DNA of 64,000 nucleotides from a virus (taxonomy: Duplodnaviria; Caudoviricetes), in the IMG/VR virus record IMGVR_UViG_2700988807_000001, positions 12,798 to 76,797 of that record; one strand, written 5' to 3'. A model generated the notes under the pieces. It worked only from the letters and a program-made list of their open reading frames with translations. It was not told the origin of the DNA and made no database searches. Numbering within the stretch: the first letter of the stretch is position 1; the number at the start of each line of letters is the position of its first letter. Both the position numbers and the translations under genes were made by a program. Positions 1-64,000 of the stretch are shown here, one piece after another.

Positions 1-2
1 TC

Positions 3-1241
3 CGAACCGCGATCACTCGTGCAAGAGGACCGCTGTTCGAATTCCTTACCGAGGGTTCTATGCAGAACACCACGGGTAATAGGTTTGCTAGGCAAAAGTT
101 GGCTTCCACCAAGAAGGGTATCGAGAACTTCTTGACGGGCTCCATGCTAGAAGTTCGCCCGATGTCCATCAACAAGCTGCAGGGTCTTCGACCCAAGGTC
201 TCGACGGTGGACGAATGGTTGTCCGGCGACATCCGAGAGGACGTCATCGGCGCCATCGAACAGGGCGCGTCCAAGCTTGACGACTACTTGATCGTTGCCG
301 TCAGCTCGGAGGGAACTGTTCGAAACGGGTCGGGCGACACTATCAAAATGGAACTTGCAGACATCCTCAAGGGGGAGTACTCTGCGCCGCACGTCTCCAT
401 CTGGCATTACAAGTTGGACAATCTCGAAGAGGTTGGTCGACCTGAGATGTGGTTGAAGGCGAACCCCAACCTCGGTAAGACCGTAACTTACGAAACTTAC
501 CAGTTGGATGTAGAACGAGCTGAGAAAGCGCCTGCATCTCGAAACGATATCTTGGCTAAGCGATTCGGAATCCCTATGGAGGGGTACACCTACTTCTTCA
601 CTTATGAAGAGACGATTCCTCATCGTCGTCAAAGCTTCTGGCGTCAGCCTTGTGCTCTCGGCGCTGACCTTTCGCAGGGCGATGATTTCTGTGCGTTCAC
701 GTTCTTCTTCCCTCTTCGAAACGGGAAGTTCGGAATCAAGACTCGCAGCTACATCACCGAACTAACGTTGATGAAGTTGCCTGGCGCACTCCGACACAAG
801 TACGACGAATTCGTTGCCGAAGGCAGCTTGCACGTAATGCCCGGCACCATCTTGGAGATGATGGACGTCTACGACGATCTGGATAATCACATCCAAGACT
901 GCGAGTACGACGTTCGAGCTTTCGGATTCGACCCGTACAACGCTAAAGAGTTCGTTGCTCGCTGGGAAGCTGAGAACGGACCGTTTGGTATCGAGAAGGT
1001 CATTCAGGGTTCCAAGACCGAATCGGTTCCTCTGGGTGAGCTCAAAATTCTAAGTGAAGAGCGTTGTCTGATCTTCGACGAAAGCCTGATGTCGTTCACG
1101 ATGGGTAACGCCATCACTCTGGAAGACACGAATGGTAACCGCAAGCTTCTCAAGAAGCGACAGGAAGAGAAGATCGATAACGTCGCAGCCATGATGGATG
1201 CCTACATCGCCTACAAGGCGAACAAGGAAGCGTTCATCTAA
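3..1241 (+). CDS. terL: Terminase large subunit (5' truncated by window)
   Basis: Frame is open from base 3. Walker B-like STVDEW, nuclease-domain LGADLSQGDDF, FDPYNA and KIDNVAAMMDA; lies upstream of the portal. Confidence 0.9.
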   Translation, partial: RTAITRARGPLFEFLTEGSMQNTTGNRFARQKLASTKKGIENFLTGSMLEVRPMSINKLQGLRPKVSTVDEWLSGDIREDVIGAIEQGASKLDDYLIVAVSSEGTVRNGSGDTIKMELADILKGEYSAPHVSIWHYKLDNLEEVGRPEMWLKANPNLGKTVTYETYQLDVERAEKAPASRNDILAKRFGIPMEGYTYFFTYEETIPHRRQSFWRQPCALGADLSQGDDFCAFTFFFPLRNGKFGIKTRSYITELTLMKLPGALRHKYDEFVAEGSLHVMPGTILEMMDVYDDLDNHIQDCEYDVRAFGFDPYNAKEFVARWEAENGPFGIEKVIQGSKTESVPLGELKILSEERCLIFDESLMSFTMGNAITLEDTNGNRKLLKKRQEEKIDNVAAMMDAYIAYKANKEAFI

Positions 1242-1260
1242 TCGAGAAAGGTGCTCTACA

Positions 1261-1401
1261 GTGAGCGATCTTAGTTATTCCGCCGTGAAGAGAAGTCCCG
1301 AAAAGCATCTCTTTGCTTTCGCTCTCTCGAGCCTTCCGAATCCAGACGACGCTGTGATTGACGGCGACAACACCGAAGGGGAAATCGATGGCAACGTTTG
1401 A
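1261..1401 (+). CDS. Small hypothetical protein
   Basis: GTG start after GAAAGG; fills the gap after terL. Confidence 0.4.
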   Translation: MSDLSYSAVKRSPEKHLFAFALSSLPNPDDAVIDGDNTEGEIDGNV

Positions 1402-1777
1402 TACCGAAGATTTTCTCGCCCACTACGGCGTTAAGGGAATGAAGTGGGGTGTAACTCGCGCCGCCCCGGAAGTTCGAGTTGCTCGAAAGGCTGCTCGAAA
1501 GCAAGCTCGTCGGGATCTCGACACAGTAATGGCTGTGAACGAGATCAAGCGTAGAGAAGCGGCCTCTACTATGACGTCTGGTAAGAAGTTTCTTTCCGAC
1601 ATGGGTGCCGTCGGTAGTGCTTACACCGGGACGAGCATTAGCCGTGCAGCGGGTTACAGCAGAGGGCAAGCTAAAGTTATCTCGATTCTAGGCGGCGGAC
1701 CTCTTTACGGACCTCTTACCGCCGGCGTTGCTGCGGAGCTCAAGATTCGCAAGGACGTCCGCTCCAGCATTCGATGA
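1388..1777 (+). CDS. HYGVKGMKWG-motif protein 1 (putative virion internal protein)
   Basis: N-terminal EDFLAHYGVKGMKWGV; basic and Gly/Ala-rich. Confidence 0.8.
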   Translation: MATFDTEDFLAHYGVKGMKWGVTRAAPEVRVARKAARKQARRDLDTVMAVNEIKRREAASTMTSGKKFLSDMGAVGSAYTGTSISRAAGYSRGQAKVISILGGGPLYGPLTAGVAAELKIRKDVRSSIR

Positions 1778-1791
1778 GGGGTGGGTGAATC

Positions 1792-2457
1792 ATGAGCTCA
1801 GACGTTGATTCCTTCCTTGCCCACTACGGTGTCAAGGGGATGAAGTGGGGTGTTCGTAAGAAAAGTTCTGGTGAATCTTCTGGAGGATCTTCTGAAGAGC
1901 ATCCCGTTCGGGACCATAACGGTAAACTTTCGCTGAAGAACCCTAAAGTTCGACGTGCTGCCGTTGTTGGTGCTTCTGTCGTTGCTATTGGCGCTGCAGC
2001 TTTTGTTGCTTCTCGATACATGGATAAACCAGTCGATACACAAAGCATCAAAAAAGGTGCCGAAAAGGTTGCCGATATTCTGCAGCAACCGACCGACATA
2101 ATCTACATGTCTAAGCCACATAAAGGTTCAGGATCCAGAACTACTCTAGGGTTTGTTTCTGAAGGACAAACCAAAGACTACTTCAAAATCTTCGATGACG
2201 CAGGTCTAAACTCTGATGGGTTTAAGCCGGGCGATTTCAAAAAGTTGAGTAACGGAAACGTTGCCACCTACATCGCGGACATGATGGGTCGAGTTGATAG
2301 TGCTGGACGAAAGGTTCCGCATGTTGTTTTGATTCCAGCCGACAAAGCAGTTGGTTTGAACAGCATGGAGGACGTGGTCAAGAAGTATGGGCCAGAGCTA
2401 GAGCGTAGGTATCAGACCTACTTGGAGGAACGCCGAAAGACGACGCCGGAAGTGTAG
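1792..2457 (+). CDS. HYGVKGMKWG-motif protein 2 with hydrophobic helix
   Basis: DSFLAHYGVKGMKWG, then AAVVGASVVAIGAAAFVA. Confidence 0.8.
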   Translation: MSSDVDSFLAHYGVKGMKWGVRKKSSGESSGGSSEEHPVRDHNGKLSLKNPKVRRAAVVGASVVAIGAAAFVASRYMDKPVDTQSIKKGAEKVADILQQPTDIIYMSKPHKGSGSRTTLGFVSEGQTKDYFKIFDDAGLNSDGFKPGDFKKLSNGNVATYIADMMGRVDSAGRKVPHVVLIPADKAVGLNSMEDVVKKYGPELERRYQTYLEERRKTTPEV

Positions 2458-2473
2458 GGAGGTGATTGATACC

Positions 2474-3307
2474 ATGTCTGATATTGATTCCTTCCTCGCC
2501 CACTACGGCGTCAAAGGAATGAAGTGGGGTGTCACAAAAGACCAGCATCGCGAGTACAAAGAAGTTGCTTCTCGTGACACCACAAACATGGTCAAACGAG
2601 CCGGCTCAACGGTTCAGATGACTCGCTACTTCTCTCAGGGCGGCACTCTGAAGAAGCAGCAGAAGTATACGCAGGATTGGTACGACAAGCTCGAAGGCGG
2701 AAAGGAGTTCATCGAAAAGGGTGCTTCTCTAAACCGCGTCGTTCGAGGTGTCGACGACAGAGCCCTTGCCGGTCGCTTGTATGTTTCCAAACTGAAGAGC
2801 GACAACGAGATGTACAAAGCTGTCATTCCTGCCGTTCAGAAGAAATTCGCTTTCGGTCAAAAGCAATACCACTCGGTGTATCAGGTGGAGCTCGAAACCA
2901 AGAAGCGATTGGCGATGCCTTCTCAGAAAGAACGCGTCGACGCCTTCATCGAAACCATTCAGACGCCTACCGGGCGAGAATGGATGAAGAAGAATGGCTA
3001 CAAGCGCGAGATCGATGAGCTCAACGCCAAGGAGATGGGCCTCAAGGCGTACAAGAAGTTCAATAAGTATGCTGGCGACCAGGGCTCCAAGATGAATGAC
3101 GCTTACTTCAACAAACTGAAGTCTCGCGGCTATGATGCTCTCATCGACGACAACGATGCGGGCATTTGGAGTAAGAAGCCGATGATTCTGCTGTCTCCGA
3201 GCAGCACAGTAAAGGTGAAGAGCGTTAGGCAACTTACTGCTGACGAGATCAACCAGGCTCAGCGAAACGTTCTCAAGGACCGTGACTTCAAGGAAAGGCG
3301 GTCGTGA
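2474..3307 (+). CDS. HYGVKGMKWG-motif protein 3 with putative ADP-ribosyltransferase-like domain
   Basis: HYG motif; C-domain LNRV..RLYVS..GYDALIDDND..PMILL is shared with the 3304 and 5404 proteins. Confidence 0.75.
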   Translation: MSDIDSFLAHYGVKGMKWGVTKDQHREYKEVASRDTTNMVKRAGSTVQMTRYFSQGGTLKKQQKYTQDWYDKLEGGKEFIEKGASLNRVVRGVDDRALAGRLYVSKLKSDNEMYKAVIPAVQKKFAFGQKQYHSVYQVELETKKRLAMPSQKERVDAFIETIQTPTGREWMKKNGYKREIDELNAKEMGLKAYKKFNKYAGDQGSKMNDAYFNKLKSRGYDALIDDNDAGIWSKKPMILLSPSSTVKVKSVRQLTADEINQAQRNVLKDRDFKERRS

Positions 3308-4350
3308 TGAGTGCAGACACTGACGACTTCCTTGCCCACTACGGTGTCAAGGGAATGAAGTGGGGCGTTATTCGGTCCGATCCTTCTGGCGGGAAGAAAA
3401 CCGGTTCTAGTGTCGACAGAGAATTTTCGGACGAAAGGGTCGCTAAAGCCCTTAGCGATTTTTACAAAACGAAAAGTTCTGAGCAGCTAAACGCCGAAGC
3501 CCAAGTCAAACTTCGCGCACAAGCCGATCGCGTTCATGCTCACAAACCCGAAAGCGATAAGTCTTCCGACACAGACGCTTTTCAGGAAAAACTTGTTCCT
3601 GGCGGTTACACTCGAAACCAAAAGATCGCAATTGGTGTTGGTGCTGCTGTCGCGGTCGGACTTCTCGGCTATACTGCTCACAAAACTGTCTTCGCAAGAC
3701 AAGGGACAGCAAGGGCTCTCGAGTCCGAGTGGTCTGGTTTGTTCGGGACAAAGGCGGACGTTTCCAGAGAACGTGCTGGCGAATTTCACGGCAGCTCTTT
3801 TGGTGGGCTTAAAAACGGAAAAGCTCTAGATCGTCCTGGATTTACGATTCCTAAATCGACAACGTTTCAGCGTCTATCCGGTCATGCTGAAAGTGGCGCT
3901 GATTATTCTTCAGGAACTTATGCGACGTTCTTGTCTAATGACAAAAGAGTTTATGGTCGATCTGAAGAATTCGGTACCAAGAAGTATACGCTTCAGTTTC
4001 AAGCGACAGAAGACATTCGCGTTCCGTCTACTAAGACGGTGCTTGACACTTTACGTAAAAACATGACCGAAAGCAATAAGGGCGTTGTGCCTAGAGACCA
4101 AGACGTCATGTTTTCCTACCACAGCATGTCTGGTGGCGAATGGAAGAGTTCCAATAGTCAACGTTTGATTGAAAGCCTTAAGAAGCAAGGTTACTCAGCG
4201 ATAGTTGACGACATGGATGCCGGCTATCTTGGGGATCTCCCGGTACTTTTCTTTGGGGAAACAAGAAGCGTTAAGGCGAAAAAGCGATCGATGCTTGACT
4301 ACGCTATGGATTATAACGCGGCACTACCTCTACTTCAAACCTATGCGTAA
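3304..4350 (+). CDS. HYGVKGMKWG-motif protein 4, TM helix plus ART-like domain
   Basis: HYG motif; IAIGVGAAVAVGLLGY; FQRL..TYAT..GYSAIVDDMD..PVLFF. Confidence 0.75.
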   Translation: MMSADTDDFLAHYGVKGMKWGVIRSDPSGGKKTGSSVDREFSDERVAKALSDFYKTKSSEQLNAEAQVKLRAQADRVHAHKPESDKSSDTDAFQEKLVPGGYTRNQKIAIGVGAAVAVGLLGYTAHKTVFARQGTARALESEWSGLFGTKADVSRERAGEFHGSSFGGLKNGKALDRPGFTIPKSTTFQRLSGHAESGADYSSGTYATFLSNDKRVYGRSEEFGTKKYTLQFQATEDIRVPSTKTVLDTLRKNMTESNKGVVPRDQDVMFSYHSMSGGEWKSSNSQRLIESLKKQGYSAIVDDMDAGYLGDLPVLFFGETRSVKAKKRSMLDYAMDYNAALPLLQTYA

Positions 4351-4406
4351 GTCTAGGCGGAACAACAAGAGCAGCGCCGGCAGAGATTTCCCCGAGGAGG
4401 TGAAAC

Positions 4407-5402
4407 GTGAGTGATACAAATTCGGATTACGTAGACGACTTCCTAGCCCACTACGGTGTCAAGGGGATGAAGTGGGGTGTCAAGAGATCTGATGCCCAGT
4501 TGGCAAGGGCGTCGGGAGGCCGTCAAAATGGGAGTGATGGCGCATCCGATTCTGCACCTAAGCAGGGGATGAGTCGTAAGAAGAAGATCGCTATCGGTGC
4601 CGGTGTTGTTGGTGGCGTAGCCCTGGTTGCTCTGGGCGCCTATGCCGTCAACAAGCAGATCGATACGAACAAACTTCGAACTCTTGGCGAGATGCGAAAG
4701 CAGGCCGAAGCAAATTTGGCTGGTAAAAAGGCCGCTCAAGCGCAGATCCAAGCCTTCGGTAAGAAGTCTAAGTGGGAGCTTGCGTCGGAACTTCCGGCCA
4801 AACCCAAGAAGTCGCCTATGACTCAGTCCGAGTACAAAGCCCAGGCACAAGCCAAGGTTAAGGCTCGGGCAGACGAGTTGATTGCTAAATCGGGCTCAAA
4901 GCCGATGGGTAAGGCGGCTCGTCGAAAGGCTGCTGAGCAGCAAGCAATTCAGGAACACTTCAACAAGTTTGCCAAGAAGTCTTTCCTGGATCTCGCTACC
5001 GAACTTCCTTCCGCACCGAAGCAACCTAAGTTGTCTCGCAAGGAAGCGAAGAGTCGAACTAACGAGGCGGTTCGAAGGGCTACTGAAACTCAGCAGATCA
5101 ACAGTAGGTTGAATGCTGTCCGAGGAATCCTTGACAAGTCGGGTTCTACTCCGGCTCGAAAGGCTGGCTCTTCGTACACTTCTCGCGATCGAAAGAACGA
5201 CACCAAGCTTTACGGTACCGAGGGCGCTGCTCGAATTCAGAAGCGAATCTCTAAGGGAACGCTCCTTTCCGAGGCACGACGCAAGGAAGCTACTCGACAG
5301 TATGGCGTGAAAGCCGCTCGAGTTGGAATGAACATCGGGTCGGCTGGACGTCGAGAGTCGAAAGACTACGAGCGTCTGAGGAAGCAAGCTGGAAGGGGCT
5401 AG
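4407..5402 (+). CDS. HYGVKGMKWG-motif protein 5, TM helix plus Lys/Ala/Arg-rich region
   Basis: HYG motif, hydrophobic helix, and internal repeat FGKKSKWELASELP / FAKKSFLDLATELP. Confidence 0.8.
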   Translation: MSDTNSDYVDDFLAHYGVKGMKWGVKRSDAQLARASGGRQNGSDGASDSAPKQGMSRKKKIAIGAGVVGGVALVALGAYAVNKQIDTNKLRTLGEMRKQAEANLAGKKAAQAQIQAFGKKSKWELASELPAKPKKSPMTQSEYKAQAQAKVKARADELIAKSGSKPMGKAARRKAAEQQAIQEHFNKFAKKSFLDLATELPSAPKQPKLSRKEAKSRTNEAVRRATETQQINSRLNAVRGILDKSGSTPARKAGSSYTSRDRKNDTKLYGTEGAARIQKRISKGTLLSEARRKEATRQYGVKAARVGMNIGSAGRRESKDYERLRKQAGRG

Positions 5403-5403
5403 G

Positions 5404-6486
5404 GTGACTGCGGTTGTGGAGATCGATGACTTCCTAGCCCACTACGGTGTCAAGGGAATGAAGTGGGGCGTTATTCGGGATCGAGATTCTGGATCCAGAT
5501 CTTCTGGTTCAGGAACTTCTGGGCCCGTTAGAACAAGACAAAGCACGGCCCTCGAAGCGAAGTATATTCAGAAGGGACACGACCTCGAAACCGCTCAGCA
5601 AAAGGCGGCTAAGCGAGCGAAAGTTCAAAAGGTTCTTCTAGTCGCCGGTGCAGTAACTCTCGCCGGCACAGCAGCTTATGTGGGACATAAAGAATACGGC
5701 AAACGATTCACGAACGTTGTTCTTGAAAAAGGCGCCGATCTAAAGTACATCAACGCTTTGGGTCCTCAGGCGGATTACAATCGTCGTTTGTATACCACAT
5801 TCAACGAGGGCGATACCAAAAAGTATCGTGGTATGTTGGCCAAGCAGCTTCAGAAGAATGGATTGAGTAGTAAAACCATTTATGAAACGACGCTTCGTGC
5901 GACAGAAACTATTAAGGCTCCTTCGCACCGAGAAGCCGAAAAGATTTACAAGGATCTGATCAAGCGGAAAGACATCTACCCCAAGGAATACGGGCGGATG
6001 CTCTCTTATAAAGAATTCAACGCCGGCCTGATTCGCAGTAGCGCGGACGGCAAGGAATTCTACAACGCTCTCAAGAAGAAGGGCTTCAATGCCGTTCTAG
6101 ACTCGAATGATCAGTTCGTTTCTGGTTACAACACGAAGAAGCCGTTGATTCTGTTCAACGCAGCTTCGAGCACAGTGAAGACTGGCGAAAAGATCGTCGA
6201 ACAGAAGACTATCGATGGGTTGTATGCTCGACAGGTCGCTGGGGTTATGGCCAGACAGTTTGCTCCAGTGGCAGCTGTTGGTGCGGCAGCCGTTGGCGCA
6301 CATAAGTACATTGAATCAAAGAACAAGTATGCTGTCGTGAACAAGTATTTGGATGAGCATCCGAATTCGAAGCGGTCCCCCGCAGAGATCTATGCGAGCC
6401 TTCAAGTGCAGCCGAACGGTCTGTATGAGGTTCCCGATCTTACCGCCGTCAGCAAGCCTCCTAAGAAGGGTGGTTCCAAGAAGTGA
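5404..6486 (+). CDS. HYGVKGMKWG-motif protein 6, TM helix plus ART-like domain
   Basis: HYG motif; VLLVAGAVTLAGTAAYVG; RLYTT..GFNAVLDSND..PLILF. Confidence 0.75.
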   Translation: MTAVVEIDDFLAHYGVKGMKWGVIRDRDSGSRSSGSGTSGPVRTRQSTALEAKYIQKGHDLETAQQKAAKRAKVQKVLLVAGAVTLAGTAAYVGHKEYGKRFTNVVLEKGADLKYINALGPQADYNRRLYTTFNEGDTKKYRGMLAKQLQKNGLSSKTIYETTLRATETIKAPSHREAEKIYKDLIKRKDIYPKEYGRMLSYKEFNAGLIRSSADGKEFYNALKKKGFNAVLDSNDQFVSGYNTKKPLILFNAASSTVKTGEKIVEQKTIDGLYARQVAGVMARQFAPVAAVGAAAVGAHKYIESKNKYAVVNKYLDEHPNSKRSPAEIYASLQVQPNGLYEVPDLTAVSKPPKKGGSKK

Positions 6487-6599
6487 AGTATCTATTGAAG
6501 GTTCTCGACTTCTTGATCGGGAATCGCCTTGATCGACCGGAGCTTCGAGAGCTTCATCGTCAGCACCAGATCAACGCTCGTCAAAATGGGAGTGAATAA
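6483..6599 (+). CDS. Small hypothetical protein (38 aa)
   Basis: GTGA overlap with the upstream stop and TAATG overlap with the downstream start. Confidence 0.45.
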   Translation: MKYLLKVLDFLIGNRLDRPELRELHRQHQINARQNGSE

Positions 6600-7138
6600 T
6601 GGATGATGTTGACGACTTCCTTGCCCACTACGGTGTCAAGGGAATGAAGTGGGGGCAACGTAAGAATAGTCTCCCTGGAGTCTCAGCCAAGACGAATCGC
6701 GATGCTCGAAAAGACGCGGAAGAGTTTGCCCGAGCAAAGATGTTCTACGGGACAGGCGCCGGTAATCGACGGAAGCTCATTAAGAGTACCGTCGAAGCTA
6801 AGTCGAAGGACCCCGCATACAAGTCTGCTTTCGACCATCATCTCGCCAACCAGGACATGGGGAAGCACGCGTCAAAGGCAAAGTCTGAACGTCGTCGTAA
6901 GGATGTCGGTGGAGGTGCGGCCAAGACGGCTCGCGGTGTTCATCGTCAGCTGACTGGCGGATTCGGAAGCGTTTCTTTGGCTTCGGCAGTGCTTGCCGGT
7001 GCCTACGTCGGAGCCCGTAAAACCGGCGTCGATCAAGTCATCATGAACGCTGCAAAGCAAAGACTCGGTGACGTGAAAAGCAAGCAGACCGACAAGAAGA
7101 ACGTCAACGAGTGGATGAAGAAGAACGGTTTCCTCTGA
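6599..7138 (+). CDS. HYGVKGMKWG-motif protein 7
   Basis: DDFLAHYGVKGMKWGQ; basic. Confidence 0.8.
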   Translation: MDDVDDFLAHYGVKGMKWGQRKNSLPGVSAKTNRDARKDAEEFARAKMFYGTGAGNRRKLIKSTVEAKSKDPAYKSAFDHHLANQDMGKHASKAKSERRRKDVGGGAAKTARGVHRQLTGGFGSVSLASAVLAGAYVGARKTGVDQVIMNAAKQRLGDVKSKQTDKKNVNEWMKKNGFL

Positions 7139-7179
7139 TCCCCAACGTAGACACGCCAACTGGAGAAAGGAGGTGACTT

Positions 7180-8520
7180 ATGGCTAGCGTCTCTAAAAAG
7201 CTGATGCACGCATACAACGTCTTTACATCGGTAGATCATCATGAGACCACTTCGAGTGAGTTTTATGGAATGTCTACCTATGGTGGTCGTCCAGATCGTG
7301 TCAGAGCACCAAACGTAATGGCTGCGCGATCAATCATCTCGTCGATTTACACTCGGCTAGGGATTGACATTGCGTCGGTTCAGCTTCGACACGTTCGACT
7401 GGATGAGCAAGACCGATTCTTGGAGAACATCGACAGTGGTTTGAACAACTGTCTAACTGTCGAGGCAAACATCGATCAGGGTTCACGGGACTTTCGTCAG
7501 GACATCGCTATGACACTCTGCTCCAAGGGGTATCTGGCGATCGTTCCCATCGAAACCACGCTCAACCCGAAGATCTCTGGATCGTATGACATTCAAACCA
7601 TGCGGGTCGGAGAGATTACGGCTTGGTATCCCAGGCACGTTCGTGTCAGTCTCTATAACGAAGCCGTTGGTCGACGCGATGAGATCGTGGTCGAAAAGAG
7701 GCATGTTGCTGTCGTAACAAACCCTCTATATTCGATCATGAACGAGCCGAACTCGACTCTTCAACGTCTCGTCAGGAAATTGAGCCTCCTTGATTCGGTG
7801 GATGAAGCGTCTGCGTCGGGGAAGCTCGACATGATCATCCAGCTTCCATACGTCGTCAAGTCTGATGCTCGAAAGAAGCAGGCAGAACAGCGACGAGCTG
7901 ATCTTCAGGAACAGCTCACCGGAAGCAAGTACGGAATCGCTTACACGGACGGTACTGAGAAGATTACTCAGCTCAACCGTCCTGTCGAAAACAATCTCAT
8001 GGGACAGATCACATATCTCACCGGAGAGCTGTACGCACAGCTTGGTTTGACGGCTGAGGTTATGAATGGTACTGCCGATGAGAAGACGATGCTGAACTAT
8101 TGGAATCGAACCATCGAACCAATGGTCGCTTCCATTACCGAAGAGTTGCATCGTACGTTCTTGACAAAGACTGCTCGATCTCAGAGACAAGCGGTTCGAT
8201 ATTTCCGAGATCCGTTCAAGCTCGTGCCTATCGAGAACATTGCGGAGATCGCAGACAAGTTCACTCGAAACGAGATTCTCACTTCGAATGAGATTCGTCA
8301 GGTGGTCGGCTTCAAGCCGGCTGGCGATCCCAAGGCAGATCAGCTCGTCAACAGCAACATGCCGCAAGCGGTAACTGGTGTTGGTGTTGAAGCTGCTGCT
8401 CCGTCTCCGACCACATCGACCGACCCCAACGAAGAGAAGACCGCTACGTTGGTGAACAGTGGATTGGATTCGTTGAACTCCCAGCTCGATGGCATATTCA
8501 ACGACCTGGGAGGAGAATGA
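7180..8520 (+). CDS. Portal protein
   Basis: 446 aa between terminase and capsid; strong RBS AAAGGAGG; typical C-terminal ILTSNEIRQVVGF. Confidence 0.85.
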   Translation: MASVSKKLMHAYNVFTSVDHHETTSSEFYGMSTYGGRPDRVRAPNVMAARSIISSIYTRLGIDIASVQLRHVRLDEQDRFLENIDSGLNNCLTVEANIDQGSRDFRQDIAMTLCSKGYLAIVPIETTLNPKISGSYDIQTMRVGEITAWYPRHVRVSLYNEAVGRRDEIVVEKRHVAVVTNPLYSIMNEPNSTLQRLVRKLSLLDSVDEASASGKLDMIIQLPYVVKSDARKKQAEQRRADLQEQLTGSKYGIAYTDGTEKITQLNRPVENNLMGQITYLTGELYAQLGLTAEVMNGTADEKTMLNYWNRTIEPMVASITEELHRTFLTKTARSQRQAVRYFRDPFKLVPIENIAEIADKFTRNEILTSNEIRQVVGFKPAGDPKADQLVNSNMPQAVTGVGVEAAAPSPTTSTDPNEEKTATLVNSGLDSLNSQLDGIFNDLGGE

Positions 8521-8521
8521 G

Positions 8522-9172
8522 TTGTCGTCTCGATCCCAGCTCTTCATTGAGGCGGTGTTTGCAGATCGTCGCACTCTGATCCATGAGTACGATCCTGTCA
8601 AAGCTCGTGAGTATTATTTGCGTACTCGAGAGCTCAAGGGTCGTCAGCCAGCCCAGGCCGAAGAGCCTGAGTCGGTTCGTAACGCTCGACAAGCGGCTGC
8701 TGCGGCTGAAGAAGCTAAGCAGAAAGTCGAAGCCGAGCGTAAGTCTCGTCGACAAGAGCTGAAGACCAAACTTGCCGACCTGGAGGCTCGACTCAAAAAG
8801 TTGAACGCCGCCATCAAGCAAGCCAAAGCTGCAGCGATGCGTCGAGCAGGGGTGTCTGAAGAAACCCTGAACCGAATGATCACCCAAGAGGTGAAGAGTC
8901 CTGGTAGTTCCAAAGGCATGAAAGACAAAGCCGAGGACTCGAAAGACTCAAAAGACTCGTCCGACTCTTCCGATGACAAACCGAAAACTGCTGCGCAAAA
9001 ACGAAAAGATGCCAAGGCGGCAAAAGAGCGGTATGAAGAAGAGAAGGACAAGAATCCCGAAGCTGATAATGGCGATGCTGAGCTTCAAGAACTACAGGAC
9101 AAGGTCGATTCGACTGCTGAGCGAATCGAGAAACTTCAAAAGAGAGTTCAAGCCATCGCCAGAATTGGCTGA
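8522..9172 (+). CDS. Coiled-coil head-associated protein
   Basis: TTG start after GGAGGAG; TLIH-EYDPVKAREYYLRTRELKGR followed by charged coiled coil. Confidence 0.7.
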   Translation: MSSRSQLFIEAVFADRRTLIHEYDPVKAREYYLRTRELKGRQPAQAEEPESVRNARQAAAAAEEAKQKVEAERKSRRQELKTKLADLEARLKKLNAAIKQAKAAAMRRAGVSEETLNRMITQEVKSPGSSKGMKDKAEDSKDSKDSSDSSDDKPKTAAQKRKDAKAAKERYEEEKDKNPEADNGDAELQELQDKVDSTAERIEKLQKRVQAIARIG

Positions 9173-9180
9173 AAGGAAAC

Positions 9181-9300
9181 ATGATGGTTCACGTATTTCA
9201 GTTTGATCCCATCAAGCTCGACTTCGTCGCTACTGATGGAAGTCGATTCGACAGTGAACAGGAAGCGAGCCGACATGTCGACAAACTCAACGGCTCTTAG
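9181..9300 (+). CDS. Small hypothetical protein (39 aa)
   Basis: GAAAGGA RBS; fills the gap before the capsid gene. Confidence 0.5.
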   Translation: MMVHVFQFDPIKLDFVATDGSRFDSEQEASRHVDKLNGS

Positions 9301-9320
9301 TAAACGATACAGAAAGGGGG

Positions 9321-11480
9321 ATGACCCACATGAAGCCTGATTTCGGCGGGTATGCAACCAAGGCCAATCTCAGGTGCTCCGACGGTCGAACCATCCTTCC
9401 CGATGCTTTCAAGCATATGGATGGCATGAAGGTTCCTCTCGTATGGCAGCACGCCCACGGCGAACCCACTAACGTACTCGGTCATGCCCTTCTCGAAGCT
9501 CGTGACGGAAGCATGTACTGCCACGGGTTCTTCAACGAAACCGATGCCGGCAAGCATGCGAAGAATCTCGTCGCCCACGGCGATATCAACGCGCTTTCCA
9601 TTTACGCCAATAAGCTCGATGAGCACAACAGGGCGGTCAAGCACGGCCAGATCCGTGAAGTAAGTCTCGTGTTGGCTGGTGCAAATCCCGGAGCATTGAT
9701 TGACAATGTGAACATTGCCCATGGCGATGGTTCGATCACCACTCTGGACGATGATGTTCTTATCTACACAGACGAAACGATCGAACTCACCCATTCAGAA
9801 GAGGACAACATGACTATCGCACATGCTGACGATGAGGACCTCACCGTCCAGGACGTCTTCGAGACGATGAATGAGCAGCAGCAGGAAGTTGTTCATTTCC
9901 TGGTCGGAGAGGCTCTCGCTGGAGCCGGCGCCTCCGCTAGCCACGCTGCTGGTGACGAGGAAGACGACAGCGAAGATGACGGTAAGGACAAGACCGTCAA
10001 GGAGATCTTCGACAGCATGACTGAAGAGCAGCAGAATGTTGTCTTCTTCATGGTCGGCCAGGCTGTTCAGGAGGCCGAAAAGGCTTCCGCCAACAAGTCT
10101 TCGGACACCGAGTCCGGCGACGACAAGACCGCTAAGCACGCAGATACCCTCTCGGAAGGATCCAACATCATGAGCCACAACGTCTTCGAGCGCGCTGCCC
10201 TTTCGGCCGACGACACCAACGGCAAGGCCCTGTCCCACTCGGAGATCGTCGAGGCCACGTCGAGCATCTTCTCGGCTGCCGCTCGCACCGGCTCCATCAA
10301 GGAGGCCGCGGAGGAGTACGCCCTCAAGCACGGCATCGAGGACATCGACGTTCTGTTCCCGGACGCCAAGGCTGTCACCGCCACGCCCGAATTCATCAAG
10401 CGTCGCACCGAGTGGGTCTCCGAGGTCATGAGCGGTTCGCGCCACACCCCGTTCTCCCGCATCAAGAGCCTGACGGCCAACCTGACCTTCGACGATGCCC
10501 GCGCCAAGGGTTACGTCAAGGGCAACATGAAGAAGGAAGAGTTCTTCCGGGTCGCCAAGCGAGTCACCACCCCGCAGACCGTCTACAAGAAGCAGAAGCT
10601 GGATCGGGACGACGTCCTGGACATCACCGATTTCGACGTTGTCGCCTGGCTCAAGGGCGAGATGCGTCTCATGCTCGATGAGGAAATCGCTCGCGCGGTT
10701 CTCATCGGTGACGGTCGCTCGGCCGAGGACGAGGACAAGATCTCGGAGGAGCACATCCGTCCGATCGCTAACGATAGCGACCTCTTCGTCACCTACGTGA
10801 ACGTCGACCTGAGCGGCGGCACGGCTGACAAGATCGTCGATGCTCTGACCCTGCAGCGTCGTCACTACCGTGGTTCGGGCAACCCGACCTTCTTCACCAG
10901 CGAGACCATCCTCGCTCAGATGCTGCTGCACAAGGATTCGCTGGGTCGCCGCATCTACGCGACGACTGCCGACCTCGCGGCCGCTCTGCGCGTCTCGAAG
11001 ATTGTCACGGTCGAGATCATGGATCAGCCGTCGGTGGATGTCGTCGGCATCATGGTCAACCTGCAGGACTACACCATCGGTGCGGACAAGGGCGGCGACG
11101 TTTCGCTGTTCGACGACTTCGACATCGACTACAACCAGCACAAGTACCTGATCGAGTCCCGTCTGTCGGGCGCCCTCACGCGTCCCAAGTCGGCTCTCGT
11201 GGTCAAGGCTGTTGCCAAGTCCTCGACCCTCGTCACCCCCGAGGCTCCGACCTGGGATCCCGAGGACAAGACCGTGACGGTTCCGACCGTCGAGGGTGTC
11301 GTCTACAAGAACAAGAAGACGAACGCTACCCTGACCACGGCTTCGCCCGTCACCCTGAACGTCGGTGAAGAGCTGCACGTGATCGCCCTGCCGGCCTCGT
11401 CGAGCTACTACCTGGCCTCGACCGCTGAGGACGAGTTCCTCTTCGATTACGAGGATGGCATGCTCGGCGGCGCATTCTGA
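9321..11480 (+). CDS. Prohead protease / scaffold / major capsid protein fusion
   Basis: N-terminal HK97-type protease (VPLVWQH, ALSIYA, IREVSLVLAGANPGA), acidic scaffold repeats, capsid domain, strong codon bias. Confidence 0.9.
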   Translation: MTHMKPDFGGYATKANLRCSDGRTILPDAFKHMDGMKVPLVWQHAHGEPTNVLGHALLEARDGSMYCHGFFNETDAGKHAKNLVAHGDINALSIYANKLDEHNRAVKHGQIREVSLVLAGANPGALIDNVNIAHGDGSITTLDDDVLIYTDETIELTHSEEDNMTIAHADDEDLTVQDVFETMNEQQQEVVHFLVGEALAGAGASASHAAGDEEDDSEDDGKDKTVKEIFDSMTEEQQNVVFFMVGQAVQEAEKASANKSSDTESGDDKTAKHADTLSEGSNIMSHNVFERAALSADDTNGKALSHSEIVEATSSIFSAAARTGSIKEAAEEYALKHGIEDIDVLFPDAKAVTATPEFIKRRTEWVSEVMSGSRHTPFSRIKSLTANLTFDDARAKGYVKGNMKKEEFFRVAKRVTTPQTVYKKQKLDRDDVLDITDFDVVAWLKGEMRLMLDEEIARAVLIGDGRSAEDEDKISEEHIRPIANDSDLFVTYVNVDLSGGTADKIVDALTLQRRHYRGSGNPTFFTSETILAQMLLHKDSLGRRIYATTADLAAALRVSKIVTVEIMDQPSVDVVGIMVNLQDYTIGADKGGDVSLFDDFDIDYNQHKYLIESRLSGALTRPKSALVVKAVAKSSTLVTPEAPTWDPEDKTVTVPTVEGVVYKNKKTNATLTTASPVTLNVGEELHVIALPASSSYYLASTAEDEFLFDYEDGMLGGAF

Positions 11481-11491
11481 TCTGAGTCAGA

Positions 11492-11845
11492 ATGGCTAAA
11501 TTCTGCGGTGTAGTCGGCTACGCCAACGCCGTGGAATCTCCTCTGGGATCGGGCATCTGGGTTGACCAAGTTGTAGAACGAAAGTACTACGGCGACGTCG
11601 TCCGGACTGCCCGATCCCTGAGGGAGGGAGAGAATCTCCACGACGATATTACTGTCAGCAACTCGATCTCCATCGTAGCTGATGCGTATGCTCGGAATCA
11701 TTTCATCAATATGCTTTATGTTCAGTGGTCGGGGGCACGCTGGGTCGTCTCAAATGTCGATGCGACGTCGCCCCCGCGGTTGGTATTGCAGTTAGGAGGG
11801 ATCTACAATGGGGAAACCCCGGATGCAACTCCAGGAACTCCTTAA
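11492..11845 (+). CDS. Head-to-tail connector (stopper-like)
   Basis: Size and position after the capsid gene; WVVSNVD..PRLVL ending. Confidence 0.65.
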   Translation: MAKFCGVVGYANAVESPLGSGIWVDQVVERKYYGDVVRTARSLREGENLHDDITVSNSISIVADAYARNHFINMLYVQWSGARWVVSNVDATSPPRLVLQLGGIYNGETPDATPGTP

Positions 11846-12110
11846 GCAGATCGCTGCTAACGTATATTTCCAGCCGCCGAACAACACGCAGATGAAGTAC
11901 CCATGCATCATCTACAATCGTGAGGCTACGGATACCGAGTTCGCGGACAATAGTCCGTATCGGCACACCAAGCGATATTCAGTCACCGTCATCGACAAGA
12001 ATCCGGACAGTCCGATACCGGACAAGGTCGCTCAACTCCCTATGTGCGCACACAACCGGTTCTTTGTCAATGATGGCTTGAATCACGACGTTTTTTCATT
12101 GTACTTCTAA
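11808..12110 (+). CDS. Tail terminator-like protein
   Basis: NVYFQPP..MKYPCIIY motif; immediately before the major tail gene. Confidence 0.7.
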   Translation: MGKPRMQLQELLKQIAANVYFQPPNNTQMKYPCIIYNREATDTEFADNSPYRHTKRYSVTVIDKNPDSPIPDKVAQLPMCAHNRFFVNDGLNHDVFSLYF

Positions 12111-12125
12111 CAAGGAGCCATAAAC

Positions 12126-13013
12126 ATGGTTGCAATTCAGTGGGACAAGACCGGCGAGCGGCTCTACGAGACCGGCGTCGATCACGGTGTCCTGTACATC
12201 CCTGACGCACAGGGCAAGTACGAGGTCGGCTACGCCTGGAACGGTCTGACGTCCGTCTCGGAGGCTCCCTCGGGTGCCGAGTCCAACCCGCAGTACGCGG
12301 ACAACATCAAGTACCTGGACCTCATCTCGGCGGAGGAGTTCGGCGCCACCATCGAGGCGTTCACCTACCCCGAGGCGTTCGCTCAGTGCGACGGTACCGC
12401 CATCATCGGCGGCATCCAGCTCGCTCAGCAGGTTCGTAAGAAGTTCGGGTTCTCCTACCGGACCCTCGTTGGAAACGACCTCGTCGGTACCGACTACGGT
12501 TACAAGATCCACCTGGTTTACGGCTGCCAGGCGGCTCCGTCGGAGAAGTCGCGTTCGACCGTCAACGACTCGCCCGAGGCTGCGACCTTCAGCTGGGAGA
12601 TCACGACCAGCCCGGTCGACGTTCCCGGCATCAACCCCTCGACGGGCAAGCCCTACCGTCAGACCGCCCACCTCACCATCGACTCCACGAAGGTGACGCC
12701 GGCGAAGCTGAAGGAGCTTGAGGACATCCTTTACGGCACCGCTGGTGTCGATCCCCGGATGCCCTACCCGGCCGAGGTTCTGGCGATGTTCGAGGGGGAC
12801 ACCATCGAGGTCTCCCCGGCCGCGCCGACCTACAGCTCCGCGACCAAGACCATCACGATCCCGACGACCCCTGGTGTGGTCTACAAGATCGATGGTAACC
12901 CGGTCTCGGGCAGTGTCGTCATCACCGAGGACACCGTTGTGGTTGCCGAGCCGGCTCCGGGCTACAAGTTCCCGTCGGTCACGGACGACGACTGGCTGTT
13001 TGACTACGCGTAA
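12126..13013 (+). CDS. Major tail protein
   Basis: YETGVDHGVLY..AWNGL..YADNIKY; strong codon bias; C-terminal Ig-like extension. Confidence 0.85.
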   Translation: MVAIQWDKTGERLYETGVDHGVLYIPDAQGKYEVGYAWNGLTSVSEAPSGAESNPQYADNIKYLDLISAEEFGATIEAFTYPEAFAQCDGTAIIGGIQLAQQVRKKFGFSYRTLVGNDLVGTDYGYKIHLVYGCQAAPSEKSRSTVNDSPEAATFSWEITTSPVDVPGINPSTGKPYRQTAHLTIDSTKVTPAKLKELEDILYGTAGVDPRMPYPAEVLAMFEGDTIEVSPAAPTYSSATKTITIPTTPGVVYKIDGNPVSGSVVITEDTVVVAEPAPGYKFPSVTDDDWLFDYA

Positions 13014-13044
13014 GGTCTCTTCGTTCGAGAGTGAAGGTTAAGGT

Positions 13045-13599
13045 ATGCTCCAGCTCGACGTCGTCATAAAAGAGGACTTCAACGACGACACTCAAGAGTT
13101 CATCATCACGACATGGCCGTTGCGGCTGGAGCACTCCTTAGTATCACTGTCAAAATGGGAGTCGAAGTACGAGAAACCATTCATCTCTTCAGACAAGTCT
13201 GAGTCGGAGATCTTGGATTACGTCTTGATGATGGATCTTAGTGACGAAACTCCCCCGGAGGTTTATCAGAACATCTCCAATGAGCAGTTTCTTCAGATCA
13301 ACGAACACATCAACGCCAAGATGACGGCTACTTGGTTCAGCGATAAAAAGAAGAAAAAGGTGCAGCATCAGATCGTCACCAGTGAATTGATCTATTACTG
13401 GATGACATCTTACGAGATCCCTTGGGTGGCAGAGACTTGGCATCTGAACCGTCTCTTCACCCTGATCGAGGTCTTCAATGCTGAACGAAGCACTACACAG
13501 AAGACCAACAAACCGACTCGTTCCGAAGCCGAGAGTGCTGCTGCTCAGCGAAGGGCTCTGAATGAACAGCGTAGGAAGGAGTTGGGTACCAGTGGCTAA
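13045..13599 (+). CDS. Tail assembly chaperone-like protein
   Basis: Follows the major tail gene; LEHSLVSLSKWESKY and WHLNRLFTLI. Confidence 0.6.
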   Translation: MLQLDVVIKEDFNDDTQEFIITTWPLRLEHSLVSLSKWESKYEKPFISSDKSESEILDYVLMMDLSDETPPEVYQNISNEQFLQINEHINAKMTATWFSDKKKKKVQHQIVTSELIYYWMTSYEIPWVAETWHLNRLFTLIEVFNAERSTTQKTNKPTRSEAESAAAQRRALNEQRRKELGTSG

Positions 13600-13617
13600 C
13601 ATTCGAGAGGAGGTCGG

Positions 13618-14421
13618 ATGACCAAGATCGACTGGAACAACGTCGGACAACGGCGCTATGAAGTTGGTATTGACCGTGGCGTCCTTTACCTTCCCAGCGA
13701 AAACGTGGCTGTTCCGTGGAACGGATTGATTTCCGTCGACGAGGTGTCCGACACCACTATTGAGCCACTCTACTTGAACGGCGTCAAGTATTTCGATTAC
13801 GTCTCTCGGGGCGACTACAAGGGAACGCTGAAAGCGTACACCTATCCCGAAGAGTTCGAGCTGTATGACGGAGTTCGTGAATCTCCTGGTAACGGCATTT
13901 TCGTCACTGGCCAGATTCCGACAGGAACATTCCATCTGTCTTATCGAACGTTGGTTGGAAACGATGTCGAGGGTATCAACGGTGGCTACAAGATCCACAT
14001 CTTGTACAACCTGACCGCCAAGCCCTCGAACAAGTCGTATACCACACTGGCCAACAACCCTAGTGGGTACGCTTTCAGCTGGGATCTTTCGTCGGTCCCA
14101 GTCGAGGCGTTCAATCTTCGACCGACTTCGCACATTATCTTCGACACGACTAAGATGCACGAAAGTGCTATCTATGAGATCGAGCGTGTTATTTACGGGA
14201 CGGCTACAACCAACCCGAAGATTCTAACTCCAGATGAGTTCGAGCTCCTGACGAACACGGCTCCGGAGATCACCATCGTTGATAACGGCGATGGAACCTG
14301 GAGCGCTACTGGCTCCGACTACTACATCAAGGCCAATCGAGCGTTCGGCGAATTCACCATTCTCAAGGCCAACGCCGAATACATTGACGAAAACACTTAC
14401 GATATTTCGTCGAACGAATAG
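13618..14421 (+). CDS. Major-tail-protein paralog (minor tail tube protein)
   Basis: Aligns with 12126: YEVGIDRGVLY..PWNGL..AYTYPEEF..SYRTLVGND..GYKIHILY. Confidence 0.8.
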   Translation: MTKIDWNNVGQRRYEVGIDRGVLYLPSENVAVPWNGLISVDEVSDTTIEPLYLNGVKYFDYVSRGDYKGTLKAYTYPEEFELYDGVRESPGNGIFVTGQIPTGTFHLSYRTLVGNDVEGINGGYKIHILYNLTAKPSNKSYTTLANNPSGYAFSWDLSSVPVEAFNLRPTSHIIFDTTKMHESAIYEIERVIYGTATTNPKILTPDEFELLTNTAPEITIVDNGDGTWSATGSDYYIKANRAFGEFTILKANAEYIDENTYDISSNE

Positions 14422-14434
14422 TTAGGAGACAGTC

Positions 14435-14938
14435 ATGGCGCAAGTAACCGTCAGGTCGCTGACCGCTGAGCGAATGATCGAAATCGAACAGTCGGCTGTC
14501 GTCTCCGGCGTCGTTCAGGGCGATATTCTCATTCTCGTCACCAAGGCCGGAACCAACATCACGGCCGGCAATGTTCGAGGACCAAAGGGCGACAAGGGCA
14601 ATAAGGGTGATACCGGTGCTCCCGGTGGCGCTCAGCTCGGCGGCAACCTCGGCGGAACGTTGTCCGTCCCGAAGGTTACCGGGCTGCTCGACAGCACCGT
14701 CGATGTTACAAACACTAAGATCAACACTGAGTTTGACTTCGGTTCTGGGCCTATAATGGTCAGCATGCCTTTGGAAGATCTTCTCACTACGGTTCTTTCT
14801 TACGGTCCTGCGATCGAACATAGTGTGCGGAGAAAGGGTCGAGTCGTAACTCTCTGGTCTGGTTCTCAGGCCGAATGGAATGCTCTTCCGCCCGAGGAGA
14901 GGAATGATCCAGGCTTTGTGGCGGTGATTGTCGGATGA
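14435..14938 (+). CDS. Minor tail protein with short collagen-like repeat
   Basis: GPKGDKGNKGDTGAPG. Confidence 0.7.
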   Translation: MAQVTVRSLTAERMIEIEQSAVVSGVVQGDILILVTKAGTNITAGNVRGPKGDKGNKGDTGAPGGAQLGGNLGGTLSVPKVTGLLDSTVDVTNTKINTEFDFGSGPIMVSMPLEDLLTTVLSYGPAIEHSVRRKGRVVTLWSGSQAEWNALPPEERNDPGFVAVIVG

Positions 14939-16002
14939 GCATTATTACGAATGGTGTGAATCCTTCGGCGGTATATTCGGGCGGCAATGCCGACACAATG
15001 ATTCTGGCGGGGGCCGGAAGTGGAGTTCTAGAGCAGTTCCCCTATAACACCAACGTGACGATGTCTTACGACTTCGCCAATCCGTTGGAAGAGAAGTGGT
15101 TCCCCATTTCCGGGTTCGATAGTCGGACGAGCATCAACTCCGATTACAGGCCTGGGATGGTCATTGGTGGAAACTATATTTCTCAGGTGAATGCCGACCA
15201 CACCCATCACGTCCGTCTTCTCAATCGTCAGATGAACGGAAACATTCTCCACGTCGAGGTTGTGATTGCTAACCAGTTGTTCTCTCTGGCTCTGCCATCT
15301 TATTTGGTTTTGGCGAGCAACCCCTACGCAAACGTAGCTTTGATTGCCGAATTCGGAAACAACGGCGTTCGAGTATTTCCAATCAGTGGGGCTACTGTTC
15401 AGACGCAGTATCGCCATGAAGTATTTACTCCGATCGCTGTCGGAAATCGTCTCCGAATTTCTTGGATCAAAGACTGGGTTACGGTCTACGTCAATGATGT
15501 GGCCATCGAAAGTTTCTACGAGCCATATTACCGAGCAAACTTTCGTAATCGACCGGGATTCATGTATCCGGGCATTGGGCTCTACTCGGGGCCGAACAGC
15601 GTATATTCTACACCCATCGGTAAGGTGACGTTCTCTGGGTCCGGTTCGAGTATGGCCACAACGCTTGAGCATGTTGCACAAGCTTACATGTCGCACATTG
15701 ATATTCCTCTTAATGCTTGGACTGAGGTTGCGCGAGTATACACAAACCTTACGTCTGGAACAGCTAGAGTCCAGCTGCTAGGTGCTATGTGGAAGACAAA
15801 CATCTCGACAAGTACGAGAAATTTCAGAATGTCTTTGAACGGTACGGTGCTCGGAACCATAACCGATCGAAACGGCGGAACCTTGGATTTTCCGAACACC
15901 AACGTCCCGGCGAATTCGGTCTTGACTGCAGAGGCGTTCACCAACTCTTCTACGGCAGTAAACCGCGTCGTCGGAGCCGGCACATTGCGAGTCGGTTTGT
16001 AA
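14935..16002 (+). CDS. Minor tail / putative receptor-binding protein
   Basis: Beta-rich, lower GC, located in the tail module. Confidence 0.6.
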   Translation: MSIITNGVNPSAVYSGGNADTMILAGAGSGVLEQFPYNTNVTMSYDFANPLEEKWFPISGFDSRTSINSDYRPGMVIGGNYISQVNADHTHHVRLLNRQMNGNILHVEVVIANQLFSLALPSYLVLASNPYANVALIAEFGNNGVRVFPISGATVQTQYRHEVFTPIAVGNRLRISWIKDWVTVYVNDVAIESFYEPYYRANFRNRPGFMYPGIGLYSGPNSVYSTPIGKVTFSGSGSSMATTLEHVAQAYMSHIDIPLNAWTEVARVYTNLTSGTARVQLLGAMWKTNISTSTRNFRMSLNGTVLGTITDRNGGTLDFPNTNVPANSVLTAEAFTNSSTAVNRVVGAGTLRVGL

Positions 16003-16017
16003 CTTCAAAAGGATAGG

Positions 16018-16821
16018 GTGGGGATTAACATGCACATCATCTACGCTGACGGCATCGGGAGTAGCGCTCCGGGACTAACCACCAGTCAGTCCATTCTGCA
16101 CAAGGTTGTCGAGCGTCTCATCGAACACAATCCGGTTCACACCAAGTCTCGTGTCGAATGGCCTGCGTCTATGGCGTCGGTAGGCGGACCTCTGTCTTGG
16201 ACCGAAGCCTCGAAGATTGGTGTCGCCGATGTTAATCGCATCATAGACACCCACAGTAATCCGGGTAAGCAATTCATCCTGCTCGCATATTCTGGCGGAA
16301 ACCGCGTGATCCACGAGTGGATGGAGCAGAACCCGGAGAAGCTTCACAAGATTGCTGCCGTTGGTCTCATGTCCGATCCTTGGCGACCTCGAACCCGTCA
16401 GCAGTACGGGCTGCCTCCGACCGTTGGTTGGGGTATCTGTGGCGAGAAGCTCGGACCCATCATCTCGCATACCTTCTGGGTGAGTGCGCCTGGCGATGCG
16501 ATCTCCGACGCTCTTCCTGATGCCATTCTTCGAACGGCTGCCGACGTGTCTGACGTTATGCCTGGTCAGTTCCTTGGCGATCTCGGACGTCACGTCAAGG
16601 CCGGCGATCTCCAATTGGCGTGGAAGATTGGTGAGATCAAGAAGAATCCTCTCGGATGGTTTCTTGGTCTTGGTCCTCGGCTCCAGCAGGCCCGCATCGA
16701 CATCAACGGTTACATGGGCGGAAACCACACCACGGCGTATCTTACGCCTTGGAATGGTGGCCCTTCGTTGGCGCATCGACTGGCTGACACCATCAATTTC
16801 CACATCTCACACCCTAGCTGA
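16018..16821 (+). CDS. lysB: Lysin B-like cutinase / serine esterase
   Basis: Alpha/beta hydrolase pattern: VEWPAS, nucleophile elbow LAYSGG, GLMSDP, GDAI, late His (NHTTAY). Confidence 0.75.
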   Translation: MGINMHIIYADGIGSSAPGLTTSQSILHKVVERLIEHNPVHTKSRVEWPASMASVGGPLSWTEASKIGVADVNRIIDTHSNPGKQFILLAYSGGNRVIHEWMEQNPEKLHKIAAVGLMSDPWRPRTRQQYGLPPTVGWGICGEKLGPIISHTFWVSAPGDAISDALPDAILRTAADVSDVMPGQFLGDLGRHVKAGDLQLAWKIGEIKKNPLGWFLGLGPRLQQARIDINGYMGGNHTTAYLTPWNGGPSLAHRLADTINFHISHPS

Positions 16822-16842
16822 TCTTCAAAGGAGGAAGTTACC

Positions 16843-17223
16843 ATGGCAATCTCGTTCGAAACCTCTGGTAGCTTCCAGAACACCGAGCGGCGTCTTAAAA
16901 GGATGTCCAAGCCGGACATTGGTCGGGTCTTGAACACCTACGGCGCCCTCGGTGTTGCCGCTTTGAAGGCCTACACACCGGTTGATTCGTCTGCGACCGC
17001 CAATGCGTGGTACCACAAGGTGACGAACAAGGGCGGCTCTTGGGAGCTCTCTTGGCACAATCAAAATGGGAGTGCAGATACTCCAATCGCCATCATGCTT
17101 CAGTACGGCCACGGTACCGGTACTGGCGGATACGTTGCGGGGCGCGACTATATTAACCCCGCAATTCGACCCATCTTCGACGCGATTAAATCCGCTGTGT
17201 GGAAAGAGGTGACACGTACATGA
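16843..17223 (+). CDS. Tail completion / neck protein (HK97 gp10-like)
   Basis: TPVDS..TANAW, LQYGHGT, DYINPAIRP. Confidence 0.7.
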   Translation: MAISFETSGSFQNTERRLKRMSKPDIGRVLNTYGALGVAALKAYTPVDSSATANAWYHKVTNKGGSWELSWHNQNGSADTPIAIMLQYGHGTGTGGYVAGRDYINPAIRPIFDAIKSAVWKEVTRT

Positions 17224-20200
17224 GCCTCATCGAGGACCTCATTGTCGGAATGAAGTTCGACAATAAGCAGTTCGAAGCTGGCGCCAGGATCACCATGGCG
17301 ACTTTGGCCCAGCTCAAGGGCAGCATGAACTTCACCGGTGCAAGCAAGGGCATCGACGATGTTCAAGCTTCGGTCAACCGCTTCTCCATGGACAGCGCAG
17401 GCGCTGGTGTTGACACGTTCAGTGCTAAGTTTGTTGCTTTGTCGACGGTCGCTATTACAGCGCTGTCGAATATTACGAACCGAGCTATCGACGCCGGAAT
17501 CAACATCGCTAAGGCTCTTACCATTACGCCCGTCAAGGACGGTTTTGATGAGTATGAGCTGAAGATGGGTTCTATTCAGACCATCATGGCGAACACGTCG
17601 AAGCACGGCACAACACTTCAAGAGGTTACGGCTAACCTCGACGAGTTGAACACGTACGCTGACGAAACCATTTACAACTTCGGTGACATGACCAAGAACA
17701 TCGGTCTGTTCACCAACGCTGGCATCGGTGTCGCTGACGCTACGAAGATGATTAAGGGTTTCTCTAACGAAGCCGCGTCGTCTGGTACTAGTGCTCAGGG
17801 TGCCGCCGGCGCTGCTTACCAGCTTTCTCAGGCTCTTTCTGCTGGTCAGATCACCCTCATGGACTGGCGCTCGCTGACTAACGTCGGTATGGGTAACAAG
17901 AACATGCAGGAAGGCATCGTTCAGATCGCTGATGCTATGGGCGCTTTCAGTGGCACTGGTATCACGGCAAACGATGTCTTGAAGGACTTCAATGGCTCCC
18001 TTGAGAAGAAGTGGCTCAAGGCCGATGTCATGGAGAACTACCTAAAGATCCAGGCTGAAGGTAACGAAGAAGTCAGCCGCGCAATGATGAAGCAGATCGG
18101 TTTGAGCGATCAGCAAGCCGACGCATTCATCAAGCAGCAGAAAATTGCCCAGGACGCGGCAACCAAGGTTCGAACCTGGACGCAGCTCGTCGGTACGATC
18201 AAGGAAGGTGTCGGTTCGTCCTGGGCTCAGACTGCCGATATTATCCTTGGTGATTTCGATCAGGCTACCGATCTCTTCAGCGGCATCTACAACAAGATCG
18301 ATCCGCTTATCGGCGCAATGGGTAAGGCTCGTAACGACCTTCTCAAGGGCTGGGCTGATGGCGGCGGTCGAGACGACATGGTCGCTAGCATCAACAATGT
18401 GATCGACGGTCTCGTTTCGATCATGCGACCTATCAAGGAAGCTTTTCAGAACATTTTCCCGCCGGCGACGGCAGCGAACCTTATTTCTATCACCGCAGCA
18501 ATCAAGAACTTCACTGAGAAGCTCAAGATTGGTGGCGAAACAGCAGATAAGCTGAAGCGCACTTTCTCTGGCGTCTTTGCCATATTTGGTATTGCCTGGG
18601 AAGTCATCAAGGGCGTTGCCAGCGCTTTCGGTAAGTTGTTTGGCGCTGTTGGTCAAGGTGGCGGCGGCTTCTTGTCTCTCACAGCTAAGATCGGCGATTT
18701 CCTCACGAAGATCCATGCGGCCATCAAGAGTGGCGGAGTCTTCACAAAGATATTCGAGGTTCTAGGTACGGTGCTTGCCGTTCCGATCAAGATCTTCGGT
18801 AATCTTACCGAGGCAGTTGCTAACTTCTTCGGCGCTCTCGGTAACCTCGGCGGAGCCATCGGTCAGGTATACGGTATCCTCGCAAAGGGCGACTTCAAGG
18901 GTGGTCCTTTCTCCGAGGACTCGAAGATTGTCGATATTCTCTTCAGGATTCGAGAAGCTTTCGAGGTTGTCGGTTCCGCGGTAAGTCAGTTCTGGAACAT
19001 TCTTGCCAAGGGTGATTTTGTCGGCGGTGTGTTTGGGGAGGACTCGGCTATCGTCGACGGGCTCTTCAAGTTCCGCGACATGATCAAGGATTTCTTCTCG
19101 CCAGGCAACCTAACCAAGATGTTGGGTATCGGTGCTGGCGGTGGACTTGCTGTCGCTATCGGTATGCTCTTGAAGAAGGGCATCAAGTTCGGAGTCGATG
19201 ATTCCGAAGGCGGCATGTTCGACACCATCAAGGGAATGTTCGCTGGAATCAAGGGTACGTTTGAAAGTGTTTCGGGCGTTCTCGATAGCTTGACCGGTTC
19301 TCTCACGGCCATGCAGAACAACATCAAGGCGACAGTTCTTCTGAAGATCGCTGCCGCCGTTGGTCTGCTGGCTCTGTCGGTCAAGCTGCTCTCGACGATT
19401 GATGCTGGTGACCTGGCTAAGTCTATGGCGGCTATCGCCACTGGCTTCGGTATGCTGCTCGGTGCTATGACGGTCATGTCGAAGATTTCTGGCGCCGGCG
19501 GGTTGGCCACATTCCCCGCTATCGCCGCAGGAATGATGCTCATGGCCGGAGCAATCCTTATTCTCGCTGCAGCCGCTAAGGTGTTTGCGACGATGGATTG
19601 GGACGAGATTCTCAAGGGTCTCGTCGGTGTCGGTGTCATGATGGCTGCGCTTGTTGGTGCGGCATACGGTCTCGGTAAAGCCGAGGGTCCGATGCTTCGC
19701 GCTGGCCTCGCAATGATTCCGTTGGCAATCGGTATCAGAATCTTGGCAACAGCAGTCAAGGCTCTGGGTGACATGGAATGGGACGAGCTCGTCAAGGGCT
19801 TGATCGGCATGTCCGTGGCTCTCGGTGCAATCACACTGGCGCTCAAGTTCATGCCAGAGGGTATGCCAGCTATCGGTCTTGGTCTCACTCTGATCGGTGC
19901 TGGCTTGTTGGTCGTTGCTATGGCGATCAAGACAATGGGTAATACAGACACCGACGCCCTGGTCAAGGGCTTGATCGGTATATCTGTGGCTCTCGGTGCA
20001 ATCACTCTTGCTCTGAGATTTATGCCGAAGAACATGCCCTCCATTGGCTTCGGCCTCATCATGGTCGCGGGAGCACTCCAGCTTATTACGGGTGCGATCA
20101 AGACCATGGGTAACATGTCGTGGGATGAGTTGATCCGAGGTCTCGTTGGTCTCGGTGGCGCGATGGCTATCATGACTGTGGCTCTATCCCTTATGAGCGG

Positions 20201-23072
20201 TACCCTCGCTGGCTCGGCAGCTCTCATGGTTGCTTCGCTGGCGCTGGCCATGCTTATTCCCCCGTTGCTGCTGCTTTCGGCAATGTCTTGGCAGGACCTT
20301 CTCACTGGTCTCGGCGGATTGGCCGGTATATTCACAGTCATCGGTCTGGCTGGTTTGCTATTGACGCCGGTTCTCCCAGCCATCCTTGGTTTGGGTGCCG
20401 CGATGGCAATGATCGGTGTCGGTATGGTTGCCGTCGGTGCTGGAGCATTGCTATTTTCCATGGCTTTGACAGCCGTGGTGAATGTCCTCGCTCTAGGTAA
20501 GACTGCTCTGGTTAATCTAGCAGACACATTCCCGCTATTGGCTACAAGATTCGGTGAGGCTATGACGGCCTTCATCGTTTCTCTCGGAGCCAATGCTGGA
20601 AAGATCGTTGGTGCTTTCAAGAACCTTCTGATCAGCATGCTCGATGCAGTTATCGAGATCGCTCCGAAGATCGGTGAAACGGTAAGTACGCTTCTCCAGA
20701 CCTTCCTGCAGCTGATCATCGATAATGCGCCAATGATTGGTCAAGCCTTCTCGACCCTTATCCAGACGCTTCTCAACATCGTCACGGAGAATGCGCCTCG
20801 TATTTGGGATGCGGGATTCAACCTCATCACGGGCTTCCTCGGAACCATTCGTGATCGAGTTCCTGAGATCGTCACTATCGCTACCGATATCATCGTCAAC
20901 TTCATCAACGCGATCTCCAGCAATCTCCCGAGAATCGTTCAGGCCGGTTTCGATCTGATCATCAACTTCCTGAACAGCCTTGCCGACTCCATTCGAGCAA
21001 ACAGCGGTTTGGTTACCGACGCCGCGTTGAACGTGGCTGACGCAATCATCGACGGTATGGTCCAGGGTATTTCTCGGGGCATCGGTCGAGTCGTTGACGC
21101 TGCAAAGAACATGGCGTCGAACGCTCTGAATGCAGCCAAGAATTTCCTCGGTATCAATTCACCGTCGAAGGAATTCCGTTACATTGGTGAGTGGGTTGGC
21201 GAGGGTTTCGTTCTTGGTATGGAACGAAGTGAATCCCACGTCAGAATGGGTGCCATATCCTTGGCCAAGACCGCTCTCAATGCTACGCAGCATGAGCTTC
21301 GTGGTATCGCCGGTATGTTCCAGGAAGCTTGGAGCATTCTGTCTGAGGGCGATTTCAAGGGAATCGGACCGTGGCAGGAAGACGATCCGATCGTCAACAC
21401 CCTCTTCAATATTCGAGAGGGTCTCGGTGGTATCGGTGCCGTGGCGCGAACCACCTGGGGTATTCTGGCTGAGGGCGATTATATCGGTAACGGCGGAATC
21501 ATGGAAGAAGATTCCCCGATCGTCGACACCCTCTTCAATATTCGTGAGGGCCTCGACAGGGTTGGTAAGACCGCAACCACGGTCTGGAGTATTCTCGCCA
21601 AGGGAGACTTCGTCGGAAACGGCGGAATTCTTGAGGAAGATTCTCCGATTGTAGATACGCTGTTCAACCTCCGCGAAGGTTTCGAGGCTGTCCAAGGCTC
21701 TGCCAAGGAAGCTTGGAACGTCCTCACCGAGGGCGACTTCAAGGGTGTCGGTATCTGGGAAGAAGACTCCCCGATTATCGATGGCCTCATGCGTATTCAC
21801 GAAGGGTTCGAAGACTTCCAGGAAGTTGGTCAAGACGCCATCCAGGGTCTGATCAATGGTCTTCAGAACGGCGCCAACAACGTCGCAAAGGCTGCTCACG
21901 ATATTGCGACCGGCGCTCTGGACTCGGCCAAGACGGCGCTCGGTATTCGATCTCCTTCGCGGGAGTTCAAGAAGGTCGGTGACGACTCGGTCCAGGGTCT
22001 TGTCAATGGCGTCAACGATGGTCTTGACAAGGTCGAGAAGTCCGGCGAGAACATGGCGACAAAACTCTTCGGCGGCTTCACCAAGAGTATTGGTACGGGC
22101 ATGCCCGACGTCGTCGAGTCCATCGTCAAGGTTCTTAAGAGTGGTGAGGGAGACCTCAACATTGGTGGTCCTAATGCTCCACTCACGTGGCAGCTGAAGG
22201 GTTTGAACCAGGCACTCAAGCAGACCGATCTGCAGTTGGCTATATTCTTCGGTGCTGTCGATGCGGCAGATCCGAAGGCTCTCGAAGAGTACGTCGAGAA
22301 GGCCGCTAACAACCTCACGTTCCTCGCAGGCATCTTGGACGGTTTGGCTAGCTCTGCTAATCAGGCGTTCGCGAAGCTCAAGGAGGGCGAGACCCTCGAT
22401 AAGGTTATCGGTAACGAGGACTTCCTCTCGGGGATCCTCAATGCCGTCTTGTCTCTGGTTCCCGGTGTGGAGGGTGCTGCGATTCGGCTCGGCGTCACTC
22501 TGGTGAACGGTCTGTTCGGAGCTATATTTGGAGAGACTCTTCTCGGGATGCTCGGAAACTTCGTCCAGAAGGCTATCCAAACGGTTGCCGGCTGGTTCGG
22601 AATCAAGTTCCCGGTCAAGGAGGAGATCAAGGAAGGCGAGAAGGCTCTCGAAGACTTCGTCGTCAAGGTCGAAGGTGGTGTCGGTAGGTTCAACAAGCTG
22701 ACAGAAGAGGGCGTTAAGGCTCTGACCAACACTCTCGCTGGCGTCAGCACTGCTGTTGACGACATCAACACCCAGCCGAAGATTACTCCGGTCCTTGAGC
22801 TGAAGCAATTCAACAAGGACAGTGCAAGCATGCTCAGTGGTCTCAACTCTGCTTCCATATCTTTGGATACGTCGGCAGGGAAGGCGGACACGCTCTTCGA
22901 CAAGCAGCGTGAGTTCGCTGAGAACCAGGCGGCTGTTGAGCAGGTTCAGCCGAACATCAACATCGAGTACAACCAAACGAACAATTCACCGAAGCCCATC
23001 AGTCATGTCGAGGTTTTCCGACAGACTAAGAGCCAACTATCACTGACTAAGGAGGCGTTGAAGGTATCATGA
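17220..23072 (+). CDS. Tape measure protein
   Basis: About 1950 aa, Ala/Gly-rich helical repeats, N-terminal tape-measure domain, precedes Dit/Tal-like genes. Confidence 0.92.
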   Translation: MSLIEDLIVGMKFDNKQFEAGARITMATLAQLKGSMNFTGASKGIDDVQASVNRFSMDSAGAGVDTFSAKFVALSTVAITALSNITNRAIDAGINIAKALTITPVKDGFDEYELKMGSIQTIMANTSKHGTTLQEVTANLDELNTYADETIYNFGDMTKNIGLFTNAGIGVADATKMIKGFSNEAASSGTSAQGAAGAAYQLSQALSAGQITLMDWRSLTNVGMGNKNMQEGIVQIADAMGAFSGTGITANDVLKDFNGSLEKKWLKADVMENYLKIQAEGNEEVSRAMMKQIGLSDQQADAFIKQQKIAQDAATKVRTWTQLVGTIKEGVGSSWAQTADIILGDFDQATDLFSGIYNKIDPLIGAMGKARNDLLKGWADGGGRDDMVASINNVIDGLVSIMRPIKEAFQNIFPPATAANLISITAAIKNFTEKLKIGGETADKLKRTFSGVFAIFGIAWEVIKGVASAFGKLFGAVGQGGGGFLSLTAKIGDFLTKIHAAIKSGGVFTKIFEVLGTVLAVPIKIFGNLTEAVANFFGALGNLGGAIGQVYGILAKGDFKGGPFSEDSKIVDILFRIREAFEVVGSAVSQFWNILAKGDFVGGVFGEDSAIVDGLFKFRDMIKDFFSPGNLTKMLGIGAGGGLAVAIGMLLKKGIKFGVDDSEGGMFDTIKGMFAGIKGTFESVSGVLDSLTGSLTAMQNNIKATVLLKIAAAVGLLALSVKLLSTIDAGDLAKSMAAIATGFGMLLGAMTVMSKISGAGGLATFPAIAAGMMLMAGAILILAAAAKVFATMDWDEILKGLVGVGVMMAALVGAAYGLGKAEGPMLRAGLAMIPLAIGIRILATAVKALGDMEWDELVKGLIGMSVALGAITLALKFMPEGMPAIGLGLTLIGAGLLVVAMAIKTMGNTDTDALVKGLIGISVALGAITLALRFMPKNMPSIGFGLIMVAGALQLITGAIKTMGNMSWDELIRGLVGLGGAMAIMTVALSLMSGTLAGSAALMVASLALAMLIPPLLLLSAMSWQDLLTGLGGLAGIFTVIGLAGLLLTPVLPAILGLGAAMAMIGVGMVAVGAGALLFSMALTAVVNVLALGKTALVNLADTFPLLATRFGEAMTAFIVSLGANAGKIVGAFKNLLISMLDAVIEIAPKIGETVSTLLQTFLQLIIDNAPMIGQAFSTLIQTLLNIVTENAPRIWDAGFNLITGFLGTIRDRVPEIVTIATDIIVNFINAISSNLPRIVQAGFDLIINFLNSLADSIRANSGLVTDAALNVADAIIDGMVQGISRGIGRVVDAAKNMASNALNAAKNFLGINSPSKEFRYIGEWVGEGFVLGMERSESHVRMGAISLAKTALNATQHELRGIAGMFQEAWSILSEGDFKGIGPWQEDDPIVNTLFNIREGLGGIGAVARTTWGILAEGDYIGNGGIMEEDSPIVDTLFNIREGLDRVGKTATTVWSILAKGDFVGNGGILEEDSPIVDTLFNLREGFEAVQGSAKEAWNVLTEGDFKGVGIWEEDSPIIDGLMRIHEGFEDFQEVGQDAIQGLINGLQNGANNVAKAAHDIATGALDSAKTALGIRSPSREFKKVGDDSVQGLVNGVNDGLDKVEKSGENMATKLFGGFTKSIGTGMPDVVESIVKVLKSGEGDLNIGGPNAPLTWQLKGLNQALKQTDLQLAIFFGAVDAADPKALEEYVEKAANNLTFLAGILDGLASSANQAFAKLKEGETLDKVIGNEDFLSGILNAVLSLVPGVEGAAIRLGVTLVNGLFGAIFGETLLGMLGNFVQKAIQTVAGWFGIKFPVKEEIKEGEKALEDFVVKVEGGVGRFNKLTEEGVKALTNTLAGVSTAVDDINTQPKITPVLELKQFNKDSASMLSGLNSASISLDTSAGKADTLFDKQREFAENQAAVEQVQPNINIEYNQTNNSPKPISHVEVFRQTKSQLSLTKEALKVS

Positions 23073-23896
23073 GATTTGACAAAGTTATTTTGGCCGGAGC
23101 AACGCCTATCACTCTGTTCGACCACAAGAACCCACGTTCTACACCATACACAACGAGAACGATTGATGGTCTGGGTCCCACAGAGGTTAATGTCGCCCTT
23201 GCGCAGAACCTTGAAGGTGGGGGTCTGTATATTGGACGACGTCCTCAGCTACGTGAGATTACGGTAAATGCTTCTCTGAACCCGGACTACACAATTGGGC
23301 AAACGCCGGAGAAACTGAGAGAAGATATTTACCGGTTGGTTCCGGTGAACAGAGATCGATCGTTGGATTTCTGTCTCCTGCTGAACGGGGAGGAACTTGC
23401 TATCACGCCCGTGTACGTCAAGCGTGTTGATGTCTCCCCGTTCAGTAAGGACACCCTCTTCCAGATCGTTCTGGCGTCTACGTCGGAATACTTCTACAAG
23501 AGAGTTCCTCTACTCGACGAAGCACCGAACTTCAACACCCTGAACCCGAACTTTGTCAACGTTGGGTCCGCCCCCACCGGTTTCAGAGTTCGGGTCAGGT
23601 TTACCGGAGCGGCAACTCAGTTCGGTTTCTACAGGTACGATCTACCGGATCGAATGCTCGTCACCTACAACTTCCAGACCAACGATATTCTTGAGATTAA
23701 CACAAATCAGGGTAGTCGTGGCGTGTGGTTGACTCGCGGTGGCGTCATGACGAGTTTGATCGGAAATCTGAGTACGGATTCGACCTGGCTTGTGTTGGAA
23801 TCGGGAGACAACCCGTTCGTAACATTTGTCGGAATCGGCGCACCGCAGTTCACCTGGCAGCAATTCGAGTATCGTCCTAAGTATCTGGGAGTGTGA
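23069..23896 (+). CDS. Distal tail (Dit-like) protein
   Basis: Directly after TMP; IDGLGP and NVGSAPTGF; 275 aa. Confidence 0.7.
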   Translation: MRFDKVILAGATPITLFDHKNPRSTPYTTRTIDGLGPTEVNVALAQNLEGGGLYIGRRPQLREITVNASLNPDYTIGQTPEKLREDIYRLVPVNRDRSLDFCLLLNGEELAITPVYVKRVDVSPFSKDTLFQIVLASTSEYFYKRVPLLDEAPNFNTLNPNFVNVGSAPTGFRVRVRFTGAATQFGFYRYDLPDRMLVTYNFQTNDILEINTNQGSRGVWLTRGGVMTSLIGNLSTDSTWLVLESGDNPFVTFVGIGAPQFTWQQFEYRPKYLGV

Positions 23897-23899
23897 CCT

Positions 23900-25294
23900 A
23901 TGGATCTCGTAACGCTAAAGGATTGGGTATATCCAACACTTCCGACCCATCCGTGGTACGTTCCTGACGATGCTGTTGGACGCGAGAGTGATCCGCTATA
24001 TTCGACGCCGTCGCCTAAGCAGCCGGGGGTATACACACCTCTGAATCTCATCGAGGGCTACACGTCGCTCATTTGGAAAGAAAGCTTTGCCGGCACCAAC
24101 GGCACGTTCGAGCTCAAAACCTACGACGTTCAAAAGACTCTCGATGCGCTTCCCAAGGGTACGCTGGTTAGCCTCCTCGATACCGACGAGGTCTACATCG
24201 TTACGACTCGCCACATTGGTACGGACGAAGGTGGGGTGGACACGCTTACGGTCTCGGGCGTGAGCATTCTGAAGTTCCTTCTCGATAATCGAATCACCTG
24301 GTCGTACGACCCAACAACCCCGACGCCTATTCGTGCAACCAACGTGAATTTGAACTTCAGGATCCCGGACCACCTAGCGTTTATTTTGTGGTCGGGTCTC
24401 GTCTTCCACCATCGCGAAGGTGGTGTCAGCGGAGGTAAGCCGTTCGAACTTCCGTATGACATCACTGTTCCTCACACGGCAGTGTCTCAAAGTCTGTATG
24501 ATCCGTCCAAGGGCGATCTATATTCGACCGAGTGGCCTCCACCAATCGAGTATCGTATTACTTCGATAAACGATCTCATGGCTTTGACGCAGAGGTTTGG
24601 CGTCAGAACAATTAGGCCTCGTGGTGGGTCTGCTTGGATTTACAAGCCTTCATTGGCGTCCAAGTTTGGTGAGTATGATCCGCTGGTGATGCAGACAAAC
24701 ATCGACAAGATGCTGTTTGACGTCTATGAGGGTCTTGATCGAACTAAGGCTGACGCGAATCGGATCGTGTTTCGGCACGATGCCGGCGATATTGTCAGTT
24801 CGGAATTCTTGGATTCCATCGAAACGTTCAAGAACGTCGTGAATTCACACGCTGAGGTTGATCCGACTAAGACCGCTTTCTCGAACATGTTTCCTCCGGT
24901 TGTTTCCAAGATCCACTACGCGACTGGGTTGCCGGGAAGCACGCCGGCGGACAATGTCAAACCGGGAACACAGTTTTTGATGGGCGAGGTTGCGTCGACC
25001 GCCGACTTGAAGAACTACGGCCTAAACGCGGCTACCAGCGCTCGTATGTCAGCCGACGCATACAAGTATCTTCGAGACAACAAGCGCATCGACATGTTGA
25101 CTGCCGATATTTCGCCCGACACGCAGTACAAGTACAAAGTGCATTACAACCTTGGAGACATTGTCTACGTGCAGGGTAAGTATGGCGGGCTGCAGAAGAT
25201 GGTGGTCTCTGAATACACCCGCACATCCGAGAACATCGGTGAGAGCGGATACCCGACACTGGTACGATGGGAGGACCCAAGTGGTAGCACCTAA
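23900..25294 (+). CDS. Minor tail protein (baseplate hub / Tal-like)
   Basis: YTSLIWKE..GTFEL; C-terminal YKVHYNLGDIV..VSEY. Confidence 0.7.
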   Translation: MDLVTLKDWVYPTLPTHPWYVPDDAVGRESDPLYSTPSPKQPGVYTPLNLIEGYTSLIWKESFAGTNGTFELKTYDVQKTLDALPKGTLVSLLDTDEVYIVTTRHIGTDEGGVDTLTVSGVSILKFLLDNRITWSYDPTTPTPIRATNVNLNFRIPDHLAFILWSGLVFHHREGGVSGGKPFELPYDITVPHTAVSQSLYDPSKGDLYSTEWPPPIEYRITSINDLMALTQRFGVRTIRPRGGSAWIYKPSLASKFGEYDPLVMQTNIDKMLFDVYEGLDRTKADANRIVFRHDAGDIVSSEFLDSIETFKNVVNSHAEVDPTKTAFSNMFPPVVSKIHYATGLPGSTPADNVKPGTQFLMGEVASTADLKNYGLNAATSARMSADAYKYLRDNKRIDMLTADISPDTQYKYKVHYNLGDIVYVQGKYGGLQKMVVSEYTRTSENIGESGYPTLVRWEDPSGST

Positions 25295-25322
25295 TTCTTG
25301 TCCGAGGGAAGGAGGTGAAATT

Positions 25323-25907
25323 GTGGAGGAAACAAAACCAAAGTGGCATGCGGTTAAGCCTTGGAATCGTCACGGCTTAATCCTCACCGTCGTTGGTGTT
25401 GCGTATATTCTCATTGGAATCACCTACACCATCGCGCCACCAAGCGAGGCTCGCAGGGAAGCATTACATCTTGCTTTCAGCATCATGCCCTTTAGCTGGT
25501 GGGGTGTCGGTTTCATTGTGGTGGGAATCATCTCCACCATGTCATCTCGTTGGCCGTCGCTACCAAGAACGTTGGGATATTCGACGTTGACTGGGTGGTC
25601 TGCGGCTTGGGCCGGGTTTAATATTGTTGGTGGCCTATCGCAGCACGATACGCATCTATCCTATGCGGCAGGTGGTTTGGCATGGGGATTGATGGGTTTC
25701 CTTTGGTGGGCGATTAGCGGCTTAATTTGTCCACCTAAGGAAAGGGGGGTACGTGGACGCCCTGCCCCATATCGTGAGCCTAGCTGTCGCTTTGATTGCG
25801 GCATTGTCCGCGTTAGCGACGCAGCGGGCGTCATCGAAAGCAAGTCGAACGGAGAAACAAGAAGCTTCCCGAGCCAGCATGGAGACGGAAGCGTACGAAC
25901 GAGCTAG
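25323..25907 (+). CDS. Multi-pass membrane protein (holin candidate)
   Basis: GTG start after GGAGGTG; four hydrophobic segments. Confidence 0.55.
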   Translation: MEETKPKWHAVKPWNRHGLILTVVGVAYILIGITYTIAPPSEARREALHLAFSIMPFSWWGVGFIVVGIISTMSSRWPSLPRTLGYSTLTGWSAAWAGFNIVGGLSQHDTHLSYAAGGLAWGLMGFLWWAISGLICPPKERGVRGRPAPYREPSCRFDCGIVRVSDAAGVIESKSNGETRSFPSQHGDGSVRTS

Positions 25908-26094
25908 AGCTTTCGATACGGAGACGATCCGACGTCAGAACGAACAGATCGCAGCCCTCTTGGCTAAAGTTGCCAAGCAGGACGAGGAGATGCTTCAGCT
26001 TCAGGAGAAGTTGAAGATGACGAACGAACGTCTAGAGAGTATCGAAAGTCATACCTGTGGCCCGGATGCGGGCTTGGAGCCAGCTAATGGTTAA
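25753..26094 (+). CDS. Membrane-anchored coiled-coil protein (lysis accessory candidate)
   Basis: N-terminal TM helix then coiled coil; RBS AAGGGGG. Confidence 0.6.
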   Translation: MDALPHIVSLAVALIAALSALATQRASSKASRTEKQEASRASMETEAYERARAFDTETIRRQNEQIAALLAKVAKQDEEMLQLQEKLKMTNERLESIESHTCGPDAGLEPANG

Positions 26095-26103
26095 TCCTAC
26101 TAT

Positions 26104-26145
26104 TCGCAAAAATTACACACCCTATAATGAGACCCCTATGAAAGG
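26104..26145 (+). promoter_or_regulatory. TCGCA-N14-TATAAT promoter-like element plus GAGACCCCTATGAAAGG leader, copy 1
   Basis: Conserved repeat directly upstream of the ORF at 26153. Confidence 0.8.
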
Positions 26146-26152
26146 AACTGTA

Positions 26153-26452
26153 ATGTTCAACTCCAAGCCCTCCACCAGCAAGTCTGGCCTCGAAGACGCT
26201 ATCAACAACCTTCTCTCTGAGATGGCCGGTTATGACGCGCACTCCGAAGCTTACGCCCAGATGGCGGACCAGCTTGTCAAGCTCTACGAACTGAAGGAAG
26301 TCGACCACAAGGCCGAATCCGGAAAGCGCGTAAGTGCTGACACGCTGGCCATCGTCGGCGGCAACATCTTCGGAATCGCCATGATCGTCCTCTATGAGCA
26401 GAGGGGCGTTCTGACGTCCAAGGCCCTGCCTTTGCTGATGAAGCTGAAGTAA
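26153..26452 (+). CDS. Cassette protein with C-terminal hydrophobic helix
   Basis: ATG follows the leader RBS. Confidence 0.75.
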   Translation: MFNSKPSTSKSGLEDAINNLLSEMAGYDAHSEAYAQMADQLVKLYELKEVDHKAESGKRVSADTLAIVGGNIFGIAMIVLYEQRGVLTSKALPLLMKLK

Positions 26453-26477
26453 CATACACCCACACAGGTGCCCCCGA

Positions 26478-26530
26478 CTGAGGAGGCTTGTAAGGACGAG
26501 ATTTATATCCTTGCAAGCCTTCTCAGTTTT
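26478..26530 (+). terminator. Intrinsic terminator
   Basis: CTGAGGAGGCTTGTAAGGA / TCCTTGCAAGCCTTCTCAG stem followed by TTTT. Confidence 0.7.
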
Positions 26531-26598
26531 CGTCGCATCAAAAACACGCCTTCTCAATTTTTCCCGGGGAGGACTTTTGGCTCAAAGTCTTCGAAGGG

Positions 26599-26640
26599 TC
26601 GCATGTAAAACACACTATATAATGAGACCCCTACGAAAGG
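26599..26640 (+). promoter_or_regulatory. Promoter plus leader, copy 2
   Basis: TCGCATGTAAAACACACTATATAATGAGACCCCTACGAAAGG. Confidence 0.8.
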
Positions 26641-26647
26641 AACCGAG

Positions 26648-26839
26648 ATGAAGAACTCCCCGCTCAAGGCTATCAAGAAGATCCACGCCCGACTGACCAA
26701 GACTCAGAAGGAACGCGACCGCGACTTCCTCCAGGAATACATGAAGAACAATCCTGGATGGACGACGACTACGCAGTTCCAGAAAGATTACGAGGCCGCG
26801 TTCGGCTGCAACCCTCTTGACCAGCAGCGCAAGTCCTGA
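26648..26839 (+). CDS. Cassette hypothetical protein
   Basis: Leader RBS upstream and terminator downstream. Confidence 0.7.
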   Translation: MKNSPLKAIKKIHARLTKTQKERDRDFLQEYMKNNPGWTTTTQFQKDYEAAFGCNPLDQQRKS

Positions 26840-26861
26840 TCTACAAACCTAAGTACGATCC

Positions 26862-26902
26862 AAAACCACAAGTCCAATCTATACACGGACTTTTGGTTTT
26901 TT
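26862..26902 (+). terminator. Terminator hairpin with ACAC loop
   Basis: AAAACCACAAGTCC-AATCTATACAC-GGACTTTTGGTTTTTT; near-identical copy at 29059. Confidence 0.7.
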
Positions 26903-26918
26903 CTATCTGGAGGTCGAC

Positions 26919-27134
26919 GTGACAAACAAGTTATTCGTCCTGACCAACACGCTGGTGGCGTACACGACTTCAGACTACGCTTTCGGAATTGTGGTCGGTG
27001 TCACGGCAACACATATTTACTTCAAGACCAAGTACAAAGCGATGCTGACCCCTCACGACATGGACCGTCTCAAGATGGGGCTCCCTGTTCAACTCGACAC
27101 CAGTCAAGGTCCGCTCTACATCAAGGGTATCTGA
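26919..27134 (+). CDS. Small membrane protein
   Basis: GGAGG RBS, GTG start, one hydrophobic segment. Confidence 0.6.
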   Translation: MTNKLFVLTNTLVAYTTSDYAFGIVVGVTATHIYFKTKYKAMLTPHDMDRLKMGLPVQLDTSQGPLYIKGI

Positions 27135-27177
27135 TCGCACATATTACACGCCCTATAATGAAACCCTCGACGAAAGG
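27135..27177 (+). promoter_or_regulatory. Promoter plus variant leader, copy 3
   Basis: TCGCACATATTACACGCCCTATAATGAAACCCTCGACGAAAGG. Confidence 0.75.
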
Positions 27178-27184
27178 ATCAGTA

Positions 27185-27352
27185 ATGAACACCAAGATTG
27201 CTGCCGTCAAGAACCATGTCAAGAAGCACCGAGCGATCTACGCTGCTGCAGGAACGCTAATCGTCTGCACGGCCGCGCATATTCGCATCGTGAGCAACTT
27301 GAACAGGTTCCTTGACGCGCACGACCTGATGGATCAGTACTACATTGAATGA
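27185..27352 (+). CDS. Cassette small membrane protein
   Basis: MNTKIAAVKNHVKKH followed by a hydrophobic helix. Confidence 0.7.
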   Translation: MNTKIAAVKNHVKKHRAIYAAAGTLIVCTAAHIRIVSNLNRFLDAHDLMDQYYIE

Positions 27353-27363
27353 GAGTTCAAGAG

Positions 27364-27395
27364 CTGAGATGTCCTAACACGACATTTCAGTTTTT
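27364..27395 (+). terminator. Terminator hairpin with ACAC loop
   Basis: CTGAGATGTC-CTAACAC-GACATTTCAG-TTTTT. Confidence 0.7.
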
Positions 27396-27407
27396 CTCGT
27401 ACGGGAA

Positions 27408-27449
27408 TCGCACAAAATACACACTATATAATGAGACCCCTACGAAAGG
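27408..27449 (+). promoter_or_regulatory. Promoter plus leader, copy 4
   Basis: TCGCACAAAATACACACTATATAATGAGACCCCTACGAAAGG. Confidence 0.8.
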
Positions 27450-27457
27450 AAACTGTC

Positions 27458-27607
27458 ATGAAGATCGCCAACATCAAGAACCACTTCCAGGCTCATGCCA
27501 TCGAGTACGGTGTCGCAGGTACGTTCGCAACGTACATTGTCGGCAACATGCTCCTCAGCAAGACCCTGGAGAAGGTGATTACCAAGGCCATCTCCTCCGA
27601 GAACTGA
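27458..27607 (+). CDS. Cassette small membrane protein (49 aa, not in ORF track)
   Basis: MKIANIKNHFQAHAIEYGVAGTFATYIVGNMLL after the leader RBS. Confidence 0.7.
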   Translation: MKIANIKNHFQAHAIEYGVAGTFATYIVGNMLLSKTLEKVITKAISSEN

Positions 27608-27624
27608 CCAATCAACAAGGAACC

Positions 27625-27664
27625 AAAACTGACTTGCCAATTTATACACGGCATTTCAGTTTTT
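27625..27664 (+). terminator. Terminator hairpin with ACAC loop
   Basis: AAAACTGACTTGCC-AATTTATACAC-GGCATTTCAGTTTTT. Confidence 0.6.
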
Positions 27665-27672
27665 CGTACGGA

Positions 27673-27714
27673 TCGCATATTTAACACACCTTATAATGAG
27701 ACCCCTACGAAAGG
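27673..27714 (+). promoter_or_regulatory. Promoter plus leader, copy 5
   Basis: TCGCATATTTAACACACCTTATAATGAGACCCCTACGAAAGG. Confidence 0.8.
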
Positions 27715-27724
27715 AACACATCTA

Positions 27725-27997
27725 ATGAATAAGATTCACCTCGCCCTCGCAGCAGGTACGTTCGTCGTCGCTGGGATCGCCGCTGTCAACTACGCCCATA
27801 TTTCTCGCGAAGAGAAAGCCAAGCGTGCCGAGATCAAGAAGAACCAAGAACTCGACATTCAGGCCATCAATCTCGCTGCTGAGCGAATGAAGGAAAAGTT
27901 GAACGACGGCGTTCACTTCGAATCGATCTACGACCTGTTCCGCGATTTGGGTGACGAGATCAACTTCCAGAAGATCGCAGTTCGAATCGAAGACTGA
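27725..27997 (+). CDS. Cassette membrane-anchored protein
   Basis: N-terminal TM helix followed by a charged helix. Confidence 0.75.
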   Translation: MNKIHLALAAGTFVVAGIAAVNYAHISREEKAKRAEIKKNQELDIQAINLAAERMKEKLNDGVHFESIYDLFRDLGDEINFQKIAVRIED

Positions 27998-28002
27998 CTC
28001 AG

Positions 28003-28039
28003 AAACCTAAACCCACACGCAACACGGGTTTTAGGTTTT
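28003..28039 (+). terminator. Terminator hairpin with ACAC loop
   Basis: AAACCTAAACCC-ACACGCAACAC-GGGTTTTAGGTTTT. Confidence 0.65.
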
Positions 28040-28044
28040 GTCTT

Positions 28045-28086
28045 TCGCAGGAAAAACACACATTATAATGAGACCCCTACGAAAGG
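28045..28086 (+). promoter_or_regulatory. Promoter plus leader, copy 6
   Basis: TCGCAGGAAAAACACACATTATAATGAGACCCCTACGAAAGG. Confidence 0.8.
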
Positions 28087-28093
28087 ACATATC

Positions 28094-28324
28094 ATGAAGA
28101 ACAAGCTTGCTTCCGTCAAGAAGTTCGTGAAAGACAACGAAATCGTTATCGCTACAACAGCAATCCTCGCAGCAACTGCTGGCGCCACCATTGCCCTGAC
28201 TCACTACGCAGTCAAGATGGAAAACGCCGCGGCTGACTCCGAAGCATTGTTCTTGAAGGAGCACGGTTCGCAGGTCTACCGCGAAACCAACCACGGAACC
28301 ATCTACTTCAGCATGAACCCCTAA
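28094..28324 (+). CDS. Cassette small membrane protein
   Basis: MKNKLASVKKFVKDN followed by a TM helix. Confidence 0.75.
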   Translation: MKNKLASVKKFVKDNEIVIATTAILAATAGATIALTHYAVKMENAAADSEALFLKEHGSQVYRETNHGTIYFSMNP

Positions 28325-28334
28325 GTAAGAACCG

Positions 28335-28370
28335 AAACCACGAGCCCAAGCAACACGGGCTTTTGGTTTT
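28335..28370 (+). terminator. Terminator hairpin with ACAC loop
   Basis: AAACCACGAGCCC-AAGCAACAC-GGGCTTTTGGTTTT. Confidence 0.65.
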
Positions 28371-28375
28371 ACCAA

Positions 28376-28400
28376 TCGCAGAAAAAACACGCGCTATAAT
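28376..28400 (+). promoter_or_regulatory. Promoter copy 7 (no mRNA leader; precedes tRNA-like RNA)
   Basis: TCGCAGAAAAAACACGCGCTATAAT. Confidence 0.75.
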
Positions 28401-28486
28401 GAAAGGAAAGACTCGTAGCTCAGTTGGAATGAGCGTCGTCAGCAATGACGAAGGTCGCAGGTTCGAGTCCTGCCGAGCTTTCCTTC
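28401..28486 (+). ncRNA. tRNA-like RNA lacking a canonical anticodon loop
   Basis: D arm GCTC-AGTTGGAAT-GAGC, T arm GCAGG-TTCGAGT-CCTGC, middle arm TCGTCA-GCAA-TGACGA, extended bulged acceptor-like stem, no CCA. Confidence 0.75.
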
Positions 28487-28498
28487 TTATTTTTGCCT

Positions 28499-28523
28499 TC
28501 GCAGAAAAAACACACACTATAAT
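28499..28523 (+). promoter_or_regulatory. Promoter copy 8 (no mRNA leader)
   Basis: TCGCAGAAAAAACACACACTATAAT. Confidence 0.75.
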
Positions 28524-28648
28524 GAGAAGGAAACTTCTCCAATAAGAGAAAGGTGAGACGCGAATGCGTAGGTGAAACTCCTACCCACCTGGCGCAAACA
28601 ACAATAATCACGAGTTTTCAGCGGACCGTGAGCCCATGTTCTCTTATA
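28524..28648 (+). ncRNA. Putative structured ncRNA
   Basis: GAGAAG-GAAA-CTTCTC hairpin; closing stem ATAAGAGAA/TTCTCTTAT; AGGTG/CACCT; GTAGG-TGAAACT-CCTAC T-loop-like arm; T-run follows. Confidence 0.6.
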
Positions 28649-28753
28649 GTTTTTGCTTTATTTTACCTGAATTCGTCAGAGTGACGTTTTAGCCCATACC
28701 CCAGGTAGGGTCAGAACGTGGCTCTGGCCACTTCATGTATTTTTACGTAGGAA

Positions 28754-28795
28754 TCGCATGTAAAACACACCATATAATGAGACCCCTACGAAAGG
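28754..28795 (+). promoter_or_regulatory. Promoter plus leader, copy 9
   Basis: TCGCATGTAAAACACACCATATAATGAGACCCCTACGAAAGG. Confidence 0.8.
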
Positions 28796-28801
28796 ATTAC
28801 C

Positions 28802-29053
28802 ATGATCAACGAGCTCAACGCCATCAAGCAGATCGTTGTCAACAACCCTACCGTCGTCAAGGCTACCCTCGCTGCAGCCGGACTGGCTGTCGGAACCACT
28901 GTCGCATACCGGATCAAGAAGAAAGAAGCTCTTCTTGCTGGAGGCGCTCAGTGGATGTCCGTCGAACAGTACGAGCAGCACGTAGCCGACAACGAAGGTG
29001 TTGACCGCAACGACCTCCTTGAGGACGAGTACGTCGTCATCGACCCTCAGTAA
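28802..29053 (+). CDS. Cassette small membrane protein
   Basis: Amphipathic N-terminus, TM helix, acidic tail. Confidence 0.75.
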   Translation: MINELNAIKQIVVNNPTVVKATLAAAGLAVGTTVAYRIKKKEALLAGGAQWMSVEQYEQHVADNEGVDRNDLLEDEYVVIDPQ

Positions 29054-29058
29054 GAACC

Positions 29059-29098
29059 AAAAACCATAAGTCCAATCTATACACGGACTTTTGGTTTT
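29059..29098 (+). terminator. Terminator hairpin with ACAC loop
   Basis: Near-identical to the 26862 hairpin. Confidence 0.7.
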
Positions 29099-29104
29099 AC
29101 CCTT

Positions 29105-29146
29105 TCGCATATTTTACACACCCTATAATGAGACCCCTATGAAAGG
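29105..29146 (+). promoter_or_regulatory. Promoter plus leader, copy 10
   Basis: TCGCATATTTTACACACCCTATAATGAGACCCCTATGAAAGG. Confidence 0.8.
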
Positions 29147-29150
29147 ACCT

Positions 29151-29417
29151 ATGATGGAAATCAAGAACGAGATCAACGCTAAGATCGATTCCACCAAGAA
29201 GTTCGTAAAGAAGCACAAGACCTTCCTCGCATATACTGCGGGCGTTGTTGTCGGAGCTACTGGAGTGGCTGTTGCATTGAGCAATCAGTCAGCCCTGATA
29301 GTAACCCGAGAACAAATCCGCCACATGCAGAGCGGTGGCGTGGTTGCATACGAATCTCCTGTTGGAACGATCCTTACTTGGATCAAGCCCGACAACATCA
29401 ACATCCCCACAACGTAA
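29151..29417 (+). CDS. Cassette small membrane protein
   Basis: KIDSTKKFVKKHK followed by a TM helix. Confidence 0.75.
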   Translation: MMEIKNEINAKIDSTKKFVKKHKTFLAYTAGVVVGATGVAVALSNQSALIVTREQIRHMQSGGVVAYESPVGTILTWIKPDNINIPTT

Positions 29418-29424
29418 GTCAACG

Positions 29425-29456
29425 ACTGAAGTTCCCTAACAAGGAATTTCAGTTTT
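29425..29456 (+). terminator. Terminator hairpin
   Basis: ACTGAAGTTCC-CTAACAA-GGAATTTCAGT-TTT. Confidence 0.6.
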
Positions 29457-29505
29457 CCTTTTAAGGACAAAGGTTTACAACCTCGCATATTTCAAAGGAG
29501 AACCA

Positions 29506-29742
29506 ATGTCCAAAGTCCAACTACTCAGACTGATCGGATCTCTGTTCATCATCGAGTCCGCAATCCTCGTCAAGATAGCTTGGGATCTTCACGACCGACA
29601 GCAAGATTTCGAAACTTCGGATGCGCTTCTGAATTACTGTCTCGACAAAGTCAATGAGGAAGCCGGGTTCGACGAGTTTGACATCGTTGCTCTGAACACG
29701 ATCTTGGAGACAAACGGATCCATATTTCACAAAGGTCTCTAA
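29506..29742 (+). CDS. Small membrane protein
   Basis: AAAGGAG RBS; N-terminal TM helix. Confidence 0.7.
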   Translation: MSKVQLLRLIGSLFIIESAILVKIAWDLHDRQQDFETSDALLNYCLDKVNEEAGFDEFDIVALNTILETNGSIFHKGL

Positions 29743-29753
29743 CGTAACTTAAA

Positions 29754-29795
29754 TCGCAGAAAAAACACACCCTATAATGAGACCCCTATGAGAGG
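29754..29795 (+). promoter_or_regulatory. Promoter plus leader, copy 11
   Basis: TCGCAGAAAAAACACACCCTATAATGAGACCCCTATGAGAGG. Confidence 0.8.
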
Positions 29796-29802
29796 ATACG
29801 CC

Positions 29803-29895
29803 ATGACCGCTATTGTCGCTCCCGTGCTCATCACCACCTTCCTGGTTGTGCTGTACATGATCGCGCCGAAGCTTGCTGGTTACATCACCAAGTAG
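29803..29895 (+). CDS. 30-aa hydrophobic peptide (not in ORF track)
   Basis: MTAIVAPVLITTFLVVLYMIAPKLAGYITK, located between promoter/leader and terminator. Confidence 0.7.
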   Translation: MTAIVAPVLITTFLVVLYMIAPKLAGYITK

Positions 29896-29899
29896 ATCG

Positions 29900-29944
29900 A
29901 AAAGCTTGAAGCTCCCTAACACGGAGTTTCAGCTTTCTGTTTTT
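29900..29944 (+). terminator. Terminator hairpin with ACAC loop
   Basis: AAAGCTTGAAGCTCC-CTAACAC-GGAGTTTCAGCTTT. Confidence 0.65.
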
Positions 29945-29991
29945 CCTCTCTCCCACACACCTATATTTTGATCACCTATGAAGGGACCACC

Positions 29992-30207
29992 ATGAAGAAG
30001 CTGGGCATCGTTGCCGTCTCCACCACCGTAGGATTCGCCGCGGGAGTGTCGAGCGTGGGCTACATCATCACGAACAAGAAGATCATGAAGAAGGTCTTGA
30101 TGGCATATTTCAAGACGATCGACTTCTCAATGACCGACGAACAGACTCGAGTTCTCGGAGAGCTAACTCAGCAGATGAAGTTGGCAAAGACCAAGAAGAA
30201 GCCCTAA
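29992..30207 (+). CDS. Small membrane protein
   Basis: N-terminal hydrophobic helix; RBS AAGGGA. Confidence 0.65.
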   Translation: MKKLGIVAVSTTVGFAAGVSSVGYIITNKKIMKKVLMAYFKTIDFSMTDEQTRVLGELTQQMKLAKTKKKP

Positions 30208-30252
30208 CCTCTCGTCTCCACGCGCCACACTCATATTTGAAAGGCTATACCT

Positions 30253-30432
30253 ATGCGCAAGGCAACGTTCGTCCTGTCCGCTCTCAGCTTCGTCACCTCC
30301 GTCGCGACCCTCGGGGTTCTCGCTTACGGAGCAAAGAAGGTCCACAACGATATTCAGGGGATTCGAGAAAAGGTCAACACCTCCATCGGCCAGTTCAAGA
30401 AGACCCTCGTCAACTTCGACTTCTCCGTCTAA
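30253..30432 (+). CDS. Small membrane protein (59 aa, not in ORF track)
   Basis: MRKATFVLSALSFVTSVATLGVLAYG after GAAAGG. Confidence 0.65.
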   Translation: MRKATFVLSALSFVTSVATLGVLAYGAKKVHNDIQGIREKVNTSIGQFKKTLVNFDFSV

Positions 30433-30460
30433 CTCACCGATCCAACGAAAGGGTAAGAAC

Positions 30461-30742
30461 ATGAGCGCGTACAACTCCTTCAACGACTTCCTCGCCAACA
30501 ACCCGCAGTGGATCATATTCATCAGCATCGCCCTTCCGTGGGTCGGTCTCATGATGCTGGTGATGTTCTTCGAGAAGGGACGGAAGAAGCACAAGGCGGT
30601 TCGTAAGGCTTACAAGGCCGGCGAACTCCAGAAGCGCCCGAGCCGTCGCACCAACCTCACAGTCGTCGAGCCCGTGTCGAATCGTAAGGACGTTCCGTCC
30701 GACTACTTCGATCGTGTCAACGAATTCCGAGCAAGCCTCTAA
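30461..30742 (+). CDS. Membrane protein
   Basis: TM helix WIIFISIALPWVGLMMLVMFF plus basic tail. Confidence 0.7.
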   Translation: MSAYNSFNDFLANNPQWIIFISIALPWVGLMMLVMFFEKGRKKHKAVRKAYKAGELQKRPSRRTNLTVVEPVSNRKDVPSDYFDRVNEFRASL

Positions 30743-30760
30743 GAAAGGTTTTCGCCTTCA

Positions 30761-30985
30761 ATGCTTTCGTCTACCATCAGCGTTCTCTGGGATATTCTTC
30801 TCGTCTTCTTGCTGATCATCGGTATCATCATCGTGATCGGACTTGTCACTGGCTGGATGGCTGTCGTGTGGACCTACGTCACGCGATTCGTCAATGCCTA
30901 TCGTCGGGCCTCGCGTGAGCTAGAAGCTGCCGAGGAGCTCGAAAGGGTCGATGACGACGATCCCTACGGCAAGCTTGTCGACTGA
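30761..30985 (+). CDS. Membrane protein
   Basis: Long hydrophobic N-terminal half. Confidence 0.65.
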   Translation: MLSSTISVLWDILLVFLLIIGIIIVIGLVTGWMAVVWTYVTRFVNAYRRASRELEAAEELERVDDDDPYGKLVD

Positions 30986-31025
30986 CCAAATCTATCAACC
31001 ATATCTGAAACAACTCTGGAGAATC

Positions 31026-31820
31026 ATGAACCTCTCTGTCCTGGCGAAGAACCTCGAAAAGTTCGCGGTCGCCAATTCCCCCGCAATCCTGACTGGCATC
31101 GCTGTCACCGGCACGGTCGCAACGGCAATCCTGGCCGGCAAGGCATCGTTCAAGGCCGCGAAGATCATCGCCGGCGAAGAGGAGAAGATCAAGGACCGTA
31201 TGGTCGAGGTCTCCGACGACGAGGAGACTGACCAAGAGCTCGATGTGAAGGCAAAGACCCTTCTCGTCTGGAAGCTCTATATTCCAGCAGCAAGCACCTG
31301 CGTCACGACCGTCATGGCCATGATCGCTGCCAACCAGATCGGCACCCGACGCACCGCGGCAATGGCAGCGGCATATTCTCTCTCGGAGAAGGCGTTCGGT
31401 GAGTACCGTGAGAAGATCGTCGAGAAGATGGGTCCTGCGAAGGAAGCCAAGGCTCGCGACGAACTTGCTCAGGAGCGCGTCTCTCGCACTCCGATGCCCT
31501 CCAGCCAGCTCATCATCACGGGTAACGAGGTTTGCTGCTTCGATCAGCACAGCGGTCGTTATTTCCTGAGCACGGTGGAAGATCTGAAGCAGGCTCAGAA
31601 CAACACGAACTACCGGATCATCAACGACGGTTACCAGAGCCTGAACGATTTCTACGATCGCATCGGCCTCGATATCGTCCCGACCGGCGAAGAGCTCGGA
31701 TGGAACACCGACACGAAGCTGGAGCTGTACTTCTCGACCGTCATGTCTCCTGATCAGCGCCCCTGCGTCGCCATCGAGTTCGCCAAGGGTCCCATCGCAA
31801 ACTACTACAAGGGTCACTGA
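31026..31820 (+). CDS. Conserved phage protein (DUF6353-like), paralog of 37205
   Basis: NSPAILTG..TAILA..KLYIPA..AAAYS..EYREKI..SLNDFYD..GW. Confidence 0.7.
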   Translation: MNLSVLAKNLEKFAVANSPAILTGIAVTGTVATAILAGKASFKAAKIIAGEEEKIKDRMVEVSDDEETDQELDVKAKTLLVWKLYIPAASTCVTTVMAMIAANQIGTRRTAAMAAAYSLSEKAFGEYREKIVEKMGPAKEAKARDELAQERVSRTPMPSSQLIITGNEVCCFDQHSGRYFLSTVEDLKQAQNNTNYRIINDGYQSLNDFYDRIGLDIVPTGEELGWNTDTKLELYFSTVMSPDQRPCVAIEFAKGPIANYYKGH

Positions 31821-31852
31821 CCACCAACTACCATATTTGGGGAGGAACCACC

Positions 31853-32095
31853 ATGCACCACAAACAAGATCGTGAATTCACCTATGAGACGGGCACGGAC
31901 GAGCCCCTCAATCCGGACCCGGCCATCGCCGCAAGTATGACGGAGCAGGGCGTCAGCAAGTGCGAGAACAGTTGCAAGCTCTACAAGCATCCGCGAGCAG
32001 ACATCATCGTCCTCGCACACAACTCGTCGTACGGATGCAAGCGCACCAAGTCCCATATCGTGAGTGAGTTCACGGAGGCGAACATCAATGCCTGA
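31853..32095 (+). CDS. Hypothetical protein (Cys/His-containing)
   Basis: GGAGGA RBS. Confidence 0.6.
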   Translation: MHHKQDREFTYETGTDEPLNPDPAIAASMTEQGVSKCENSCKLYKHPRADIIVLAHNSSYGCKRTKSHIVSEFTEANINA

Positions 32096-32288
32096 GCGTG
32101 AGTACTGGATGGTTCCTCTCCACGAGAGTCAGCCTGAGGACACCTACAGTCGCCTGCTTCTCAAGGTGTCGGGGCAATTCGCTGATATTCTGACGGTCGA
32201 CGGCGGATACGAAAAGATCTACCTCGTCACCGAAGAGACCGCGCCGGCTCAGGACGATATTCTGAAGAGGGTGTTGGCTGATGCCTGA
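32088..32288 (+). CDS. Hypothetical protein
   Basis: GGAGG RBS; overlaps both neighbours. Confidence 0.55.
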   Translation: MPEREYWMVPLHESQPEDTYSRLLLKVSGQFADILTVDGGYEKIYLVTEETAPAQDDILKRVLADA

Positions 32289-32514
32289 GCACATGACTGT
32301 CGCCCTCAAGGAGCTCTTTCCCGAGTCGTTGTGGAACGAGCTCTACCTGCGGACCGTACGACGTGAAGACGTCTACAGTTCGCACATGCTCATCACCTCG
32401 ACCGGGGAAGTCAAGGAGTTGATCTCCACTCCGGGGTTCGAGGGTGTCTTCTCGCCGTTGTTGGTCAACCATAACGCAAACAATCTTCTAATGGGTATCG
32501 AAAGGGGTCTCTGA
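32281..32514 (+). CDS. Hypothetical protein
   Basis: Tightly packed ORF. Confidence 0.55.
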   Translation: MPEHMTVALKELFPESLWNELYLRTVRREDVYSSHMLITSTGEVKELISTPGFEGVFSPLLVNHNANNLLMGIERGL

Positions 32515-32864
32515 TGTGCAATTATCCCGGTCCGATGATGGTTTCCATCGGAGACAGCGTCCCGGAAGAGACGTGGAATCGTATCAAGTTGCAGTGTGCG
32601 CTCAACTTGTACGGACGAATTGCTCCCGTCGTGACCGATGGCATTCGGAACGTCGGCGAGGTGTTTGTCAAAATGGGTGAGTCCATGAAGAACATCGACT
32701 TCAGTCACGCACAAGAGCAGATCGAGAAGGTCACACAAACACCTATTGCCGGCTTCCACTCCGTGGCCAATCCGATGCAGAAGGTCGAGTACGGCATCAA
32801 GGCGGCGTCGACGTCTCATATTCTCGAGTCCCTCGGGGTGACAAGCGACGGGCGTCATGTGTGA
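32514..32864 (+). CDS. Hypothetical protein
   Basis: TGATG coupling with the upstream gene. Confidence 0.55.
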   Translation: MCNYPGPMMVSIGDSVPEETWNRIKLQCALNLYGRIAPVVTDGIRNVGEVFVKMGESMKNIDFSHAQEQIEKVTQTPIAGFHSVANPMQKVEYGIKAASTSHILESLGVTSDGRHV

Positions 32865-33273
32865 GGCGGGGACGTGCCGGCCGTGTCGGCTAGAGGATCG
32901 TTTGACCGATCGAGTCATGGGGACGACGCGAGACTACATCGAGTTCGTAAAGCTCCCGACCGTCGAACAGAACATGGCGAATCGTAAGATCCATGGACTG
33001 TCTCTTATTTCCTCGACCAACTCCAAGGTCCAGAGACAGACTCCGCCTCCCGGAAACCTCTCGTCCAAAGAGAGCATTGCGGCTCGAAAGAAGCGAGAGA
33101 ACGCAAAGCGGAAGGCAAACCGAGAGCTTCGCAACGGCCGGCTATATTCTCTCGGATGCCCTGAGCATGGTACACCTTCCGGATACAAGCATTGGCACTG
33201 TCGATGCGCACCTTGTACGGACGCGCACACCAAAGAGCGAAACGGTTCGTACCAAGGAAAGCAGGTAGGATGA
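32857..33273 (+). CDS. Zn-binding protein with HGT..Y..CRC..C motif
   Basis: EHGTPSGYKHWHCRCAPC. Confidence 0.65.
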   Translation: MCEAGTCRPCRLEDRLTDRVMGTTRDYIEFVKLPTVEQNMANRKIHGLSLISSTNSKVQRQTPPPGNLSSKESIAARKKRENAKRKANRELRNGRLYSLGCPEHGTPSGYKHWHCRCAPCTDAHTKERNGSYQGKQVG

Positions 33274-33500
33274 CCGCCCCAATCACACTCGAAGATCGAG
33301 AGCGTTGGCGAAAGAACCACACGAACAAGCTTGCCATCCGCAAGATGAATCGGAAGATGGTCAACGGACGACTCACGTCCACCATGCTCCAAGAGCATGG
33401 TACGCCTTCCGGATACAACAATTGGTTCTGCCGATGCATCCCCTGCACCCAGGCATACAACGGTCGCAAGAAAGACAACCGCAAAAAGCGCCGTCGGTAG
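33270..33500 (+). CDS. Zn-binding protein with HGT..Y..CRC..C motif, paralog
   Basis: EHGTPSGYNNWFCRCIPC. Confidence 0.65.
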   Translation: MTAPITLEDRERWRKNHTNKLAIRKMNRKMVNGRLTSTMLQEHGTPSGYNNWFCRCIPCTQAYNGRKKDNRKKRRR

Positions 33501-33535
33501 CCCACAAAGACTTATCTTCCCCAGAGACGTCTGCG

Positions 33536-33577
33536 TCGCAGAAAAAACACGCGCTATAATGAGACCCCTATGAAAGG
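33536..33577 (+). promoter_or_regulatory. Promoter plus leader, copy 12
   Basis: TCGCAGAAAAAACACGCGCTATAATGAGACCCCTATGAAAGG. Confidence 0.8.
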
Positions 33578-33584
33578 AACAAAC

Positions 33585-33821
33585 ATGTCTGATCAGAACG
33601 AGAACGTCGTCATCGAAGAAGATGCAATCGTCGTTCGTTTCCCCCGCTTCAAGAAGATCTTGAGGAAGATCGAAGACAACTCGGCACTCATCGCAGCTGT
33701 TACCGCGACTGTAGTGACCTCGGTTGGAATCATCGCCCTCAAGCGACTCGACGAGAAGACGGTGGAGACGACGGAGGTTGTGGAAACAACGGTGATCGAC
33801 GTCACTCCCACTGAAGACTGA
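33585..33821 (+). CDS. Cassette small membrane protein
   Basis: Basic amphipathic stretch, TM helix, acidic tail; terminator-like hairpin at 33842-33886. Confidence 0.7.
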   Translation: MSDQNENVVIEEDAIVVRFPRFKKILRKIEDNSALIAAVTATVVTSVGIIALKRLDEKTVETTEVVETTVIDVTPTED

Positions 33822-33906
33822 TATTCCCACACAGAGATCGAAAAGCGAAAGGCTTAGTAAAGAAATTTACTAGGTCTTTCTCTTTTGCTTTCACGGACAA
33901 AGAGGA

Positions 33907-34413
33907 TTGATTCCGCAAATGGACCACAAGACGTTCAACGCATATTTGGAAGAGAAGTTCGACACAATTCGATCGACTCTCGGTCTCAAGGGTATGGAGT
34001 ACGTCCCCGACGAGGGTGGCTCTCGCTTCCACAACTTCGATATTGCGGCAGCCTTCAACGACGAGTCCCCCGAGAAGGCGCTCTGGGGAATGCTCACCAA
34101 GCATCTCGTGAGTATCGCGGACATGGTGAAGGTAGATCCGACCAAGCACGCCATGGAGGTGTGGGACGAGAAGATCGGTGACGCTCTCAACTACCTCCTC
34201 CTGCTCAACGGCATGGTGAAGGATCATCACGCCACGGCAGAGCTGGTTCGATTCCACACCGGCCTCATCAATGCCATGACTCCTCCGGACACCAACGTGA
34301 CGAGCGCAGTCATTCAGAGTAACGACCACCTGTCGGGTCTGGCGAGTGGCGGAATCGAGTCAGTTCGTAAGGACGACACACATGACAGTGCTTGCTGTTC
34401 CCAGCAGCCCTGA
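33907..34413 (+). CDS. All-alpha NTP pyrophosphatase-like protein (Nmad1/DUF1599-like)
   Basis: KGMEY..FHNF..KH..EKIGDALNYLLLL pattern. Confidence 0.55.
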   Translation: MIPQMDHKTFNAYLEEKFDTIRSTLGLKGMEYVPDEGGSRFHNFDIAAAFNDESPEKALWGMLTKHLVSIADMVKVDPTKHAMEVWDEKIGDALNYLLLLNGMVKDHHATAELVRFHTGLINAMTPPDTNVTSAVIQSNDHLSGLASGGIESVRKDDTHDSACCSQQP

Positions 34414-34455
34414 CCATATTCTCACCCAGCAAGAACACACAAGGAGCACAAAGTA

Positions 34456-35097
34456 ATGCTGAAGCAGACCGTCGAGTACACCGACTTCGATGACAACCGT
34501 TGCGCCGAGACGCTCTATTTCAATCTCACCAAGACCGAGCTTGCAGAGAACGCTCACCTGCAGGATCGTCTCGAGTCGATGCAGAAGATGTTTGGTGGTG
34601 AGAAGCGTCAGCTCGAGAGCGCGGAGATCAAGGAGATCCTCGAACTCGTCAAGACGATCATGCGTATTTCCTACGGTGTTCGCAGTGCCGATGGCAAGCG
34701 ATTCATCAAGACGGAGGATCAGTGGGTCGAGTTCACCCAGACGGCCGTCTACGACGAGTTCCTCATCTCCATGTTCACGGATCCGGACAAGATGTTCGCG
34801 TTCATGTACGGGATCATGCCGGCTGACATGCGCGATCAGGCAAAGGCCGAGGCCGAGCGACTTGCAGCGGAGCGTTCCATTTCTCAGGCAGCTCAGAACA
34901 CTCAGGCTCCGACTCCGCCGGCTCCTCCCGCCGCTCCTGCTGCGATGACCACGGGTGTCCCTACCAACCCGCCTGTGGATATTGTGGTCAACGAGCAGCC
35001 GGCAGCCGGTCAGCCCACCCAGGAACAGATGGCTGCTTACCTGCGCGATCAGCAGGCTCGTGGCGGACTGACCCAGCCGGGCTACTTGCAGGGCTGA
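34456..35097 (+). CDS. Conserved phage protein with Pro/Ala-rich tail
   Basis: YTDFDD..LYFNLTKTE..SYGVRSADGKRFIK. Confidence 0.7.
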   Translation: MLKQTVEYTDFDDNRCAETLYFNLTKTELAENAHLQDRLESMQKMFGGEKRQLESAEIKEILELVKTIMRISYGVRSADGKRFIKTEDQWVEFTQTAVYDEFLISMFTDPDKMFAFMYGIMPADMRDQAKAEAERLAAERSISQAAQNTQAPTPPAPPAAPAAMTTGVPTNPPVDIVVNEQPAAGQPTQEQMAAYLRDQQARGGLTQPGYLQG

Positions 35098-35106
35098 TTC
35101 ATATTT

Positions 35107-35222
35107 GAGGAAGAGGGGTTTGGCAAGGGTCCTTTGTAGGGGTCTCGCCCTAGTCCGGATGCCAAACTTAAACGACAGCCGTAGTGCTGTGGGGAAGCAG
35201 CGAATCATGCTCCCTCGACCTC
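35107..35222 (+). ncRNA. Putative sRNA antisense to the cassette mRNA leader
   Basis: Intergenic; stems GTTTGGCA/TGCCAAAC, AGGGT/GCCCT and ACAGC/GCTGT; loop CCTTTGTAGGGGTCTC is complementary to GAGACCCCTAC(G)AAAGG. Confidence 0.6.
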
Positions 35223-35256
35223 ACCACACACCTATATTTGAGTTGAAAGGATCGTC

Positions 35257-35643
35257 ATGCCTACCATCGATCAAGTCAAGACGCACCTCCGTGAGAACAA
35301 GAAGGTCTATATTGTCGGTGGCGCCTGCCTCGCGGTAGGTGTCCTGGCTGGAACGACTCTTCTTACCAAGGAGTCCCCTGAGATTGTGGTAAACCCCAAG
35401 ATCCAGCAGATCATGAGCTGGAAGCCGACAGCAACGTTGAAGGTGCATATCGAGGCGCTTGGAGATCCAGGAAACATCATTCAGGACGTCACAACAGGAA
35501 CCGTCTATGCAAGCCAGGGACAGGCGGCTCGAGCTTTGGGCGTCAATCCCGCGCGCATATCTGAGCACTTGTCTGGAAAGATTCCTAACGTGCAGGGTCA
35601 CTCATTCAAGTTCTTGGGTAAGGCTGACTCAATCGCAGGATAA
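35257..35643 (+). CDS. TM-anchored protein with NUMOD1-like HTH
   Basis: N-terminal TM; TGTVYASQGQAARALGVNPARISEHLSG. Confidence 0.65.
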   Translation: MPTIDQVKTHLRENKKVYIVGGACLAVGVLAGTTLLTKESPEIVVNPKIQQIMSWKPTATLKVHIEALGDPGNIIQDVTTGTVYASQGQAARALGVNPARISEHLSGKIPNVQGHSFKFLGKADSIAG

Positions 35644-35657
35644 ACACGCCCTATAAT
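35633..35657 (+). promoter_or_regulatory. Promoter copy 13 (no mRNA leader)
   Basis: TCGCAGGATAAACACGCCCTATAAT. Confidence 0.75.
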
Positions 35658-35950
35658 GAGAAGAAACGATAAGCTTAAAACGCTAATCCTTGAATCGCCC
35701 CTTTAGGGGAGGTCATCCGTAAGCACTGTCTTTGGTTGGAAGGTAACAGCCGCTTATCGTTTTATAACCGCTTGGAACCGCCATTGGGTAGTTCTGGAGG
35801 CCTGCCATTGGGCGGACCTTCGTGGCCTACCGTTTGGGTGGACCACCAATGTTATATTCTCGATGAGAAGATAGAACCGCTTGGAACACCTTTATGAGGA
35901 GTTCTGGCAGCCACCTTTATGAGGAGACCACCAAAGTTCTATCTTCTCAT
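35658..35950 (+). ncRNA. Putative three-domain structured ncRNA with repeated modules
   Basis: Closing stems AAACGATAAGC/GCTTATCGTTT, TATAAC/GTTATA and TGAGAAGATAGAAC/GTTCTATCTTCTCA; repeated AACCGCTTGGAAC..AGTTCTGG..ACCACCAA. Confidence 0.65.
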
Positions 35951-35958
35951 ATTTCGCA

Positions 35959-36000
35959 TCGCAGATAAAACACGCCCTATAATGAGACCCCTACGAAAGG
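35959..36000 (+). promoter_or_regulatory. Promoter plus leader, copy 14
   Basis: TCGCAGATAAAACACGCCCTATAATGAGACCCCTACGAAAGG. Confidence 0.8.
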
Positions 36001-36008
36001 AACTGGTA

Positions 36009-36254
36009 ATGACCAAGCTGGAAATGCTGAAGCTCGCTGTTTCTTCGATCGTCGGTGTCGGTACCTCCAAGATCGTCAAGTCCATCATTGCCAACAATGT
36101 CGAACTCGATACTCCGGTAGACCAAGTTACGGTCACCGCGGGATCGTTCGTCATCGGCGCGATGGTCGCAGACGCTTCGAAGGACTACACCGATGCCAAG
36201 ATCGACGAAATTGCCGAAGCCTTCAGAAGCTTCAGAGAAACCGTCCAGAACTGA
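36009..36254 (+). CDS. Cassette hypothetical protein
   Basis: Leader RBS; terminator with ACAC loop at 36270-36306. Confidence 0.7.
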   Translation: MTKLEMLKLAVSSIVGVGTSKIVKSIIANNVELDTPVDQVTVTAGSFVIGAMVADASKDYTDAKIDEIAEAFRSFRETVQN

Positions 36255-36332
36255 CACGAACACATCTCAAAATTGAAAAGCCCGCAACACTAGGCTTTTC
36301 AGTTTTCAACATCGAGGTATGAGGAACATATT

Positions 36333-37013
36333 ATGGAAGACTACCCCAGCAACAGCCAGAAGCCGAAGGTCGACAAGAAGCCGGCCGCGAAACAAGACGG
36401 GAAGCCCGAGCAGAAGAAGCCGGAAGTCAAGCAGATCACCGTCGGTACAGTCACTCGTCGTAAGAAGCCGCTCGGTCGGCGAGTCATGGAGACGTTCGGT
36501 GGCGGAGACGCCCAGGGCGTAGGATCTTATATTCTGCAGGACGTGCTTCTTCCCGCGGCCAAGGACATGGTTGCTGATGCTGTCTCCCAGGGTATCGAGA
36601 AGATGCTCTTCGGTGAGTCTCGGGGTAGGCGAACTCGATCGTCCTCGTCTGGATATTCCGGCGGAAACAACCGGACCCCGTACAACTCCAGCTACAACGG
36701 TGGAAGTCGATACGCGGTCAACCCGGGACATCGGCAAGAACCTCGTCAGATGAGCCACCGAGGCCGAGCCACCCACAACTTCGACGAGATCGTTCTCGAT
36801 TCTCGGGCCGAAGCGACAGAGGTTCTCGACAACCTCTACAGCATGATTTCTCAGTACGACGTCGCCACCGTTGCCGATCTCTACAACATGGTCGGTGTGA
36901 CAGGTGACTTCACTGACGAGAAGTGGGGTTGGGTCGAGCTTCACGGCGCCCAGGTGCGACATGTCAGGGATGGATATCTGCTAGAACTTCCGCGCCCTGA
37001 ACACCTCGGCTAA
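36333..37013 (+). CDS. Conserved phage protein
   Basis: YPSNS start; C-terminal EATEVLDNL..TVADLY..WGW..GYLLELPRP. Confidence 0.7.
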   Translation: MEDYPSNSQKPKVDKKPAAKQDGKPEQKKPEVKQITVGTVTRRKKPLGRRVMETFGGGDAQGVGSYILQDVLLPAAKDMVADAVSQGIEKMLFGESRGRRTRSSSSGYSGGNNRTPYNSSYNGGSRYAVNPGHRQEPRQMSHRGRATHNFDEIVLDSRAEATEVLDNLYSMISQYDVATVADLYNMVGVTGDFTDEKWGWVELHGAQVRHVRDGYLLELPRPEHLG

Positions 37014-37049
37014 GAGGTAGGTACGGCGCGCCAAACGGGAGGTGGCGTG

Positions 37050-37193
37050 ATGTCTAACGATATTCTCTTGAAAGCCAACGCACTCAAGGGAGCGTACCCA
37101 GGAAGTCCTACCTGGAAATCTAAAGTGGACAAGATGAGCGACAACCAAATCGTGGCCGTATATTTGCGGCTCAAGCGAGAAAACAAGGTTTAG
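37050..37193 (+). CDS. Small basic protein (47 aa, not in ORF track)
   Basis: GGAGG RBS; YPGSPTWKSKVDKMSDNQIVAVYLR. Confidence 0.65.
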   Translation: MSNDILLKANALKGAYPGSPTWKSKVDKMSDNQIVAVYLRLKRENKV

Positions 37194-37204
37194 GAGACCA
37201 ACAC

Positions 37205-38083
37205 ATGTCGATCAAGAACACTATCATGTCTGCCGGTGGCAAGAACATGGCTGTGACCATGCTCAAGCTCCAGAAGAACAGCCCGACCCTTCTCTTCGGC
37301 GCCGGCGTCGTCGGTGTTGTCGGCACTGTTGTCCTGGCTTCGCGAGCAACTTTGAAGGTCAGCGATATCGTCGACGAGGCTTCGACCACACTCGAGAAGA
37401 TCAACAACATCGAGGAAGAGAACTACACGCCTGAGCACGCTGTCAAGGACAAGGCTGTCGTCTACACCAAGACGGCGATTGATGTCTCGAAGCTCTACGC
37501 ACCTGCGCTTATTCTGGGTGTCGTCTCGGTCAGCTGCCTTGCAGGTTCGCACAACATCCTGACTCGTCGCAACGCTGCTCTCGGCGCGGCCTACGCCGGC
37601 ATGGAGAAGGCGTTCAAGGAGTACCGCGGTCGAGTCATCGACGAGATCGGCGTGGAGAAGGAAGCACGCATCTACCAGCCCGTCGAGGAAGTCGAGGCAA
37701 TCAACTCCGAGGGCAAGAAGACAAAGGTCGCAGTTCCGACGGGTGTCGGCGGCTCCCCCTACAAGAAGATCTTCGACAACTCCAACAAGAACTGGAACCA
37801 GCAGACTGAGTTCAACGTCCTCTTCATCCAGGCGCAGCAGAACTACGCCAACGATCTTCTTCACGCAAACGGATACCTCTTCCTGAACGACGTCTACGAC
37901 ATGCTTGGTATTGCTCGAACCAAGGCCGGTCAGATCGTTGGGTGGATCTCTGACGGCAAGGGCGACAACTTCGTCGACTTCGGTCTGTTCACCACGCATG
38001 AGGGTATGCGCTTCACCACCGGAGAACAGAGCGCTGTTTGGCTCGACTTCAACGTGGATGGCAACATCCTCGACCTGATCTGA
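37205..38083 (+). CDS. Conserved phage protein (DUF6353-like)
   Basis: NSPTLLFGAG..KLYAPA..GYLFLNDVYD..GW..LDFNVDGNI. Confidence 0.75.
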   Translation: MSIKNTIMSAGGKNMAVTMLKLQKNSPTLLFGAGVVGVVGTVVLASRATLKVSDIVDEASTTLEKINNIEEENYTPEHAVKDKAVVYTKTAIDVSKLYAPALILGVVSVSCLAGSHNILTRRNAALGAAYAGMEKAFKEYRGRVIDEIGVEKEARIYQPVEEVEAINSEGKKTKVAVPTGVGGSPYKKIFDNSNKNWNQQTEFNVLFIQAQQNYANDLLHANGYLFLNDVYDMLGIARTKAGQIVGWISDGKGDNFVDFGLFTTHEGMRFTTGEQSAVWLDFNVDGNILDLI

Positions 38084-38094
38084 GGTGTGAAGCC

Positions 38095-38997
38095 ATGAAT
38101 TCCAACACTGGAATTGTCGTGGCTTCTTCGTTGGCGTCCTGTGCCGTTGGTGCAGGCGCCGCTTATTTCCTCACGAAGAAGTACGTCACGACGCAGTACG
38201 AGACCTTGATGGAAGAAGAGGTCGAGAAGGCAAAGCTATATTACAGCCAGCTTTACAAGACGGGGGAGTTCTCTGATCTGGAGAAGCTGGCCAAGGAGCG
38301 TCTCGGGTCCGATGACTCTGACGATATTTCCGACGAGGAAACCTCCGAAGAAGAGTCAGATGCTACGGACGACGAGGACGCTGCTGAGGTGACACTATCG
38401 GAACGCGTCGAGATCACTCGTGAAGAGCGTGTCAACTACAACAACATTCAGCGCAACTACGTCGGGGACGACTCCGTACCGGAACGCCATATTCCGAATC
38501 GGGACTTCCCTCGACCTGTCTCCCATCCCGAAGATGGCGAGAGCATGGAATCCTTCGAGAAGCGACTGATCCAGCAAGCTTCCGACGAAGTCAAAGAGAA
38601 GGCAGAACGAGCAGGAGAGGAGGAACTCGTGCGACACAACATATTCGACACCCACGGACGGCATCCCGACACGGAAGAGTTGGACACCAGTATGCGAGGG
38701 AACGGCGACCCCTATATCCTGTCGCGTCAAGAGTTCGAAGACTGCGATCTCGACTACGATCAGAACACCCTCACCTACTACGAGGGCGACAACGTTCTCA
38801 CGGACGAGCGGAACGTTCCGATCAACAACGGCGTCATCAGCATCATCGGTGGCGAGCAGAACTTGAGGTTCGGACATTGGTCGGACGACGCGAACGTGCT
38901 TTATATTCGCAATGACCGTCTGTCCGTCGACTTCGAGATCGTTCGTTCAATGGGAACCTACGCCGAAGAAGTCCTCGGCTACACCCAGGGGGAATGA
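38095..38997 (+). CDS. N-terminally membrane-anchored acidic protein
   Basis: TM helix; PYIL..LTYYEGD..LYIRNDRL..DFEI. Confidence 0.7.
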   Translation: MNSNTGIVVASSLASCAVGAGAAYFLTKKYVTTQYETLMEEEVEKAKLYYSQLYKTGEFSDLEKLAKERLGSDDSDDISDEETSEEESDATDDEDAAEVTLSERVEITREERVNYNNIQRNYVGDDSVPERHIPNRDFPRPVSHPEDGESMESFEKRLIQQASDEVKEKAERAGEEELVRHNIFDTHGRHPDTEELDTSMRGNGDPYILSRQEFEDCDLDYDQNTLTYYEGDNVLTDERNVPINNGVISIIGGEQNLRFGHWSDDANVLYIRNDRLSVDFEIVRSMGTYAEEVLGYTQGE

Positions 38998-39545
38998 TGG
39001 ACGAGCCACTTGATGAGCGATATTTCAAATGGCTCTACGGTCAGGTGGCATCCGTCAAGTTGAGGAACCCTGGGCGGACCTACTGGTCTTTGCTCAAGGT
39101 TCTTCACACCACAGAGTTCGTGTGGCTGGTTCCAAACGACGACAATCGTGTGGAAGACGGACGCGACCTGAGATTGGAATTCGTCAACGAGACACGCGCC
39201 GAGGTTCCCGACCCCGATTGGATGGCTTTCGGGTGCTCCGTACTGGAGATGCTTATCGGGCTATCTCGGCGCCTGGCGTTTGAGGCTGATGGTAACGCGG
39301 GTGCGAGTGAGTGGTTCTGGCACTTACTCGACAACATCAACCTCGGCGGATTCAACGACACATATTTCCGAACCGGAAGGCATGAGGAGTATGTAAAACA
39401 CGTCCTAGATACCGTCGTTTGGCGAAACTACAAACGTGACGGGCAAGGCGGTCTATTCCCACTGCGACGTCCACAAGAAGATCAACGTAAGGTAGAGCTC
39501 TGGTATCAACTCTCGTGCTACCTTTCGGAGGGACACGCGGCATGA
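38994..39545 (+). CDS. Conserved phage protein upstream of polymerase
   Basis: YFKWL..DDNRVEDGRDLR..CSVLEML..GGLFPL..ELWYQ. Confidence 0.7.
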   Translation: MMDEPLDERYFKWLYGQVASVKLRNPGRTYWSLLKVLHTTEFVWLVPNDDNRVEDGRDLRLEFVNETRAEVPDPDWMAFGCSVLEMLIGLSRRLAFEADGNAGASEWFWHLLDNINLGGFNDTYFRTGRHEEYVKHVLDTVVWRNYKRDGQGGLFPLRRPQEDQRKVELWYQLSCYLSEGHAA

Positions 39546-39576
39546 TGGCGAACTAGGCATGAATTAGAAAAGAGGG

Positions 39577-42500
39577 TTGGTGGACTTCTACACTATCGGG
39601 GTGCGCACAATCGAGAAAGGCCCCCGGGAAGGTATGACGGAGCTATTCCCCGATCTTCGGGTCGGGCGCTCCAAAGATCTGATGGTCCGCGGCCGCTCAT
39701 TCTACGCCATCTGGGATGAGACGGCCGGTCTATGGTCTACGGACGAGTACGATGTTCAGAGACTGATGGACGCGGAGCTTGAGGCGGAGGCCGACAGGAT
39801 TGAGAAGAAGGGTGACCCGCGCCCCTCGATCAAGACCATGTCGTCCTTCGGCTCGAACTCCTGGAGTCAATTCCGTAAGTATCTGCAGAACATCAGTGAC
39901 AACAGTCATCAGCTCGACGAGAAGATGGCTTGGGCTGACACTGAGATCAAGAAGACCGACTATGTGAGCAAGCGTCTCCCATATTGTCTCGCACCCGGCG
40001 ACTACAGCGCATGGGACGAGCTCGTAGGGACGCTCTATAATGTGGAAGAAAGAGCGAAGATCGAATGGGCGATTGGTGCAGTTGTATCCGGGGATGCGAA
40101 GCGAATCCAGAAATTCCTGGTTCTCTACGGGCCTGCTGGGACAGGCAAATCGACGGTCTTGAACGTCATCCAGCAAATGTTCGAAGGCTACACGACGACA
40201 TTCGAAGCCAAGGCTTTGGGTATGTCGAGCGGAGCGTTTGCGACGGAAGTATTCAAGAACAATCCGCTCGTGGCGATTCAGCACGACGGCGACCTCTCAC
40301 GCATCGAGGACAACACTCGACTGAACTCGATCATCTCGCACGAAGAGATGACAATGAACGAGAAGTACAAGCCCAGCTACACTTCGCGGGTTAATGCTTT
40401 CTTGTTCATGGGGACTAACAACCCCGTCAAGATCTCGGACGCCAAGTCGGGCATCATTCGACGACTTATCGACGTTCATCCGACCGGCATCAAGATCCCG
40501 CCCAACCGATACAACACTCTTATTCAGAAGGTTGACTTCGAACTGGGTGCGATTGCTCACCACTGCCTGGAAGTCTACAGGTCGATGGGGAAGAACTACT
40601 ACAACTCCTACCGACCCCTTGAGATGATGTTGCAGACCGACGTCTTCTTCAACTACATCGAGGCGCACTTCGATATTTTCAAGGAACAGGACTCCGTCTC
40701 CTTGAAGCAGGCATACGCGTTGTACAAGGAGTTCTGTGACGACACTGGAATCGACAAGGTTCTTCCTCAGTACAAGTTCCGCGAGGAGCTTCGGAACTAC
40801 TTTGACGAATTCAAGGAGCGCGGCGTGGTGAACGGTCAGACAGTCCGAAGCATATATTCGGGCTTCAACGCAAACAAGTTCAAGACGCCGTTGGGTGAAG
40901 ACAAGCAGGTCTTCAAGCTCGTCCTCGACGAATCGGTGTCGCTTCTCGACGATATTCTCAAGGATCAGCCTGCCCAGATGGGTCGGGTCGGTCCTGATGG
41001 TGGAGAGATCCCCGAGAAGTATTGGACAGATGACGAACGACTGATCAACGGCGAGATGAAGAAACCCAAGCCGTCTCAGGTCTGCTCGACGACGTTGAAG
41101 GATCTGGACACCTCGAAGGTTCACTTTGTCAAGGTGCCGGCGAATCATATTGTCATCGACTTCGACCTCAAGGACGACAAAGGTGAGAAGTCTCTTGAGC
41201 GAAGCCTGGAAGCCGCGTCCAACTGGCCGGCCACCTACGCCGAACTCAGCAAGAGCGGCAAGGGCGTCCACCTCCATTACGAATACACTGGAGAAGACGT
41301 CACTCAGCTCAGTCCCATATATTCCGAGGACATCGAAGTCAAGGTCTACACGGGCAACGGGTCTCTACGACGTCGAGTCATCCGCTGTAACAACATTCCT
41401 GTTGCCCCCATATCTAGCGGACTGCCGCTGAAGGAGAAGAAGGTGCATTCAGCCCAAACGATTCAGAGCGAGCGCAGTCTGCGCGATCTCGTCGAGCGCA
41501 ATCTTCGCAAGGAGATTCACCCCGGCACCAAGCCGTCGATCGACTTCATTCACAAGATCCTTGCTGATGCACACAAGGACGGAATGACGTACGACCTCAC
41601 GGACATGCGTCCTCGTATTCTGGCATTCGCCAACAACTCGTCGAACCAGGCGATGGCGTGCTTGAAGACGGTGCAGGCGATGAAGTGGAAGAGCGACGAT
41701 TCCGTCGAACGAGCGACCGGGCCCGAGGACGATATTCGTCAGCCGGCTCCGACTCAGGCGGTTTCCCCCGTCGACTCCTCTCGTAAGGACGAGCGGATTG
41801 CCTTCTTCGACATCGAGGTCTACCCGAATCTCTTCCTGGTCTGCTGGAAGTTCGAGGGCGATTCTTCGATGGTCAAGATGATCAATCCGAAGCCGGCCGA
41901 CATCGAGCAGCTGTTCAAGCTCAAGCTTGTGGGCTACAACAACCGACGCTACGACAATCATATTCTGTACGCAGCGTTCATGGGGTTCACCACCGAGGCG
42001 ATCTACCAGCAGTCTCAGAAGCTCATCAACAACGAGCGGAGCGCACTGTTCGGTGAGGCGTACAACATCAGTTACGCCGATATTTACGACTTCAGCTCGA
42101 AGAAGCAGAGCCTGAAGAAGTTCATGATCGAGCTCGGGATCACCCACCAGGAGATGGATATTCCGTGGGACGAGCCGGTACCGGACCACCTGGTGGACAA
42201 GGTCATCGAGTACTGCTGCAACGACGTCAATGCGACCGAGGCAGTGTTCGAGGCTCGCAAGCAGGACTTCGTCGCTCGACAGGTCCTGGCTGAGCTGAGT
42301 GGGCTGCCTGTCAACAACACGACTCAGGCTCACACTGCCAAGATCATTTTCGGTAACGATCGTCAGGCTCAGAAGAAGTTTGTGTACACGGACCTGAGTG
42401 AGACGTTCCCGGGTTACAAGTTCGACCTGGGTAAGTCCGAGTATCGGGGAGAAGATCCCAGTGAAGGTGGTTACGTCTATGCAGAACCGGGGCTCTATCA

Positions 42501-43464
42501 CAATGTCGCTGTTCTGGATGTTGCTTCGATGCATCCGAGCAGTATCATCGCGCTCAACGCATTCGGTGACGAGTACACGCCGAAGTTCAAGGATCTCCTC
42601 GACGCGCGTATCGCGATCAAGCACAAGGACTACGACCGCGCCAAGGGAATGCTCGACGGCAAGTTGGCTCCATACCTTGGTAACGTGGATGACGCAGTGG
42701 CGCTGTCGTATGCGCTGAAGATCGTCATCAACATCGTGTACGGACTGACGAGCGCTAAGTTCGACAATCCGTTCCGCGACATGCGCAACAAGGACAACAT
42801 CGTTGCGAAGCGTGGCGCACTCTTCATGATCGACCTGAAGCACTTCGTTCAGGAGAAGGGTTTCGACGTCGCGCACATCAAGACCGACTCGATCAAGATT
42901 CCGGATGCAACTCCCGAGATCATCGAGCAGGTCACGGAATTCGGTAAGAAGTATGGGTACGACTTCGAACACGAGGCTACGTACGACAGCTTCTGCCTGG
43001 TGAACGATGCAGTCTATATTGCGCGTAAGGGCGATAAGTGGGATGCAGTCGGGGCACAGTTCCAACATCCGTACGTCTACAAGACGCTCTTCACTAAGGA
43101 AGAGATCACGTTCGACGACCTGTGCGAGACGAAGCAGGTCAGCCAGGGGTCCATCTACTTGGATCTCGATCATGGGCGTGCGGCTGGTTTGACCACCTTC
43201 GAAGATCTCCAGTTCATCGGTCGCATCGGACGGTTCGTTCCGGTGTACGAAGAAGTGCAGGGATCCGCCGTTCTTTATCGGATCAAGGACGACAAGCGTT
43301 ACGCAGTCACGGGCACCAAGGGATATTTCTGGATCGATGCTCGAATGGCCGAAGGCCTGACCAAGGACGAGATCGATTACACATATTTCGACACTCTCGT
43401 TGAGAAGGCTCGTGACACCATCGAGTTCTACGGACCGTTCGTGGATCTCTTCCCGAAGAACTGA
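39577..43464 (+). CDS. SF3 helicase / primase / family B DNA polymerase fusion
   Basis: Walker A GPAGTGKS; primase-like IDFD..ELSKSGKGVHLHY; exonuclease FFDIEV and YNNRRYD; PolB DVASMHPS, KIVINIVYG, KTDS. Confidence 0.9.
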   Translation: MVDFYTIGVRTIEKGPREGMTELFPDLRVGRSKDLMVRGRSFYAIWDETAGLWSTDEYDVQRLMDAELEAEADRIEKKGDPRPSIKTMSSFGSNSWSQFRKYLQNISDNSHQLDEKMAWADTEIKKTDYVSKRLPYCLAPGDYSAWDELVGTLYNVEERAKIEWAIGAVVSGDAKRIQKFLVLYGPAGTGKSTVLNVIQQMFEGYTTTFEAKALGMSSGAFATEVFKNNPLVAIQHDGDLSRIEDNTRLNSIISHEEMTMNEKYKPSYTSRVNAFLFMGTNNPVKISDAKSGIIRRLIDVHPTGIKIPPNRYNTLIQKVDFELGAIAHHCLEVYRSMGKNYYNSYRPLEMMLQTDVFFNYIEAHFDIFKEQDSVSLKQAYALYKEFCDDTGIDKVLPQYKFREELRNYFDEFKERGVVNGQTVRSIYSGFNANKFKTPLGEDKQVFKLVLDESVSLLDDILKDQPAQMGRVGPDGGEIPEKYWTDDERLINGEMKKPKPSQVCSTTLKDLDTSKVHFVKVPANHIVIDFDLKDDKGEKSLERSLEAASNWPATYAELSKSGKGVHLHYEYTGEDVTQLSPIYSEDIEVKVYTGNGSLRRRVIRCNNIPVAPISSGLPLKEKKVHSAQTIQSERSLRDLVERNLRKEIHPGTKPSIDFIHKILADAHKDGMTYDLTDMRPRILAFANNSSNQAMACLKTVQAMKWKSDDSVERATGPEDDIRQPAPTQAVSPVDSSRKDERIAFFDIEVYPNLFLVCWKFEGDSSMVKMINPKPADIEQLFKLKLVGYNNRRYDNHILYAAFMGFTTEAIYQQSQKLINNERSALFGEAYNISYADIYDFSSKKQSLKKFMIELGITHQEMDIPWDEPVPDHLVDKVIEYCCNDVNATEAVFEARKQDFVARQVLAELSGLPVNNTTQAHTAKIIFGNDRQAQKKFVYTDLSETFPGYKFDLGKSEYRGEDPSEGGYVYAEPGLYHNVAVLDVASMHPSSIIALNAFGDEYTPKFKDLLDARIAIKHKDYDRAKGMLDGKLAPYLGNVDDAVALSYALKIVINIVYGLTSAKFDNPFRDMRNKDNIVAKRGALFMIDLKHFVQEKGFDVAHIKTDSIKIPDATPEIIEQVTEFGKKYGYDFEHEATYDSFCLVNDAVYIARKGDKWDAVGAQFQHPYVYKTLFTKEEITFDDLCETKQVSQGSIYLDLDHGRAAGLTTFEDLQFIGRIGRFVPVYEEVQGSAVLYRIKDDKRYAVTGTKGYFWIDARMAEGLTKDEIDYTYFDTLVEKARDTIEFYGPFVDLFPKN

Positions 43465-43471
43465 GGTACTG

Positions 43472-43852
43472 ATGACTGAGATGAAGAACGACACCGCGCC
43501 GAAGCCGATGACGACAGATTTGCTGATGGCATATTTGTACAACGTCATCGATCATCATCCGGTCGACGAGCAGTTCGTCATGATCGGGGACGAAGACTTG
43601 ATCGTCTCGATGAACCTCAAGAACCGGAAGGTTACGTTCCTGAGCGATCGAATGCTCAAGGATGGGGAGGTGGCCAAGGCGCCTGTCACTACCAACATGC
43701 TCATGAAGTATCTGGAGTTGGCTACGGGCGGCATATTCCACGCCGTCTTGAACGAACCCGTCATGATTGGTATGGACGAACTCGTCCACGCCGAGGTCAT
43801 TGACAACCGAGTGATCCTACAGACGGCTCACGACTATCTCGCAGCGCAGTGA
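43472..43852 (+). CDS. Hypothetical protein, paralog of 43957
   Basis: MTEMKNDT..KYLELATGG..PVMIG..DNRVIL. Confidence 0.7.
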   Translation: MTEMKNDTAPKPMTTDLLMAYLYNVIDHHPVDEQFVMIGDEDLIVSMNLKNRKVTFLSDRMLKDGEVAKAPVTTNMLMKYLELATGGIFHAVLNEPVMIGMDELVHAEVIDNRVILQTAHDYLAAQ

Positions 43853-43864
43853 GATGAGAACGAC

Positions 43865-43916
43865 GATGCTGTCCATCGTGGGAAACGCTTAGGCAATTCT
43901 CGCGGTGGACAGCATC
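43865..43916 (+). other. Long intergenic hairpin
   Basis: GATGCTGTCCATCGTGGGAA / TTCTCGCGGTGGACAGCATC 20-bp stem with GU pairs; no U tract. Confidence 0.6.
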
Positions 43917-43956
43917 TAACATATTCTGTGACAACAGACAAAGGTGAGGTATAGGA

Positions 43957-44691
43957 ATGACTGAGATGAAGAACGACACCAAATCTATGACGGTCGACGT
44001 CTTTCACGCATATTTGCGAGAAGCAGCCGATCATCAAGAGATCGAGAACAAGCCGCTTCTGGTGAACGGTCGTAAGGTGGTCGAAGCTGTTCTTCGTCAG
44101 GAAACCGTGGTTGGGCGATATTCTACGGCGACACACAACTTCGTCGAGCTGACTACTCACGAGCATCGACACGCACTCACCGCCGCTCAGGTGGACGAGT
44201 TCTTCGACGAGTTCAGCGATGAAGTCAACGAGCTTCGCCTCATAGTAGACGGGTTCGAGTTGTGGTATGCGACTGTCGAAGAGGCCGGCGTCGTTCTTCA
44301 CCAGATGCCTTGTCCCCCGAAACCGATGACGGGAACGATCCTCAAGGGATATTTGGCGTCGATCATCGACCAGTATCCCGCTGTTGAGGACGAGTTGGTC
44401 CTGATCGATAGCCCGTCGAAGCACATAGTCGATCGCTCGATCAATGACTACGGGCTTCGCAACGGTCACGTCATTCTCGGCAACTCGACAAAGCCGAATC
44501 GTATGGCATTGACGGCAAGAAACCTCCACCGATATTTGGAGATGGCTAGCGGCGGAATGCTCAGTCGAGTCATGGACAACCCGGTGATGATCGGCAATCA
44601 GGAAGTGGTCAACGCCACCGTGGTCGACAACCGAGTCATTCTGATGACTTTCAACGACCTGCTCGAGTCCGACAACTTCTTTCGACGGTAG
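43957..44691 (+). CDS. Hypothetical protein, paralog of 43472
   Basis: MTEMKNDT..RYLEMASGG..PVMIG..DNRVIL. Confidence 0.7.
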   Translation: MTEMKNDTKSMTVDVFHAYLREAADHQEIENKPLLVNGRKVVEAVLRQETVVGRYSTATHNFVELTTHEHRHALTAAQVDEFFDEFSDEVNELRLIVDGFELWYATVEEAGVVLHQMPCPPKPMTGTILKGYLASIIDQYPAVEDELVLIDSPSKHIVDRSINDYGLRNGHVILGNSTKPNRMALTARNLHRYLEMASGGMLSRVMDNPVMIGNQEVVNATVVDNRVILMTFNDLLESDNFFRR

Positions 44692-44703
44692 AAAGTGAAC
44701 CAC

Positions 44704-44820
44704 ATGCCTATATTCTATGCGCCATTCGCGCACATGGATCTTCCCTCAGCCGACCCAACGGCTAAGTACGAGCGAGTCCGTCAGCTGATGGCATATTTGA
44801 TGAACTGGGGTAACGCATGA
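44704..44820 (+). CDS. Small hypothetical protein (38 aa)
   Basis: ATGA overlap with the deaminase start. Confidence 0.4.
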   Translation: MPIFYAPFAHMDLPSADPTAKYERVRQLMAYLMNWGNA

Positions 44821-45716
44821 CCGATCGTCCGAGTTGGGATGAGTATGGGTTGCATCTGGCTTCCGCGGCAGCAACTCGAGCGGATTGTACGAGAAGAAAG
44901 GTCGGCGCCGTTCTCATGGCCGCAGACCACTCGATCATATCTCTTGGGTACAACGGCGGACCCTCTAAGGGGAAGTCCTGCCTCAAGGGCGAATGTCCAC
45001 GAGGACGACTGACCAAGGAAGAGCTTCCTGGCGACAGCGCTTACGACACAGGTGGTGGTACTTGTGTTGCCCTTCATGCCGAGTGGAATGTGATCATCAG
45101 AACTGCGCATCACCAGTTCGCGAATTCGACTCTCTACATCACCGACGAGCCGTGCCATATTTGCAAGGTGCTGATCTCCGGTACGGCAATCCAGCGTGTG
45201 GTGGCTCCCGGTTATGAGTGGGAGCGGACCGTCTCCGATGAGGAACGAAACCTCGTGCAGCAGAAGCTGGAGGTTGACGCTCTACTCTATCGTCGAGGAG
45301 AGGGAGATATTCCAAACTCTCTCATGACCAAACCGGGCGACTTCGGTGTGATGGAAGATCGAGCAGCCGATATTCCAGACCTTCCTAATGCGAAGTTCGT
45401 AGGAATCCACGAACATGGCTGGTTCATGTACGAGCTTTCCGAGAGCGTCCGACGAGAAAACCAGTTCGCCATATTCACACGACCTGGTGCAACCAAGGTG
45501 ATCGATCCGGACCGACCGAATGTCGAAGTTCTCAAGACTCTCGGCGTGAAGAGTCATCGAGACGTTCTCGAGCAGCTCGGCTATCGGTGGTGTGTGGATC
45601 GCGTCTATATTTCGACTCTGTCGGATGACGACCTTCTCAAGTGCATCGAGGAGTTCAACCTCAGCCAAGACTACGCGAGCGCTCACCCATTCGAAGAAGA
45701 ACTACTCAACCGGTGA
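44817..45716 (+). CDS. dCMP deaminase with C-terminal extension
   Basis: RPSWDEY..CTRRKVGAV..GYNG..HAEWN..PCHIC. Confidence 0.85.
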   Translation: MTDRPSWDEYGLHLASAAATRADCTRRKVGAVLMAADHSIISLGYNGGPSKGKSCLKGECPRGRLTKEELPGDSAYDTGGGTCVALHAEWNVIIRTAHHQFANSTLYITDEPCHICKVLISGTAIQRVVAPGYEWERTVSDEERNLVQQKLEVDALLYRRGEGDIPNSLMTKPGDFGVMEDRAADIPDLPNAKFVGIHEHGWFMYELSESVRRENQFAIFTRPGATKVIDPDRPNVEVLKTLGVKSHRDVLEQLGYRWCVDRVYISTLSDDDLLKCIEEFNLSQDYASAHPFEEELLNR

Positions 45717-45859
45717 TGACTGGCGAGAAGCCTCACGGCGATATTACAGCCATCATGGACGCCAACGGTGTATGGCAGTCATATGAAGTAGATCTCACCA
45801 ATCTCAATCTCAGGAACACCGATATTCCCGGGTTCCCCAGCAAGAAGGACAACGGCTAA
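45716..45859 (+). CDS. Small hypothetical protein
   Basis: TGATG coupling; fills the gap. Confidence 0.4.
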   Translation: MTGEKPHGDITAIMDANGVWQSYEVDLTNLNLRNTDIPGFPSKKDNG

Positions 45860-45860
45860 C

Positions 45861-46442
45861 ATGGCTACGAACGACAACCGTCAGATCACCATCGAGAACG
45901 CAGAGATCATCTTCCGCAACTTCTCCGGCAAGGAAGGTTTGTACAACTCGGAGGGTGACCGAAACTTCTGCCTCCTTCTCGACGACGCATTGGCCGAGGC
46001 ACTCATTCGTGACGGCTGGAACGTCAAGCATCTCAAGGCCCGAGAGGAGGGCGACGAGCCGCGACCGTATATTCAGGTCTCGGTCAAGTACCGGGGTCGC
46101 AACGGTAACGCTGTTCGTCCGCCGACGATCGTGATGATCACCTCGAAGGGCCGCAGCAACCTCGACGAGAGCATGTGCGAGTTCCTCGACTGGGCCGACA
46201 TTGCCAACGTTGACCTGATCGTTCGCCCGTTCGAGTGGTCGGTGAACGGTAAGTCCGGAATCAAGGCATATTTGAAGGCCATCTACGTCACCATTCAGGA
46301 AGACGATCTGGCTCTCAAGTACCAGGACGTTCCCGAGATCGATGCCAATGGTGCTCTCGCAATCGAGTCCGGTGAGCACGACTACATCGAGGGCGAGGTT
46401 GTAGACGTCAACGACGATGACCAATTGGCGATCGAAGGGTGA
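45861..46442 (+). CDS. Single-stranded DNA-binding protein (putative)
   Basis: IFRNFSG..RNF..KAYLKAIYVTI OB-fold-like pattern; acidic C-terminal tail; replication context. Confidence 0.7.
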   Translation: MATNDNRQITIENAEIIFRNFSGKEGLYNSEGDRNFCLLLDDALAEALIRDGWNVKHLKAREEGDEPRPYIQVSVKYRGRNGNAVRPPTIVMITSKGRSNLDESMCEFLDWADIANVDLIVRPFEWSVNGKSGIKAYLKAIYVTIQEDDLALKYQDVPEIDANGALAIESGEHDYIEGEVVDVNDDDQLAIEG

Positions 46443-46780
46443 CCTTCGGCAAGATGATTGATCCGGCCATATTCTCAGGGCGTAACAACCCTGGGAATGT
46501 GGTGCCGGCTATCCCCGACGGGATGGTTCTGGTGACGGAGCTTCCGAACGTCAAGTCCTATCATAGTGGTCCAAATCTTCGGCTTGAATACGACAACGGC
46601 CATCTCACTTATGGGGTTTTATATGCGTTGAGGCCTCATGAGATCCGCAAACAGATGCTGTTTGACGAAGACCGACTCGCTCTTCGTGAGATGGTCGCCA
46701 AGTTGATCGATGGCGTGACGACTGAAGACGTCATGGACTTGGTTGACTTCCATCGTGACCTGTGTTTCTGGAACAACTGA
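46439..46780 (+). CDS. Hypothetical protein
   Basis: GTGA coupling. Confidence 0.55.
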   Translation: MTFGKMIDPAIFSGRNNPGNVVPAIPDGMVLVTELPNVKSYHSGPNLRLEYDNGHLTYGVLYALRPHEIRKQMLFDEDRLALREMVAKLIDGVTTEDVMDLVDFHRDLCFWNN

Positions 46781-46799
46781 ACGAATGTGAGCCTACCTT

Positions 46800-47084
46800 A
46801 TGAGTGACAAGCAGAACCGACCGAACAAGCTATATTTCGAGATTACCGAGTCGGGTTCAGAAAAGGGCCAACACTATTGGGTACTCAAGTCACCCAACGG
46901 CAAGATCATCGGTTCGGCACACTTCAACTACAAGACGTTGGAGTCGGCGATCAACAACTGCATTGCGATTCTCAACGTCGCTCTTGTAGATTCGAGCCGG
47001 ATCTCGATCGAGACCGATCAGGAAATTCGCGAGAAGATCATCACGCAGTGCCGAGACAAGTTCGACATCGAATGGGCTGCCTGA
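46800..47084 (+). CDS. YegP/DUF1508-like paralog 1
   Basis: PNKLYFE..HYWVLKSPNGKIIGSA..YKTLESAINNC. Confidence 0.65.
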   Translation: MSDKQNRPNKLYFEITESGSEKGQHYWVLKSPNGKIIGSAHFNYKTLESAINNCIAILNVALVDSSRISIETDQEIREKIITQCRDKFDIEWAA

Positions 47085-47112
47085 GCAGCTCACAACTATC
47101 AAAGGACGTAAC

Positions 47113-47376
47113 ATGTCTGCAGCAAAGACCGCACGCCCGAACAAGCTATATTTCGAAGCCCGGAGGATCGACGGTAAGGTTCGATTCCGTTGGGTTCTCA
47201 AGTCTCCTCAGGGACGAGAGATCGCAGTATCACACACCACGTTCAGCTCCAAGCTCGCTGTGATCAAGAACTGCATCGTGGTCTTCCACAGCACCTTGTT
47301 GGACGAGAGTCTAATGACGGTCGTGGATCCGGAGATGTACGACAAGATCGCCGCTGAGCTCACCAAGGCTCAGTAA
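47113..47376 (+). CDS. YegP/DUF1508-like paralog 2
   Basis: PNKLYFE..FRWVLKSPQGREIAVS..FSSKLAVIKNC. Confidence 0.65.
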   Translation: MSAAKTARPNKLYFEARRIDGKVRFRWVLKSPQGREIAVSHTTFSSKLAVIKNCIVVFHSTLLDESLMTVVDPEMYDKIAAELTKAQ

Positions 47377-47477
47377 CACCGTCTCACCCCGTGTGGCCAT
47401 CGGAGCGTTTGGGCTATATTCTCAAGCGCTTCGGTGGCCACACTGCTGTCTCAACCAAAACTACCAAAGGAACGAAC

Positions 47478-47687
47478 GTGAGCGACGGAGCCATTGCAGC
47501 TCTCCTGATTGTTGTGTACTACCACTTGATGGCTCTGTCTCTCATCTACAGCGACAAGTTGATGAAACTGGTTCCTCGTAAGCTGGAGAAGTTTCTCACG
47601 AAGCAGTTCCTCAAGCTCGCCTCCATATTTGACAAGCTGTTCAAACGGATTGAAGGGGTTCACCTAAAGTGGAAGAGCAGACTATGA
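47478..47687 (+). CDS. Small membrane protein
   Basis: GTG start after AAAGGA; N-terminal TM helix. Confidence 0.55.
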   Translation: MSDGAIAALLIVVYYHLMALSLIYSDKLMKLVPRKLEKFLTKQFLKLASIFDKLFKRIEGVHLKWKSRL

Positions 47688-48457
47688 TCTCCGATCCTTG
47701 CCGGCCCGAGAAGCCGAACGAGCTATATTTCGTGACGGATCGATTCCCCCGACAGACGCGCTACTACTGGATTCTCCAGACACACGAGGGTTCGGTCATC
47801 GGCACGTCCAACGAGACATATCCCGACAAGGCTGCCGCCATGCGTAATGCGCTTACGCTCTTCGGCCGAGAGATCTTTGCCGGCTATCACCAGGTGGTGG
47901 ATGACGACGATCGCGAACTCATCAGCGACGAGGCGTGGCAGATGGAGAAGCACAACCATATTTCACGTGAGGTGAAGTTGGATGGAACGTGCCCCTCTTG
48001 TACGTACGTCATCGAGGCGTCGGGCCCGGAGGAGAAGAAGAGTTACATCATCGCCAATGCTCGCCCGAAGCGTCTCACCTTCAGTTACATGAAGAAGCAC
48101 AATGGGGAAGAGCACTTCTGGCGCCTCAGCACTTACGATGGGGCATATTTGGACTCTTCTCGGATGCCTTTCAAGACGTTGAGCTCAGCGATCAACAACA
48201 GCATCTCGCACTTCGGTGTCGATCTCATCAATGAGCTCAAGATTCTTGTCGATGCGGAACCCGATATTCGCAACGAGGTCTTCAACGGAGTTCGGTGCAT
48301 GTTCCCGAATGTCGAGAAGCAAGCTGACGTTCCTGATCTGACTCTGGATCGAGCAACTGCCGCTCAGAAGGAAGAGCTCAGTCTACTGACGAATGTCCTT
48401 CAAGGCGAAGTTGTTGCAAACACAGGCCCCGACCGTTCTAGCGTAGAGAAGGTCTGA
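47684..48457 (+). CDS. YegP/DUF1508-like paralog 3 (two domains)
   Basis: PNELYF..YYWILQTHEG and PKRLTF..HFWRLSTYDG. Confidence 0.65.
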   Translation: MISDPCRPEKPNELYFVTDRFPRQTRYYWILQTHEGSVIGTSNETYPDKAAAMRNALTLFGREIFAGYHQVVDDDDRELISDEAWQMEKHNHISREVKLDGTCPSCTYVIEASGPEEKKSYIIANARPKRLTFSYMKKHNGEEHFWRLSTYDGAYLDSSRMPFKTLSSAINNSISHFGVDLINELKILVDAEPDIRNEVFNGVRCMFPNVEKQADVPDLTLDRATAAQKEELSLLTNVLQGEVVANTGPDRSSVEKV

Positions 48458-48459
48458 CT

Positions 48460-48714
48460 GTGGAGAAGCCCAGACTTTATATTGTCTCGTCGGTGGGTGG
48501 GGGCGTAGCTCAACATACGTGGCTGATGCGTTCGAAAGAACGGACGATTGCCTCTTCGAACTACAACGTCGAATCGGACATGATCGACAACCTCGTCTCT
48601 TTGTTCGGCGCCCATATTCTGTTCGACGACATTGACTTTGCCATGTCAATTGAGATGAAGCAGAAAGTGATCGACGCTGCTACTGCCAAGCACTTCGTCA
48701 AACTAATCGATTGA
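48460..48714 (+). CDS. YegP/DUF1508-like paralog 4
   Basis: PRLYI..HTWLMRSKERTIASS. Confidence 0.6.
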   Translation: MEKPRLYIVSSVGGGVAQHTWLMRSKERTIASSNYNVESDMIDNLVSLFGAHILFDDIDFAMSIEMKQKVIDAATAKHFVKLID

Positions 48715-48720
48715 GGAACT

Positions 48721-49014
48721 GTGACCAACACCCTATATTTCAAAGTATTCGAACTCACACCCAGCATCGACATTCACTACTGGGAAGTCCGGTCGTCCGA
48801 GAACAAGACGATTGCGTCCGCACACAACCACTTCGATACGCGTGACGAAGCTATCAAGAACTGTGTCGAGGTCTTCGGTCCGCTACTTCGTGAACCGGAT
48901 TTCTTGATGATCTTCGACCAGGACGAAGCACGCGACAAGATTCGAGCAGAGTACGAACGCCAATTCCCGCAATCCAATGTATGGACGACCAACGGCTACG
49001 GACAGGCTGAGTGA
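48721..49014 (+). CDS. YegP/DUF1508-like paralog 5
   Basis: TLYF..HYWEVRSSENKTIASA..FDTRDEAIKNC. Confidence 0.65.
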   Translation: MTNTLYFKVFELTPSIDIHYWEVRSSENKTIASAHNHFDTRDEAIKNCVEVFGPLLREPDFLMIFDQDEARDKIRAEYERQFPQSNVWTTNGYGQAE

Positions 49015-49298
49015 TGACTGACACGCTATATCTCAAAGAGAAGCTCGTCGAGGGTGAGACCAAGTACTCGTGGTTCTACTCGACGAACTCCATGAGCGCC
49101 GAGTCTACCGACTTCACGAACGAAGACAAGATGATCGAACACTTCGTCGGGGTCTTTCGCGAAGAGCTCTTTGATGAGACGAAACTCGTTGTCGAAGCAA
49201 CTGAGGCGCAGCGAGACAAGATTCTCGTCGAGTACCAGAAGCAATTCGGCGTTGTCGATATTCCAACCGAGACCGAACCACCAGCCGACCCAACCTAA
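49011..49298 (+). CDS. YegP/DUF1508-like paralog 6 (divergent)
   Basis: TLYL..YSWFYS..RDKILVEYQKQF. Confidence 0.55.
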   Translation: MMTDTLYLKEKLVEGETKYSWFYSTNSMSAESTDFTNEDKMIEHFVGVFREELFDETKLVVEATEAQRDKILVEYQKQFGVVDIPTETEPPADPT

Positions 49299-49310
49299 GG
49301 AGTTAGATGC

Positions 49311-49595
49311 ATGATCGCCATCAGACCGCGTCACCCGGACAAGCTATATTTCGAGTCGATGTCGGTCGAAGGCATCGTGCATTATCGCTGGGTTCTCAAG
49401 TCGACTCACGACGATGACGAACTCCCTCTCGTCACGACCCCGTTCACCTACACGTGCAAAGAATCCGCCATCCACAACGGCGTTGTTCTTTTCGGTTGCT
49501 TACTTATAGAAGGCATCATCGACGTGGCAGATCCCGATATTCGTGAGGAGCTGCTAGAAGAATGTCGCCTCAACCCCGACCTAACGAAAGGCTAG
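49311..49595 (+). CDS. YegP/DUF1508-like paralog 7
   Basis: PDKLYFE..YRWVLKS..YTCKESAIHNG. Confidence 0.65.
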   Translation: MIAIRPRHPDKLYFESMSVEGIVHYRWVLKSTHDDDELPLVTTPFTYTCKESAIHNGVVLFGCLLIEGIIDVADPDIREELLEECRLNPDLTKG

Positions 49596-49599
49596 ATCT

Positions 49600-50235
49600 A
49601 TGTGGTGGTCTATCTTCTTGGCCGTGATTGGTGTCACAGGCCTATATTTGACAACCCAAAAGAACGTTCTCGGATTCGCGATCGGTGTCGGCGTGCAGAT
49701 CCTTTGGGTCGTCTACGCTCTGGCGACTGGTCAGTACGGTTTCATCCTCAGCGCTTTGGCTTACGGTGCGGTCAACATCATCGGACTGCGTAAGTGGACG
49801 AAGGACGCACGAGCCGAAAGCTCAGGAAAGGCCGAAGAGGCCATGAAAGCTCTTGGGGTGCGCTTCCTATATTTCACTGGCGTCAACCCTGAGTACCCTC
49901 CGCACTACTGGGAGCTCAAGACTGCGTACGGCAACGTCGTTCAGCAGAGCCTCAGCTACCAGGACGAGATGGGCGCCATCAAGAACGCCGTGGCCGTCTT
50001 CGGCGACAAGCTGTTCGACTCGAACTACATCGTCATCGATACGAGCCCGGATATTCTCGCCAAGCTCAGGCGCGAGTACCACACGTCTCGGGAGATCCAT
50101 GGTAGTCGACAGTCATATCCAGCCGAAGCAATGCGTATGTCTTCCCTACCGCCCATGCCCGACCCCTACCATTCCATGCAACCGACCCGTGTTCACCACA
50201 ACCCCCGACCCGTTAACTGGGTCACTGGAGACTGA
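49600..50235 (+). CDS. PnuC-like 3-TM domain fused to YegP-like domain
   Basis: Three TM helices (QILWVVYAL..GLRKW), then LYF..HYWELKTAYGNVV..AIKNA. Confidence 0.6.
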   Translation: MWWSIFLAVIGVTGLYLTTQKNVLGFAIGVGVQILWVVYALATGQYGFILSALAYGAVNIIGLRKWTKDARAESSGKAEEAMKALGVRFLYFTGVNPEYPPHYWELKTAYGNVVQQSLSYQDEMGAIKNAVAVFGDKLFDSNYIVIDTSPDILAKLRREYHTSREIHGSRQSYPAEAMRMSSLPPMPDPYHSMQPTRVHHNPRPVNWVTGD

Positions 50236-50241
50236 TAAAAC

Positions 50242-50724
50242 GTGATCCTCATCGACATTCTGTTACTTGCGCTCTGGCTCTACGGCTTATATTTGTCGAG
50301 TCAGAGCCTGACATTCGGCTATGTGCTGACACTAACTGTGCCGGTCGCCTGGATCATCTACGAAGTATCAGAGGGTAGATACGGACTCGTAATCATGGTG
50401 GTTGCAGTCGGGAGCACCTACGCTTTAGGCGTGGCTTGTTGGCTCAAACGGAAACACTCTCGTCGACCGAAGCCGCCTCGCAAGCTATATTTCGTTGACG
50501 AAGATGGCGCTATTCATTGGGAGTACCTATCTTCGGACGGGAAACTCATTCACGCGTCGAGAGATTTCTACAGCCCAAAGATTGCGGCTATCGATGCGGT
50601 CTTCTCGCTTGAGGGCGACTTTTCCCAAGACGACAGAGATCTTCACATCATCGGAAAACAAGAAGTCGTGGATCAGTTCTATCTAGAGAGTGTCCGACTT
50701 CGAGAAGACAGGAAAGATCTATGA
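50242..50724 (+). CDS. 3-TM domain fused to YegP-like domain
   Basis: TM helices, then PRKLYF..IHWEYLSSDGKLIHAS. Confidence 0.6.
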   Translation: MILIDILLLALWLYGLYLSSQSLTFGYVLTLTVPVAWIIYEVSEGRYGLVIMVVAVGSTYALGVACWLKRKHSRRPKPPRKLYFVDEDGAIHWEYLSSDGKLIHASRDFYSPKIAAIDAVFSLEGDFSQDDRDLHIIGKQEVVDQFYLESVRLREDRKDL

Positions 50725-50960
50725 CCCACTGGGAACTTATATTGGTCGGGATCTTGGTCGTCGGTCTTGTGTTGGCCAACTTCAAGAAGACACGAATGCT
50801 GGGGATGCTGATCAGCTTCTTCGCACCTCTGTTCCTGCTGTTCTACTTCTTGATTGACGGACGATACGAGCTCGTCAGCTATCTCCTCACATTCATGCTC
50901 ACCTATACTCTGCTCCCATATATGTGGGGTAAGAACGAAAAGAAAGAAGAAACTAAGTGA
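50721..50960 (+). CDS. 3-TM membrane protein
   Basis: Hydrophobic; the GRY/GQY motif is shared with the two upstream genes. Confidence 0.65.
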   Translation: MTHWELILVGILVVGLVLANFKKTRMLGMLISFFAPLFLLFYFLIDGRYELVSYLLTFMLTYTLLPYMWGKNEKKEETK

Positions 50961-51670
50961 TCGGCAACTCCAACATCACGCTTCTCAGCGGATTCGATTT
51001 CGATCTCATTCAGGAAGTCGGCTCGGACCAGATCATCTGTCAGGCGGCACGAGTTTCGACCAAGGGTGCTGACGCTTTCGGCACAGACGAGTCTGCCGGC
51101 CTGATGAACTTCCTCATGTCCGGACGACATGGCTCTCCGTTCGAGCACGGTCTGATGAGCTTCCGAATCACGGCGCCCATATTCGTGTGGCGTGAGTTCA
51201 TGCGCCATCGCATCGGCTTCTCGTACAACGAACAGTCGGGTCGCTACATGGAGTTGCTGCCGGTCTTCTATATTCCGCCGGCTCATCGTCCACTGGTCCA
51301 GATCGGAAAGGCTGGCGCCTACACCTTCGTAGATGGTACGGACGAGCAGCACGAAACCACGATCGAAGAGCTTCGAATCGCTTACACGTGGGCATGGGAT
51401 TCCTACCGAAACATGCTCAACCGAGGGATCGCCAAGGAAGTGGCTCGAATCTGTTTGCCTGTGGCGACATATTCTTCGGCCTACGTAACGTGTAATCCGC
51501 GTTCGATGATGAGCTTCCTGTCTCTGCGAACCAAGGAGGAGGGGTCCAAGTTCCCGTCATATCCTCAGTGGGAGATCGAACAGGTGGCTCGAAAGATGGA
51601 AGCGGTATTCAAGGAACTTTACCCATTGGCCTACGAGGCGTTCAACGCCAACGGGCGAGTCTCTCCCTAA
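50957..51670 (+). CDS. thyX: Flavin-dependent thymidylate synthase
   Basis: AARVS, HGSPFEH, RHRIGFSYNEQSGRY, KEVAR..LP, QWEI. Confidence 0.93.
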   Translation: MIGNSNITLLSGFDFDLIQEVGSDQIICQAARVSTKGADAFGTDESAGLMNFLMSGRHGSPFEHGLMSFRITAPIFVWREFMRHRIGFSYNEQSGRYMELLPVFYIPPAHRPLVQIGKAGAYTFVDGTDEQHETTIEELRIAYTWAWDSYRNMLNRGIAKEVARICLPVATYSSAYVTCNPRSMMSFLSLRTKEEGSKFPSYPQWEIEQVARKMEAVFKELYPLAYEAFNANGRVSP

Positions 51671-51681
51671 GGAGATGCATC

Positions 51682-51897
51682 ATGCGCTTGAAGATGAACC
51701 AGCTTGCCGCCACGGCCCCCGCACCGAAGATATTCTACTGCCCTCGGTGTGACCGACCGTTCGCACAAGGAACGAAGTCTCTACAGACGCTCTCGAGCGA
51801 TCTGCTGAAGCATGTACACGAAGCACATCCGGATTACGATTCGGAATGGTACGACACATATCCTGAGGACGCACACCCTCTACCCAAAGCTGTGTGA
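51682..51897 (+). CDS. C2H2-like zinc-finger protein
   Basis: FYCPRCDRPF..LLKHVHEAH. Confidence 0.6.
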   Translation: MRLKMNQLAATAPAPKIFYCPRCDRPFAQGTKSLQTLSSDLLKHVHEAHPDYDSEWYDTYPEDAHPLPKAV

Positions 51898-51899
51898 TC

Positions 51900-52037
51900 G
51901 TGGCTTACACACATCACGGACACCATATCCCGGGGACTGACCCCAACGATCCACCGCGCCCTTTGCTTCAATTGCGTTGTGGCGGACCAACAGTCTGTCA
52001 TCAATGCGAAGTCGAAGCATCTCTACTTACCAACTGA
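51900..52037 (+). CDS. Small His/Cys metal-binding protein (not in ORF track)
   Basis: AYTHHGHHIP..RCGGPTVCHQC; paralogous to the N-terminus of the next gene. Confidence 0.65.
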   Translation: MAYTHHGHHIPGTDPNDPPRPLLQLRCGGPTVCHQCEVEASLLTN

Positions 52038-52051
52038 AAGCGAACAATCTA

Positions 52052-52573
52052 ATGGCTTACACGACGCACGGTCACCATATTCCGAAGTCGACCACTTCCG
52101 GCCCCTTCATCGGCGCTGTCCACCGTTGTGGTGGTCCTACCAAGTGCGACAAGTGCGCGCTCGAAGTTGTGCATTTCCTCAGCAACGGTGGAAAGCTCGT
52201 CAACGACGTCACCCCTCGAACCAACATCGAGGGTCTGAAGGTCGAGAAGTACCAGCGCAAGACGTTCGACGTCGATGCGGTCCAGGTGACTGCCGACAAT
52301 CTCGAACTGGTGGCGTCCTGGTGTGGTGGATCTATCATCACCGAGCAGGTGGCCAACGAGGAGGACGCTCTTCTGCCGGCTCCGCCCAAGCGCTACGTTC
52401 TGGTCCCGGTCGCCAAGCCGCTCAACAAGCGACAGACCGAGGCATACATCGGAGACTGGGTTCTCTGGGCCGATCGAGGTTTCAAGGTCTACGGTGAGAA
52501 GCCGTTCTCCAGGAGCTTCAACAAGTCCAAGGATATTCCGGTCGAGCTGCTCACCACGACGGAGAATGTCTGA
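52052..52573 (+). CDS. His/Cys domain fused to conserved phage domain
   Basis: AYTTHGHHIP..RCGGPTKCDKC, then VDAVQVT..AYIGDWV. Confidence 0.65.
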   Translation: MAYTTHGHHIPKSTTSGPFIGAVHRCGGPTKCDKCALEVVHFLSNGGKLVNDVTPRTNIEGLKVEKYQRKTFDVDAVQVTADNLELVASWCGGSIITEQVANEEDALLPAPPKRYVLVPVAKPLNKRQTEAYIGDWVLWADRGFKVYGEKPFSRSFNKSKDIPVELLTTTENV

Positions 52574-52815
52574 TGGCTAAGGGAACCAAGAAGCCGGCAT
52601 CGGTCATCGACACGATCAAGCAGGCAAACGAGAACGACGGCAAGCCGTTCATCATTCGTATTGGGGTTGGTCGCCCACCCAGAGCCATGTGCTCTTGTGG
52701 ATGGGATACCCCACCAAACGAGAATCTGATCGAACTCGGCACGGCCGCTTTCGGACATCGTGACGACACAGGTCATCAGCTTCGACGGCCGGACGACGCA
52801 CCAGACTACATGTGA
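52573..52815 (+). CDS. Hypothetical protein (CSCGW..H)
   Basis: TGATG coupling. Confidence 0.55.
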   Translation: MAKGTKKPASVIDTIKQANENDGKPFIIRIGVGRPPRAMCSCGWDTPPNENLIELGTAAFGHRDDTGHQLRRPDDAPDYM

Positions 52816-52929
52816 CCATATTCCTGAGAGGGGCGGGTACTCACCACGAGTGCTCGCCTCTCTTGGGAGCATCTAAAAATTCAGACTTAATACCCTATTT
52901 GAGTCTGCCAACACAAAGCAGGGGGATCC

Positions 52930-53061
52930 ATGATCGACGATGAGGAGCAGTATCAGAGTCAAAGTATCCACCAGTTCATGCTCGAAGTAGTGACCACCTA
53001 TATTCTGACCTTTCTCACAGGCGGGCTTTGGCTCGTGTGGATGTTGGTCCGCAAGAAGTAA
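52930..53061 (+). CDS. Small membrane protein, TGGLW family 1
   Basis: ILTFLTGGLWLVWMLVRKK. Confidence 0.55.
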   Translation: MIDDEEQYQSQSIHQFMLEVVTTYILTFLTGGLWLVWMLVRKK

Positions 53062-53180
53062 GGCGCCCCATGTCGGTAATCGTCTACGACTTCGATTCGT
53101 ACAGCTGCATGATTACCAGTTCCAAAGATTCATCCAACTCGTACGCCACCCACATCAAGCTATATTCCAAGGAGACTATC

Positions 53181-53312
53181 ATGGCTACTCGAACCACCAA
53201 CAAGCGTAAGTACGGCCTCTTCAACTTCGCGATCGACGTCATCCTGACTCTCATCACGTCGGGGTTCTGGCTGATCTGGGTCTTCGTCCGCGAGATGCGC
53301 AACCGTCGCTGA
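53181..53312 (+). CDS. Small membrane protein, TGGLW family 2
   Basis: AAGGAG RBS; RKYGLFN..LTLITSGFWLIWVFVRE. Confidence 0.7.
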   Translation: MATRTTNKRKYGLFNFAIDVILTLITSGFWLIWVFVREMRNRR

Positions 53313-53357
53313 CCCCCACTTACCCTGCCCAACACACCTATATTTGAGGAGACTATC

Positions 53358-53471
53358 GTGGCAAAAGGTCGTAAGTACGGATTGTTCAACCTATTCTGGG
53401 ACGTCGTCCTGGTCATGATCACCGGAGGACTTTGGGTCCTGTGGATTGTTATTCGAGAGGTGCGTCTCTGA
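53358..53471 (+). CDS. Small membrane protein, TGGLW family 3
   Basis: GAGGAG RBS; RKYGLFN..MITGGLWVLWIVIRE. Confidence 0.7.
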   Translation: MAKGRKYGLFNLFWDVVLVMITGGLWVLWIVIREVRL

Positions 53472-53944
53472 TGGCTACTGGAGACAAGATCGACTGGGGT
53501 CTGCTCGCTATCGAGTACAACGAGTACATGATGTATTCTAAGGAAACCTACATGGACGCATACCGGTCGTTCTGGAACGATCGTGGTGGTCGAGATCGAT
53601 ATTTCACCACCAACCATGACGGCAAAGAGATCAAGCGAGAATTCCTCGGTCCGCCTGCAAACCAAAGAGTTCTGTCGGATTCTCCGCCGGAGCAAACTTT
53701 CGGGTCGCCACTGCCGATCCAGCCATATTCGGTCGAGATTTCCTATGCATCCTCCGGGACAGTGTTTGTCGATGCGACGATGAGTGCGTTCGGATTGAAG
53801 CAGACCCTTCTCCACTACACCAATCTTTGTGAGGAAGAGTGCGATCAACTCATCGTTTCGCTTGACAAGTTTGGACGCTGGGAAGTAGCAGGCGGAACCG
53901 GCATACCTCAGCCCTTCACCCTAACTTTGACTGTGAGGAAGTGA
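53471..53944 (+). CDS. Hypothetical protein, N-domain shared with 53941
   Basis: IDWGLL..FWNDRGGRDRYF. Confidence 0.65.
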   Translation: MATGDKIDWGLLAIEYNEYMMYSKETYMDAYRSFWNDRGGRDRYFTTNHDGKEIKREFLGPPANQRVLSDSPPEQTFGSPLPIQPYSVEISYASSGTVFVDATMSAFGLKQTLLHYTNLCEEECDQLIVSLDKFGRWEVAGGTGIPQPFTLTLTVRK

Positions 53945-54501
53945 TTATGACGCCGAGAATTGACTGGACGTTGCTCTCGAACGAATGGGAGAAGTTCTGG
54001 ATCGCATTCCGAGACGAAGAGAACAAGGCTACAGTTCTCAATGCGTTCTGGAACATGCGTGGTGGTAGAGGTCGATATTTCTACACAGGAGCAAGTGGTC
54101 TCGAGTTCCCAAGAGGACGCTATCCGGTTGGCGATGATGGATCCGAGAGCATCTACACCGTCACGCCGTTAGACAAGTTGAAAGGACAACCTTCATCAGA
54201 ACCTGTAAAACCTCCGAAGGAAGTGGAACGTGTCACAGCGATCCATATTCTGATCGAGGACGGTGGACGAACCGTCATGCTCGGAGAGAATGCGAAGATC
54301 ATCTCTTGCATGATTCCGAAAGACTCGAGCAGTCACATCAAGGTCTGGGTTCAGGACGACTCGGGGTCGGCTCTTCGCAACTACAAGTTCACTCTTCTCG
54401 GTGAGTTGAACGTCGTTCCCGAAGGGTCATATTTCGTCCAGACGATCGTGGACAAGGACGATCATCCCTGGCACATCTACGTCCAGAAGCTCGAAGCGTA
54501 A
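53941..54501 (+). CDS. Hypothetical protein, N-domain shared with 53471
   Basis: IDWTLL..FWNMRGGRGRYF. Confidence 0.65.
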   Translation: MIMTPRIDWTLLSNEWEKFWIAFRDEENKATVLNAFWNMRGGRGRYFYTGASGLEFPRGRYPVGDDGSESIYTVTPLDKLKGQPSSEPVKPPKEVERVTAIHILIEDGGRTVMLGENAKIISCMIPKDSSSHIKVWVQDDSGSALRNYKFTLLGELNVVPEGSYFVQTIVDKDDHPWHIYVQKLEA

Positions 54502-54538
54502 CCCATCCATATTCACCACACCTATCAAGGAGATCTAG

Positions 54539-55906
54539 ATGACCGACATGAACTTCGTAAGCACCGAGCTGGGACGAACCCTGGACCACATGCGCAGCAC
54601 TCTTCTTCACGAGCTGTACGGGGCTGCTGGAACTGACGAGCCGTGGGCAAGCGAGCCGGCAACGGTTATTCTGCAGAAGTACCTCAGCTTCCGCAACGCT
54701 GAGCGAGATTCTCTCAAAGACCAGGTCGATCGCCTGACGCAGGAGAAGACCGAGGCTGTCGGAAAGTTGGCCGCAGCATCCATCTCGAATCATTCCAAGG
54801 ACGAGATCGTAGAGGGCGCCCTGGACGAGATGCTCGATATTCTCCAGATCGAATGGGAGATCCAGAGTTCTGCCAACGCCAAGTTGGAGCTCGTCGTCGA
54901 CCATCTTCGTCGGCAGTCAGGGAAAGAAACTCTGGCGTCCGGATGGTTGGACTCTCTTCTGGATATTCTCGACATCGACACCTCAGAGATCGAGCAAGAC
55001 GCCCCGCCGAAAGTCAAGGGTCGAGCGATCTATCTAGCCGTCGAGAAGCTTAAGGAGGGTCGTAATGCTGAAGATCTGGGTGATGTGGAAGATGGCTCGA
55101 AGGATCTGGAAGATCGGGAAAGTGGTGCGGAGAAGTCGGAAAGCGTAGAGACGGTAGAGGGTGTTCTCGATCTGCTTCTGCACACGCTGAACGTCGACAC
55201 CACCGATATTTCGACCATCGACAGCAAGCGTGACAAGATCGTCAAGACGATCAGAGCAATGCGAGCCAACGAGGCTGCGATGAGTGAGGAGCTGTTCGAT
55301 CTAAATCGGATTGCGGCCATCAAAGATCTCCACACCTACTTCGATGGTCTCATCCAGGCTCTTCAGATCGAGGGCGATATTTACCCGTCGGTCGAAAAGA
55401 AGAAGCACGCAATCCGCGAACGAGCTTTCCAGCTTCTCGGTGATTTGAAGGATCACGAAGGGATTGTCAACGACATCGTAGTCTCCGTCTACGGGAAGGA
55501 GAACGATATTCCAGAGGACTTCACCACCTCACAGAAGCTGATGAAGATTCAAAGCGACTTCCGTCAGGGTTCGAAGCGGGTGCTCAACCGTGGAGACATC
55601 CAGAAGATCCACAACTCTCTGAAGTCGATGCTCCATCGAGCAGGCGGCGATATTTCCAACATCAAGGGGGATCTGGTAGATCTCGCGGCGTACACCGAGC
55701 GGTTCGTGTTCAACACTCTGATTCACGGGGATGCGGGAGATGCAGGCGAAATTTCAGTCTTTCCGATCGAGGTGATGCGGATGATCCACAACAGCCTTGA
55801 GGAGATCATTCGACAGCACGGCGAGGATACGCATCCGGACGAGACGACCGCTCATATTGCGGAGAGGGCTTTGACTCTCGTTCTGTCCAAGCAGGCATCT
55901 CTCTGA
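54539..55906 (+). CDS. Helical repeat protein
   Basis: ELGRTL..RSTLL N-terminus shared with 55951; repeated LD.LL..L motifs. Confidence 0.7.
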   Translation: MTDMNFVSTELGRTLDHMRSTLLHELYGAAGTDEPWASEPATVILQKYLSFRNAERDSLKDQVDRLTQEKTEAVGKLAAASISNHSKDEIVEGALDEMLDILQIEWEIQSSANAKLELVVDHLRRQSGKETLASGWLDSLLDILDIDTSEIEQDAPPKVKGRAIYLAVEKLKEGRNAEDLGDVEDGSKDLEDRESGAEKSESVETVEGVLDLLLHTLNVDTTDISTIDSKRDKIVKTIRAMRANEAAMSEELFDLNRIAAIKDLHTYFDGLIQALQIEGDIYPSVEKKKHAIRERAFQLLGDLKDHEGIVNDIVVSVYGKENDIPEDFTTSQKLMKIQSDFRQGSKRVLNRGDIQKIHNSLKSMLHRAGGDISNIKGDLVDLAAYTERFVFNTLIHGDAGDAGEISVFPIEVMRMIHNSLEEIIRQHGEDTHPDETTAHIAERALTLVLSKQASL

Positions 55907-55950
55907 TCCACAACCATATTCTGCTACACCCAACCTATACGGAGGAATCT

Positions 55951-56901
55951 ATGAACAACGACACAATCGCCGCCGAACTGGGGCGGTCTCTCAGTGAGAT
56001 TCGGAACACGCTTCTCAAAGAGTTCACGAAGATGGCGGCACCTGAGGGAACGTTCGACGAGGTCTCTACGCATTCGATGCTGGTGGAGTACATCGAGATC
56101 TGCCGGCAGTACCGGGAAGAAGCCGCTACCAAAATCGAGATGCTGATTCAAGAGGACTTGAAGCATCCGAGACTCAAGCCTGAACTAGTCGTCCCAGAAG
56201 TGGTCGATGCTCGGGAATCTCTGAATGCGATCGTCGTTTCATGCGGAGGCGAAGTCATAGAGGACGAGAACCTTCGCCGCTTGGCTCAGCGAGCGGCAGA
56301 CTTGTCTCGGAACCGAGCGCGAGTGATGAGCAACAATGAGGTCGAGAAGGTCAACGAACACATGATGTGGACTTACGTCGCAGCGCTCGAAAATGTTCTC
56401 GGGATCTACACGCTAAGGCCCACGTTGGACAGTCGCAAGCAGGCCATCATCGACAAGCTCGCAGGAACCAGTCGCATAGATGTTCTAGATCGTGTTCTCG
56501 AAACTCTGGGTGGCACTCCAGATCCTAACGAGGATAAGGCTGCACTCAAGGCTCGTGTAACTCGAATGACGAGGGAGGCGTTGGGGATGACCAACGGGAT
56601 CGAGACGAACCTCTCCTACAGCGATGGTTACAAAGCGTCCGAGGAGATTCGCAAGAGTCTCGTGGGGATTCTTGAAGCTGCAGGCAAGACGGTGGAGCCG
56701 GATGAGTCGCTGTTCTATATTTCCGGTCGAGTGCAGGAACTCGTGGGGCAGCTGACCAAGTGCATCAGTACTCCGAGTCTGGAGGCAATCGAGAACGGTC
56801 TCAAGAAGATCATTCAGGATGCCGGCGTTACGGTTCGCGACGATGCGAGTCTGGTCGAGTTGGCGGCTCGTGTCCAAGCTCTGGTCGAGAAGACTCACTG
56901 A
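55951..56901 (+). CDS. Helical repeat protein, paralog of 54539
   Basis: ELGRSL..RNTLL; repeated L..I...G.....ESL..LA.R. Confidence 0.7.
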   Translation: MNNDTIAAELGRSLSEIRNTLLKEFTKMAAPEGTFDEVSTHSMLVEYIEICRQYREEAATKIEMLIQEDLKHPRLKPELVVPEVVDARESLNAIVVSCGGEVIEDENLRRLAQRAADLSRNRARVMSNNEVEKVNEHMMWTYVAALENVLGIYTLRPTLDSRKQAIIDKLAGTSRIDVLDRVLETLGGTPDPNEDKAALKARVTRMTREALGMTNGIETNLSYSDGYKASEEIRKSLVGILEAAGKTVEPDESLFYISGRVQELVGQLTKCISTPSLEAIENGLKKIIQDAGVTVRDDASLVELAARVQALVEKTH

Positions 56902-56910
56902 TTCACACCC

Positions 56911-57011
56911 ATATTTACAGGCTCGTAGGGGGCTCTAAACTGCTCTCTACGGGCCTGTAATATGGGGAATGCACAATCCTGTGAAGTAGGGGTCTCAAGG
57001 CTTCACAGAGG
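56911..57011 (+). ncRNA. Putative two-hairpin RNA; second loop antisense to the cassette leader
   Basis: TTACAGGCTCGTAGGGGGC/GCTCTCTACGGGCCTGTAA stem, then CTGTGAAG-TAGGGGTCTCAAGG-CTTCACAG. Confidence 0.5.
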
Positions 57012-57020
57012 CGCTCAGCG

Positions 57021-57045
57021 TCGCATGAAAAACACGTCATATGAT
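57021..57045 (+). promoter_or_regulatory. Promoter copy 15 (TATGAT variant)
   Basis: TCGCATGAAAAACACGTCATATGAT with the same 14-nt spacer. Confidence 0.65.
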
Positions 57046-57109
57046 GAGAACCCACTAACGAAACCAGACTCAGGCCCTCAACTGAGATCCAGGTCGTTGG
57101 TGGGTTTTC
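57046..57109 (+). ncRNA. Putative small hairpin ncRNA
   Basis: GAGAACCCACTAACGA/TCGTTGGTGGGTTTTC stem enclosing CTCAG-GCCCTCAA-CTGAG. Confidence 0.55.
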
Positions 57110-57176
57110 GTCTTCCCTACCAACCCTATATTTTTGTCATAGGGTATGGTCTCGCAAACTTATGAAAGGCAACCCT

Positions 57177-57356
57177 ATGCACTACGACAGCAAAGCAGCC
57201 CAGTACGACGCCGAGGTTCCGACTTTGGATGAGAGCACGTCTCCCGAGTCGTACACCCGCACACGCAAGTGTATCGAGTTCACGGCGTTCTTCTTGCTCA
57301 GCTATGCCGTCGCGCTGGTGGTCATCTACACGCTTCTCAAACTGTTCGGCGTATAG
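57177..57356 (+). CDS. Small membrane protein
   Basis: GAAAGG RBS; C-terminal TM helix. Confidence 0.6.
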   Translation: MHYDSKAAQYDAEVPTLDESTSPESYTRTRKCIEFTAFFLLSYAVALVVIYTLLKLFGV

Positions 57357-57369
57357 AAAGGAGTAGAGG

Positions 57370-58998
57370 ATGCTGTTCGGCTCCCACGACTTCCAACTCG
57401 ACGACACGCAAAGCTGTGGGGATCGCATCCAACAACTCCGTATGCGGATCCTGGTCCACTCATATTTGTACTACGAGCTGGATCAGAACATTCTCACAGA
57501 TCGGGAGTTCGACACTCTCGCCTACGAGCTGGTCGACTTACAGAAGCGATATCCTGAGGTCTCGGAAGCGGTGTGGTACGAGCGTGACGCTTTCAGAGAC
57601 TTCGACGGCTCCACGGGATTCCATCTCCCATACAAGAAGAACGAAGTAGTTCCCCAGATCGCACAGATCCTCATAGACACTGTGGGGAACGAGACGCCGG
57701 CCGAGGCCGATGACGAGCACTACTATATTCCCCGGCTCGACGAGCTACACAAGACAGAAGAGAAGAAGGAGAGACCCATGGGAGGTGTGCAACTTTATCC
57801 ACATCAACAGGAGGCTGTAGAGAAGCTGTCCAACGGCAAGGTACTGGTCGGAGGTGTAGGGACGGGCAAGACGATCACGTCGCTCGTATATTTCTACACC
57901 AAGGTCATGGGCGGCACGTTGGGTGACCCCGCATCCATCAAGACACCGAAGGACATCTACGTCTTCACCACGGCCCGAAAGCGTGACGAGCTGGACTGGC
58001 AGAAGGACGCAGCCAAGCTGATCATATCTCGGGAACGGGACGCTTCTGTCTGTGGTATCAAGCTCACGGTCGACTCCTACAACAACATCAAGAAGTATGC
58101 CAGCGTCAAGGATGCATTCATCATTCTCGACGAGCAGCGCATGGTGGGATCCGGTGCATGGACACGCGCCTTCATATCCATGGCCAAGCACAACGAGTGG
58201 ATCATGCTCAGTGCCACACCGGGTGACAAGTGGGAGGACTATATTCCACTGTTCATCGCCAACGGGTTCGTGAAGAATCGCACCGAGTTCAAGCGGAACC
58301 ACATCGTCTACGCCTCCTACTCCAAGTTCCCGAAGGTGGAGCGATATTTGGAGGTCGGCAAGCTGCTCAAGTGGCGTCGTCAGATTCTGGTAGAGATGCC
58401 GTACGCCCGACACACCACGCGCAATCTCCATGACGTGACAGTTCCGCACGACAAGGAGAAGATGGATCTGGTCGTCAAGAAGCGGTGGAACCCGTACGAG
58501 AACCGCCCACTCAAGGACGTCGCCGAGATGTTCATCTGCATGCGGAGGGTGGCATATTCTGACCAGTCCCGTCGAGAGGCTGTGATCCAGCTACTCAAAC
58601 ACAACCACCCCCGACTGATCGTGTTCTACAACTTCAACTACGAGTTGGAGATTCTACGGACGATCGCCAAGGACATGCCAGGTTTGGAGGTTGCCGAGTG
58701 GAATGGCCAGAAGCACGAGCAGGTTCCGACTGGGGAGCACTGGCTATATCTTGTGCAGTACGTGGCTGGAGCTGAGGCGTGGAACTGCGTTGCTACGGAC
58801 GCGATCTGCTTCTACTCCCAGACGTACTCGTACAAGAACTTCGAACAAGCACAGGGAAGGATCGACAGGCTCAATACGCCCTTCAAGCAACTGCACTACT
58901 ACATTTTGAAGAGCACGAGCCAGATTGATCTTGCCGTTTCTCGGTCACTTTCTGAAAAGAGGTCTTTCAACGAGTCCGAAATGTCCGACTTTTGGTGA
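57370..58998 (+). CDS. SF2 helicase with N-terminal NAD-ligase Ia-like domain
   Basis: LYPHQ, GVGTGKT, ILDEQ, LSATP, QAQGRIDR; N-terminal HSYLYY..LTDREFD.L..EL..L. Confidence 0.85.
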   Translation: MLFGSHDFQLDDTQSCGDRIQQLRMRILVHSYLYYELDQNILTDREFDTLAYELVDLQKRYPEVSEAVWYERDAFRDFDGSTGFHLPYKKNEVVPQIAQILIDTVGNETPAEADDEHYYIPRLDELHKTEEKKERPMGGVQLYPHQQEAVEKLSNGKVLVGGVGTGKTITSLVYFYTKVMGGTLGDPASIKTPKDIYVFTTARKRDELDWQKDAAKLIISRERDASVCGIKLTVDSYNNIKKYASVKDAFIILDEQRMVGSGAWTRAFISMAKHNEWIMLSATPGDKWEDYIPLFIANGFVKNRTEFKRNHIVYASYSKFPKVERYLEVGKLLKWRRQILVEMPYARHTTRNLHDVTVPHDKEKMDLVVKKRWNPYENRPLKDVAEMFICMRRVAYSDQSRREAVIQLLKHNHPRLIVFYNFNYELEILRTIAKDMPGLEVAEWNGQKHEQVPTGEHWLYLVQYVAGAEAWNCVATDAICFYSQTYSYKNFEQAQGRIDRLNTPFKQLHYYILKSTSQIDLAVSRSLSEKRSFNESEMSDFW

Positions 58999-59009
58999 AA
59001 ATCTGAAAA

Positions 59010-59231
59010 CTTAATACCCTATAGAAAAGGCGAAATTATAGGGTATTAAGATTCGGGATTTTGGGGTGTTTTGGGGTGTTTTTGCGGTGGGCTTTGAGAT
59101 TTGGCAGTGAACCTTGGTTGACGACCTGGGAAAACGACAAAATTCTGCCAAAAACTAACCCTAAACCTTTCCCTAGAAAGAACAACTTAATACCCTATAA
59201 TAGTGGGTATATAGGTTATTAAGTTGGTTCT
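59010..59231. repeat. AT-rich intergenic region with two CTTAATACCCTATA inverted repeats (origin candidate)
   Basis: Inverted repeats at 59010-59050 and 59184-59225; TTTTGGGGTG direct repeat between them. Confidence 0.6.
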
Positions 59232-59293
59232 ACAAAAGTTTTTTTCCGGACAAATCTTGGCAAAAGTGACGAGCACACAGGAACGAGACAAAC

Positions 59294-59785
59294 ATGCCTG
59301 AAATCTGGATGCCTATCCGTGATTTTCCAAAGTATCTCATCAGTCCAGAAGGAGCCATCAAGAACAAGCAAAGGCGATTGCTCGTTAAAACCAGCCAGAA
59401 CGCTCAGGGCGTCGTTATGGTGAAGCTTATGGGGGATGATGGCCGACACACCCGTTCAGTCGCTCTGCTGGTCGCTCAGGCCTATCTACCGCCCCCTCGT
59501 AATCCCTCCTACAACTCGGTCATATTCTTGGATGGTGATCGAACCAACTGTTCGGCCCTGAATTTGATGTGGCGTCCTCGTTGGTATGCGGTTCGCTACC
59601 ACAAGATGTTCGAGCGTGAACCCATGAACATCTCTGTGATGATCGAGGACACGGGCGAGACCTTCGGCACTCTTCGAGAGGCCTGCATGAAGTATGGGCT
59701 CGACGAGCAGTATACCTATATCGACATGCTCAACGGTGATCCCTGTTTCCACTACGGATACCGGTTTCGTCACCTAAGTGAGTAA
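59294..59785 (+). CDS. NUMOD4 / HNH-like endonuclease (HNH residues look degenerate)
   Basis: EIWMPIRDFPKYLISPEG; VAQAYL..FLDGDRTNCSALNLMW. Confidence 0.7.
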   Translation: MPEIWMPIRDFPKYLISPEGAIKNKQRRLLVKTSQNAQGVVMVKLMGDDGRHTRSVALLVAQAYLPPPRNPSYNSVIFLDGDRTNCSALNLMWRPRWYAVRYHKMFEREPMNISVMIEDTGETFGTLREACMKYGLDEQYTYIDMLNGDPCFHYGYRFRHLSE

Positions 59786-59798
59786 AGTGGGTATTTTA

Positions 59799-59823
59799 CC
59801 GCACACAAAACATGGTATATAAT
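59799..59823 (+). promoter_or_regulatory. Promoter copy 16 (CCGCA variant) upstream of nuclease-RNAP genes
   Basis: CCGCACACAAAACATGGTATATAAT with a 14-nt spacer. Confidence 0.6.
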
Positions 59824-59886
59824 AGAAGGGATAGAATACCTCTGCCACGAATTCGTGGTTTTAACTTTTGGTCAGGAGGCCTTGCG

Positions 59887-60216
59887 GTGGCAAGAGAAAG
59901 CGTTTACCAGGCAAGACTCATCAAGAAGCTGCATCAGCTCTATCCCGGATGCATCGTACTGAAGAATGACTCCAGCTACATGCAGGGCATTCCTGATCTC
60001 ACCATCCTCTATCAGAAGAACTGGGCCGCACTCGAAGTAAAGGCTAAGGAGCCTAACAGCTCCACTATATTTCAGCCTAACCAGGAATGGTTCATCGAGA
60101 CCATGAATGACATGTCGTTCGCAGCCTGCATCTATCCCGAGAACGAGAAGGAAGTACTTCGTGGACTTCAACAAGCACTGGCACCTCGAAGGCAAGCACG
60201 CGTTCCTGTCCGCTAG
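59887..60216 (+). CDS. VRR-NUC / resolvase-like PD-(D/E)xK nuclease
   Basis: ES.YQ..GIPDL..ALEVK..QPNQEWF. Confidence 0.75.
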   Translation: MARESVYQARLIKKLHQLYPGCIVLKNDSSYMQGIPDLTILYQKNWAALEVKAKEPNSSTIFQPNQEWFIETMNDMSFAACIYPENEKEVLRGLQQALAPRRQARVPVR

Positions 60217-60715
60217 TCAGTACCATTGGATTCGGTATGACGAGGAAAAGCTTGCCGGCACGTTCCTCAGACACAAAGCTAAGCAGCGTGGAACCGAGCT
60301 TCATGCGCTTGCGTACGATCTTATTCGGTTTGGCGTCAACCTTCCGAAGAACAACAAGACTCTGAATCGGTATGTCAACGATGCGATCGGTTATCGTATG
60401 ACTCCCGAACAGGTGCTGGTATATTCTGACAACGCTTTCGGTACTGCGGATACAATCTCGTTCCGAAAGAACAAACTCCGTGTGCATGACTTGAAGACTG
60501 GCGAGCATCCGGCCAACGGTGAGCAGCTCGAAGTCTACAACGCGTTCTTCTGCCTGGAGTACATGATCAAGCCCTTCGAGATCGAGATCGAGAATCGGAT
60601 CTATCAGAATGATGATTGCATCGTGTTCGAACCCGATCCTGCCAAGATCACGCACATCATGGATCGAATCATCACGTTCGACAAGATCATCGACAGCATC
60701 AAGTCGGAAGTCTGA
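60161..60715 (+). CDS. PD-(D/E)xK exonuclease-like protein (Cas4/RecB-like)
   Basis: HAFLSAS, GTELH, FGTAD, HDLKTG, QLEVY. Confidence 0.7.
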   Translation: MDFNKHWHLEGKHAFLSASQYHWIRYDEEKLAGTFLRHKAKQRGTELHALAYDLIRFGVNLPKNNKTLNRYVNDAIGYRMTPEQVLVYSDNAFGTADTISFRKNKLRVHDLKTGEHPANGEQLEVYNAFFCLEYMIKPFEIEIENRIYQNDDCIVFEPDPAKITHIMDRIITFDKIIDSIKSEV

Positions 60716-60745
60716 ACCAACCATATTTGAACGGAGGAACGCAGA

Positions 60746-63460
60746 GTGCTAATCGATGAAGATGACTACTTGGCGCACTACGGTATTCTGCGTCGTTCGG
60801 GCAGATACCCTTGGGGTTCAGGTGGTACTCCTGAGCAGAACCATCGATCCTTCTACGGCATGATCGAAGCTATGCGTGCCGAAGGTATGAGTGATGCGGA
60901 GATCGCTAAGGGTTTCGGTATCTCGACTCGTGACTACCTCGCTCTCAAGTCCATCGCGGGCAACGAGATCAAGGCTGCCAATCGTGCTCGAGCTGAGATC
61001 CTTCGAGCTACCGGCATGTCGAACAAGGCAATCGCTGAAGAGATGGGTCTCGCTGGCGAGTCTTCGGTTCGTTCTCTGTTGGCTCCTGGTGCTGCCATGC
61101 GAGCTGATCAGAACCAGGCAGTTGCCGATCTTCTGAAGGATCAGATCAAGGATGGTGGATACCTCGACATCGGAGCCGGCAACGAGCTCTATGTTGGGAT
61201 GTCTCGTACCCAGTTCGATACTGTGATCGCTGGTCTTCGTAATGAAGGTTACGTCGTCCATCCGGTTCAGGTCGATCAGGTGGGCACCAACACCAAGACT
61301 CTGATCAAGGTTCTTGCTCCTGAAGGCACCGAATACAAGGACATCGTTACGAGTCCCGAAGACATCAAGTCCATCGCTGTCAAGCTCAAGGATGGCGAGA
61401 TCGAACACATCCGTCCTCCCGAGATGCTGGACTCCAAGCGAGTCAAGGTTGTCTATGCAGAGGATGGCGGCACTGAGGCTGACGGTACTATGTACATCCG
61501 TCCTGGTGTCAATGATCTGGATCTTGGTGGCGCTCAGTATGCGCAGGTTCGTATCGCTGTTGATGGCACGCACTACCTCAAGGGTATGGCTGTCTACAAG
61601 AGCGACCTTCCTCCTGGCGTCGACGTTGTGTTCAACACCAACAAGTCGGACACGGGCAACAAGCTCGATGCTATGAAGAAGATGAACCGGCTTCCTGAGC
61701 TCGATGCCAACGGCAAGGCAGTCAAGGATGCAAAGGGTGAGACTGTCTTCACTGACAAGATCGACATCTCTAATCCTTTCGGTGCAACCATCAAGCCTGG
61801 TGGTCAGCGTGGGGTACTGAATGTTGTGAATGAGGAAGGCGACTGGAACAAGTGGTCTAAGAACCTCGCGTCTCAGATGCTTTCGAAGCAGCAGCCTACG
61901 CTGGCTAAGGAACAGTTGGATCGTCTCTTCGGAGACAAGAACTCTGAGCTCAATGAGATCATGGCTCTGACCAACCCTGCAGTCAAGAAGAAGTTGCTTC
62001 AGTCCTATGCCGATGGTGTGGATGCTGATGCCGTACATCTTCAGGCAGCTGCCATGCCTCGTCAGGCAACACAGGTCATCCTTCCTGTGAGTGGTCTCAA
62101 GGACACGGAGATCTATGCTCCGAACTTCCGCAATGGTGAGCGCGTCGCTCTGATTCGCTACCCTCATGGTGGAACCTTCGAGATCCCTGAGCTCACTGTG
62201 AACAACCGACATCCTGAAGCTAGGAAGCTTCTTGGTACCTCGCCTAAGGATGCTGTCGGTATCAACTCCAAGGTTGCTGAACGTCTGTCTGGTGCGGACT
62301 TCGATGGCGATACTGTTCTCGTCATCCCTAACAGTTCGGGTAAGATCAAGAGCACGCCAGCTCTCGAGGGTCTTAAGAACTTCGACCCTAAGGCTAGGTA
62401 CCCAGCTTACGAGGGTATGAAGCCTATGACTGCTAAGCAGAAGCAGCAGGAGATGGGCAGTGTCTCTAACCTGATCACCGACATGACAATCAAGGGTGCC
62501 AACTCTTCCGAGATTGCTGCAGCTGTTCGTCACTCGATGGTTGTGATTGATGCTGAGAAGCATAAGCTCAACTACAAACAGTCTGCCATTGACAACAACA
62601 TTGTCAGTCTCAAGAAGAAGTACCAGGCTCGACCAGATGGTACTCCTGGTGGTGCGGCAACTCTGATCTCTCGGAGTACTTCTGAGGTTCGAGTCAACGA
62701 GCGCAAGATCGGTTACAAGATCAATCCCGACACAGGCGAGAAGATCTTTACCGAGACAGGCAAGGGTTACACCAAGACCAAGGTCAACCCTAAGACTGGT
62801 GTGATTACGGAGAAGTTCATCCCCCGTACACAGAAGTCTACTAAGGGTGCGGAAGCTAAGGATGCCCACTCTCTTTCTTCGGGTACTCGAATGGAAGAGA
62901 TCTATGCGGATCATTCGAATCGTCTGAAGGCTTTGGGTAACTCTGCTCGGAAGTCTTTGATGGCTACGAAGTCGACACCCTATTCCGACTCTGCTCGTAA
63001 GGTGTACGCCACCGAAGTAAAGTCCCTTGATGCGAAGCTCAACATCGCACTCAAGAACGCACCCCGTGAAAGGCAGGCCCAGCTCATAGCCAATGCCACC
63101 ATCAAACAGAAGCGTGATGCTAACCCGAACATGGAGCATGACGAACTGAAGAAGGTGAAGGCTAAAGCATTGGTCACTGCTCGTGCTCGAACAGGCGCAA
63201 GCAAAGAGCTGATCAACATCACTGACAGTGAGTGGGAGGCTATCCAGGCTGGAGCAGTGAGTACATCTAAGCTCACTAAGATCCTGGACAACACCAACCT
63301 TGATCGAGTCAAGGAGCTGGCTACCCCTCGCAAGAACACAGTGATGACCGACCTCAAGCAGCAGCGTGCTCGTCAGCTACTCGCAAGCGGGCGCACTCAG
63401 TCTGAGGTTGCCGACATCCTTGGCGTTCCCCTATCCACCCTCTCGTCTAGCTTGAAGTAA
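60746..63460 (+). CDS. Putative single-subunit two-barrel RNA polymerase with HTH domains and N-terminal HYG tag
   Basis: QVRI..KG, LIRYP, RLSGADFDGD (GADFDGD at 62291-62311), VIDAEKH; HTHs at both ends; starts DYLAHYGILRRSGRYPWG. Confidence 0.75.
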   Translation: MLIDEDDYLAHYGILRRSGRYPWGSGGTPEQNHRSFYGMIEAMRAEGMSDAEIAKGFGISTRDYLALKSIAGNEIKAANRARAEILRATGMSNKAIAEEMGLAGESSVRSLLAPGAAMRADQNQAVADLLKDQIKDGGYLDIGAGNELYVGMSRTQFDTVIAGLRNEGYVVHPVQVDQVGTNTKTLIKVLAPEGTEYKDIVTSPEDIKSIAVKLKDGEIEHIRPPEMLDSKRVKVVYAEDGGTEADGTMYIRPGVNDLDLGGAQYAQVRIAVDGTHYLKGMAVYKSDLPPGVDVVFNTNKSDTGNKLDAMKKMNRLPELDANGKAVKDAKGETVFTDKIDISNPFGATIKPGGQRGVLNVVNEEGDWNKWSKNLASQMLSKQQPTLAKEQLDRLFGDKNSELNEIMALTNPAVKKKLLQSYADGVDADAVHLQAAAMPRQATQVILPVSGLKDTEIYAPNFRNGERVALIRYPHGGTFEIPELTVNNRHPEARKLLGTSPKDAVGINSKVAERLSGADFDGDTVLVIPNSSGKIKSTPALEGLKNFDPKARYPAYEGMKPMTAKQKQQEMGSVSNLITDMTIKGANSSEIAAAVRHSMVVIDAEKHKLNYKQSAIDNNIVSLKKKYQARPDGTPGGAATLISRSTSEVRVNERKIGYKINPDTGEKIFTETGKGYTKTKVNPKTGVITEKFIPRTQKSTKGAEAKDAHSLSSGTRMEEIYADHSNRLKALGNSARKSLMATKSTPYSDSARKVYATEVKSLDAKLNIALKNAPRERQAQLIANATIKQKRDANPNMEHDELKKVKAKALVTARARTGASKELINITDSEWEAIQAGAVSTSKLTKILDNTNLDRVKELATPRKNTVMTDLKQQRARQLLASGRTQSEVADILGVPLSTLSSSLK

Positions 63461-63469
63461 GGAGTAGAC

Positions 63470-63712
63470 ATGGATGACTACATGCTCTCGACATCTGACA
63501 ATCCATTCAATCCTTACACACAGTGGGAACAGTGGTATGCCTTTGATGCAGCGGCCGGGTACCATACCCCTGCCTACCTGGCAAGGATTGTGGTAACATC
63601 TCACGAGCTGAGCGAGGCTGACCAATTGCTTGCGATTCAGCAAGGGATTGATGAGATCCTCGAAATGAACTTGACTGGAAACTACATCAAGGTCATGAAC
63701 CCCGCAGCCTGA
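63470..63712 (+). CDS. Conserved small acidic protein
   Basis: AAGGAG RBS; MLSTSDNPFNPY..W..FD..GY.T..YLARI. Confidence 0.7.
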   Translation: MDDYMLSTSDNPFNPYTQWEQWYAFDAAAGYHTPAYLARIVVTSHELSEADQLLAIQQGIDEILEMNLTGNYIKVMNPAA

Positions 63713-63991
63713 GAAAGCCCTACCCCACATGCCGAGCCCCATCAGTCTCTAGAAGTTTTAGGGATTGGTGGGGTTTGGTATGCTGCATCCAGAACACAGA
63801 TTCTTAAATTTTGCCCATATTCCCCATAACCATGGTCGCAATTTTTATATCCCACACCCCTGTGTGTAGAAAATTTCGGAATTGAAACACGGCATCTCAA
63901 AATTTGCGGTGTTTTGTTAGCTTTCCGAAGTTTGTGTTGAATGTTCGAAGGTAGGGGGGAGGGGTCTCGCAAACGGCACCCCCCTCTGCAT

Positions 63992-64000
63992 CGCCGCCCT
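63992..64000 (+). other. Probable genome right end / 9-nt cohesive overhang
   Basis: Window ends in CGCCGCCCT after a ~290-bp non-coding tract. This resembles 3' overhangs I recall for related actinophages (not verified). Confidence 0.5.

What the first reader, a model, noticed from the sequence alone, without database searches (positions are those of the whole stretch)
26104..59823. Sixteen TCGCA-N14-TATAAT elements: candidate regulon of the phage RNAP
Seen: copies start at 26104, 26599, 27135, 27408, 27673, 28045, 28376, 28499, 28754, 29105, 29754, 33536, 35633, 35959, 57021 and 59799. All have exactly 14 nt between the (T/C)CGCA block and TAT(A/G)AT, usually containing ACAC. A sigma-A promoter would have about 17 nt and start about 7 nt after the -10. 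Here RNA stems at 28524 and 57046 begin right after the hexamer, and the stem at 28403 begins within 3 nt. Inference: transcription starts at or near the AATG, as expected for a phage-specific polymerase. Copy 16 lies upstream of the operon containing the RNAP gene, suggesting autoregulation.
Basis: partly seen in the sequence, partly recalled or inferred. Interest (0 to 1): 0.85.

Follow-up and report, generated by a model that had tools for sequence, protein, structure and literature searches.

The report
Phage-specific early promoters, probable own polymerase
A Rhodococcus phage carries fifteen near-identical promoter cassettes (plus one variant) in front of its early genes, and the same three-block promoter is found in almost every phage that encodes a particular small RNA polymerase, so that polymerase probably reads them.

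Summary
All 16 TCGCA-N14-TATAAT sites exist, all on the + strand, against 0.06 expected. Fifteen form one tight family. Copy 16 (59799) is a distinct variant.

It is a cassette: often a hairpin plus T-run, then TCGCA-N4-(T/A)(T/A)ACA-N5-TATAAT-GARA, then for protein genes the leader ACCCCTAYGAAAGGA and ATG.

The 904-aa ORF at 60746 is not T7-like. It is a single-chain two-barrel RNA polymerase with an invariant ADFDGD motif, and its fold matches QDE-1 and Thermus-phage RNAPs. It has helix-turn-helix modules at both ends. The depositors of phage 1706 labelled its homologue a structural protein.

The same promoter architecture occurs in all 9 other polymerase-bearing lineages I examined, from Lactococcus to Streptomyces phages. 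It is absent from 2 phages of the same host that lack the polymerase. Of 22 motif-bearing metagenomic viral contigs, 21 encode the polymerase.

There is no -35 hexamer and no TGn. I therefore favour phage-polymerase promoters, probably read by a virion-delivered enzyme, at about 0.55. Host sigma-A, alone or with a phage factor, is not excluded, and no RNA data exist. The claim of autoregulation is unsupported.

The parts
26104..26128 (+). promoter copy 1, followed by leader/SD and a small ORF
   Evidence: 47.5 bits
26599..26623 (+). promoter copy 2 (hairpin upstream), small ORF 26648-26839
27135..27159 (+). promoter copy 3, small ORF 27158-27352 (leader variant GAAACCCTCGACGAAAGGA)
27408..27432 (+). 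promoter copy 4 (hairpin + T-run just upstream), small ORF 27431-27607
27673..27697 (+). promoter copy 5 (hairpin + T-run upstream), ORF 27725-27997
28045..28069 (+). promoter copy 6 (hairpin + T-run upstream), ORF 28094-28324
28376..28400 (+). promoter copy 7, drives the tRNA-like gene
28409..28483 (+). tRNA-like gene (ARAGORN: Ala, anticodon agc at position 33; Rfam tRNA 42.1 bits). Its precursor stem starts at 28403.
28499..28523 (+). promoter copy 8. It is followed by non-coding RNA-like sequence that begins with the hairpin at 28524-28539.
28754..28778 (+). promoter copy 9, ORF 28802-29053
29105..29129 (+). promoter copy 10 (hairpin + T-run upstream), small ORF
29754..29778 (+). promoter copy 11 (best PWM score), heads a run of genes to about 33.5 kb
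   Evidence: 53.7 bits
33536..33560 (+). promoter copy 12, ORF 33570-33821 and following genes
35633..35657 (+). promoter copy 13, followed by non-coding sequence (GAGAAGAAACG...)
35959..35983 (+). promoter copy 14, heads the replication-gene block (primase/polymerase at 39577-43464)
57021..57045 (+). promoter copy 15 (hexamer TATGAT)
   Evidence: 40.1 bits
57046..57109 (+). long hairpin starting at nt 1 after the hexamer, with a U-rich 3' side. It could be a small RNA or an attenuator ahead of the ligase-domain/helicase gene at 57370-58998.
   Evidence: z -5.5
59799..59823 (+). copy 16: a variant element (CCGCA..ACATGG..TATAAT-AGAAGGGATAGAATA) ahead of the nuclease/exonuclease/polymerase operon
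   Evidence: (22.6 bits)
60746..63460 (+). 904-aa single-chain two-barrel RNA polymerase homologue with N- and C-terminal HTH modules. It is the candidate reader of the promoters.

Best explanation
The elements are the promoters of self-contained early expression cassettes. Each cassette has a preceding hairpin/T-run terminator in at least 6 of 16 cases, then a three-block promoter, then a purine-rich start. Protein genes add a fixed leader with the Shine-Dalgarno GAAAGGA.

The three blocks are TCGCA, (T/A)(T/A)ACA and TATAAT. Their centres lie 9-10.5 bp apart, so they sit on one face of the helix.

I propose that host sigma-A does not read them. Its helix-turn-helix modules would dock on the two upstream blocks, TATAAT would melt, and RNA would start at or within about 3 nt of the hexamer's end.

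The polymerase gene sits at the far right end, next to cos and the late genes. Its homologue in phage 1706 is annotated as a structural protein. So the enzyme is probably made late, packaged, and delivered with the DNA, as in N4, crAss-like phages and P23-45.

Shown here: the motif and its statistics, the cassette anatomy, the polymerase fold and catalytic motif, and the co-occurrence across phages.

Inferred: who reads the promoter, where RNA starts, and delivery by the virion.
For: 1. The motif is real and strand-specific.

2. None of the 14 elements in 25500-36500 passes a two-hexamer sigma-70 scan. The three bases before TATAAT are never TGn in the 15 tight copies.

3. The ORF at 60746 matches phrog_4291. 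ADFDGD is invariant in 37 aligned homologues. The AF2 model has pLDDT 83.1. Foldseek matches QDE-1 (E 1.4e-9, probability 1.00), Thermus-phage RNAPs 8f72/8f5m (E about 1e-7), P23-45 gp96 and cellular beta-prime subunits. HTH hits include Sigma70_r4_2 at residues 90-112 and HTH_23 at 877-900.

4. The exact pattern [TC]CGC[AG]-N14-TAT[AG]AT gives these +/- strand counts: own genome 16/0, Kenosha 7/0, DrGrey 6/0, Mudcat 4/0, Gordon 8/0, Daddyjeff 5/0, oral phage 6/0, P092 0/1. Shuffles give 0.12 or less.

5. The looser core [AT][AG]CA-N5-TATA[AG]T-RR gives 15/0, 8/0, 11/0, 7/0, 5/0, 5/0, 6/0, P092 10/0 and phage 1706 12/0. The controls ReqiPine5 and ReqiDocB7 give 0/0.

6. The Lactococcus versions lack a -35 hexamer and TGn, which sigma-A promoters of Firmicutes normally need (sequences; the requirement is from general knowledge).

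7. Of 22 motif-bearing IMG/VR contigs of at least 45 kb, 21 encode the polymerase. Among those at least 90% complete the figure is 15 of 15.

8. Start-site hints: a tRNA-like gene begins 3 nt after the hexamer in the oral phage, and stems start at nt 1 and nt 3 here. The base after the hexamer is a purine in all 52 sites listed.

9. Virion hints: EU081845 orf75 and ReqiPoco6 gp106 are annotated 'structural protein'. The invariant N-terminal H-Y-G..SGR..GS peptide resembles the DUF7211 N-termini of seven proteins encoded between terminase and portal (Pfam E 0.016). That peptide is disordered in the model.

10. Precedent: the P23-45 virion RNAP has its own promoter motif, argued for by the same co-occurrence logic.
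Against: - TATAAT (TATAGT in phage 1706) is a perfect or near-perfect sigma-A -10 in every lineage. It keeps the A at position 2 and the T at position 6 that sigma region 2 reads. A sigma-independent enzyme has no obvious need for that exact hexamer.
- Actinobacterial sigma-A promoters often lack a -35 (general knowledge). So a missing -35 is weak evidence for the actinophage copies.
- The authors who described this motif in Gordonia phages Vardy and Conley read it as a sigma-70 -10.
- Co-occurrence cannot separate the polymerase from any other backbone gene of this phage lineage.
- Virion presence rests on annotation only. I could not read Summer 2011, and I did not look up Garneau 2008.
- The DUF7211 likeness of the polymerase N-terminus is below Pfam's threshold (15 bits against 27).
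- The oral-phage tRNA-like match is just under Rfam's gathering score (28.9 against 29).
- One of the 22 contigs showed no polymerase; it is 78% complete.
Confidence: 0.55

Rival explanations
1. Host sigma-A RNA polymerase uses TATAAT as its -10, and a phage-encoded DNA-binding factor replaces the -35 contact. The factor would bind TCGCA/TTACA and could be the HTH modules of the 904-aa protein or another conserved protein. This would resemble sigma appropriation at T4 middle promoters, where a MotA box sits near -30.
For: The hexamer is a perfect -10 in all lineages. If TATAAT is -12..-7, TCGCA falls at -31..-27, which is where T4 MotA boxes lie (position recalled, not from a call). The upstream blocks are conserved across phyla, so some phage-encoded reader is needed. 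The 904-aa protein has sigma-region-4-like and other HTH hits.
Against: The 904-aa protein keeps an invariant catalytic ADFDGD and a polymerase fold, which argues that it polymerises rather than merely binds. The tRNA-like gene 3 nt after the hexamer in the oral phage would be truncated by a start 6-8 nt downstream. No separate activator is conserved as far as the preprint's backbone list shows.
Confidence: 0.2
2. These are ordinary strong host sigma-A promoters of the -10-only type. The upstream blocks and leader look conserved only because the cassettes are recent duplicates spread by recombination. The phage polymerase transcribes something else, for example late genes, as YonO does in SP-beta.
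For: The -10 is perfect. Early phage genes are usually read by the host enzyme. YonO transcribes late genes. Intrinsic-terminator-like hairpins flank the cassettes. Vardy and Conley authors give this reading. The polymerase gene lies at the end of the replication block, consistent with delayed-early expression.
Against: TCGCA and TTACA at fixed spacing persist between phages whose polymerases are only 37-55% identical and whose hosts span two phyla. This is not recent duplication. Two other R. equi phages have no TATAAT at all in 50 kb each. There is no -35 or TGn in the Lactococcus versions. No other repeated promoter-like motif for the polymerase was found before the late genes.
Confidence: 0.17
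3. The repeats are not primarily promoters. They could be protein-binding or recombination sites, that is, boundary sequences that shuffle small genes, or operator sites for a repressor.
For: They bracket small, variable genes in the most plastic region of these genomes (preprint passage). T4-type mobile promoter/stem-loop cassettes are a known analogue (recalled).
Against: All copies share one orientation with the genes. Their distance to the SD and start codon is fixed. Some precede tRNA-like and hairpin RNAs that have no ORF. These features fit transcription starts. A shuffling role would be additional to that, not an alternative.
Confidence: 0.05

Closest known systems
50-bp / 43-bp intergenic motif of Gordonia cluster DJ phages Vardy and Conley (PMC9671010, PMC10868162; passages read)
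   Same: It is the same element: intergenic, in the central small-gene region, containing TATAAT and ending near the start codon. Kenosha (also DJ) has 7 copies with the same TCGCA-N14-TATAAT-GAGACCCCTA.
   Different: Those notes report 5 copies each and call the hexamer a sigma-70 -10. They do not mention the upstream blocks, the polymerase, or conservation outside the cluster.
Thermus phage P23-45 virion RNAP gp96 and non-virion RNAP gp64 with their own promoter motifs (PMC10770324; passages read)
   Same: It is a siphovirus with single-chain two-barrel RNAPs. A conserved motif lies upstream of the earliest genes, and the motif is present only in relatives that encode the enzyme. Structures of the gp64 relatives (8f72, 8f5m) and of gp96 (8h2n, 8h2m) are among the fold matches.
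   Different: There the start sites, ChIP-seq and enzyme activity were measured. Here nothing has been measured. The P23-45 virion enzyme is fused to the tape measure and has no HTH modules reported in the passages I read. Its motifs are described as AT-rich and GC-rich, not as a three-block element ending in TATAAT.
YonO of Bacillus prophage SP-beta (PMC5467207; passages read)
   Same: It is a single-chain RNAP of about 100 kDa, distantly related to multisubunit RNAPs. The preprint 10.1101/842583 places the present family with YonO-like proteins.
   Different: YonO transcribes late genes from one start site. Its promoter and any cofactors were left undetermined. No terminal HTH modules are described in what I read. 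I did not test sequence similarity to YonO.
T7/SP6-type single-subunit RNAP promoters (recalled, no call)
   Same: The layout is similar: an A/T-rich upstream part, a specificity block, a TATA melting block and a purine-rich start directly after it. One enzyme would read about 25 bp.
   Different: The enzyme fold is unrelated: right-hand against two-barrel. The resemblance is in layout only.
Bacterial sigma-70/sigma-A promoters and T4 MotA-dependent middle promoters (recalled)
   Same: The hexamer is a perfect -10-like sequence. An upstream block could take the place of the -35.
   Different: There is no -35 at 16-18 nt and no TGn. The spacing to the upstream block is 14 nt. Conservation follows the phage lineage across hosts of two phyla.
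T4-type mobile early-promoter/stem-loop cassettes in plastic genome regions (recalled)
   Same: Repeated terminator-plus-early-promoter units flank small, variable early genes.
   Different: Those use host sigma-70 promoters. No homology was tested.

Membership tests
sigma-70/sigma-A housekeeping promoter | -10 hexamer close to TATAAT | tested here: met
   15 of 16 copies have TATAAT and one has TATGAT.
sigma-70/sigma-A housekeeping promoter | -35 hexamer like TTGACA at 16-18 nt, or an extended -10 TGn in its place | tested here: not met
   The scan flags none of the 14 elements in 25500-36500. The bases before the hexamer are CCC, CTA, CCT, CAT, GCG, CAC, CCA or TCA, never TGn, in the 15 tight copies. 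Note that many actinobacterial promoters lack a -35 (general knowledge).
sigma-70/sigma-A housekeeping promoter | transcription start 6-8 nt after the hexamer, made by host holoenzyme | not testable with these tools
   No RNA run was listed. Indirect hints point to an earlier start.
single-chain two-barrel RNA polymerase (YonO / QDE-1 / P23-45 gp64 kind) | metal-binding DxDGD loop | tested here: met
   GADFDGD lies at residues 516-522. A517-D522 are invariant in 37 sequences.
single-chain two-barrel RNA polymerase (YonO / QDE-1 / P23-45 gp64 kind) | fold similar to solved members | tested here: met
   The model has pLDDT 83.1. Foldseek probability is 1.00 to QDE-1, P32 gp64, P74 gp62 and RDR2, with weaker matches to P23-45 gp96, beta-prime subunits and crAss gp66. 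TM-scores are low (about 0.3), as expected for multi-domain models. The sequence-only PDB search found only HTH matches.
single-chain two-barrel RNA polymerase (YonO / QDE-1 / P23-45 gp64 kind) | DNA-templated RNA synthesis | not testable with these tools
   This needs a biochemical assay.
promoter class specific to a phage-encoded RNAP | motif confined to genomes that encode the enzyme | tested here: met
   The motif is present in 9 of 9 other polymerase-bearing lineages. It is absent from 2 same-host phages without the polymerase. Of 22 motif-bearing contigs, 21 encode it. This is confounded with shared ancestry.
promoter class specific to a phage-encoded RNAP | initiation at the motif by the phage enzyme, independent of host RNAP | not testable with these tools
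   No transcript or biochemical data are available.
virion-delivered RNAP (N4, crAss-like, P23-45 gp96) | protein present in purified virions | tested here: inconclusive
   Only annotations exist: 'structural protein' for 1706 orf75 and ReqiPoco6 gp106, plus an N-terminal DUF7211-like peptide (Pfam E 0.016). I did not see the primary proteomic data.

The most novel reading that the evidence does not exclude
A minimal, virion-delivered two-barrel RNA polymerase carries its own sigma-like readers in one 100-kDa chain: three helix-turn-helix units. It recognises a three-block double-stranded promoter (TCGCA / TTACA / TATAAT, one helical turn apart) without any host factor. The promoter code has been kept from Lactococcus to Streptomyces phages. 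The family has more than 2,000 cluster representatives at 50% identity.
Probability: 0.4. Interest if true: 0.85.

Novelty: new variant of a known kind. Interest (0 to 1): 0.68.

Why it matters
Promoters are known for very few single-chain two-barrel RNA polymerases, and YonO's is still undefined. If the reading is right, this widespread phage group offers three things:
- a ready-made, sequence-defined promoter code, usable in 248 sequenced phages and in thousands of metagenomic relatives;
- a polymerase of only 904 residues with built-in DNA readers;
- a clear experiment, namely purified enzyme plus a 35-bp fragment.

It would also show that the inject-your-own-polymerase strategy is common in siphoviruses of Gram-positive bacteria. 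It could supply an orthogonal expression system for actinobacteria and lactic acid bacteria.

If host sigma-A reads the elements instead, they are still unusually strong, portable promoter/leader cassettes.

Tried and rejected
- RNA evidence: the look-up of sequencing runs for window 26001-36000, kind rna, listed no RNA holder.
- Literature: Summer et al. 2011, the paper describing this phage group, is not held. It may already describe these repeats or the virion proteome. I did not look up Garneau 2008, and supplements were not consulted.
- Paper searches for a link between the motif and the polymerase and for the motif strings themselves (10 hits, none about phages) found only the Vardy and Conley notes and the preprint 10.1101/842583. 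That preprint does not mention promoters.
- Sequence-only PDB searches with the protein and with a 37-sequence profile found HTH matches only. The polymerase fold showed up only by structure.
- Rfam found nothing in the window except the tRNA, so the RNAs after copies 8, 13 and 15 belong to no described family.
- ARAGORN found none of the tRNA-like genes in P092 or the oral phage. Rfam did.
- I rejected a T7-like identity for the polymerase: there was no such Pfam or fold hit.
- I checked whether the other non-structural-module 'structural proteins' of phage 1706 (orf62, orf71) share the N-terminal HYG peptide. They do not, so that gave no support for a packaging signal.
- I did not run complex prediction. 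No specific partner for the N-terminal peptide could be named.
- I did not test covariation between HTH residues and promoter blocks.

Full report
**What the window is**

The window is the right-hand 64 kb (12798-76797) of a 76,797-bp phage genome. It is 84% identical over matched parts to Rhodococcus phage ReqiPoco6, genus Pepyhexavirus. All genes run on the + strand. The order is terminase and structural genes, tail and lysis genes up to about 26 kb, a block of small genes at 26-36 kb, replication genes at 36-59 kb, and a nuclease/polymerase operon at the right end next to cos.

**The observation**

The pattern YCGCA-N14-TATRAT matches exactly the 16 starts given. All are on the + strand, against 0.06 expected, and 0 of 100 shuffles reach 16.

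I trained a PWM on the 16 sites and ran it over both strands of the whole genome. This is partly circular. It finds nothing else above 8 bits. Fifteen sites score 40-54 bits and copy 16 scores only 22.6.

The flanks show that the unit is longer than described. The full form is TCGCA, four variable bases, (T/A)(T/A)ACAC(A/G)C.., TATAAT, then GA(G/A)A. In most of the 11 copies that precede protein genes, ACCCCTA(C/T)GAAAGGA follows, with a start codon 5-9 nt later.

Four tight copies have no ORF behind them. Copy 7 precedes a tRNA-like gene at 28409-28483. Copies 8, 13 and 15 precede structured, non-coding sequence.

At least six copies (26599, 27408, 27673, 28045, 28376, 29105) sit directly after a hairpin followed by a T-run. 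The small genes are therefore separate terminator-promoter-leader cassettes.

The 57046 stem starts at nt 1 (z -5.5). The tRNA-precursor stem starts at 28403 (z -3.5). The 28524 hairpin starts at nt 1 but is weak (z -1.6).

**The polymerase**

ORF 60746-63460 (904 aa) has no T7-like signature. Pfam sees only HTH modules: HTH_38 and Sigma70_r4_2 at residues 77-112, and HTH_23 and HTH_7 at 871-900. PHROGs places it in phrog_4291, 'RNA-dependent RNA polymerase'.

The sequence contains GADFDGD. In an alignment of 37 homologues, 44-92% identical to it, A517-D522 are invariant.

An AlphaFold2 model built on that alignment has mean pLDDT 83.1 and pTM 0.72. Foldseek against the PDB gives the following:
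- QDE-1: E 1.4e-9, probability 1.00.
- Thermus-phage RNAPs P32 gp64 and P74 gp62: E about 1e-7.
- Plant RDR2.
- P23-45 gp96.
- More weakly, beta-prime-type subunits and crAss phi14:2 gp66.

TM-scores are low (about 0.3). Sequence-only PDB searches found nothing beyond HTH motifs.

A preprint already called this protein a putative YonO-like RNAP with HTH domains at both ends. It described the protein as a signature of an actinophage supercluster plus the Lactococcus 1706 and Faecalibacterium groups, and it says nothing about promoters.

The family is large. There are 248 phage records in INPHARED and 2,131 cluster representatives at E up to 0.001.

**Is the motif tied to that polymerase?**

I fetched large parts of eight other polymerase-bearing genomes, 37-50 kb of each, not whole genomes. 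They were Gordonia Kenosha, Streptomyces DrGrey, Arthrobacter Mudcat and Gordon, Curtobacterium Daddyjeff, an oral Caudovirus, and Lactococcus P092 and 1706. ReqiPoco6 is a close relative and adds little.

Counts are given as + strand / - strand. The strict pattern is [TC]CGC[AG]-N14-TAT[AG]AT (shuffles give 0.12 or less). The looser core is [AT][AG]CA-N5-TATA[AG]T-RR.

| Genome | Strict pattern | Looser core |
|---|---|---|
| Own genome | 16/0 | 15/0 |
| Kenosha | 7/0 | 8/0 |
| DrGrey | 6/0 | 11/0 |
| Mudcat | 4/0 | 7/0 |
| Gordon | 8/0 | 5/0 |
| Daddyjeff | 5/0 | 5/0 |
| Oral phage | 6/0 | 6/0 |
| P092 | 0/1 | 10/0 |
| 1706 | not counted | 12/0 |

P092 has its own variant, TTTTA(A/T)GTTTTACATACCC-TATAAT-GA(A/G)A. 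Phage 1706 has (C)GCA-N14-TATAGT-AGAAAGAAGG.

The per-lineage consensus lines align as TCGCA-N4-(T)TACA-N5-TATA(A/G)T-RRRA. The base after the hexamer is a purine in all 52 sites listed.

Two other phages of the same host that lack the polymerase, ReqiPine5 and ReqiDocB7 (50 kb of each), have no copy of either pattern and not a single TATAAT.

From the printed rows I took all 28 contigs of at least 45 kb. I dropped five whose lengths equal isolate genomes already covered (L016, L023, L075, L083, L090). One more, L088, was not held. Of the 22 searched, 21 encode a homologue at E of 1e-144 or better. All 15 that are at least 90% complete do. The one miss is 78% complete.

Its limit is that the motif and the polymerase are both markers of one phage lineage. 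The test cannot single out the polymerase among backbone genes.

**Host or phage enzyme?**

Against host sigma-A alone:
- None of the 14 elements in 25500-36500 has a TTGACA-like hexamer at 16-18 nt.
- None of the 15 tight copies has TGn before the hexamer.
- The same holds for the Lactococcus versions. Firmicute sigma-A promoters normally need one or the other (general knowledge).
- Two upstream blocks at fixed distances are conserved between phages whose polymerases are only 37-55% identical and whose hosts span two phyla. This calls for a conserved phage-encoded reader. The polymerase, with its three HTH units, is the only conserved DNA-binding backbone protein named in the preprint passage I read.
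- The block centres (-23, -14, -3.5 relative to the base after the hexamer) are 9-10.5 bp apart, so they lie on one face of the helix. This follows directly from the sequence.

For an early start site:
- In the oral phage a tRNA-like gene begins 3 nt after the hexamer. Its Rfam score of 28.9 bits is just under the gathering score of 29. A start 6-8 nt downstream would cut into its acceptor stem.
- In this window the precursor stem of the tRNA-like gene and the 57046 hairpin use nt 1-3.

For host sigma-A:
- The hexamer is a perfect -10 everywhere, and TATAGT in 1706 keeps the two key bases.
- Actinobacterial promoters often lack a -35 (general knowledge).
- Hairpin/T-run terminators are of the ordinary bacterial kind.
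- The published notes on Vardy and Conley read the element as a sigma-70 -10.

A hybrid, host enzyme plus phage factor at about -30 as at T4 middle promoters, also fits the geometry.

**Timing**

The elements sit before what look like the earliest genes, while the polymerase gene lies 25-35 kb downstream at the right end. For the polymerase to read them at the start of infection it must arrive with the virion.

Evidence for that is indirect:
- The depositors of phage 1706 annotated orf75, the homologue, as 'structural protein'. ReqiPoco6 gp106 carries the same label by similarity.
- The polymerase's first 33 residues are disordered in the model.
- Those residues carry an invariant H-Y-G..S-G-R..G-S peptide. 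It resembles the DUF7211 N-termini (DDFLAHYGVKGMKWGV) of seven paralogous proteins encoded between terminase and portal. One of the seven is in a PHROG named 'virion structural protein'.
- The Pfam match of the polymerase's N-terminus is sub-threshold (E 0.016, 15 bits against 27).

P23-45 is a precedent for a siphovirus that delivers a two-barrel RNAP with its own promoter motif.

**Copy 16 and autoregulation**

Copy 16 is not a member of the tight family. Its form..ACATGG..TATAAT-AGAAGG(G/A)AT(A/G)GAATA, recurs before the nuclease/exonuclease/polymerase operon in Daddyjeff. Weaker hexamers occur in DrGrey (TTTAAT) and Gordon (TATGAT). It is thus a conserved variant promoter-like element with its own leader. 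Whether the polymerase reads it is unknown, so autoregulation is not supported.

**Verdict**

My odds are:
- Phage polymerase reads the elements directly: 0.55.
- Host enzyme plus phage factor: 0.20.
- Host enzyme alone: 0.17.
- Not primarily promoters: 0.05.

The element itself has been noted in print for Gordonia DJ phages. I found no paper that links it to the polymerase, describes its three-block architecture, or reports its conservation across phyla. Summer 2011 could not be read.

Noticed in passing
whole genome; window 1-64000: The pentamer ATATT occurs 176 times on the + strand and 6 times on the - strand of the genome (172/6 in the window). It falls in all three codon phases. Codon pairs are bent to create it: GAT-ATT 38 against GAT-ATC 5, although ATC is the preferred Ile codon. 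Density rises from 0 in the first 8 kb to 23 per 4 kb at genome 56-60 kb, then drops to 4 over the polymerase gene. AATAT is nearly absent everywhere. The extended form SKATATTYY occurs 58 times, all on the + strand, against 4.1 expected. The same skew is seen in Gordonia Kenosha (154/10) and Streptomyces DrGrey (95/1). It is absent from Mudcat (89/95), P092 (215/197) and two control phages. The function is unknown; a priming site, a nicking or modification site, or an elongation signal are possibilities.
   Followed up: partly
window 1358-7138; also genome 10645-12273 (outside the window): Seven paralogous ORFs between terminase and portal all begin with the Pfam DUF7211 peptide (..DDFLAHYGVKGMKWGV..). 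An eighth copy lies inside a 543-codon open frame upstream. The polymerase starts with a related peptide (DDYLAHYGILRRSGRYPWGSG). This may be a capsid-targeting signal.
   Followed up: partly
window 59786-59850; L008 33150-33210; L004 about 45850-45880; L009 about 36262-36300: The sequence after copy 16, AGAAGGGATAGAATA, is conserved before the nuclease/polymerase operon in Curtobacterium, Streptomyces and Arthrobacter phages. This suggests a separate regulatory leader.
   Followed up: partly
window 28409-28483; L006 20099-20165 and 20487-20553; L007 9880-9959: tRNA-like genes sit directly behind these promoters in three lineages, and they look aberrant. The one here has a 6-nt anticodon loop by my reading of the sequence. 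ARAGORN puts the anticodon at position 33, and ReqiPoco6 annotates its counterpart as 'tRNA-OTHER'. ARAGORN misses those of P092 and the oral phage altogether.
   Followed up: partly
window 59196-59201 and flanks: A further TATAAT lies before the HNH endonuclease gene inside an inverted repeat (ATACCC-TATAAT-AGT-GGGTAT). It has the ACCC-TATAAT-AG core but lacks TCGCA and ACAC. It may be a degenerate or imported promoter.
   Followed up: no
window 27360-27400, 27630-27665, 28000-28040, 28330-28370, 29060-29100: The terminator-like hairpins ahead of several cassettes share loop sequences ending in ..ACACGG.. So terminator and promoter seem to have been duplicated together as one module.
   Followed up: no
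window 46830-50500: A family of paralogous ORFs in the replication region shares an N-terminal ..NK-LYFE.. segment. Its DNA (CTATATTTC) contributes several of the ATATT sites.
   Followed up: no

Follow-up and report, generated by a model that had tools for sequence, protein, structure and literature searches.

The stretch of phage DNA analyzed here (64 kb, referred to as the window) carries a selected, folded + strand element with three covarying helices, which constitutes a well-supported new structured RNA motif absent from Rfam. Its apical loop is an anti-leader, complementary to a short leader that opens ten small-gene cassettes of the same window. We give a probability of about 45% to the reading that the element acts as a structured + strand RNA whose loop pairs with the 5' boxes of the cassette mRNAs and regulates the set jointly. 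The features are listed in Table 1.

Table 1. Positions in the window of the structured element, of the leader boxes predicted to be its targets, and of a second hairpin
Feature	Position	Strand	Basis or remark
Complete structured element, 118 nt, with P0 as the closing terminal stem	35106-35223	+	CM R1 and folding
P0, 5' arm TGAGG..GAGGGG (partner 35209-35223)	35106-35118	+	Folding, cognate duplex test
P0, 3' arm GCTCCCTC..CCTCA	35209-35223	+	Folding, cognate duplex test
P1, 5' arm GTTTGGCA (partner 35160-35167)	35118-35125	+	Covariation
P1, 3' arm TGCCAAAC	35160-35167	+	Alignment and covariation
P2, 5' arm AGGGT (partner 35147-35151)	35126-35130	+	Covariation
P2, 3' arm GCCCT	35147-35151	+	Two alternative folds compared
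Apical loop, anti-leader CCTTTGTAGGGGTCTC	35131-35146	+	Reverse complement of leader, one bulged G
Anti-leader core GTAGGGGTC	35136-35144	+	Invariant in 20/20 sequences of alignment A1
Conserved 3' internal loop AGTCCGGA, CCGG invariant	35152-35159	+	Invariant alignment columns
Conserved single-stranded CTTAAACGACA	35167-35177	+	Invariant or nearly invariant columns; also kept in Argan scaffold
Small hairpin ACAGC-CGTAGT-GCTGT, variable domain	35175-35190	+	Folding; sequence not conserved among lineages
Leader box 1, predicted target	26129-26145	+	Motif count and duplex scan
Leader box 2, predicted target	26624-26640	+	Motif count and duplex scan
Leader box 3, predicted target	27433-27449	+	Motif count and duplex scan
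Leader box 4, predicted target	27698-27714	+	Motif count and duplex scan
Leader box 5, predicted target	28070-28086	+	Motif count and duplex scan
Leader box 6, predicted target	28779-28795	+	Motif count and duplex scan
Leader box 7, predicted target	29130-29146	+	Motif count and duplex scan
Leader box 8, GAGAGG variant, predicted target	29779-29795	+	Motif count and duplex scan
Leader box 9, predicted target	33561-33577	+	Motif count and duplex scan
Leader box 10, predicted target	35984-36000	+	Motif count and duplex scan
Second hairpin, TAGGGGTCTC in 14-nt loop, stem CCTGTGAAG / CTTCACAGAGG	56978-57011	+	Present in both Rhodococcus phages

Promoter and leader box of the small-gene cassettes

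The nearest database relative of this Rhodococcus phage is ReqiPoco6. The leader GAGACCCCTAYGARAGG occurs ten times in the 64-kb window, always on the + strand, against 0.04 expected copies, and none of 100 shuffles reached ten. A TCGCA-N14-TATAAT box lies immediately 5' of all ten leaders, and each copy is directly preceded by the promoter sequence ACACNNNNTATAAT, which is found in the window 14 times exactly and 16 times when up to one mismatch is allowed (0.98 expected). One additional coding cassette carries the variant leader GAAACCCTCGACGAAAGG after position 27146, which agrees with the preliminary description of ten cassettes sharing one leader and one more bearing a variant. The same description had stated that promoter copies driving noncoding RNAs lack the leader, and this is true of those at 28387 (tRNA-like), 28510, and 35644; the leader box is specific to coding cassettes and is absent from promoters driving noncoding RNAs.

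Across all lineages, most promoters carry the box unchanged, and the 17-nt leader is nearly invariant across phages of Rhodococcus, Gordonia, and Streptomyces, while their proteins are merely 30 to 65% identical. Since the leader core does not change in any lineage, no nucleotide-level covariation between leader and anti-leader can be shown. An intergenic motif of 50 bp, present as direct repeats, has been described for the Gordonia cluster DJ phage Vardy (PMC9671010). With its TATAAT -10 element and a downstream region extending up to the start codon, this motif is the same promoter and leader repeat; the portion of the announcement that deals with it reports direct repeats only and mentions neither an inverted copy nor a structured element.

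The promoter-driven noncoding RNAs are predicted to fold starting at the first base after TATAAT, a hint that, in contrast to a sigma-70 promoter, this base is the transcription start. If the start were instead located about 7 nt past TATAAT, in the style of sigma-70, the GAGAC part of the box would lie outside the mRNA.

Anti-leader segment and its predicted targets

The segment CCTTTGTAGGGGTCTC is, as had been proposed, the reverse complement of the leader with one bulged G, the leader having one extra G relative to the anti-leader. The further claim that the anti-leader places a G opposite the C/T variant position of the leader also stands, the residue in question being G35136. In the whole 76,797-bp genome, a one-base-shorter anti-leader pattern gave exactly one reverse-strand match, with 0 mismatches, and the same pattern read backwards as a control gave none.

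When the whole + strand of the 64-kb window was scanned for duplexes with the 16-mer, the ten leaders took the first ten ranks, with -25.2 to -27.1 kcal/mol, and the target after them reached -20.4 kcal/mol. RNAcofold, which cannot represent the pairing of a loop with a linear strand, returned no loop-leader interaction, and in its place the energetics were taken as the sum of the duplex energy and the opening energies. This sum amounts to -18.1 kcal/mol in this window, -6.8 to -11.3 kcal/mol in the Gordonia phages, and -14.0 to -18.6 kcal/mol in HotFries, and hybridization of loop and leader is predicted to be favorable after opening costs. The part of the anti-leader complementary to the Shine-Dalgarno sequence, CCTTT (CCUUU), is confined to the two Rhodococcus phages; the complement is reduced to UUCC in the Gordonia loops, and the loops of the Streptomyces phages HotFries and Psst2 have none. 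Shine-Dalgarno complementarity of the anti-leader is therefore lineage specific and unconserved. The invariant 9-mer, the near-invariant box, and the ranking of the ten leaders as top duplex targets are together the seed-target pattern expected of a trans-acting sRNA.

Architecture and covariation of the structured element

The covariance model CM R1 matches the window at 35102-35236 with 92.4 bits (E 1.5e-23), and the two ends of the element are joined by the terminal stem in the MFE structure of 20 of 20 homologues. Both stems that had been described as enclosing the anti-leader (P1 and P2) are present and covary across three host genera. The 3' arm of P2 overlaps a leader-like CCCTAG, which is an alternative pairing partner for the anti-leader. 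If the 9-mer is held unpaired, P2 forms in 10 of the 11 distinct domains; the unconstrained MFE structure of seven of the 11 distinct variants pairs the anti-leader with the leader-like 3' strand instead of displaying it. Exposing the anti-leader costs 3.1 to 7.3 kcal/mol, and the covarying P2 would place the 9-mer in a loop.

Covariation was assessed in a MAFFT alignment of 20 sequences that was not fitted to the structure (A1) and in a model-fitted alignment of 23 sequences (A2). In A1, 94.6% of the cells pair and double changes are found in 7 of 18 pairs; the observed values were reached by 0 of 500 shuffles for four of the five measures and by 186 of 500 for the fifth, further pair types. 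In A2, 96.3% of the cells pair and the pairs with double changes number 13 of 18; none of the 500 shuffles attained the observed value for any of the five measures, and controls in which the 3' partners were slid by 1 to 3 columns pair in only 34 to 62%. Changes on both sides affect six of the eight pairs of P1, where 99.5% of the cells pair, and all seven pairs of P2 (A2). The outer-arm sequences of P0 differ completely between lineages with complementarity kept, the mean energy of cognate duplexes being -8.74 kcal/mol versus -4.46 kcal/mol for noncognate ones (0 of 2,000 permutations reached the observed value). RNAalifold applied to A1 recovered P0a and P1 and gave a different inner pairing, because indels misalign the P2 columns. 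Compensatory changes in several helices thus mark the element as a conserved structured noncoding RNA motif in the generic sense.

Regarding the strand, G-U pairs occupy 28 of 354 cells in A1 and would turn into A-C mismatches on the opposite strand, and folding favors the + strand over the - strand in 14 of 20 sequences. The annotated genes around the element are all on the + strand in the loci compared; the sole - strand gene occurs in Loretta, which is devoid of the element.

Flanking signals and comparison with known RNA families

Neither a sigma-70-type promoter nor a + strand terminator-like site was detected around 35098-35256. The element does not look like an intrinsic terminator, as the sequence after P1 is TTAAAC and that after P0 is CCACACAC, and there is no + strand site in the gap; the terminator scan gave a - strand site at 35190-35175, and no genes lie on that strand here. 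The ATATTTG motif said to precede the segment is indeed present at 35101-35107, but it is unspecific, with 172 copies of ATATT on the + strand of the window versus six on the - strand, and 5 of 20 variants do not have it ahead of the element.

A search of Rfam, which includes a c4 family and a 6C family, yielded no match at the gathering score in the whole window and none at E values up to 10 in 35000-35350, and homology to c4 of phages P1 and P7 is therefore not indicated by Rfam. A 6S RNA is likewise not suggested, given the lack of an Rfam match and a fold that is a branched domain and not a rod with a bubble. As for tRNA-like RNA or tmRNA, the only tRNA-type call of ARAGORN and the Rfam tRNA model in the window is 28409-28483. 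We found no description of the element in the literature searched. A protein-coding reading, based on a + strand open reading frame at 35105-35338, is rejected because the frame is not conserved; the homologues differ by indels of 1, 2, and 4 nt.

Distribution of the element and co-occurrence with the leader box

The element was retrieved from about 66 records (55 from Gordonia, 9 from Streptomyces, and 2 from Rhodococcus phages), and the covariance model additionally finds it in Scap1 and Psst2. One copy per genome is present in the sources searched, always in unannotated DNA directly after the homologue of a 213-amino-acid gene and, in all lineages, five to six genes upstream of a DNA primase/polymerase gene. 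In ReqiPoco6, identity is 100% over 35115-35181 and about 85% in the flanking genes. Of 23 apical regions, 22 contain the 9-mer GTAGGGGTC unchanged, the exception being Psst2 with GAGGGGTCTC.

Box and anti-leader are present or absent together in the 16 genomes checked, 11 with and 5 without them. Forward and reverse matches of GACCCCTA number 9/2 in Poco6, 11/1 in Conley, 12/2 in Gill, 9/1 in Crocheter, 7/2 in HotFries, 12/2 in LibertyBell, 11/1 in Secretariat, 8/2 in Scap1, and 9/6 in Psst2; the counts are 1/0 in Argan and Qui and 0/0 in Shiba, Tenno, Loretta, and BitterVaud1. The model search gave no convincing element in Shiba, Tenno, Loretta, Qui, and BitterVaud1, the sole match among them being off-site in Loretta (13.8 bits, E 0.09). 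At the syntenic site, the Arthrobacter phage Argan retains the scaffold (25.6 bits, E 4e-5), but the 9-mer is missing from its apex and the box from its promoters; when its apical region was used for a duplex scan, no leader of Argan ranked among the ten best targets. A scaffold that occurs without the anti-leader must have a function of its own. Few independent evolutionary events may lie behind the co-occurrence of box and anti-leader.

Four metagenome DNA contig sets from related phages displayed no differences in 35087-35210 where this region is covered (fully in two sets, up to 35196 in one, and leaving out 35107-35157 in one), a result that says little since the gene after the element is almost equally invariant in these sets. 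Scans of metagenome and genome contigs with a three-block pattern returned one stretch each, both of which were rejected as chance matches in unrelated DNA. A looser pattern applied to viral contigs gave 116 stretches, only 11 of which have TTAAAC downstream; 9 of these are real copies, some of which seem to represent isolates already in the comparison, and 2 are due to chance.

The second hairpin of Table 1 displays the same TAGGGGTCTC in its loop; its stem and TAGGGGTCTC are identical in ReqiPoco6, and the 3' part of the loop differs. The 9-mer is also encountered outside the element. In Gill, HotFries, and Psst2 (two sites), the 9-mer abuts the TCGCA box as the left arm of an inverted repeat, and in LibertyBell it lies 35 nt before a leader, probably in the same arrangement, as judged from position alone. 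Such cis copies are located 33 to 41 nt upstream of leaders, and these promoter-adjacent inverted 9-mers make a DNA-level or purely cis role possible.

Proposed mechanism and alternative explanations

From the sequence, the covariation-based fold, the complementarity, and the phyletic co-occurrence described above, we infer the existence of the RNA, its action in trans, and the sign and timing of its effect. Segment 35106-35223 would be a + strand RNA domain of a family so far undescribed, most likely part of, or processed from, the transcript of the upstream gene (34456-35097). P0 and the long P1-P2 helix would present an apical loop of 13 to 17 nt, the invariant core of which, GUAGGGGUC, is complementary to the GACCCCUAY box that mRNAs issuing from TCGCA-N14-TATAAT promoters would carry close to their 5' ends. 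The loop may nucleate an RNA-RNA duplex with the first 10 to 17 nt of the cassette mRNAs, and this duplex would extend into the Shine-Dalgarno sequence in the Rhodococcus phages and to a weaker degree in those of Gordonia. On accumulating, the RNA would lower the translation and/or alter the stability of all cassettes together, and the 9-mers just upstream of some promoters could exert the same effect in cis on read-through transcripts. A bolder form of this proposal, which we regard as rather doubtful, is a modular "master antisense" RNA, in which a scaffold older than the box would have had its loop programmed to the 5' tag, would switch 9 to 12 cassettes, and would be complemented by cis 9-mers silencing read-through.

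It is conceivable, although in our judgment unlikely, that the element works only in cis, as a 3'-terminal module of the upstream mRNA, or a 5'-terminal one of the following mRNA, that serves processing, stability, or insulation, with no regulation in trans. The scaffold would then be functional, and the loop would be shared with the promoter-flanking repeat for another reason, e.g., as cis partner of the next cassette leader on read-through. An element that has neither promoter nor terminator of its own in the scan, with a paired terminal stem typical of stable processed RNAs, fits this explanation, as do the Argan scaffold that is kept without the anti-leader, the cis 9-mers upstream of leaders, and the box-bearing promoter found about 60 to 100 nt past the element in Poco6, Crocheter, Eddiemania, and Duffington. 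However, the next gene has no box promoter in Pepy6, Conley, Gill, Secretariat, and Rickmore, and the 9-mer is invariant even there, with no nearby partner. Furthermore, a mere structural module needs no invariance of a 9-nt loop over three host genera, and the genomes without the box are precisely those that have lost the anti-leader. A protein decoy or ligand RNA, i.e., a 6S-like mimic of the template strand for a putative phage single-subunit polymerase or a site for a leader-specific RNA-binding factor, seems improbable to us. The loop does correspond to the template-strand sequence of positions 1 to 11 after TATAAT, where the folds of the promoter-driven noncoding RNAs hint that transcription starts, and the unpaired conserved CCGG and CTTAAACGACA could be protein contacts. 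The genome also encodes a 904-amino-acid protein with helix-turn-helix ends and a weak RdRP-type match (PF05183, E 0.0045), and a preprint on this phage supercluster puts the protein forward as its YonO/crAss-like RNA polymerase (bioRxiv 10.1101/842583). Nevertheless, the mimicry is limited to the transcribed part and leaves out TATAAT and TCGCA, the element does not resemble 6S RNA and has no Rfam match, and the promoters of noncoding RNAs share the promoter but not the box, which is therefore unnecessary for polymerase recognition.

Still more improbable, in our opinion, is a site acting at the DNA level, with the 9-mer as an inverted half-site of a regulator that binds the promoter boxes, or as part of a replication origin close to the primase/polymerase module. 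In its favor are the position of the box directly beside the promoter, that of the inverted copy next to TCGCA at some promoters, and the distance of five to six genes to the primase/polymerase gene in all lineages; compensatory changes in three helices, G-U pairs possible on one strand only, and terminal arms that are lineage specific yet always complementary are all left unexplained by such a site. Finally, the segment might be a chance match or the decaying relic of an inverted promoter cassette, as the - strand CTAGGGC upstream of the copy shares CTA with CTATAAT. The expected number of matches is about 0, the stretch 35115-35181 is fully identical in ReqiPoco6 between more divergent genes, and conservation in about 66 records together with covariation effectively refutes this reading.

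Relation to known systems and significance

The c4 RNA of phages P1 and P7 is a folded antisense RNA contained in a longer codirectional transcript, and its loops are complementary to a region near the ribosome-binding site and control translation; its target is a single operon, icd-ant, of temperate enterobacterial phages. Like c4, the element described here is phage encoded, probably lies within a longer codirectional transcript with no obvious gene of its own, and is folded, with a loop predicted to be complementary to a short region near the ribosome-binding site. Unlike c4, with which it shares no sequence or structure similarity as judged from Rfam, its predicted targets are 9 to 12 separate promoter-proximal leaders of lytic actinophages. 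Small phage antisense RNAs pairing around the translation start or the 3' end of an mRNA also include the sar RNA of P22 and the OOP RNA of lambda. The element would resemble them as a phage antisense RNA with predicted phage mRNA targets; however, sar and OOP are cis-encoded opposite a single target with full complementarity, whereas the element lies on the same strand as its predicted targets, distant from them, and matches them over 9 to 16 nt. Phage T4 encodes the translational repressor RegA and the endoribonuclease RegB, both of which are proteins. The parallel we propose is that of one phage product recognizing a short motif common to the initiation regions of many early mRNAs and shutting them down jointly, with the difference that the agent here would be an RNA.

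The 6C sRNA of Mycobacterium tuberculosis binds several mRNAs via its loops, with no chaperone known to be involved (PMC6486639). The predicted use of loop sequences by an actinobacterial base-pairing RNA is common to both; 6C is a host RNA with C-rich loops, whereas the element would be a phage RNA with a G-rich loop for a C-rich 5' box and shows no homology to 6C in the Rfam search.

The status of the element as a new motif is independent of its function. Should the RNA exist and pair in the predicted way, it would, within the literature searched, be the first regulatory RNA described in actinobacteriophages and a rare example of a single phage RNA that targets an entire promoter class via a shared 5' tag, which would explain why a noncoding 17-nt leader is nearly invariant in phages of three host genera. 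The approximately 55 SEA-PHAGES cluster DJ isolates on harmless Gordonia hosts make the system easily testable, and loop and tag, as a natural orthogonal pair, could be used in actinobacteria as a compact switch of translation.

Inverted counterpart of the cassette leader

The window corresponds to positions 12798-76797 of a 76,797-bp virus record; among the phage genomes compared, that of Rhodococcus phage ReqiPoco6 is nearest to it (about 85% identity across matched parts). The leader GAGACCCCTAYGARAGG occurs in it 10 times, on the + strand every time, against an expected 0.04, and each copy is immediately preceded by ACACNNNNTATAAT, as part of a longer TCGCA-N14-TATAAT unit. One additional coding cassette, after 27146, carries a variant leader, while the promoter copies at 28387 (ahead of a tRNA-type gene), 28510 and 35644 and the variant promoter at 57032 lack the leader. 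In Vardy, a DJ phage, the promoter-leader repeat is already known as a 50-bp motif (PMC9671010). The literature searched gave no account of either the inverted copy or the structured element.

The one-base-shorter leader has a single reverse-strand copy in the whole genome, the anti-leader CCTTTGTAGGGGTCTC. When the entire + strand was scanned for duplexes with this 16-mer, the ten leaders ranked as the top ten sites (-25.2 to -27.1 kcal/mol; next site, -20.4 kcal/mol). The preliminary description had reported the leader on coding cassettes, promoter copies driving non-coding RNAs without it, and an anti-leader enclosed by two stems; these observations are confirmed, both stems being found and their structural reading being backed by covariation.

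Conserved fold and synteny

The anti-leader is located in a predicted structured RNA element of 118 nt with a terminal helix P0, helices P1 and P2, and an apical loop. ReqiPoco6 has the same sequence all the way from GGGGTTTGGCA to CAGCCGTAG, and the flanking genes have diverged. With the 171-nt gap as query, blastn returned matches of about 76 to 80% identity in unannotated regions of about 50 Gordonia phage genomes; a Gordonia version as query (E up to 1e-3) retrieved 66 records, namely Gordonia 55, Streptomyces 9 and Rhodococcus 2. In every fetched locus the element lies directly 3' of a homologue of the 213-aa gene, among co-directional genes that include a DNA primase/polymerase gene 5 to 6 genes downstream; the annotated neighbours in the window are all on the + strand. 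For tracing the element from one host genus to another, the 213-aa gene, itself distant from the tail genes, serves best as a syntenic landmark (tblastn with its product: 55 Gordonia, 11 Streptomyces, 2 Rhodococcus and 63 Arthrobacter records, and a few others). No Rfam family was detected at gathering score in the whole window or at E up to 10 in 35000-35350, and the covariance model R1, built from the MAFFT alignment A1 (20 sequences), detected a single copy per genome in the window and the other loci searched.

P0 joins both ends in all 20 distinct homologues, each folded singly, and P1 is formed in the individual folds of 18. From lineage to lineage, the outer arms of P0 have unrelated sequences but are always complementary (for example, TGAGG/CCTCA in the window, GGTATGG/CCATACC in Gill, GAGATG/CATCTC in HotFries, TAGCATG/CATGCTA in Petito); cognate arms average -8.74 kcal/mol versus -4.46 for non-cognate ones, and none of 2000 re-pairings matched the observed mean. 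When P0a, P1 and P2 were imposed on A1 as a structure string, 94.6% of 354 cells paired, with two-sided changes in 7 of 18 pairs and G-U pairs in 28 cells of this unfitted alignment; none of 500 shuffles matched the observed values for four of five measures (further pair types, 186/500), and sliding the 3' partners by 1 to 3 columns left only 28 to 63% paired. After refitting with Scap1, Psst2 and Argan added (A2, 23 sequences), 96.3% were paired, with double changes in 13 of 18 pairs and 0/500 shuffles matching on all five measures, figures that lean towards the model to which this alignment was fitted. The + strand fold beats the - strand fold in 14 of 20 sequences. Together with gene orientation, the fold evidence favours a + strand RNA over a DNA site.

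Just 3' of the element, at homologous sites, we observed a hot spot for an extra small gene, which is missing in Poco6, Crocheter, Eddiemania and Duffington, annotated as an HNH endonuclease in Pherobrine, and here gives a weak I-HmuI NUMOD-like match (E 0.0065). This pattern and these matches suggest a free-standing homing-endonuclease insertion.

Display of the loop and reach of the pairing

The core of the anti-leader, the 9-mer GTAGGGGTC (35136-35144), is invariant in all 20 A1 sequences; Psst2 has GAGGGGTCTC instead. When folding was constrained to leave the 9-mer unpaired, 10 of 11 distinct domains had P2 stacked on P1, with the 9-mer in a loop of 13 to 17 nt. Unconstrained folding gives this displayed form in 4 of 11; in the remaining 7 the 9-mer pairs with the leader-like P2 3' strand (ACCTCTAT, CCCTAG), and exposing it costs 3.1 to 7.3 kcal/mol. 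Since P2 shows true two-sided covariation in A2, we regard the displayed form as conserved and the alternative fold as a possible lineage-specific switch.

Against each phage's own leaders, duplex energy plus opening costs amount to -18.1 kcal/mol in the window, -6.8 to -11.3 in Gordonia phages and -14.0 to -18.6 in HotFries. The preliminary description had proposed that the element could block the Shine-Dalgarno of all cassette mRNAs. Such contact is available in the two Rhodococcus phages, where complementarity covers leader positions 1-11 and 13-17, AAAGG included, but reach varies by lineage: GACCCCUAYG plus a weak UUCC:GGAA contact in Gordonia, GAGACCCCUAC only in HotFries and nine bases in Psst2. 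Shine-Dalgarno blocking is thus not the conserved feature, which is instead the predicted pairing with the 5'-proximal box, the part of the leader complementary to the 9-mer and nearly constant within every lineage.

Joint presence of box and anti-leader

All 11 box-bearing genomes compared carry the anti-leader: the window genome, Poco6, Conley, Gill, Crocheter, HotFries, LibertyBell, Secretariat, Scap1, Psst2 and Pherobrine, the last counted from the element and a box in 7 of 10 listed promoters. Shiba, Tenno, Loretta, Qui and BitterVaud1 lack the box (0 or 1 copies, as in backwards-read controls), and R1 (E up to 1) detected no convincing element in any of the five, its sole match being off-site in Loretta (13.8 bits, E 0.09). 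Judged by genome content, box and putative anti-leader are present or absent jointly, although few independent events underlie this co-occurrence because the phages are related. The Arthrobacter phage Argan has a scaffold homologue directly 3' of the gene homologue (25.6 bits, E 4e-5), with P1 rebuilt from different bases, CTTAAACGAC retained, an apex without the 9-mer, and seven TCGCA-N14-TATAAT promoters with unrelated leaders; the scaffold is therefore older or wider than the box-loop pair. In the Arthrobacter phages Tenno (hairpin loop TCATATATTTGG) and Loretta, the syntenic gap holds just a simple G+C-rich hairpin, with a TCGCA-N14-TATAGT promoter after it.

Expression signals

Neither a sigma-70-type promoter nor a + strand terminator was detected in the scanned surroundings of the element. 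ATATTTG, which the preliminary description noted ahead of the anti-leader, borders the element both 5' and 3' in many phages but does not hold up as a dedicated promoter, since the motif is genome-wide and no upstream copy is present in Gill, Avazak, HotFries, Annihilus and LibertyBell. The window has 172 copies of ATATT on the + strand against 6 on the - strand, most densely in 26000-64000, in coding and intergenic DNA alike; ATATTY in the right arm is distributed 120:0 (CATATT, about 6 expected from base composition). The bias recurs in Conley (140:0 in 40 kb), Poco6, Gill, Crocheter and Secretariat, is moderate in Loretta (22:5), weak in Tenno (31:17) and absent in Shiba (18:17). Processing, priming or nick sites are possibilities.

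Predicted promoter-driven non-coding RNAs at 28524 and 57046 fold from the first base after TATAAT (z = -2.4 and -5.2), which hints at transcripts beginning with GAGA and would put the box right at the 5' terminus of the mRNAs. The rod-shaped small RNA at 57046 (-35.2 kcal/mol) has a similar start behind a promoter copy in Gill and Pherobrine (GAGAACCCACTTAGCG). The 904-aa HTH-RdRP-like protein is consistent with a promoter not of the sigma-70 type. This protein may read the TCGCA-N14-TATAAT promoters and corresponds to a putative YonO/crAss-like single-subunit RNA polymerase that bioRxiv 10.1101/842583 proposes for the phage supercluster.

Coordinates of features in the window and in related phages
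Feature	Position	Strand	Remarks
tRNA-type gene	28409-28483		behind promoter copy 28387
213-aa gene	34456-35097	+	Pfam PF23803 (Phage_TAC_17, tail assembly chaperone), E 2.9e-55
Anti-leader	35131-35146
Extra small gene	35257-35643	+
Long hairpin	56908-56965	+	in 468-nt gap 3' of gene 55951-56901
Second anti-leader hairpin	56978-57011
Small RNA (predicted), ~64 nt	57046-57109	+	perfect rod, from first base after TATGAT to T-run
904-aa HTH-RdRP-like protein	60746-63460	+	helix-turn-helix at both ends; weak PF05183 (RdRP), residues 509-609, E 0.0045
Promoter-bracketing repeat, Gill	31884-31932
Promoter-bracketing repeat, HotFries	22692-22736
Promoter-bracketing repeats, Psst2	48115-48157, 54111-54151
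Promoter-bracketing repeat, LibertyBell	25225-25267
Syntenic gap, Tenno (L148)	8661-8752
Syntenic gap, Loretta (L149)	8652-8748

Further copies of the 9-mer and alternative readings

A second hairpin presents TAGGGGTCTC in a 14-nt loop and is kept in ReqiPoco6, its loop tail varying. Just ahead of it is a very stable long hairpin that includes CGTAGGGGGCTC, which nearly repeats the anti-leader; a folding energy of -56.8 kcal/mol (z = -9.3) was computed for the 106 nt at 56905-57010. The 9-mer also abuts or overlaps a promoter TCGCA in Gill, in HotFries and, twice, in Psst2, forming with that promoter's own box a 10-bp inverted repeat, 33 to 41 nt apart; LibertyBell has a copy 35 nt ahead of a leader, seen by position only. 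The bracketing repeat (9 to 10 bp) places GTAGGGGTC just ahead of TCGCA and GACCCCTAC right behind TATAAT-GA, and a read-through RNA over such promoters would fold into a hairpin tying up the leader box. These copies support the view that box pairing is important, e.g., in read-through transcripts.

The same inverted repeats at promoters lend something to two other readings. One is a cis-only structural role of the element, which we regard as rather unlikely. The other, a DNA-level site, would also agree with the repeats in Gill, HotFries and Psst2, but is very doubtful in view of the fold evidence and gene orientation favouring a + strand RNA. That the element acts as a protein or polymerase decoy is improbable, and a chance match is scarcely credible with ten leaders where 0.04 were expected. 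Leader pairing by the element RNA, to which we assign a probability of roughly 45%, is tentatively deemed its function. The targeting of leaders put forward in the preliminary description is plausible but unproven. Because the contact that has been conserved involves the 5' box and not the Shine-Dalgarno, translation, stability or both could be affected.

Follow-up and report, generated by a model that had tools for sequence, protein, structure and literature searches.

A predicted single-chain, two-barrel RNA polymerase with fused DNA-binding modules, a candidate head-loading peptide, and a candidate promoter in a tailed phage

The gene at positions 60746..63460 of the 64,000-nucleotide stretch of viral DNA that was analyzed (the window) encodes a 904-residue protein that is very probably, judging from its predicted structure, an RNA polymerase of the two-barrel type made of a single chain. 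All the features reported below are located on the + strand. The open reading frame (ORF) starts with a GTG codon, and a GGAGGAA Shine-Dalgarno sequence lies 6 nt on its 5′ side. The complete account that we favor, and which we regard as probable, is that of a single-chain RNA polymerase that would be loaded into the phage head and would read the early promoters of the phage. The identification of the family as a two-barrel RNA polymerase is already in print, and the value of the present analysis lies in a testable mechanism rather than in the discovery of a gene.

Residues 4 to 904 of the protein matched positions 7 to 906 of the 909-position profile phrog_4291 (E = 0, 1347.5 bits), and BLASTP aligned it over its full length with ORF75 of phage 1706 (587 bits, 38% identity). 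Homologues were present in 248 phage records, and in 247 of these the match spanned 80% of the length or more. The family is very large, with 2131 representatives at 50% identity (E ≤ 0.001) and no fewer than 8000 clusters at 90% identity. As in the phage 1706 ORF75 family, the protein carries an N-terminal peptide (L-x-H-x-G ... SGRY-x-WGSG), helix-turn-helix (HTH) segments at both ends, and the DFDGD motif, and its gene occupies the right end of the genome after a gene for a Cas4-like exonuclease; no difference was found at the family level. Ruprich-Robert and Thuriaux placed the family in 2010 among five 'YonO-like' two-barrel polymerase families (PMC2919709), and a second source reports the HTHs and the DxDGD motif under the designation 'HTH domain-containing protein / putative RNA polymerase' (bioRxiv 10.1101/842583). 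Promoters are not mentioned in the available portions of these two sources, nor is packaging in those of the second one. Our literature search retrieved no measurement of RNA synthesis, template preference, or promoter binding for any member of the family. PHROGs and RefSeq label the family 'RNA-dependent RNA polymerase', in which 'RNA-dependent' derives from the Pfam family and is probably a misnomer. The initial annotation anticipated that such a gene could be annotated only as an HTH protein, and this is what 26 of the 40 phage records listed say. In phage 1706, ORF75 was deposited as a 'structural protein', as was ORF7, which carries two DUF7211-like motifs; these labels reportedly derive from mass spectrometry of virions. 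The label on ORF75 is an annotation, and a large abundant protein can co-purify with virions. The corresponding label in ReqiPoco6 was copied by similarity.

The motifs that had been noticed in order along the ORF were all located, at residues 6 to 13 (DDYLAHYG), 265 to 270 (YAQVRI), 278 to 280 (LKG), 468 to 473 (ALIRYP), 513 to 522 (RLSGADFDGD), 570 to 577 (MGSVSNLI), and 600 to 606 (VIDAEKH), and the C-terminal HTH motif, GRTQSEVADILGVPLSTL, spans residues 882 to 899. A further motif, SGRYPWGSG, is found at residues 18 to 26. Conservation was scored in an alignment of 111 relatives, each 45 to 54% identical to the query. Residues Q267, R269, K279, G280, R471, P473, H474, G516, D518, D520, G521, D522, M570, G571, N575, L576, D579, D602, and K605 were kept in 111 of the 111 sequences. 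The motifs are not due to chance.

The AF2 model of the full polymerase (pLDDT 91.4, pTM 0.84) gave 25 Foldseek matches at E ≤ 0.001, and all of those listed were QDE-1, RDR2, or the Thermus phage polymerases 8f5m (P74 gp62) and 8f72 (gp64). Weaker matches were obtained with gp66 (E 3.2e-3) and gp96 (E 4.6e-3), both behind QDE-1. By fold match, the predicted model thus contains two double-psi beta-barrels around the active site. The initial annotation proposed a single-chain two-barrel RNA polymerase and agreed to give up the proposal if no such fold surrounded DFDGD; the model did match two-barrel folds, and the proposal is supported both by this match and by the conservation of the catalytic residues. 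The catalytic core extends from residue 222 to residue 741 (61409..62968). Its first barrel contains D246, R269, and K279 and is followed by connector helices, and its second barrel contains R471-x-P473 and D518-x-D520-x-D522 and is followed by a helical hairpin (residues 563 to 606). In the RLSGADFDGD metal-binding loop (62282..62311), which is inside the partial Pfam RdRP match given below, G516, D518, D520, G521, and D522 were found in 111 of 111 relatives and F519 in 107 of 111. Eight residues have been reported as invariant in two-barrel RNA polymerases (D709, R738, K743, R962, P964, D1007, D1009, and D1011 in QDE-1 numbering), namely, an Asp and two basic residues in the first barrel and R-x-P and D-x-D-x-D in the second (PMC2919709). 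Candidates for all eight, assigned by motif, order, and spacing rather than by superposition of coordinates, are D246 (110/111) and R269, K279, R471, P473, D518, D520, and D522 (111/111 each). The catalytic centre would accordingly be formed by the loop of three aspartates and R471-x-P473 from the second barrel, together with D246, R269, and K279 from the first.

Sequence comparisons gave fainter signals. The Pfam RdRP family (PF05183) matched residues 509 to 609 only, with 16.2 bits (E 0.0045), below its cut-off of 23.8, and a published HHpred run with an alignment gave 95.68% to RdRP (bioRxiv 10.1101/842583). When PDB sequences were searched, first the protein and then the family profile retrieved HTH proteins only and no polymerase; the polymerase relatives are too distant to be reached by sequence alone. 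An NCBIfam search returned nothing meaningful. A fold search of BFVD retrieved polymerases again, none of which could be named as YonO.

The closest solved relatives of the polymerase, in comparisons of the predicted model, are QDE-1 and plant RDR2, eukaryotic enzymes of the Pfam RdRP family (PF05183) that share 12 to 15% sequence identity with it. QDE-1 accepts both DNA and RNA templates (PMC9508822). The aligned parts of these two enzymes have neither the HTH modules nor the N-terminal peptide, and their biology is that of RNA silencing. YonO from the Bacillus prophage SPbeta, which is not known to be a virion protein, is likewise a single-chain two-barrel enzyme from a phage of Gram-positive bacteria, but it does not share the N-terminal peptide, and no solved YonO structure was present among the fold matches. 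It has been described as a prophage DNA-dependent RNA polymerase (PMC5467207). Membership in the YonO family proper found no support: hhalign of the 111-sequence family profile against the single YonO sequence gave a probability of 1%, and the protein was therefore not filed under that family. The designation 'YonO-type' thus holds for the kind of enzyme, single chain and two barrels, but is not supported by this comparison for the family. The structural comparison proposed at the outset brought up QDE-1 and gp66 among the fold matches. Virion-carried RNA polymerases are known from N4 and phiKZ. Among two-barrel phage polymerases, gp66 from phi14:2, which is a crAss-like phage, and both gp96 and gp64 from Thermus phage P23-45 were all present among the fold matches. 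Both gp66 (bioRxiv 10.1101/2020.03.07.982082) and gp96 (PMC10770324) are described as being carried in the virion and as transcribing the first genes. In comparison to the 904 residues of the query, gp66 is a protein of about 2,170 residues (2,166 in the crystal-structure model), and gp96 forms a fusion with the tape measure, instead of which the query has its short N-terminal peptide. Unlike gp66 and gp96, the query has fused HTH and winged-helix modules.

DNA-binding-type modules are fused to both ends of the core according to Pfam and the model, as had been claimed. The C-terminal HTH (residues 871 to 900; 63356..63445) passed the Pfam cut-offs for HTH_23 (28.7 bits, cut-off 24.6) and HTH_7 (27.2 bits, cut-off 23.8). 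At the other end, two tandem HTH units (60836..61087; helices at residues 36 to 57 and 93 to 112, each followed by a long helix) precede a winged-helix-like domain (residues about 115 to 207; 61088..61366). The two N-terminal HTH-like segments matched several HTH families, in agreement with the initial annotation, yet all scores were below the Pfam cut-offs. These four modules would replace a sigma factor and would direct the polymerase to the sequence CGCA-N6-ACA-N5-TATAAT-GAGA located before the presumed early single-gene cassettes. We infer that the template is most likely DNA, because the genome of the phage is double-stranded DNA.

The candidate promoter was found in fourteen copies of the form TCGCA-N6-ACAC-N4-TATAAT-GAGACCCCTA-RBS before small genes located just after the tail genes (26104..35983). 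A motif scan revealed another copy before the helicase gene (57021..57045), and a variant copy, CCGCA...TATAAT without GAGA, lies upstream of the nuclease genes and of the polymerase gene (59799..59823), about 950 nt from the latter. The + strand of the window contained 16 matches versus 0.06 expected, and the initial 38.9 kb of the genome, which form the structural half, had no copy. The same architecture was present in ReqiPoco6 (10 copies), Crocheter (7-8), Argan (6), Scap1 (4), Camille (4), and D_HF4_2 (3), and a variant, C(G/A)CA-N14-TATAGT-AGA, was present in P1046 (9) and 1706 (10). All the copies in these relatives are on the + strand, most of them just after the tail genes. The element CGCA-N6-ACA-N5-TATAAT thus recurs in phages of Actinobacteria and its variant form in phages of Lactococcus. 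ReqiPine5, which has the host of ReqiPoco6 and is outside the phage matches of the polymerase query, had no copy in its first 50 kb. Among viral contigs with the element that are 38 kb or longer, 34 of 37 encoded the polymerase, as did all 23 element-bearing records that are at least 90% complete. This co-occurrence could reflect shared descent within one phage supercluster. The -35 box of sigma-70-type promoters is separated from the -10 box by 16 to 18 nt, and the spacing of 14 nt between CGCA and TATAAT does not fit this arrangement. A scan of positions 56500 to 64000 for sigma-70-type promoters and terminators gave no excess over shuffled sequences (7 vs 4.9 and 6 vs 5.8). The TATAAT box could be used by the host sigma-A holoenzyme. 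On this evidence, we lean toward the view that the polymerase reads the CGCA...TATAAT promoters, which would be recognized by its fused HTHs.

The N-terminal peptide (residues 1 to 30; 60746..60835) is a candidate head-loading and processing signal on the basis of its conservation, its low pLDDT, and hhalign comparisons. It consists of an acidic stretch, L-x-H-Y-G, and then SGRYPWGSG, and is as conserved as the active site (H11 in 109 of 111 relatives; G13, S18, G19, R20, and G24 in 111 of 111), with pLDDT values (48-54 in the full model, 31-38 in a model of the N-terminal part) indicative of a floppy segment. Between the terminase and portal genes, seven ORFs (1358..7138) each open with a DUF7211 tag; their first residues are D[DS]FLAHYGVKGMKWG, and their scores against Pfam DUF7211 (PF23847; cut-off 27) are 51-58 bits. 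The LAH-YG tag that the polymerase was said to share with these proteins was recovered in part. Local hhalign of the peptide against 26 DUF7211 tags gave a probability of 93.7 (P 1.9e-7) over 13 columns, but the global alignment gave 12.6, and the match of the polymerase N terminus to Pfam DUF7211 (15 bits, E 0.016, restricted to positions 5-13 of the 25 in the model) missed the cut-off. The resemblance is confined to the first half of the peptide. DUF7211 proteins above the cut-off were encoded in five of five other polymerase-bearing phage records. Within the same phage, co-variation of the residue preceding the His between the polymerase peptide and the DUF7211 tags was looked for and was not convincing: the pairs were LQH/LQH in Lactococcus phages and LAH/LAH in several others, and elsewhere LAH was paired with LGH, LKH, or LEH. 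The window also encodes a fusion of prohead protease and major capsid protein (9321..11480; phrog_3270, Phage_capsid), whose relatives bear the name 'major capsid and protease fusion protein' and contain PF04586; it is the candidate processing enzyme and would line the capsid interior. The capsid-targeting sequence of the T4 internal proteins is a short N-terminal peptide that is common to unrelated proteins of the head interior and is cut by the prohead protease. It has no sequence relation to DUF7211 or to the polymerase peptide. The invariant unstructured peptide of the polymerase most likely loads the enzyme into the procapsid, where it may be trimmed. We infer that, as in N4, phi14:2, and P23-45, the polymerase would next accompany the DNA into the cell and launch early transcription with no need for the host polymerase.

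Whether the polymerase is carried in the virion is in our estimate an evenly balanced question. Packaging is made plausible by the 'structural protein' label of the 1706 homologue, by one portal fusion, by the floppy invariant peptide, and by the position of the promoter-like elements before presumed early genes. The fusion (P0215), a single sequence from a single metagenomic contig, combines a Pfam portal domain (102.7 bits) and the polymerase in one ORF, the latter without the tag and the HTH pair; a search of viral contigs with P0215 retrieved its polymerase part only (11 loci, query residues about 1053-1789) and no second portal fusion. A polymerase that stays out of the virion, like YonO or the T7 enzyme, is possible and in our opinion rather doubtful. 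The host would then transcribe the gene, the phage enzyme would take over the cassettes or later genes, and the peptide would bind a partner other than the capsid. The location of the gene in the replication module next to nucleases and the variant promoter copy upstream also fit an enzyme made after infection, and the match of the tag to DUF7211 is under threshold. Among bacterial single-chain two-barrel enzymes, moreover, the one studied best is YonO, described as a prophage DNA-dependent RNA polymerase (PMC5467207). Against this speak, in addition to the label of the 1706 homologue and the portal fusion, the fact that the element precedes the genes that come first behind the tail module and its absence from the structural half, as well as the position of the polymerase gene, which on a circularized cos genome lies immediately upstream of the virion genes and shares their strand.

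It appears improbable that the enzyme supplies replication or recombination with RNA, such as primers or R-loops at an origin, instead of making mRNA. Such a role would suit the neighbourhood of the gene, which has as conserved neighbours genes for a helicase, an HNH endonuclease, a VRR-Nuc-type endonuclease (phrog_93), and the Cas4-like exonuclease. DUF5906, a family with no assigned function, occurs in primase-helicase proteins, and it is fused to the polymerase in another long form; a search for longer proteins retrieved five long forms in all. The use of DNA and RNA templates by QDE-1, the nearest solved relative (PMC9508822), points in the same direction. However, the relative Crocheter already has a large DNA polymerase, the paper on this group names a DNA primase/polymerase, and both the presence of several fused sequence-specific DNA-binding modules and the repetition of a strand-specific element before RBS-bearing genes fit transcription better. 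That the protein is an HTH regulator with an inactive polymerase-like core, as the HTH DNA-binding label of 26 of the 40 listed database records might suggest, is highly improbable: in 111 relatives down to 45% identity, the aspartate triad and the remaining catalytic candidates are kept in nearly every sequence, and an inactive enzyme would not retain its catalytic residues.

Returning to the head-loaded polymerase, we propose, tentatively and with somewhat less confidence than for packaging itself, that the family is a compact (about 900 aa), sigma-independent one residing in siphophage heads, with a DUF7211-related loading peptide and a three-part promoter that would be read after injection through the fused HTH and winged-helix modules and would be recognizable from Lactococcus phages to actinobacteriophages. 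Many of the 248 deposited phage genomes are those of actinobacteriophages from teaching collections, in which the gene has no label beyond 'HTH DNA-binding protein'. If the enzyme is active, no smaller two-barrel transcriptase with promoter-recognition modules of its own would be known, and the conserved promoter-like element provides a ready template for in vitro transcription. If it is also part of the virion, ordinary siphophages of Gram-positive bacteria would join podophages, jumbo phages, and Thermus phages as users of a strategy in which the phage brings its own polymerase, and the DUF7211 peptide would be tied to a cargo with a measurable function. Head loading would also make the polymerase and its promoter a portable, host-independent unit of early transcription and the N-terminal peptide a natural tag for protein delivery.

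On the 3′ side of the polymerase gene, an 80-residue ORF of unassigned function (63470..63712) matched phrog_4303 (E 8.6e-37) and had no match in a Pfam search. A small ORF occupies the equivalent place in ReqiPoco6, Crocheter, Argan, Scap1, P1046, Camille, D_HF4_2, and 1706.

The window (bases 12798 to 76797 of the 76,797-base virus record) was ~86% identical in DNA sequence to Rhodococcus phage ReqiPoco6. The gene for the proposed single-chain two-barrel RNA polymerase (60746 to 63460, + strand; 904 residues, GTG start, good Shine-Dalgarno sequence) is the final large gene ahead of the right genome end, lies downstream of genes for an HNH endonuclease, a VRR-Nuc-type endonuclease, and a Cas4-like exonuclease, and contains all the motifs listed in the initial annotation, in the same order. 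This neighborhood was also found in relatives on Gordonia, Arthrobacter, Streptomyces, Microbacterium, and Lactococcus and in an oral phage. Directly after the polymerase gene lies an 80-residue ORF (63470 to 63712; phrog_4303; no Pfam hit). A small ORF occupied this position in every relative inspected, and the product could be a polymerase cofactor. The helicase gene (57370 to 58998) displays an unusual combination of a DNA ligase-like N-terminal NAD+-binding domain (PF22745, 112.5 bits) followed by weak DEAD/ResIII matches.

The whole polymerase matched phrog_4291, labeled "RNA-dependent RNA polymerase," in PHROGs (E = 0). Homologues were detected by tblastn in 248 phage records (Arthrobacter, 95; Gordonia, 55; Streptomyces, 54; Lactococcus, 13), with at least 80% of the length covered in 247. 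Among the 40 records listed, the label was HTH or DNA-binding protein in 26, as the initial annotation had anticipated, hypothetical in 7, RNA-dependent RNA polymerase in 5, structural protein in 1, and "transcription factor D5" in 1. The family is huge, with at least 8000 candidates at E <= 1e-5 in a 90%-identity collection, where all scored candidates passed, and 2131 representatives at 50% identity at E <= 0.001 (870 at E <= 1e-30). Lactococcus phage 1706 ORF75 is a full-length homologue (38% identity), and the phage 1706 protein has been listed among five "YonO-like" two-barrel families (Ruprich-Robert and Thuriaux 2010, PMC2919709). For this phage group, a preprint (bioRxiv 10.1101/842583) describes the DxDGD loop, HTHs at the two termini, and a match to Pfam RdRP by HHpred. 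Since the RNA polymerase reading is already in print and in databases, the gene itself falls within a previously known family; the new, testable points are the conserved promoter-polymerase pairing and a portal fusion.

Sequence searches of solved structures with the polymerase matched only the HTHs, and the Pfam RdRP cutoff was missed (16.2 versus 23.8 bits). An AlphaFold model built with 111 diverse relatives as input was confident (pLDDT 91.4, pTM 0.84) and gave 25 Foldseek matches at E <= 0.001, those listed being exclusively QDE-1, the Thermus phage polymerases 8f5m (P74 gp62) and 8f72 (gp64), and plant RDR2. The next matches were phi14:2 gp66, P23-45 gp96, and large subunits of cellular polymerases; QDE-1 and phi14:2 gp66 had both been proposed earlier for structural comparison. 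Candidates for the eight invariant residues of two-barrel polymerases (PMC2919709), matched by motif rather than by superposition, occurred in the correct order: D246 in 110 of 111 sequences, and R269, K279, R471, P473, D518, D520, and D522 in all 111. The fold matches and these conserved residues support the assignment as an RNA polymerase, which is judged correct. The designation "YonO-type" holds for the kind of enzyme but probably not for the family, since the family profile did not detect the YonO sequence.

The first 30 residues of the polymerase were modeled as floppy (pLDDT 48 to 54; 31 to 38 in a smaller model) but match the active site in conservation (H11, 109/111; G13, S18, G19, R20, and G24, 111/111), the signature of a short motif binding something in trans. 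Seven ORFs between the terminase and portal genes start with D[DS]FLAHYGVKGMKWG, corresponding to Pfam DUF7211 (PF23847; 51 to 58 bits). The initial annotation had placed the same tag on the polymerase: the first half, (D/E)-x-L-x-H-Y-G-(I/V), is indeed common to both, but the remainder is not, and the polymerase N terminus scored 15 bits against DUF7211. Alignment of peptide and tag by hhalign gave a probability of 93.7 locally (P 1.9e-7, 13 columns) and only 12.6 globally. DUF7211 proteins were above the cutoff in 5/5 other polymerase-bearing records tested, and were present in ReqiPoco6 and Crocheter and, in a variant form, in 1706; this co-occurrence is not independent evidence, because phages carrying both are related. 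The literature searched contained no mention of "DUF7211," "PF23847," or "KGMKWG."

The peptide can be internal, as P0132 and P0133, two relatives, have ~165 additional residues ahead of it, which in P0133 form a 2'-5' RNA ligase-like domain (PF13563, 27.7 bits). DUF7211-like motifs were likewise found inside phage 1706 ORF7 (positions 2501 to 3889; near residues 35 and 184) and ~345 residues into the open frame of ReqiPoco6 gp015 (about position 15122), a hint of polyprotein cleavage at the tag. Among the seven tagged proteins, several (1792 to 7138) contain a hydrophobic, membrane-helix-like stretch roughly 50 to 130 residues past the tag (e.g., KIAIGVGAAVAVGLLGYTA), which would suit ejection proteins entering the host membrane.

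ORF75 is labeled "structural protein" in the deposited phage 1706 record, as are ORF7 and small ORFs outside the morphogenesis module. The presence of this label on genes not predictable as structural suggests that it came from virion proteomics, which is reportedly the source used in the 2008 phage 1706 paper; in ReqiPoco6, the label was copied by similarity. Only five long fused forms of the polymerase were found, each as one member sequence. P0215 combines in one ORF a Pfam portal domain (residues 76 to 389, 102.7 bits) and a polymerase part lacking the N-terminal peptide and the HTH pair. The block after the portal domain is common to P0221 and P0392, whereas P0393 carries DUF5906 instead and P0394 a C-terminal extension. 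P0215 and P0221 each came from one contig, and no second copy of the portal-polymerase fusion was found in the viral contigs searched.

The window contains 16 copies of YCGCA-N14-TATRAT, all on the + strand, versus 0.06 expected. Fourteen are located at 26.1 to 36.0 kb ahead of small genes downstream of the tail genes and two at 57021 and 59799; the structural half of the genome (its first 38.9 kb) contained none. Most of the fourteen run on as GAGACCCCTA(C/T)GAAAGGA, then ATG. The copy at 28376 (28376 to 28460) is followed instead by a tRNA-start-like sequence, GTAGCTCAGTTGG, at a place annotated "tRNA-OTHER" in ReqiPoco6; likewise, neither an RBS nor an ATG follows the copy at 35633. The architecture, with ACA at spacer positions 7 to 9, occurred in ReqiPoco6 (10 copies in the first 45 kb), Crocheter (7 strict, 8 relaxed), Argan (6), Scap1 (4), Camille (4), and D_HF4_2 (3, relaxed pattern), always on the + strand and mostly just past the tail genes. 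Lactococcus phages P1046 (9 copies) and 1706 (10 copies) carry C(G/A)CA-N14-TATAGT-AGA with unchanged spacing. ReqiPine5, a phage of the same host absent from the records matched by the polymerase query, served as the single control; its first 50 kb contained no element.

Scanning viral contigs with CGCA-N6-ACA-N5-TATAATGAGA identified at least 117 stretches. Among the matches listed (80 stretches), the polymerase was encoded on 34 of the 37 different contigs with a length of 38 kb or more (46 to 72% identity) and in 23/23 records at least 90% complete, the three contigs lacking it being 66 to 78% complete. Shared descent could account for this co-occurrence, and the TATAAT box could be used by the host enzyme. 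The -35 box of sigma-70-type promoters is spaced by 16 to 18 nt, and the CGCA block, 14 nt from TATAAT, is too close for such a box. This spacing and an element shape kept across hosts of two phyla argue for a phage-encoded reader, and the polymerase, given the DNA-binding modules fused to it, is the obvious candidate. The words promoter and transcription are absent from the preprint on this phage group (bioRxiv 10.1101/842583).

The polymerase is most likely a DNA-dependent, sigma-independent transcriptase. We hypothesize, with indirect support, that the N-terminal peptide is a packaging tag, through which the polymerase would be loaded into the procapsid; the peptide might be trimmed by the protease-capsid fusion protein, and the enzyme would be injected along with the phage DNA, after which its built-in HTH and winged-helix modules would steer it to the early cassettes. 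Circularization at cos places the polymerase gene, in the same orientation, immediately ahead of the virion genes, an arrangement fitting for a protein produced to be packaged. The main rival is synthesis of the polymerase after infection, as for YonO or T7, which the location of the gene in the replication module and the element copy upstream of it fit equally well.

The protease-capsid fusion (9321 to 11480) has conserved hydrophobic-x-His sites in the spacer between its two domains, H131, H303, and H334 being invariant in 53 relatives and H155 nearly so. The last site, YALKH|GIEDID, is placed where a mature capsid protein could start. Two acidic helices that resemble each other also lie in the spacer. 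The tags carry an L-x-H that looks like these His sites.
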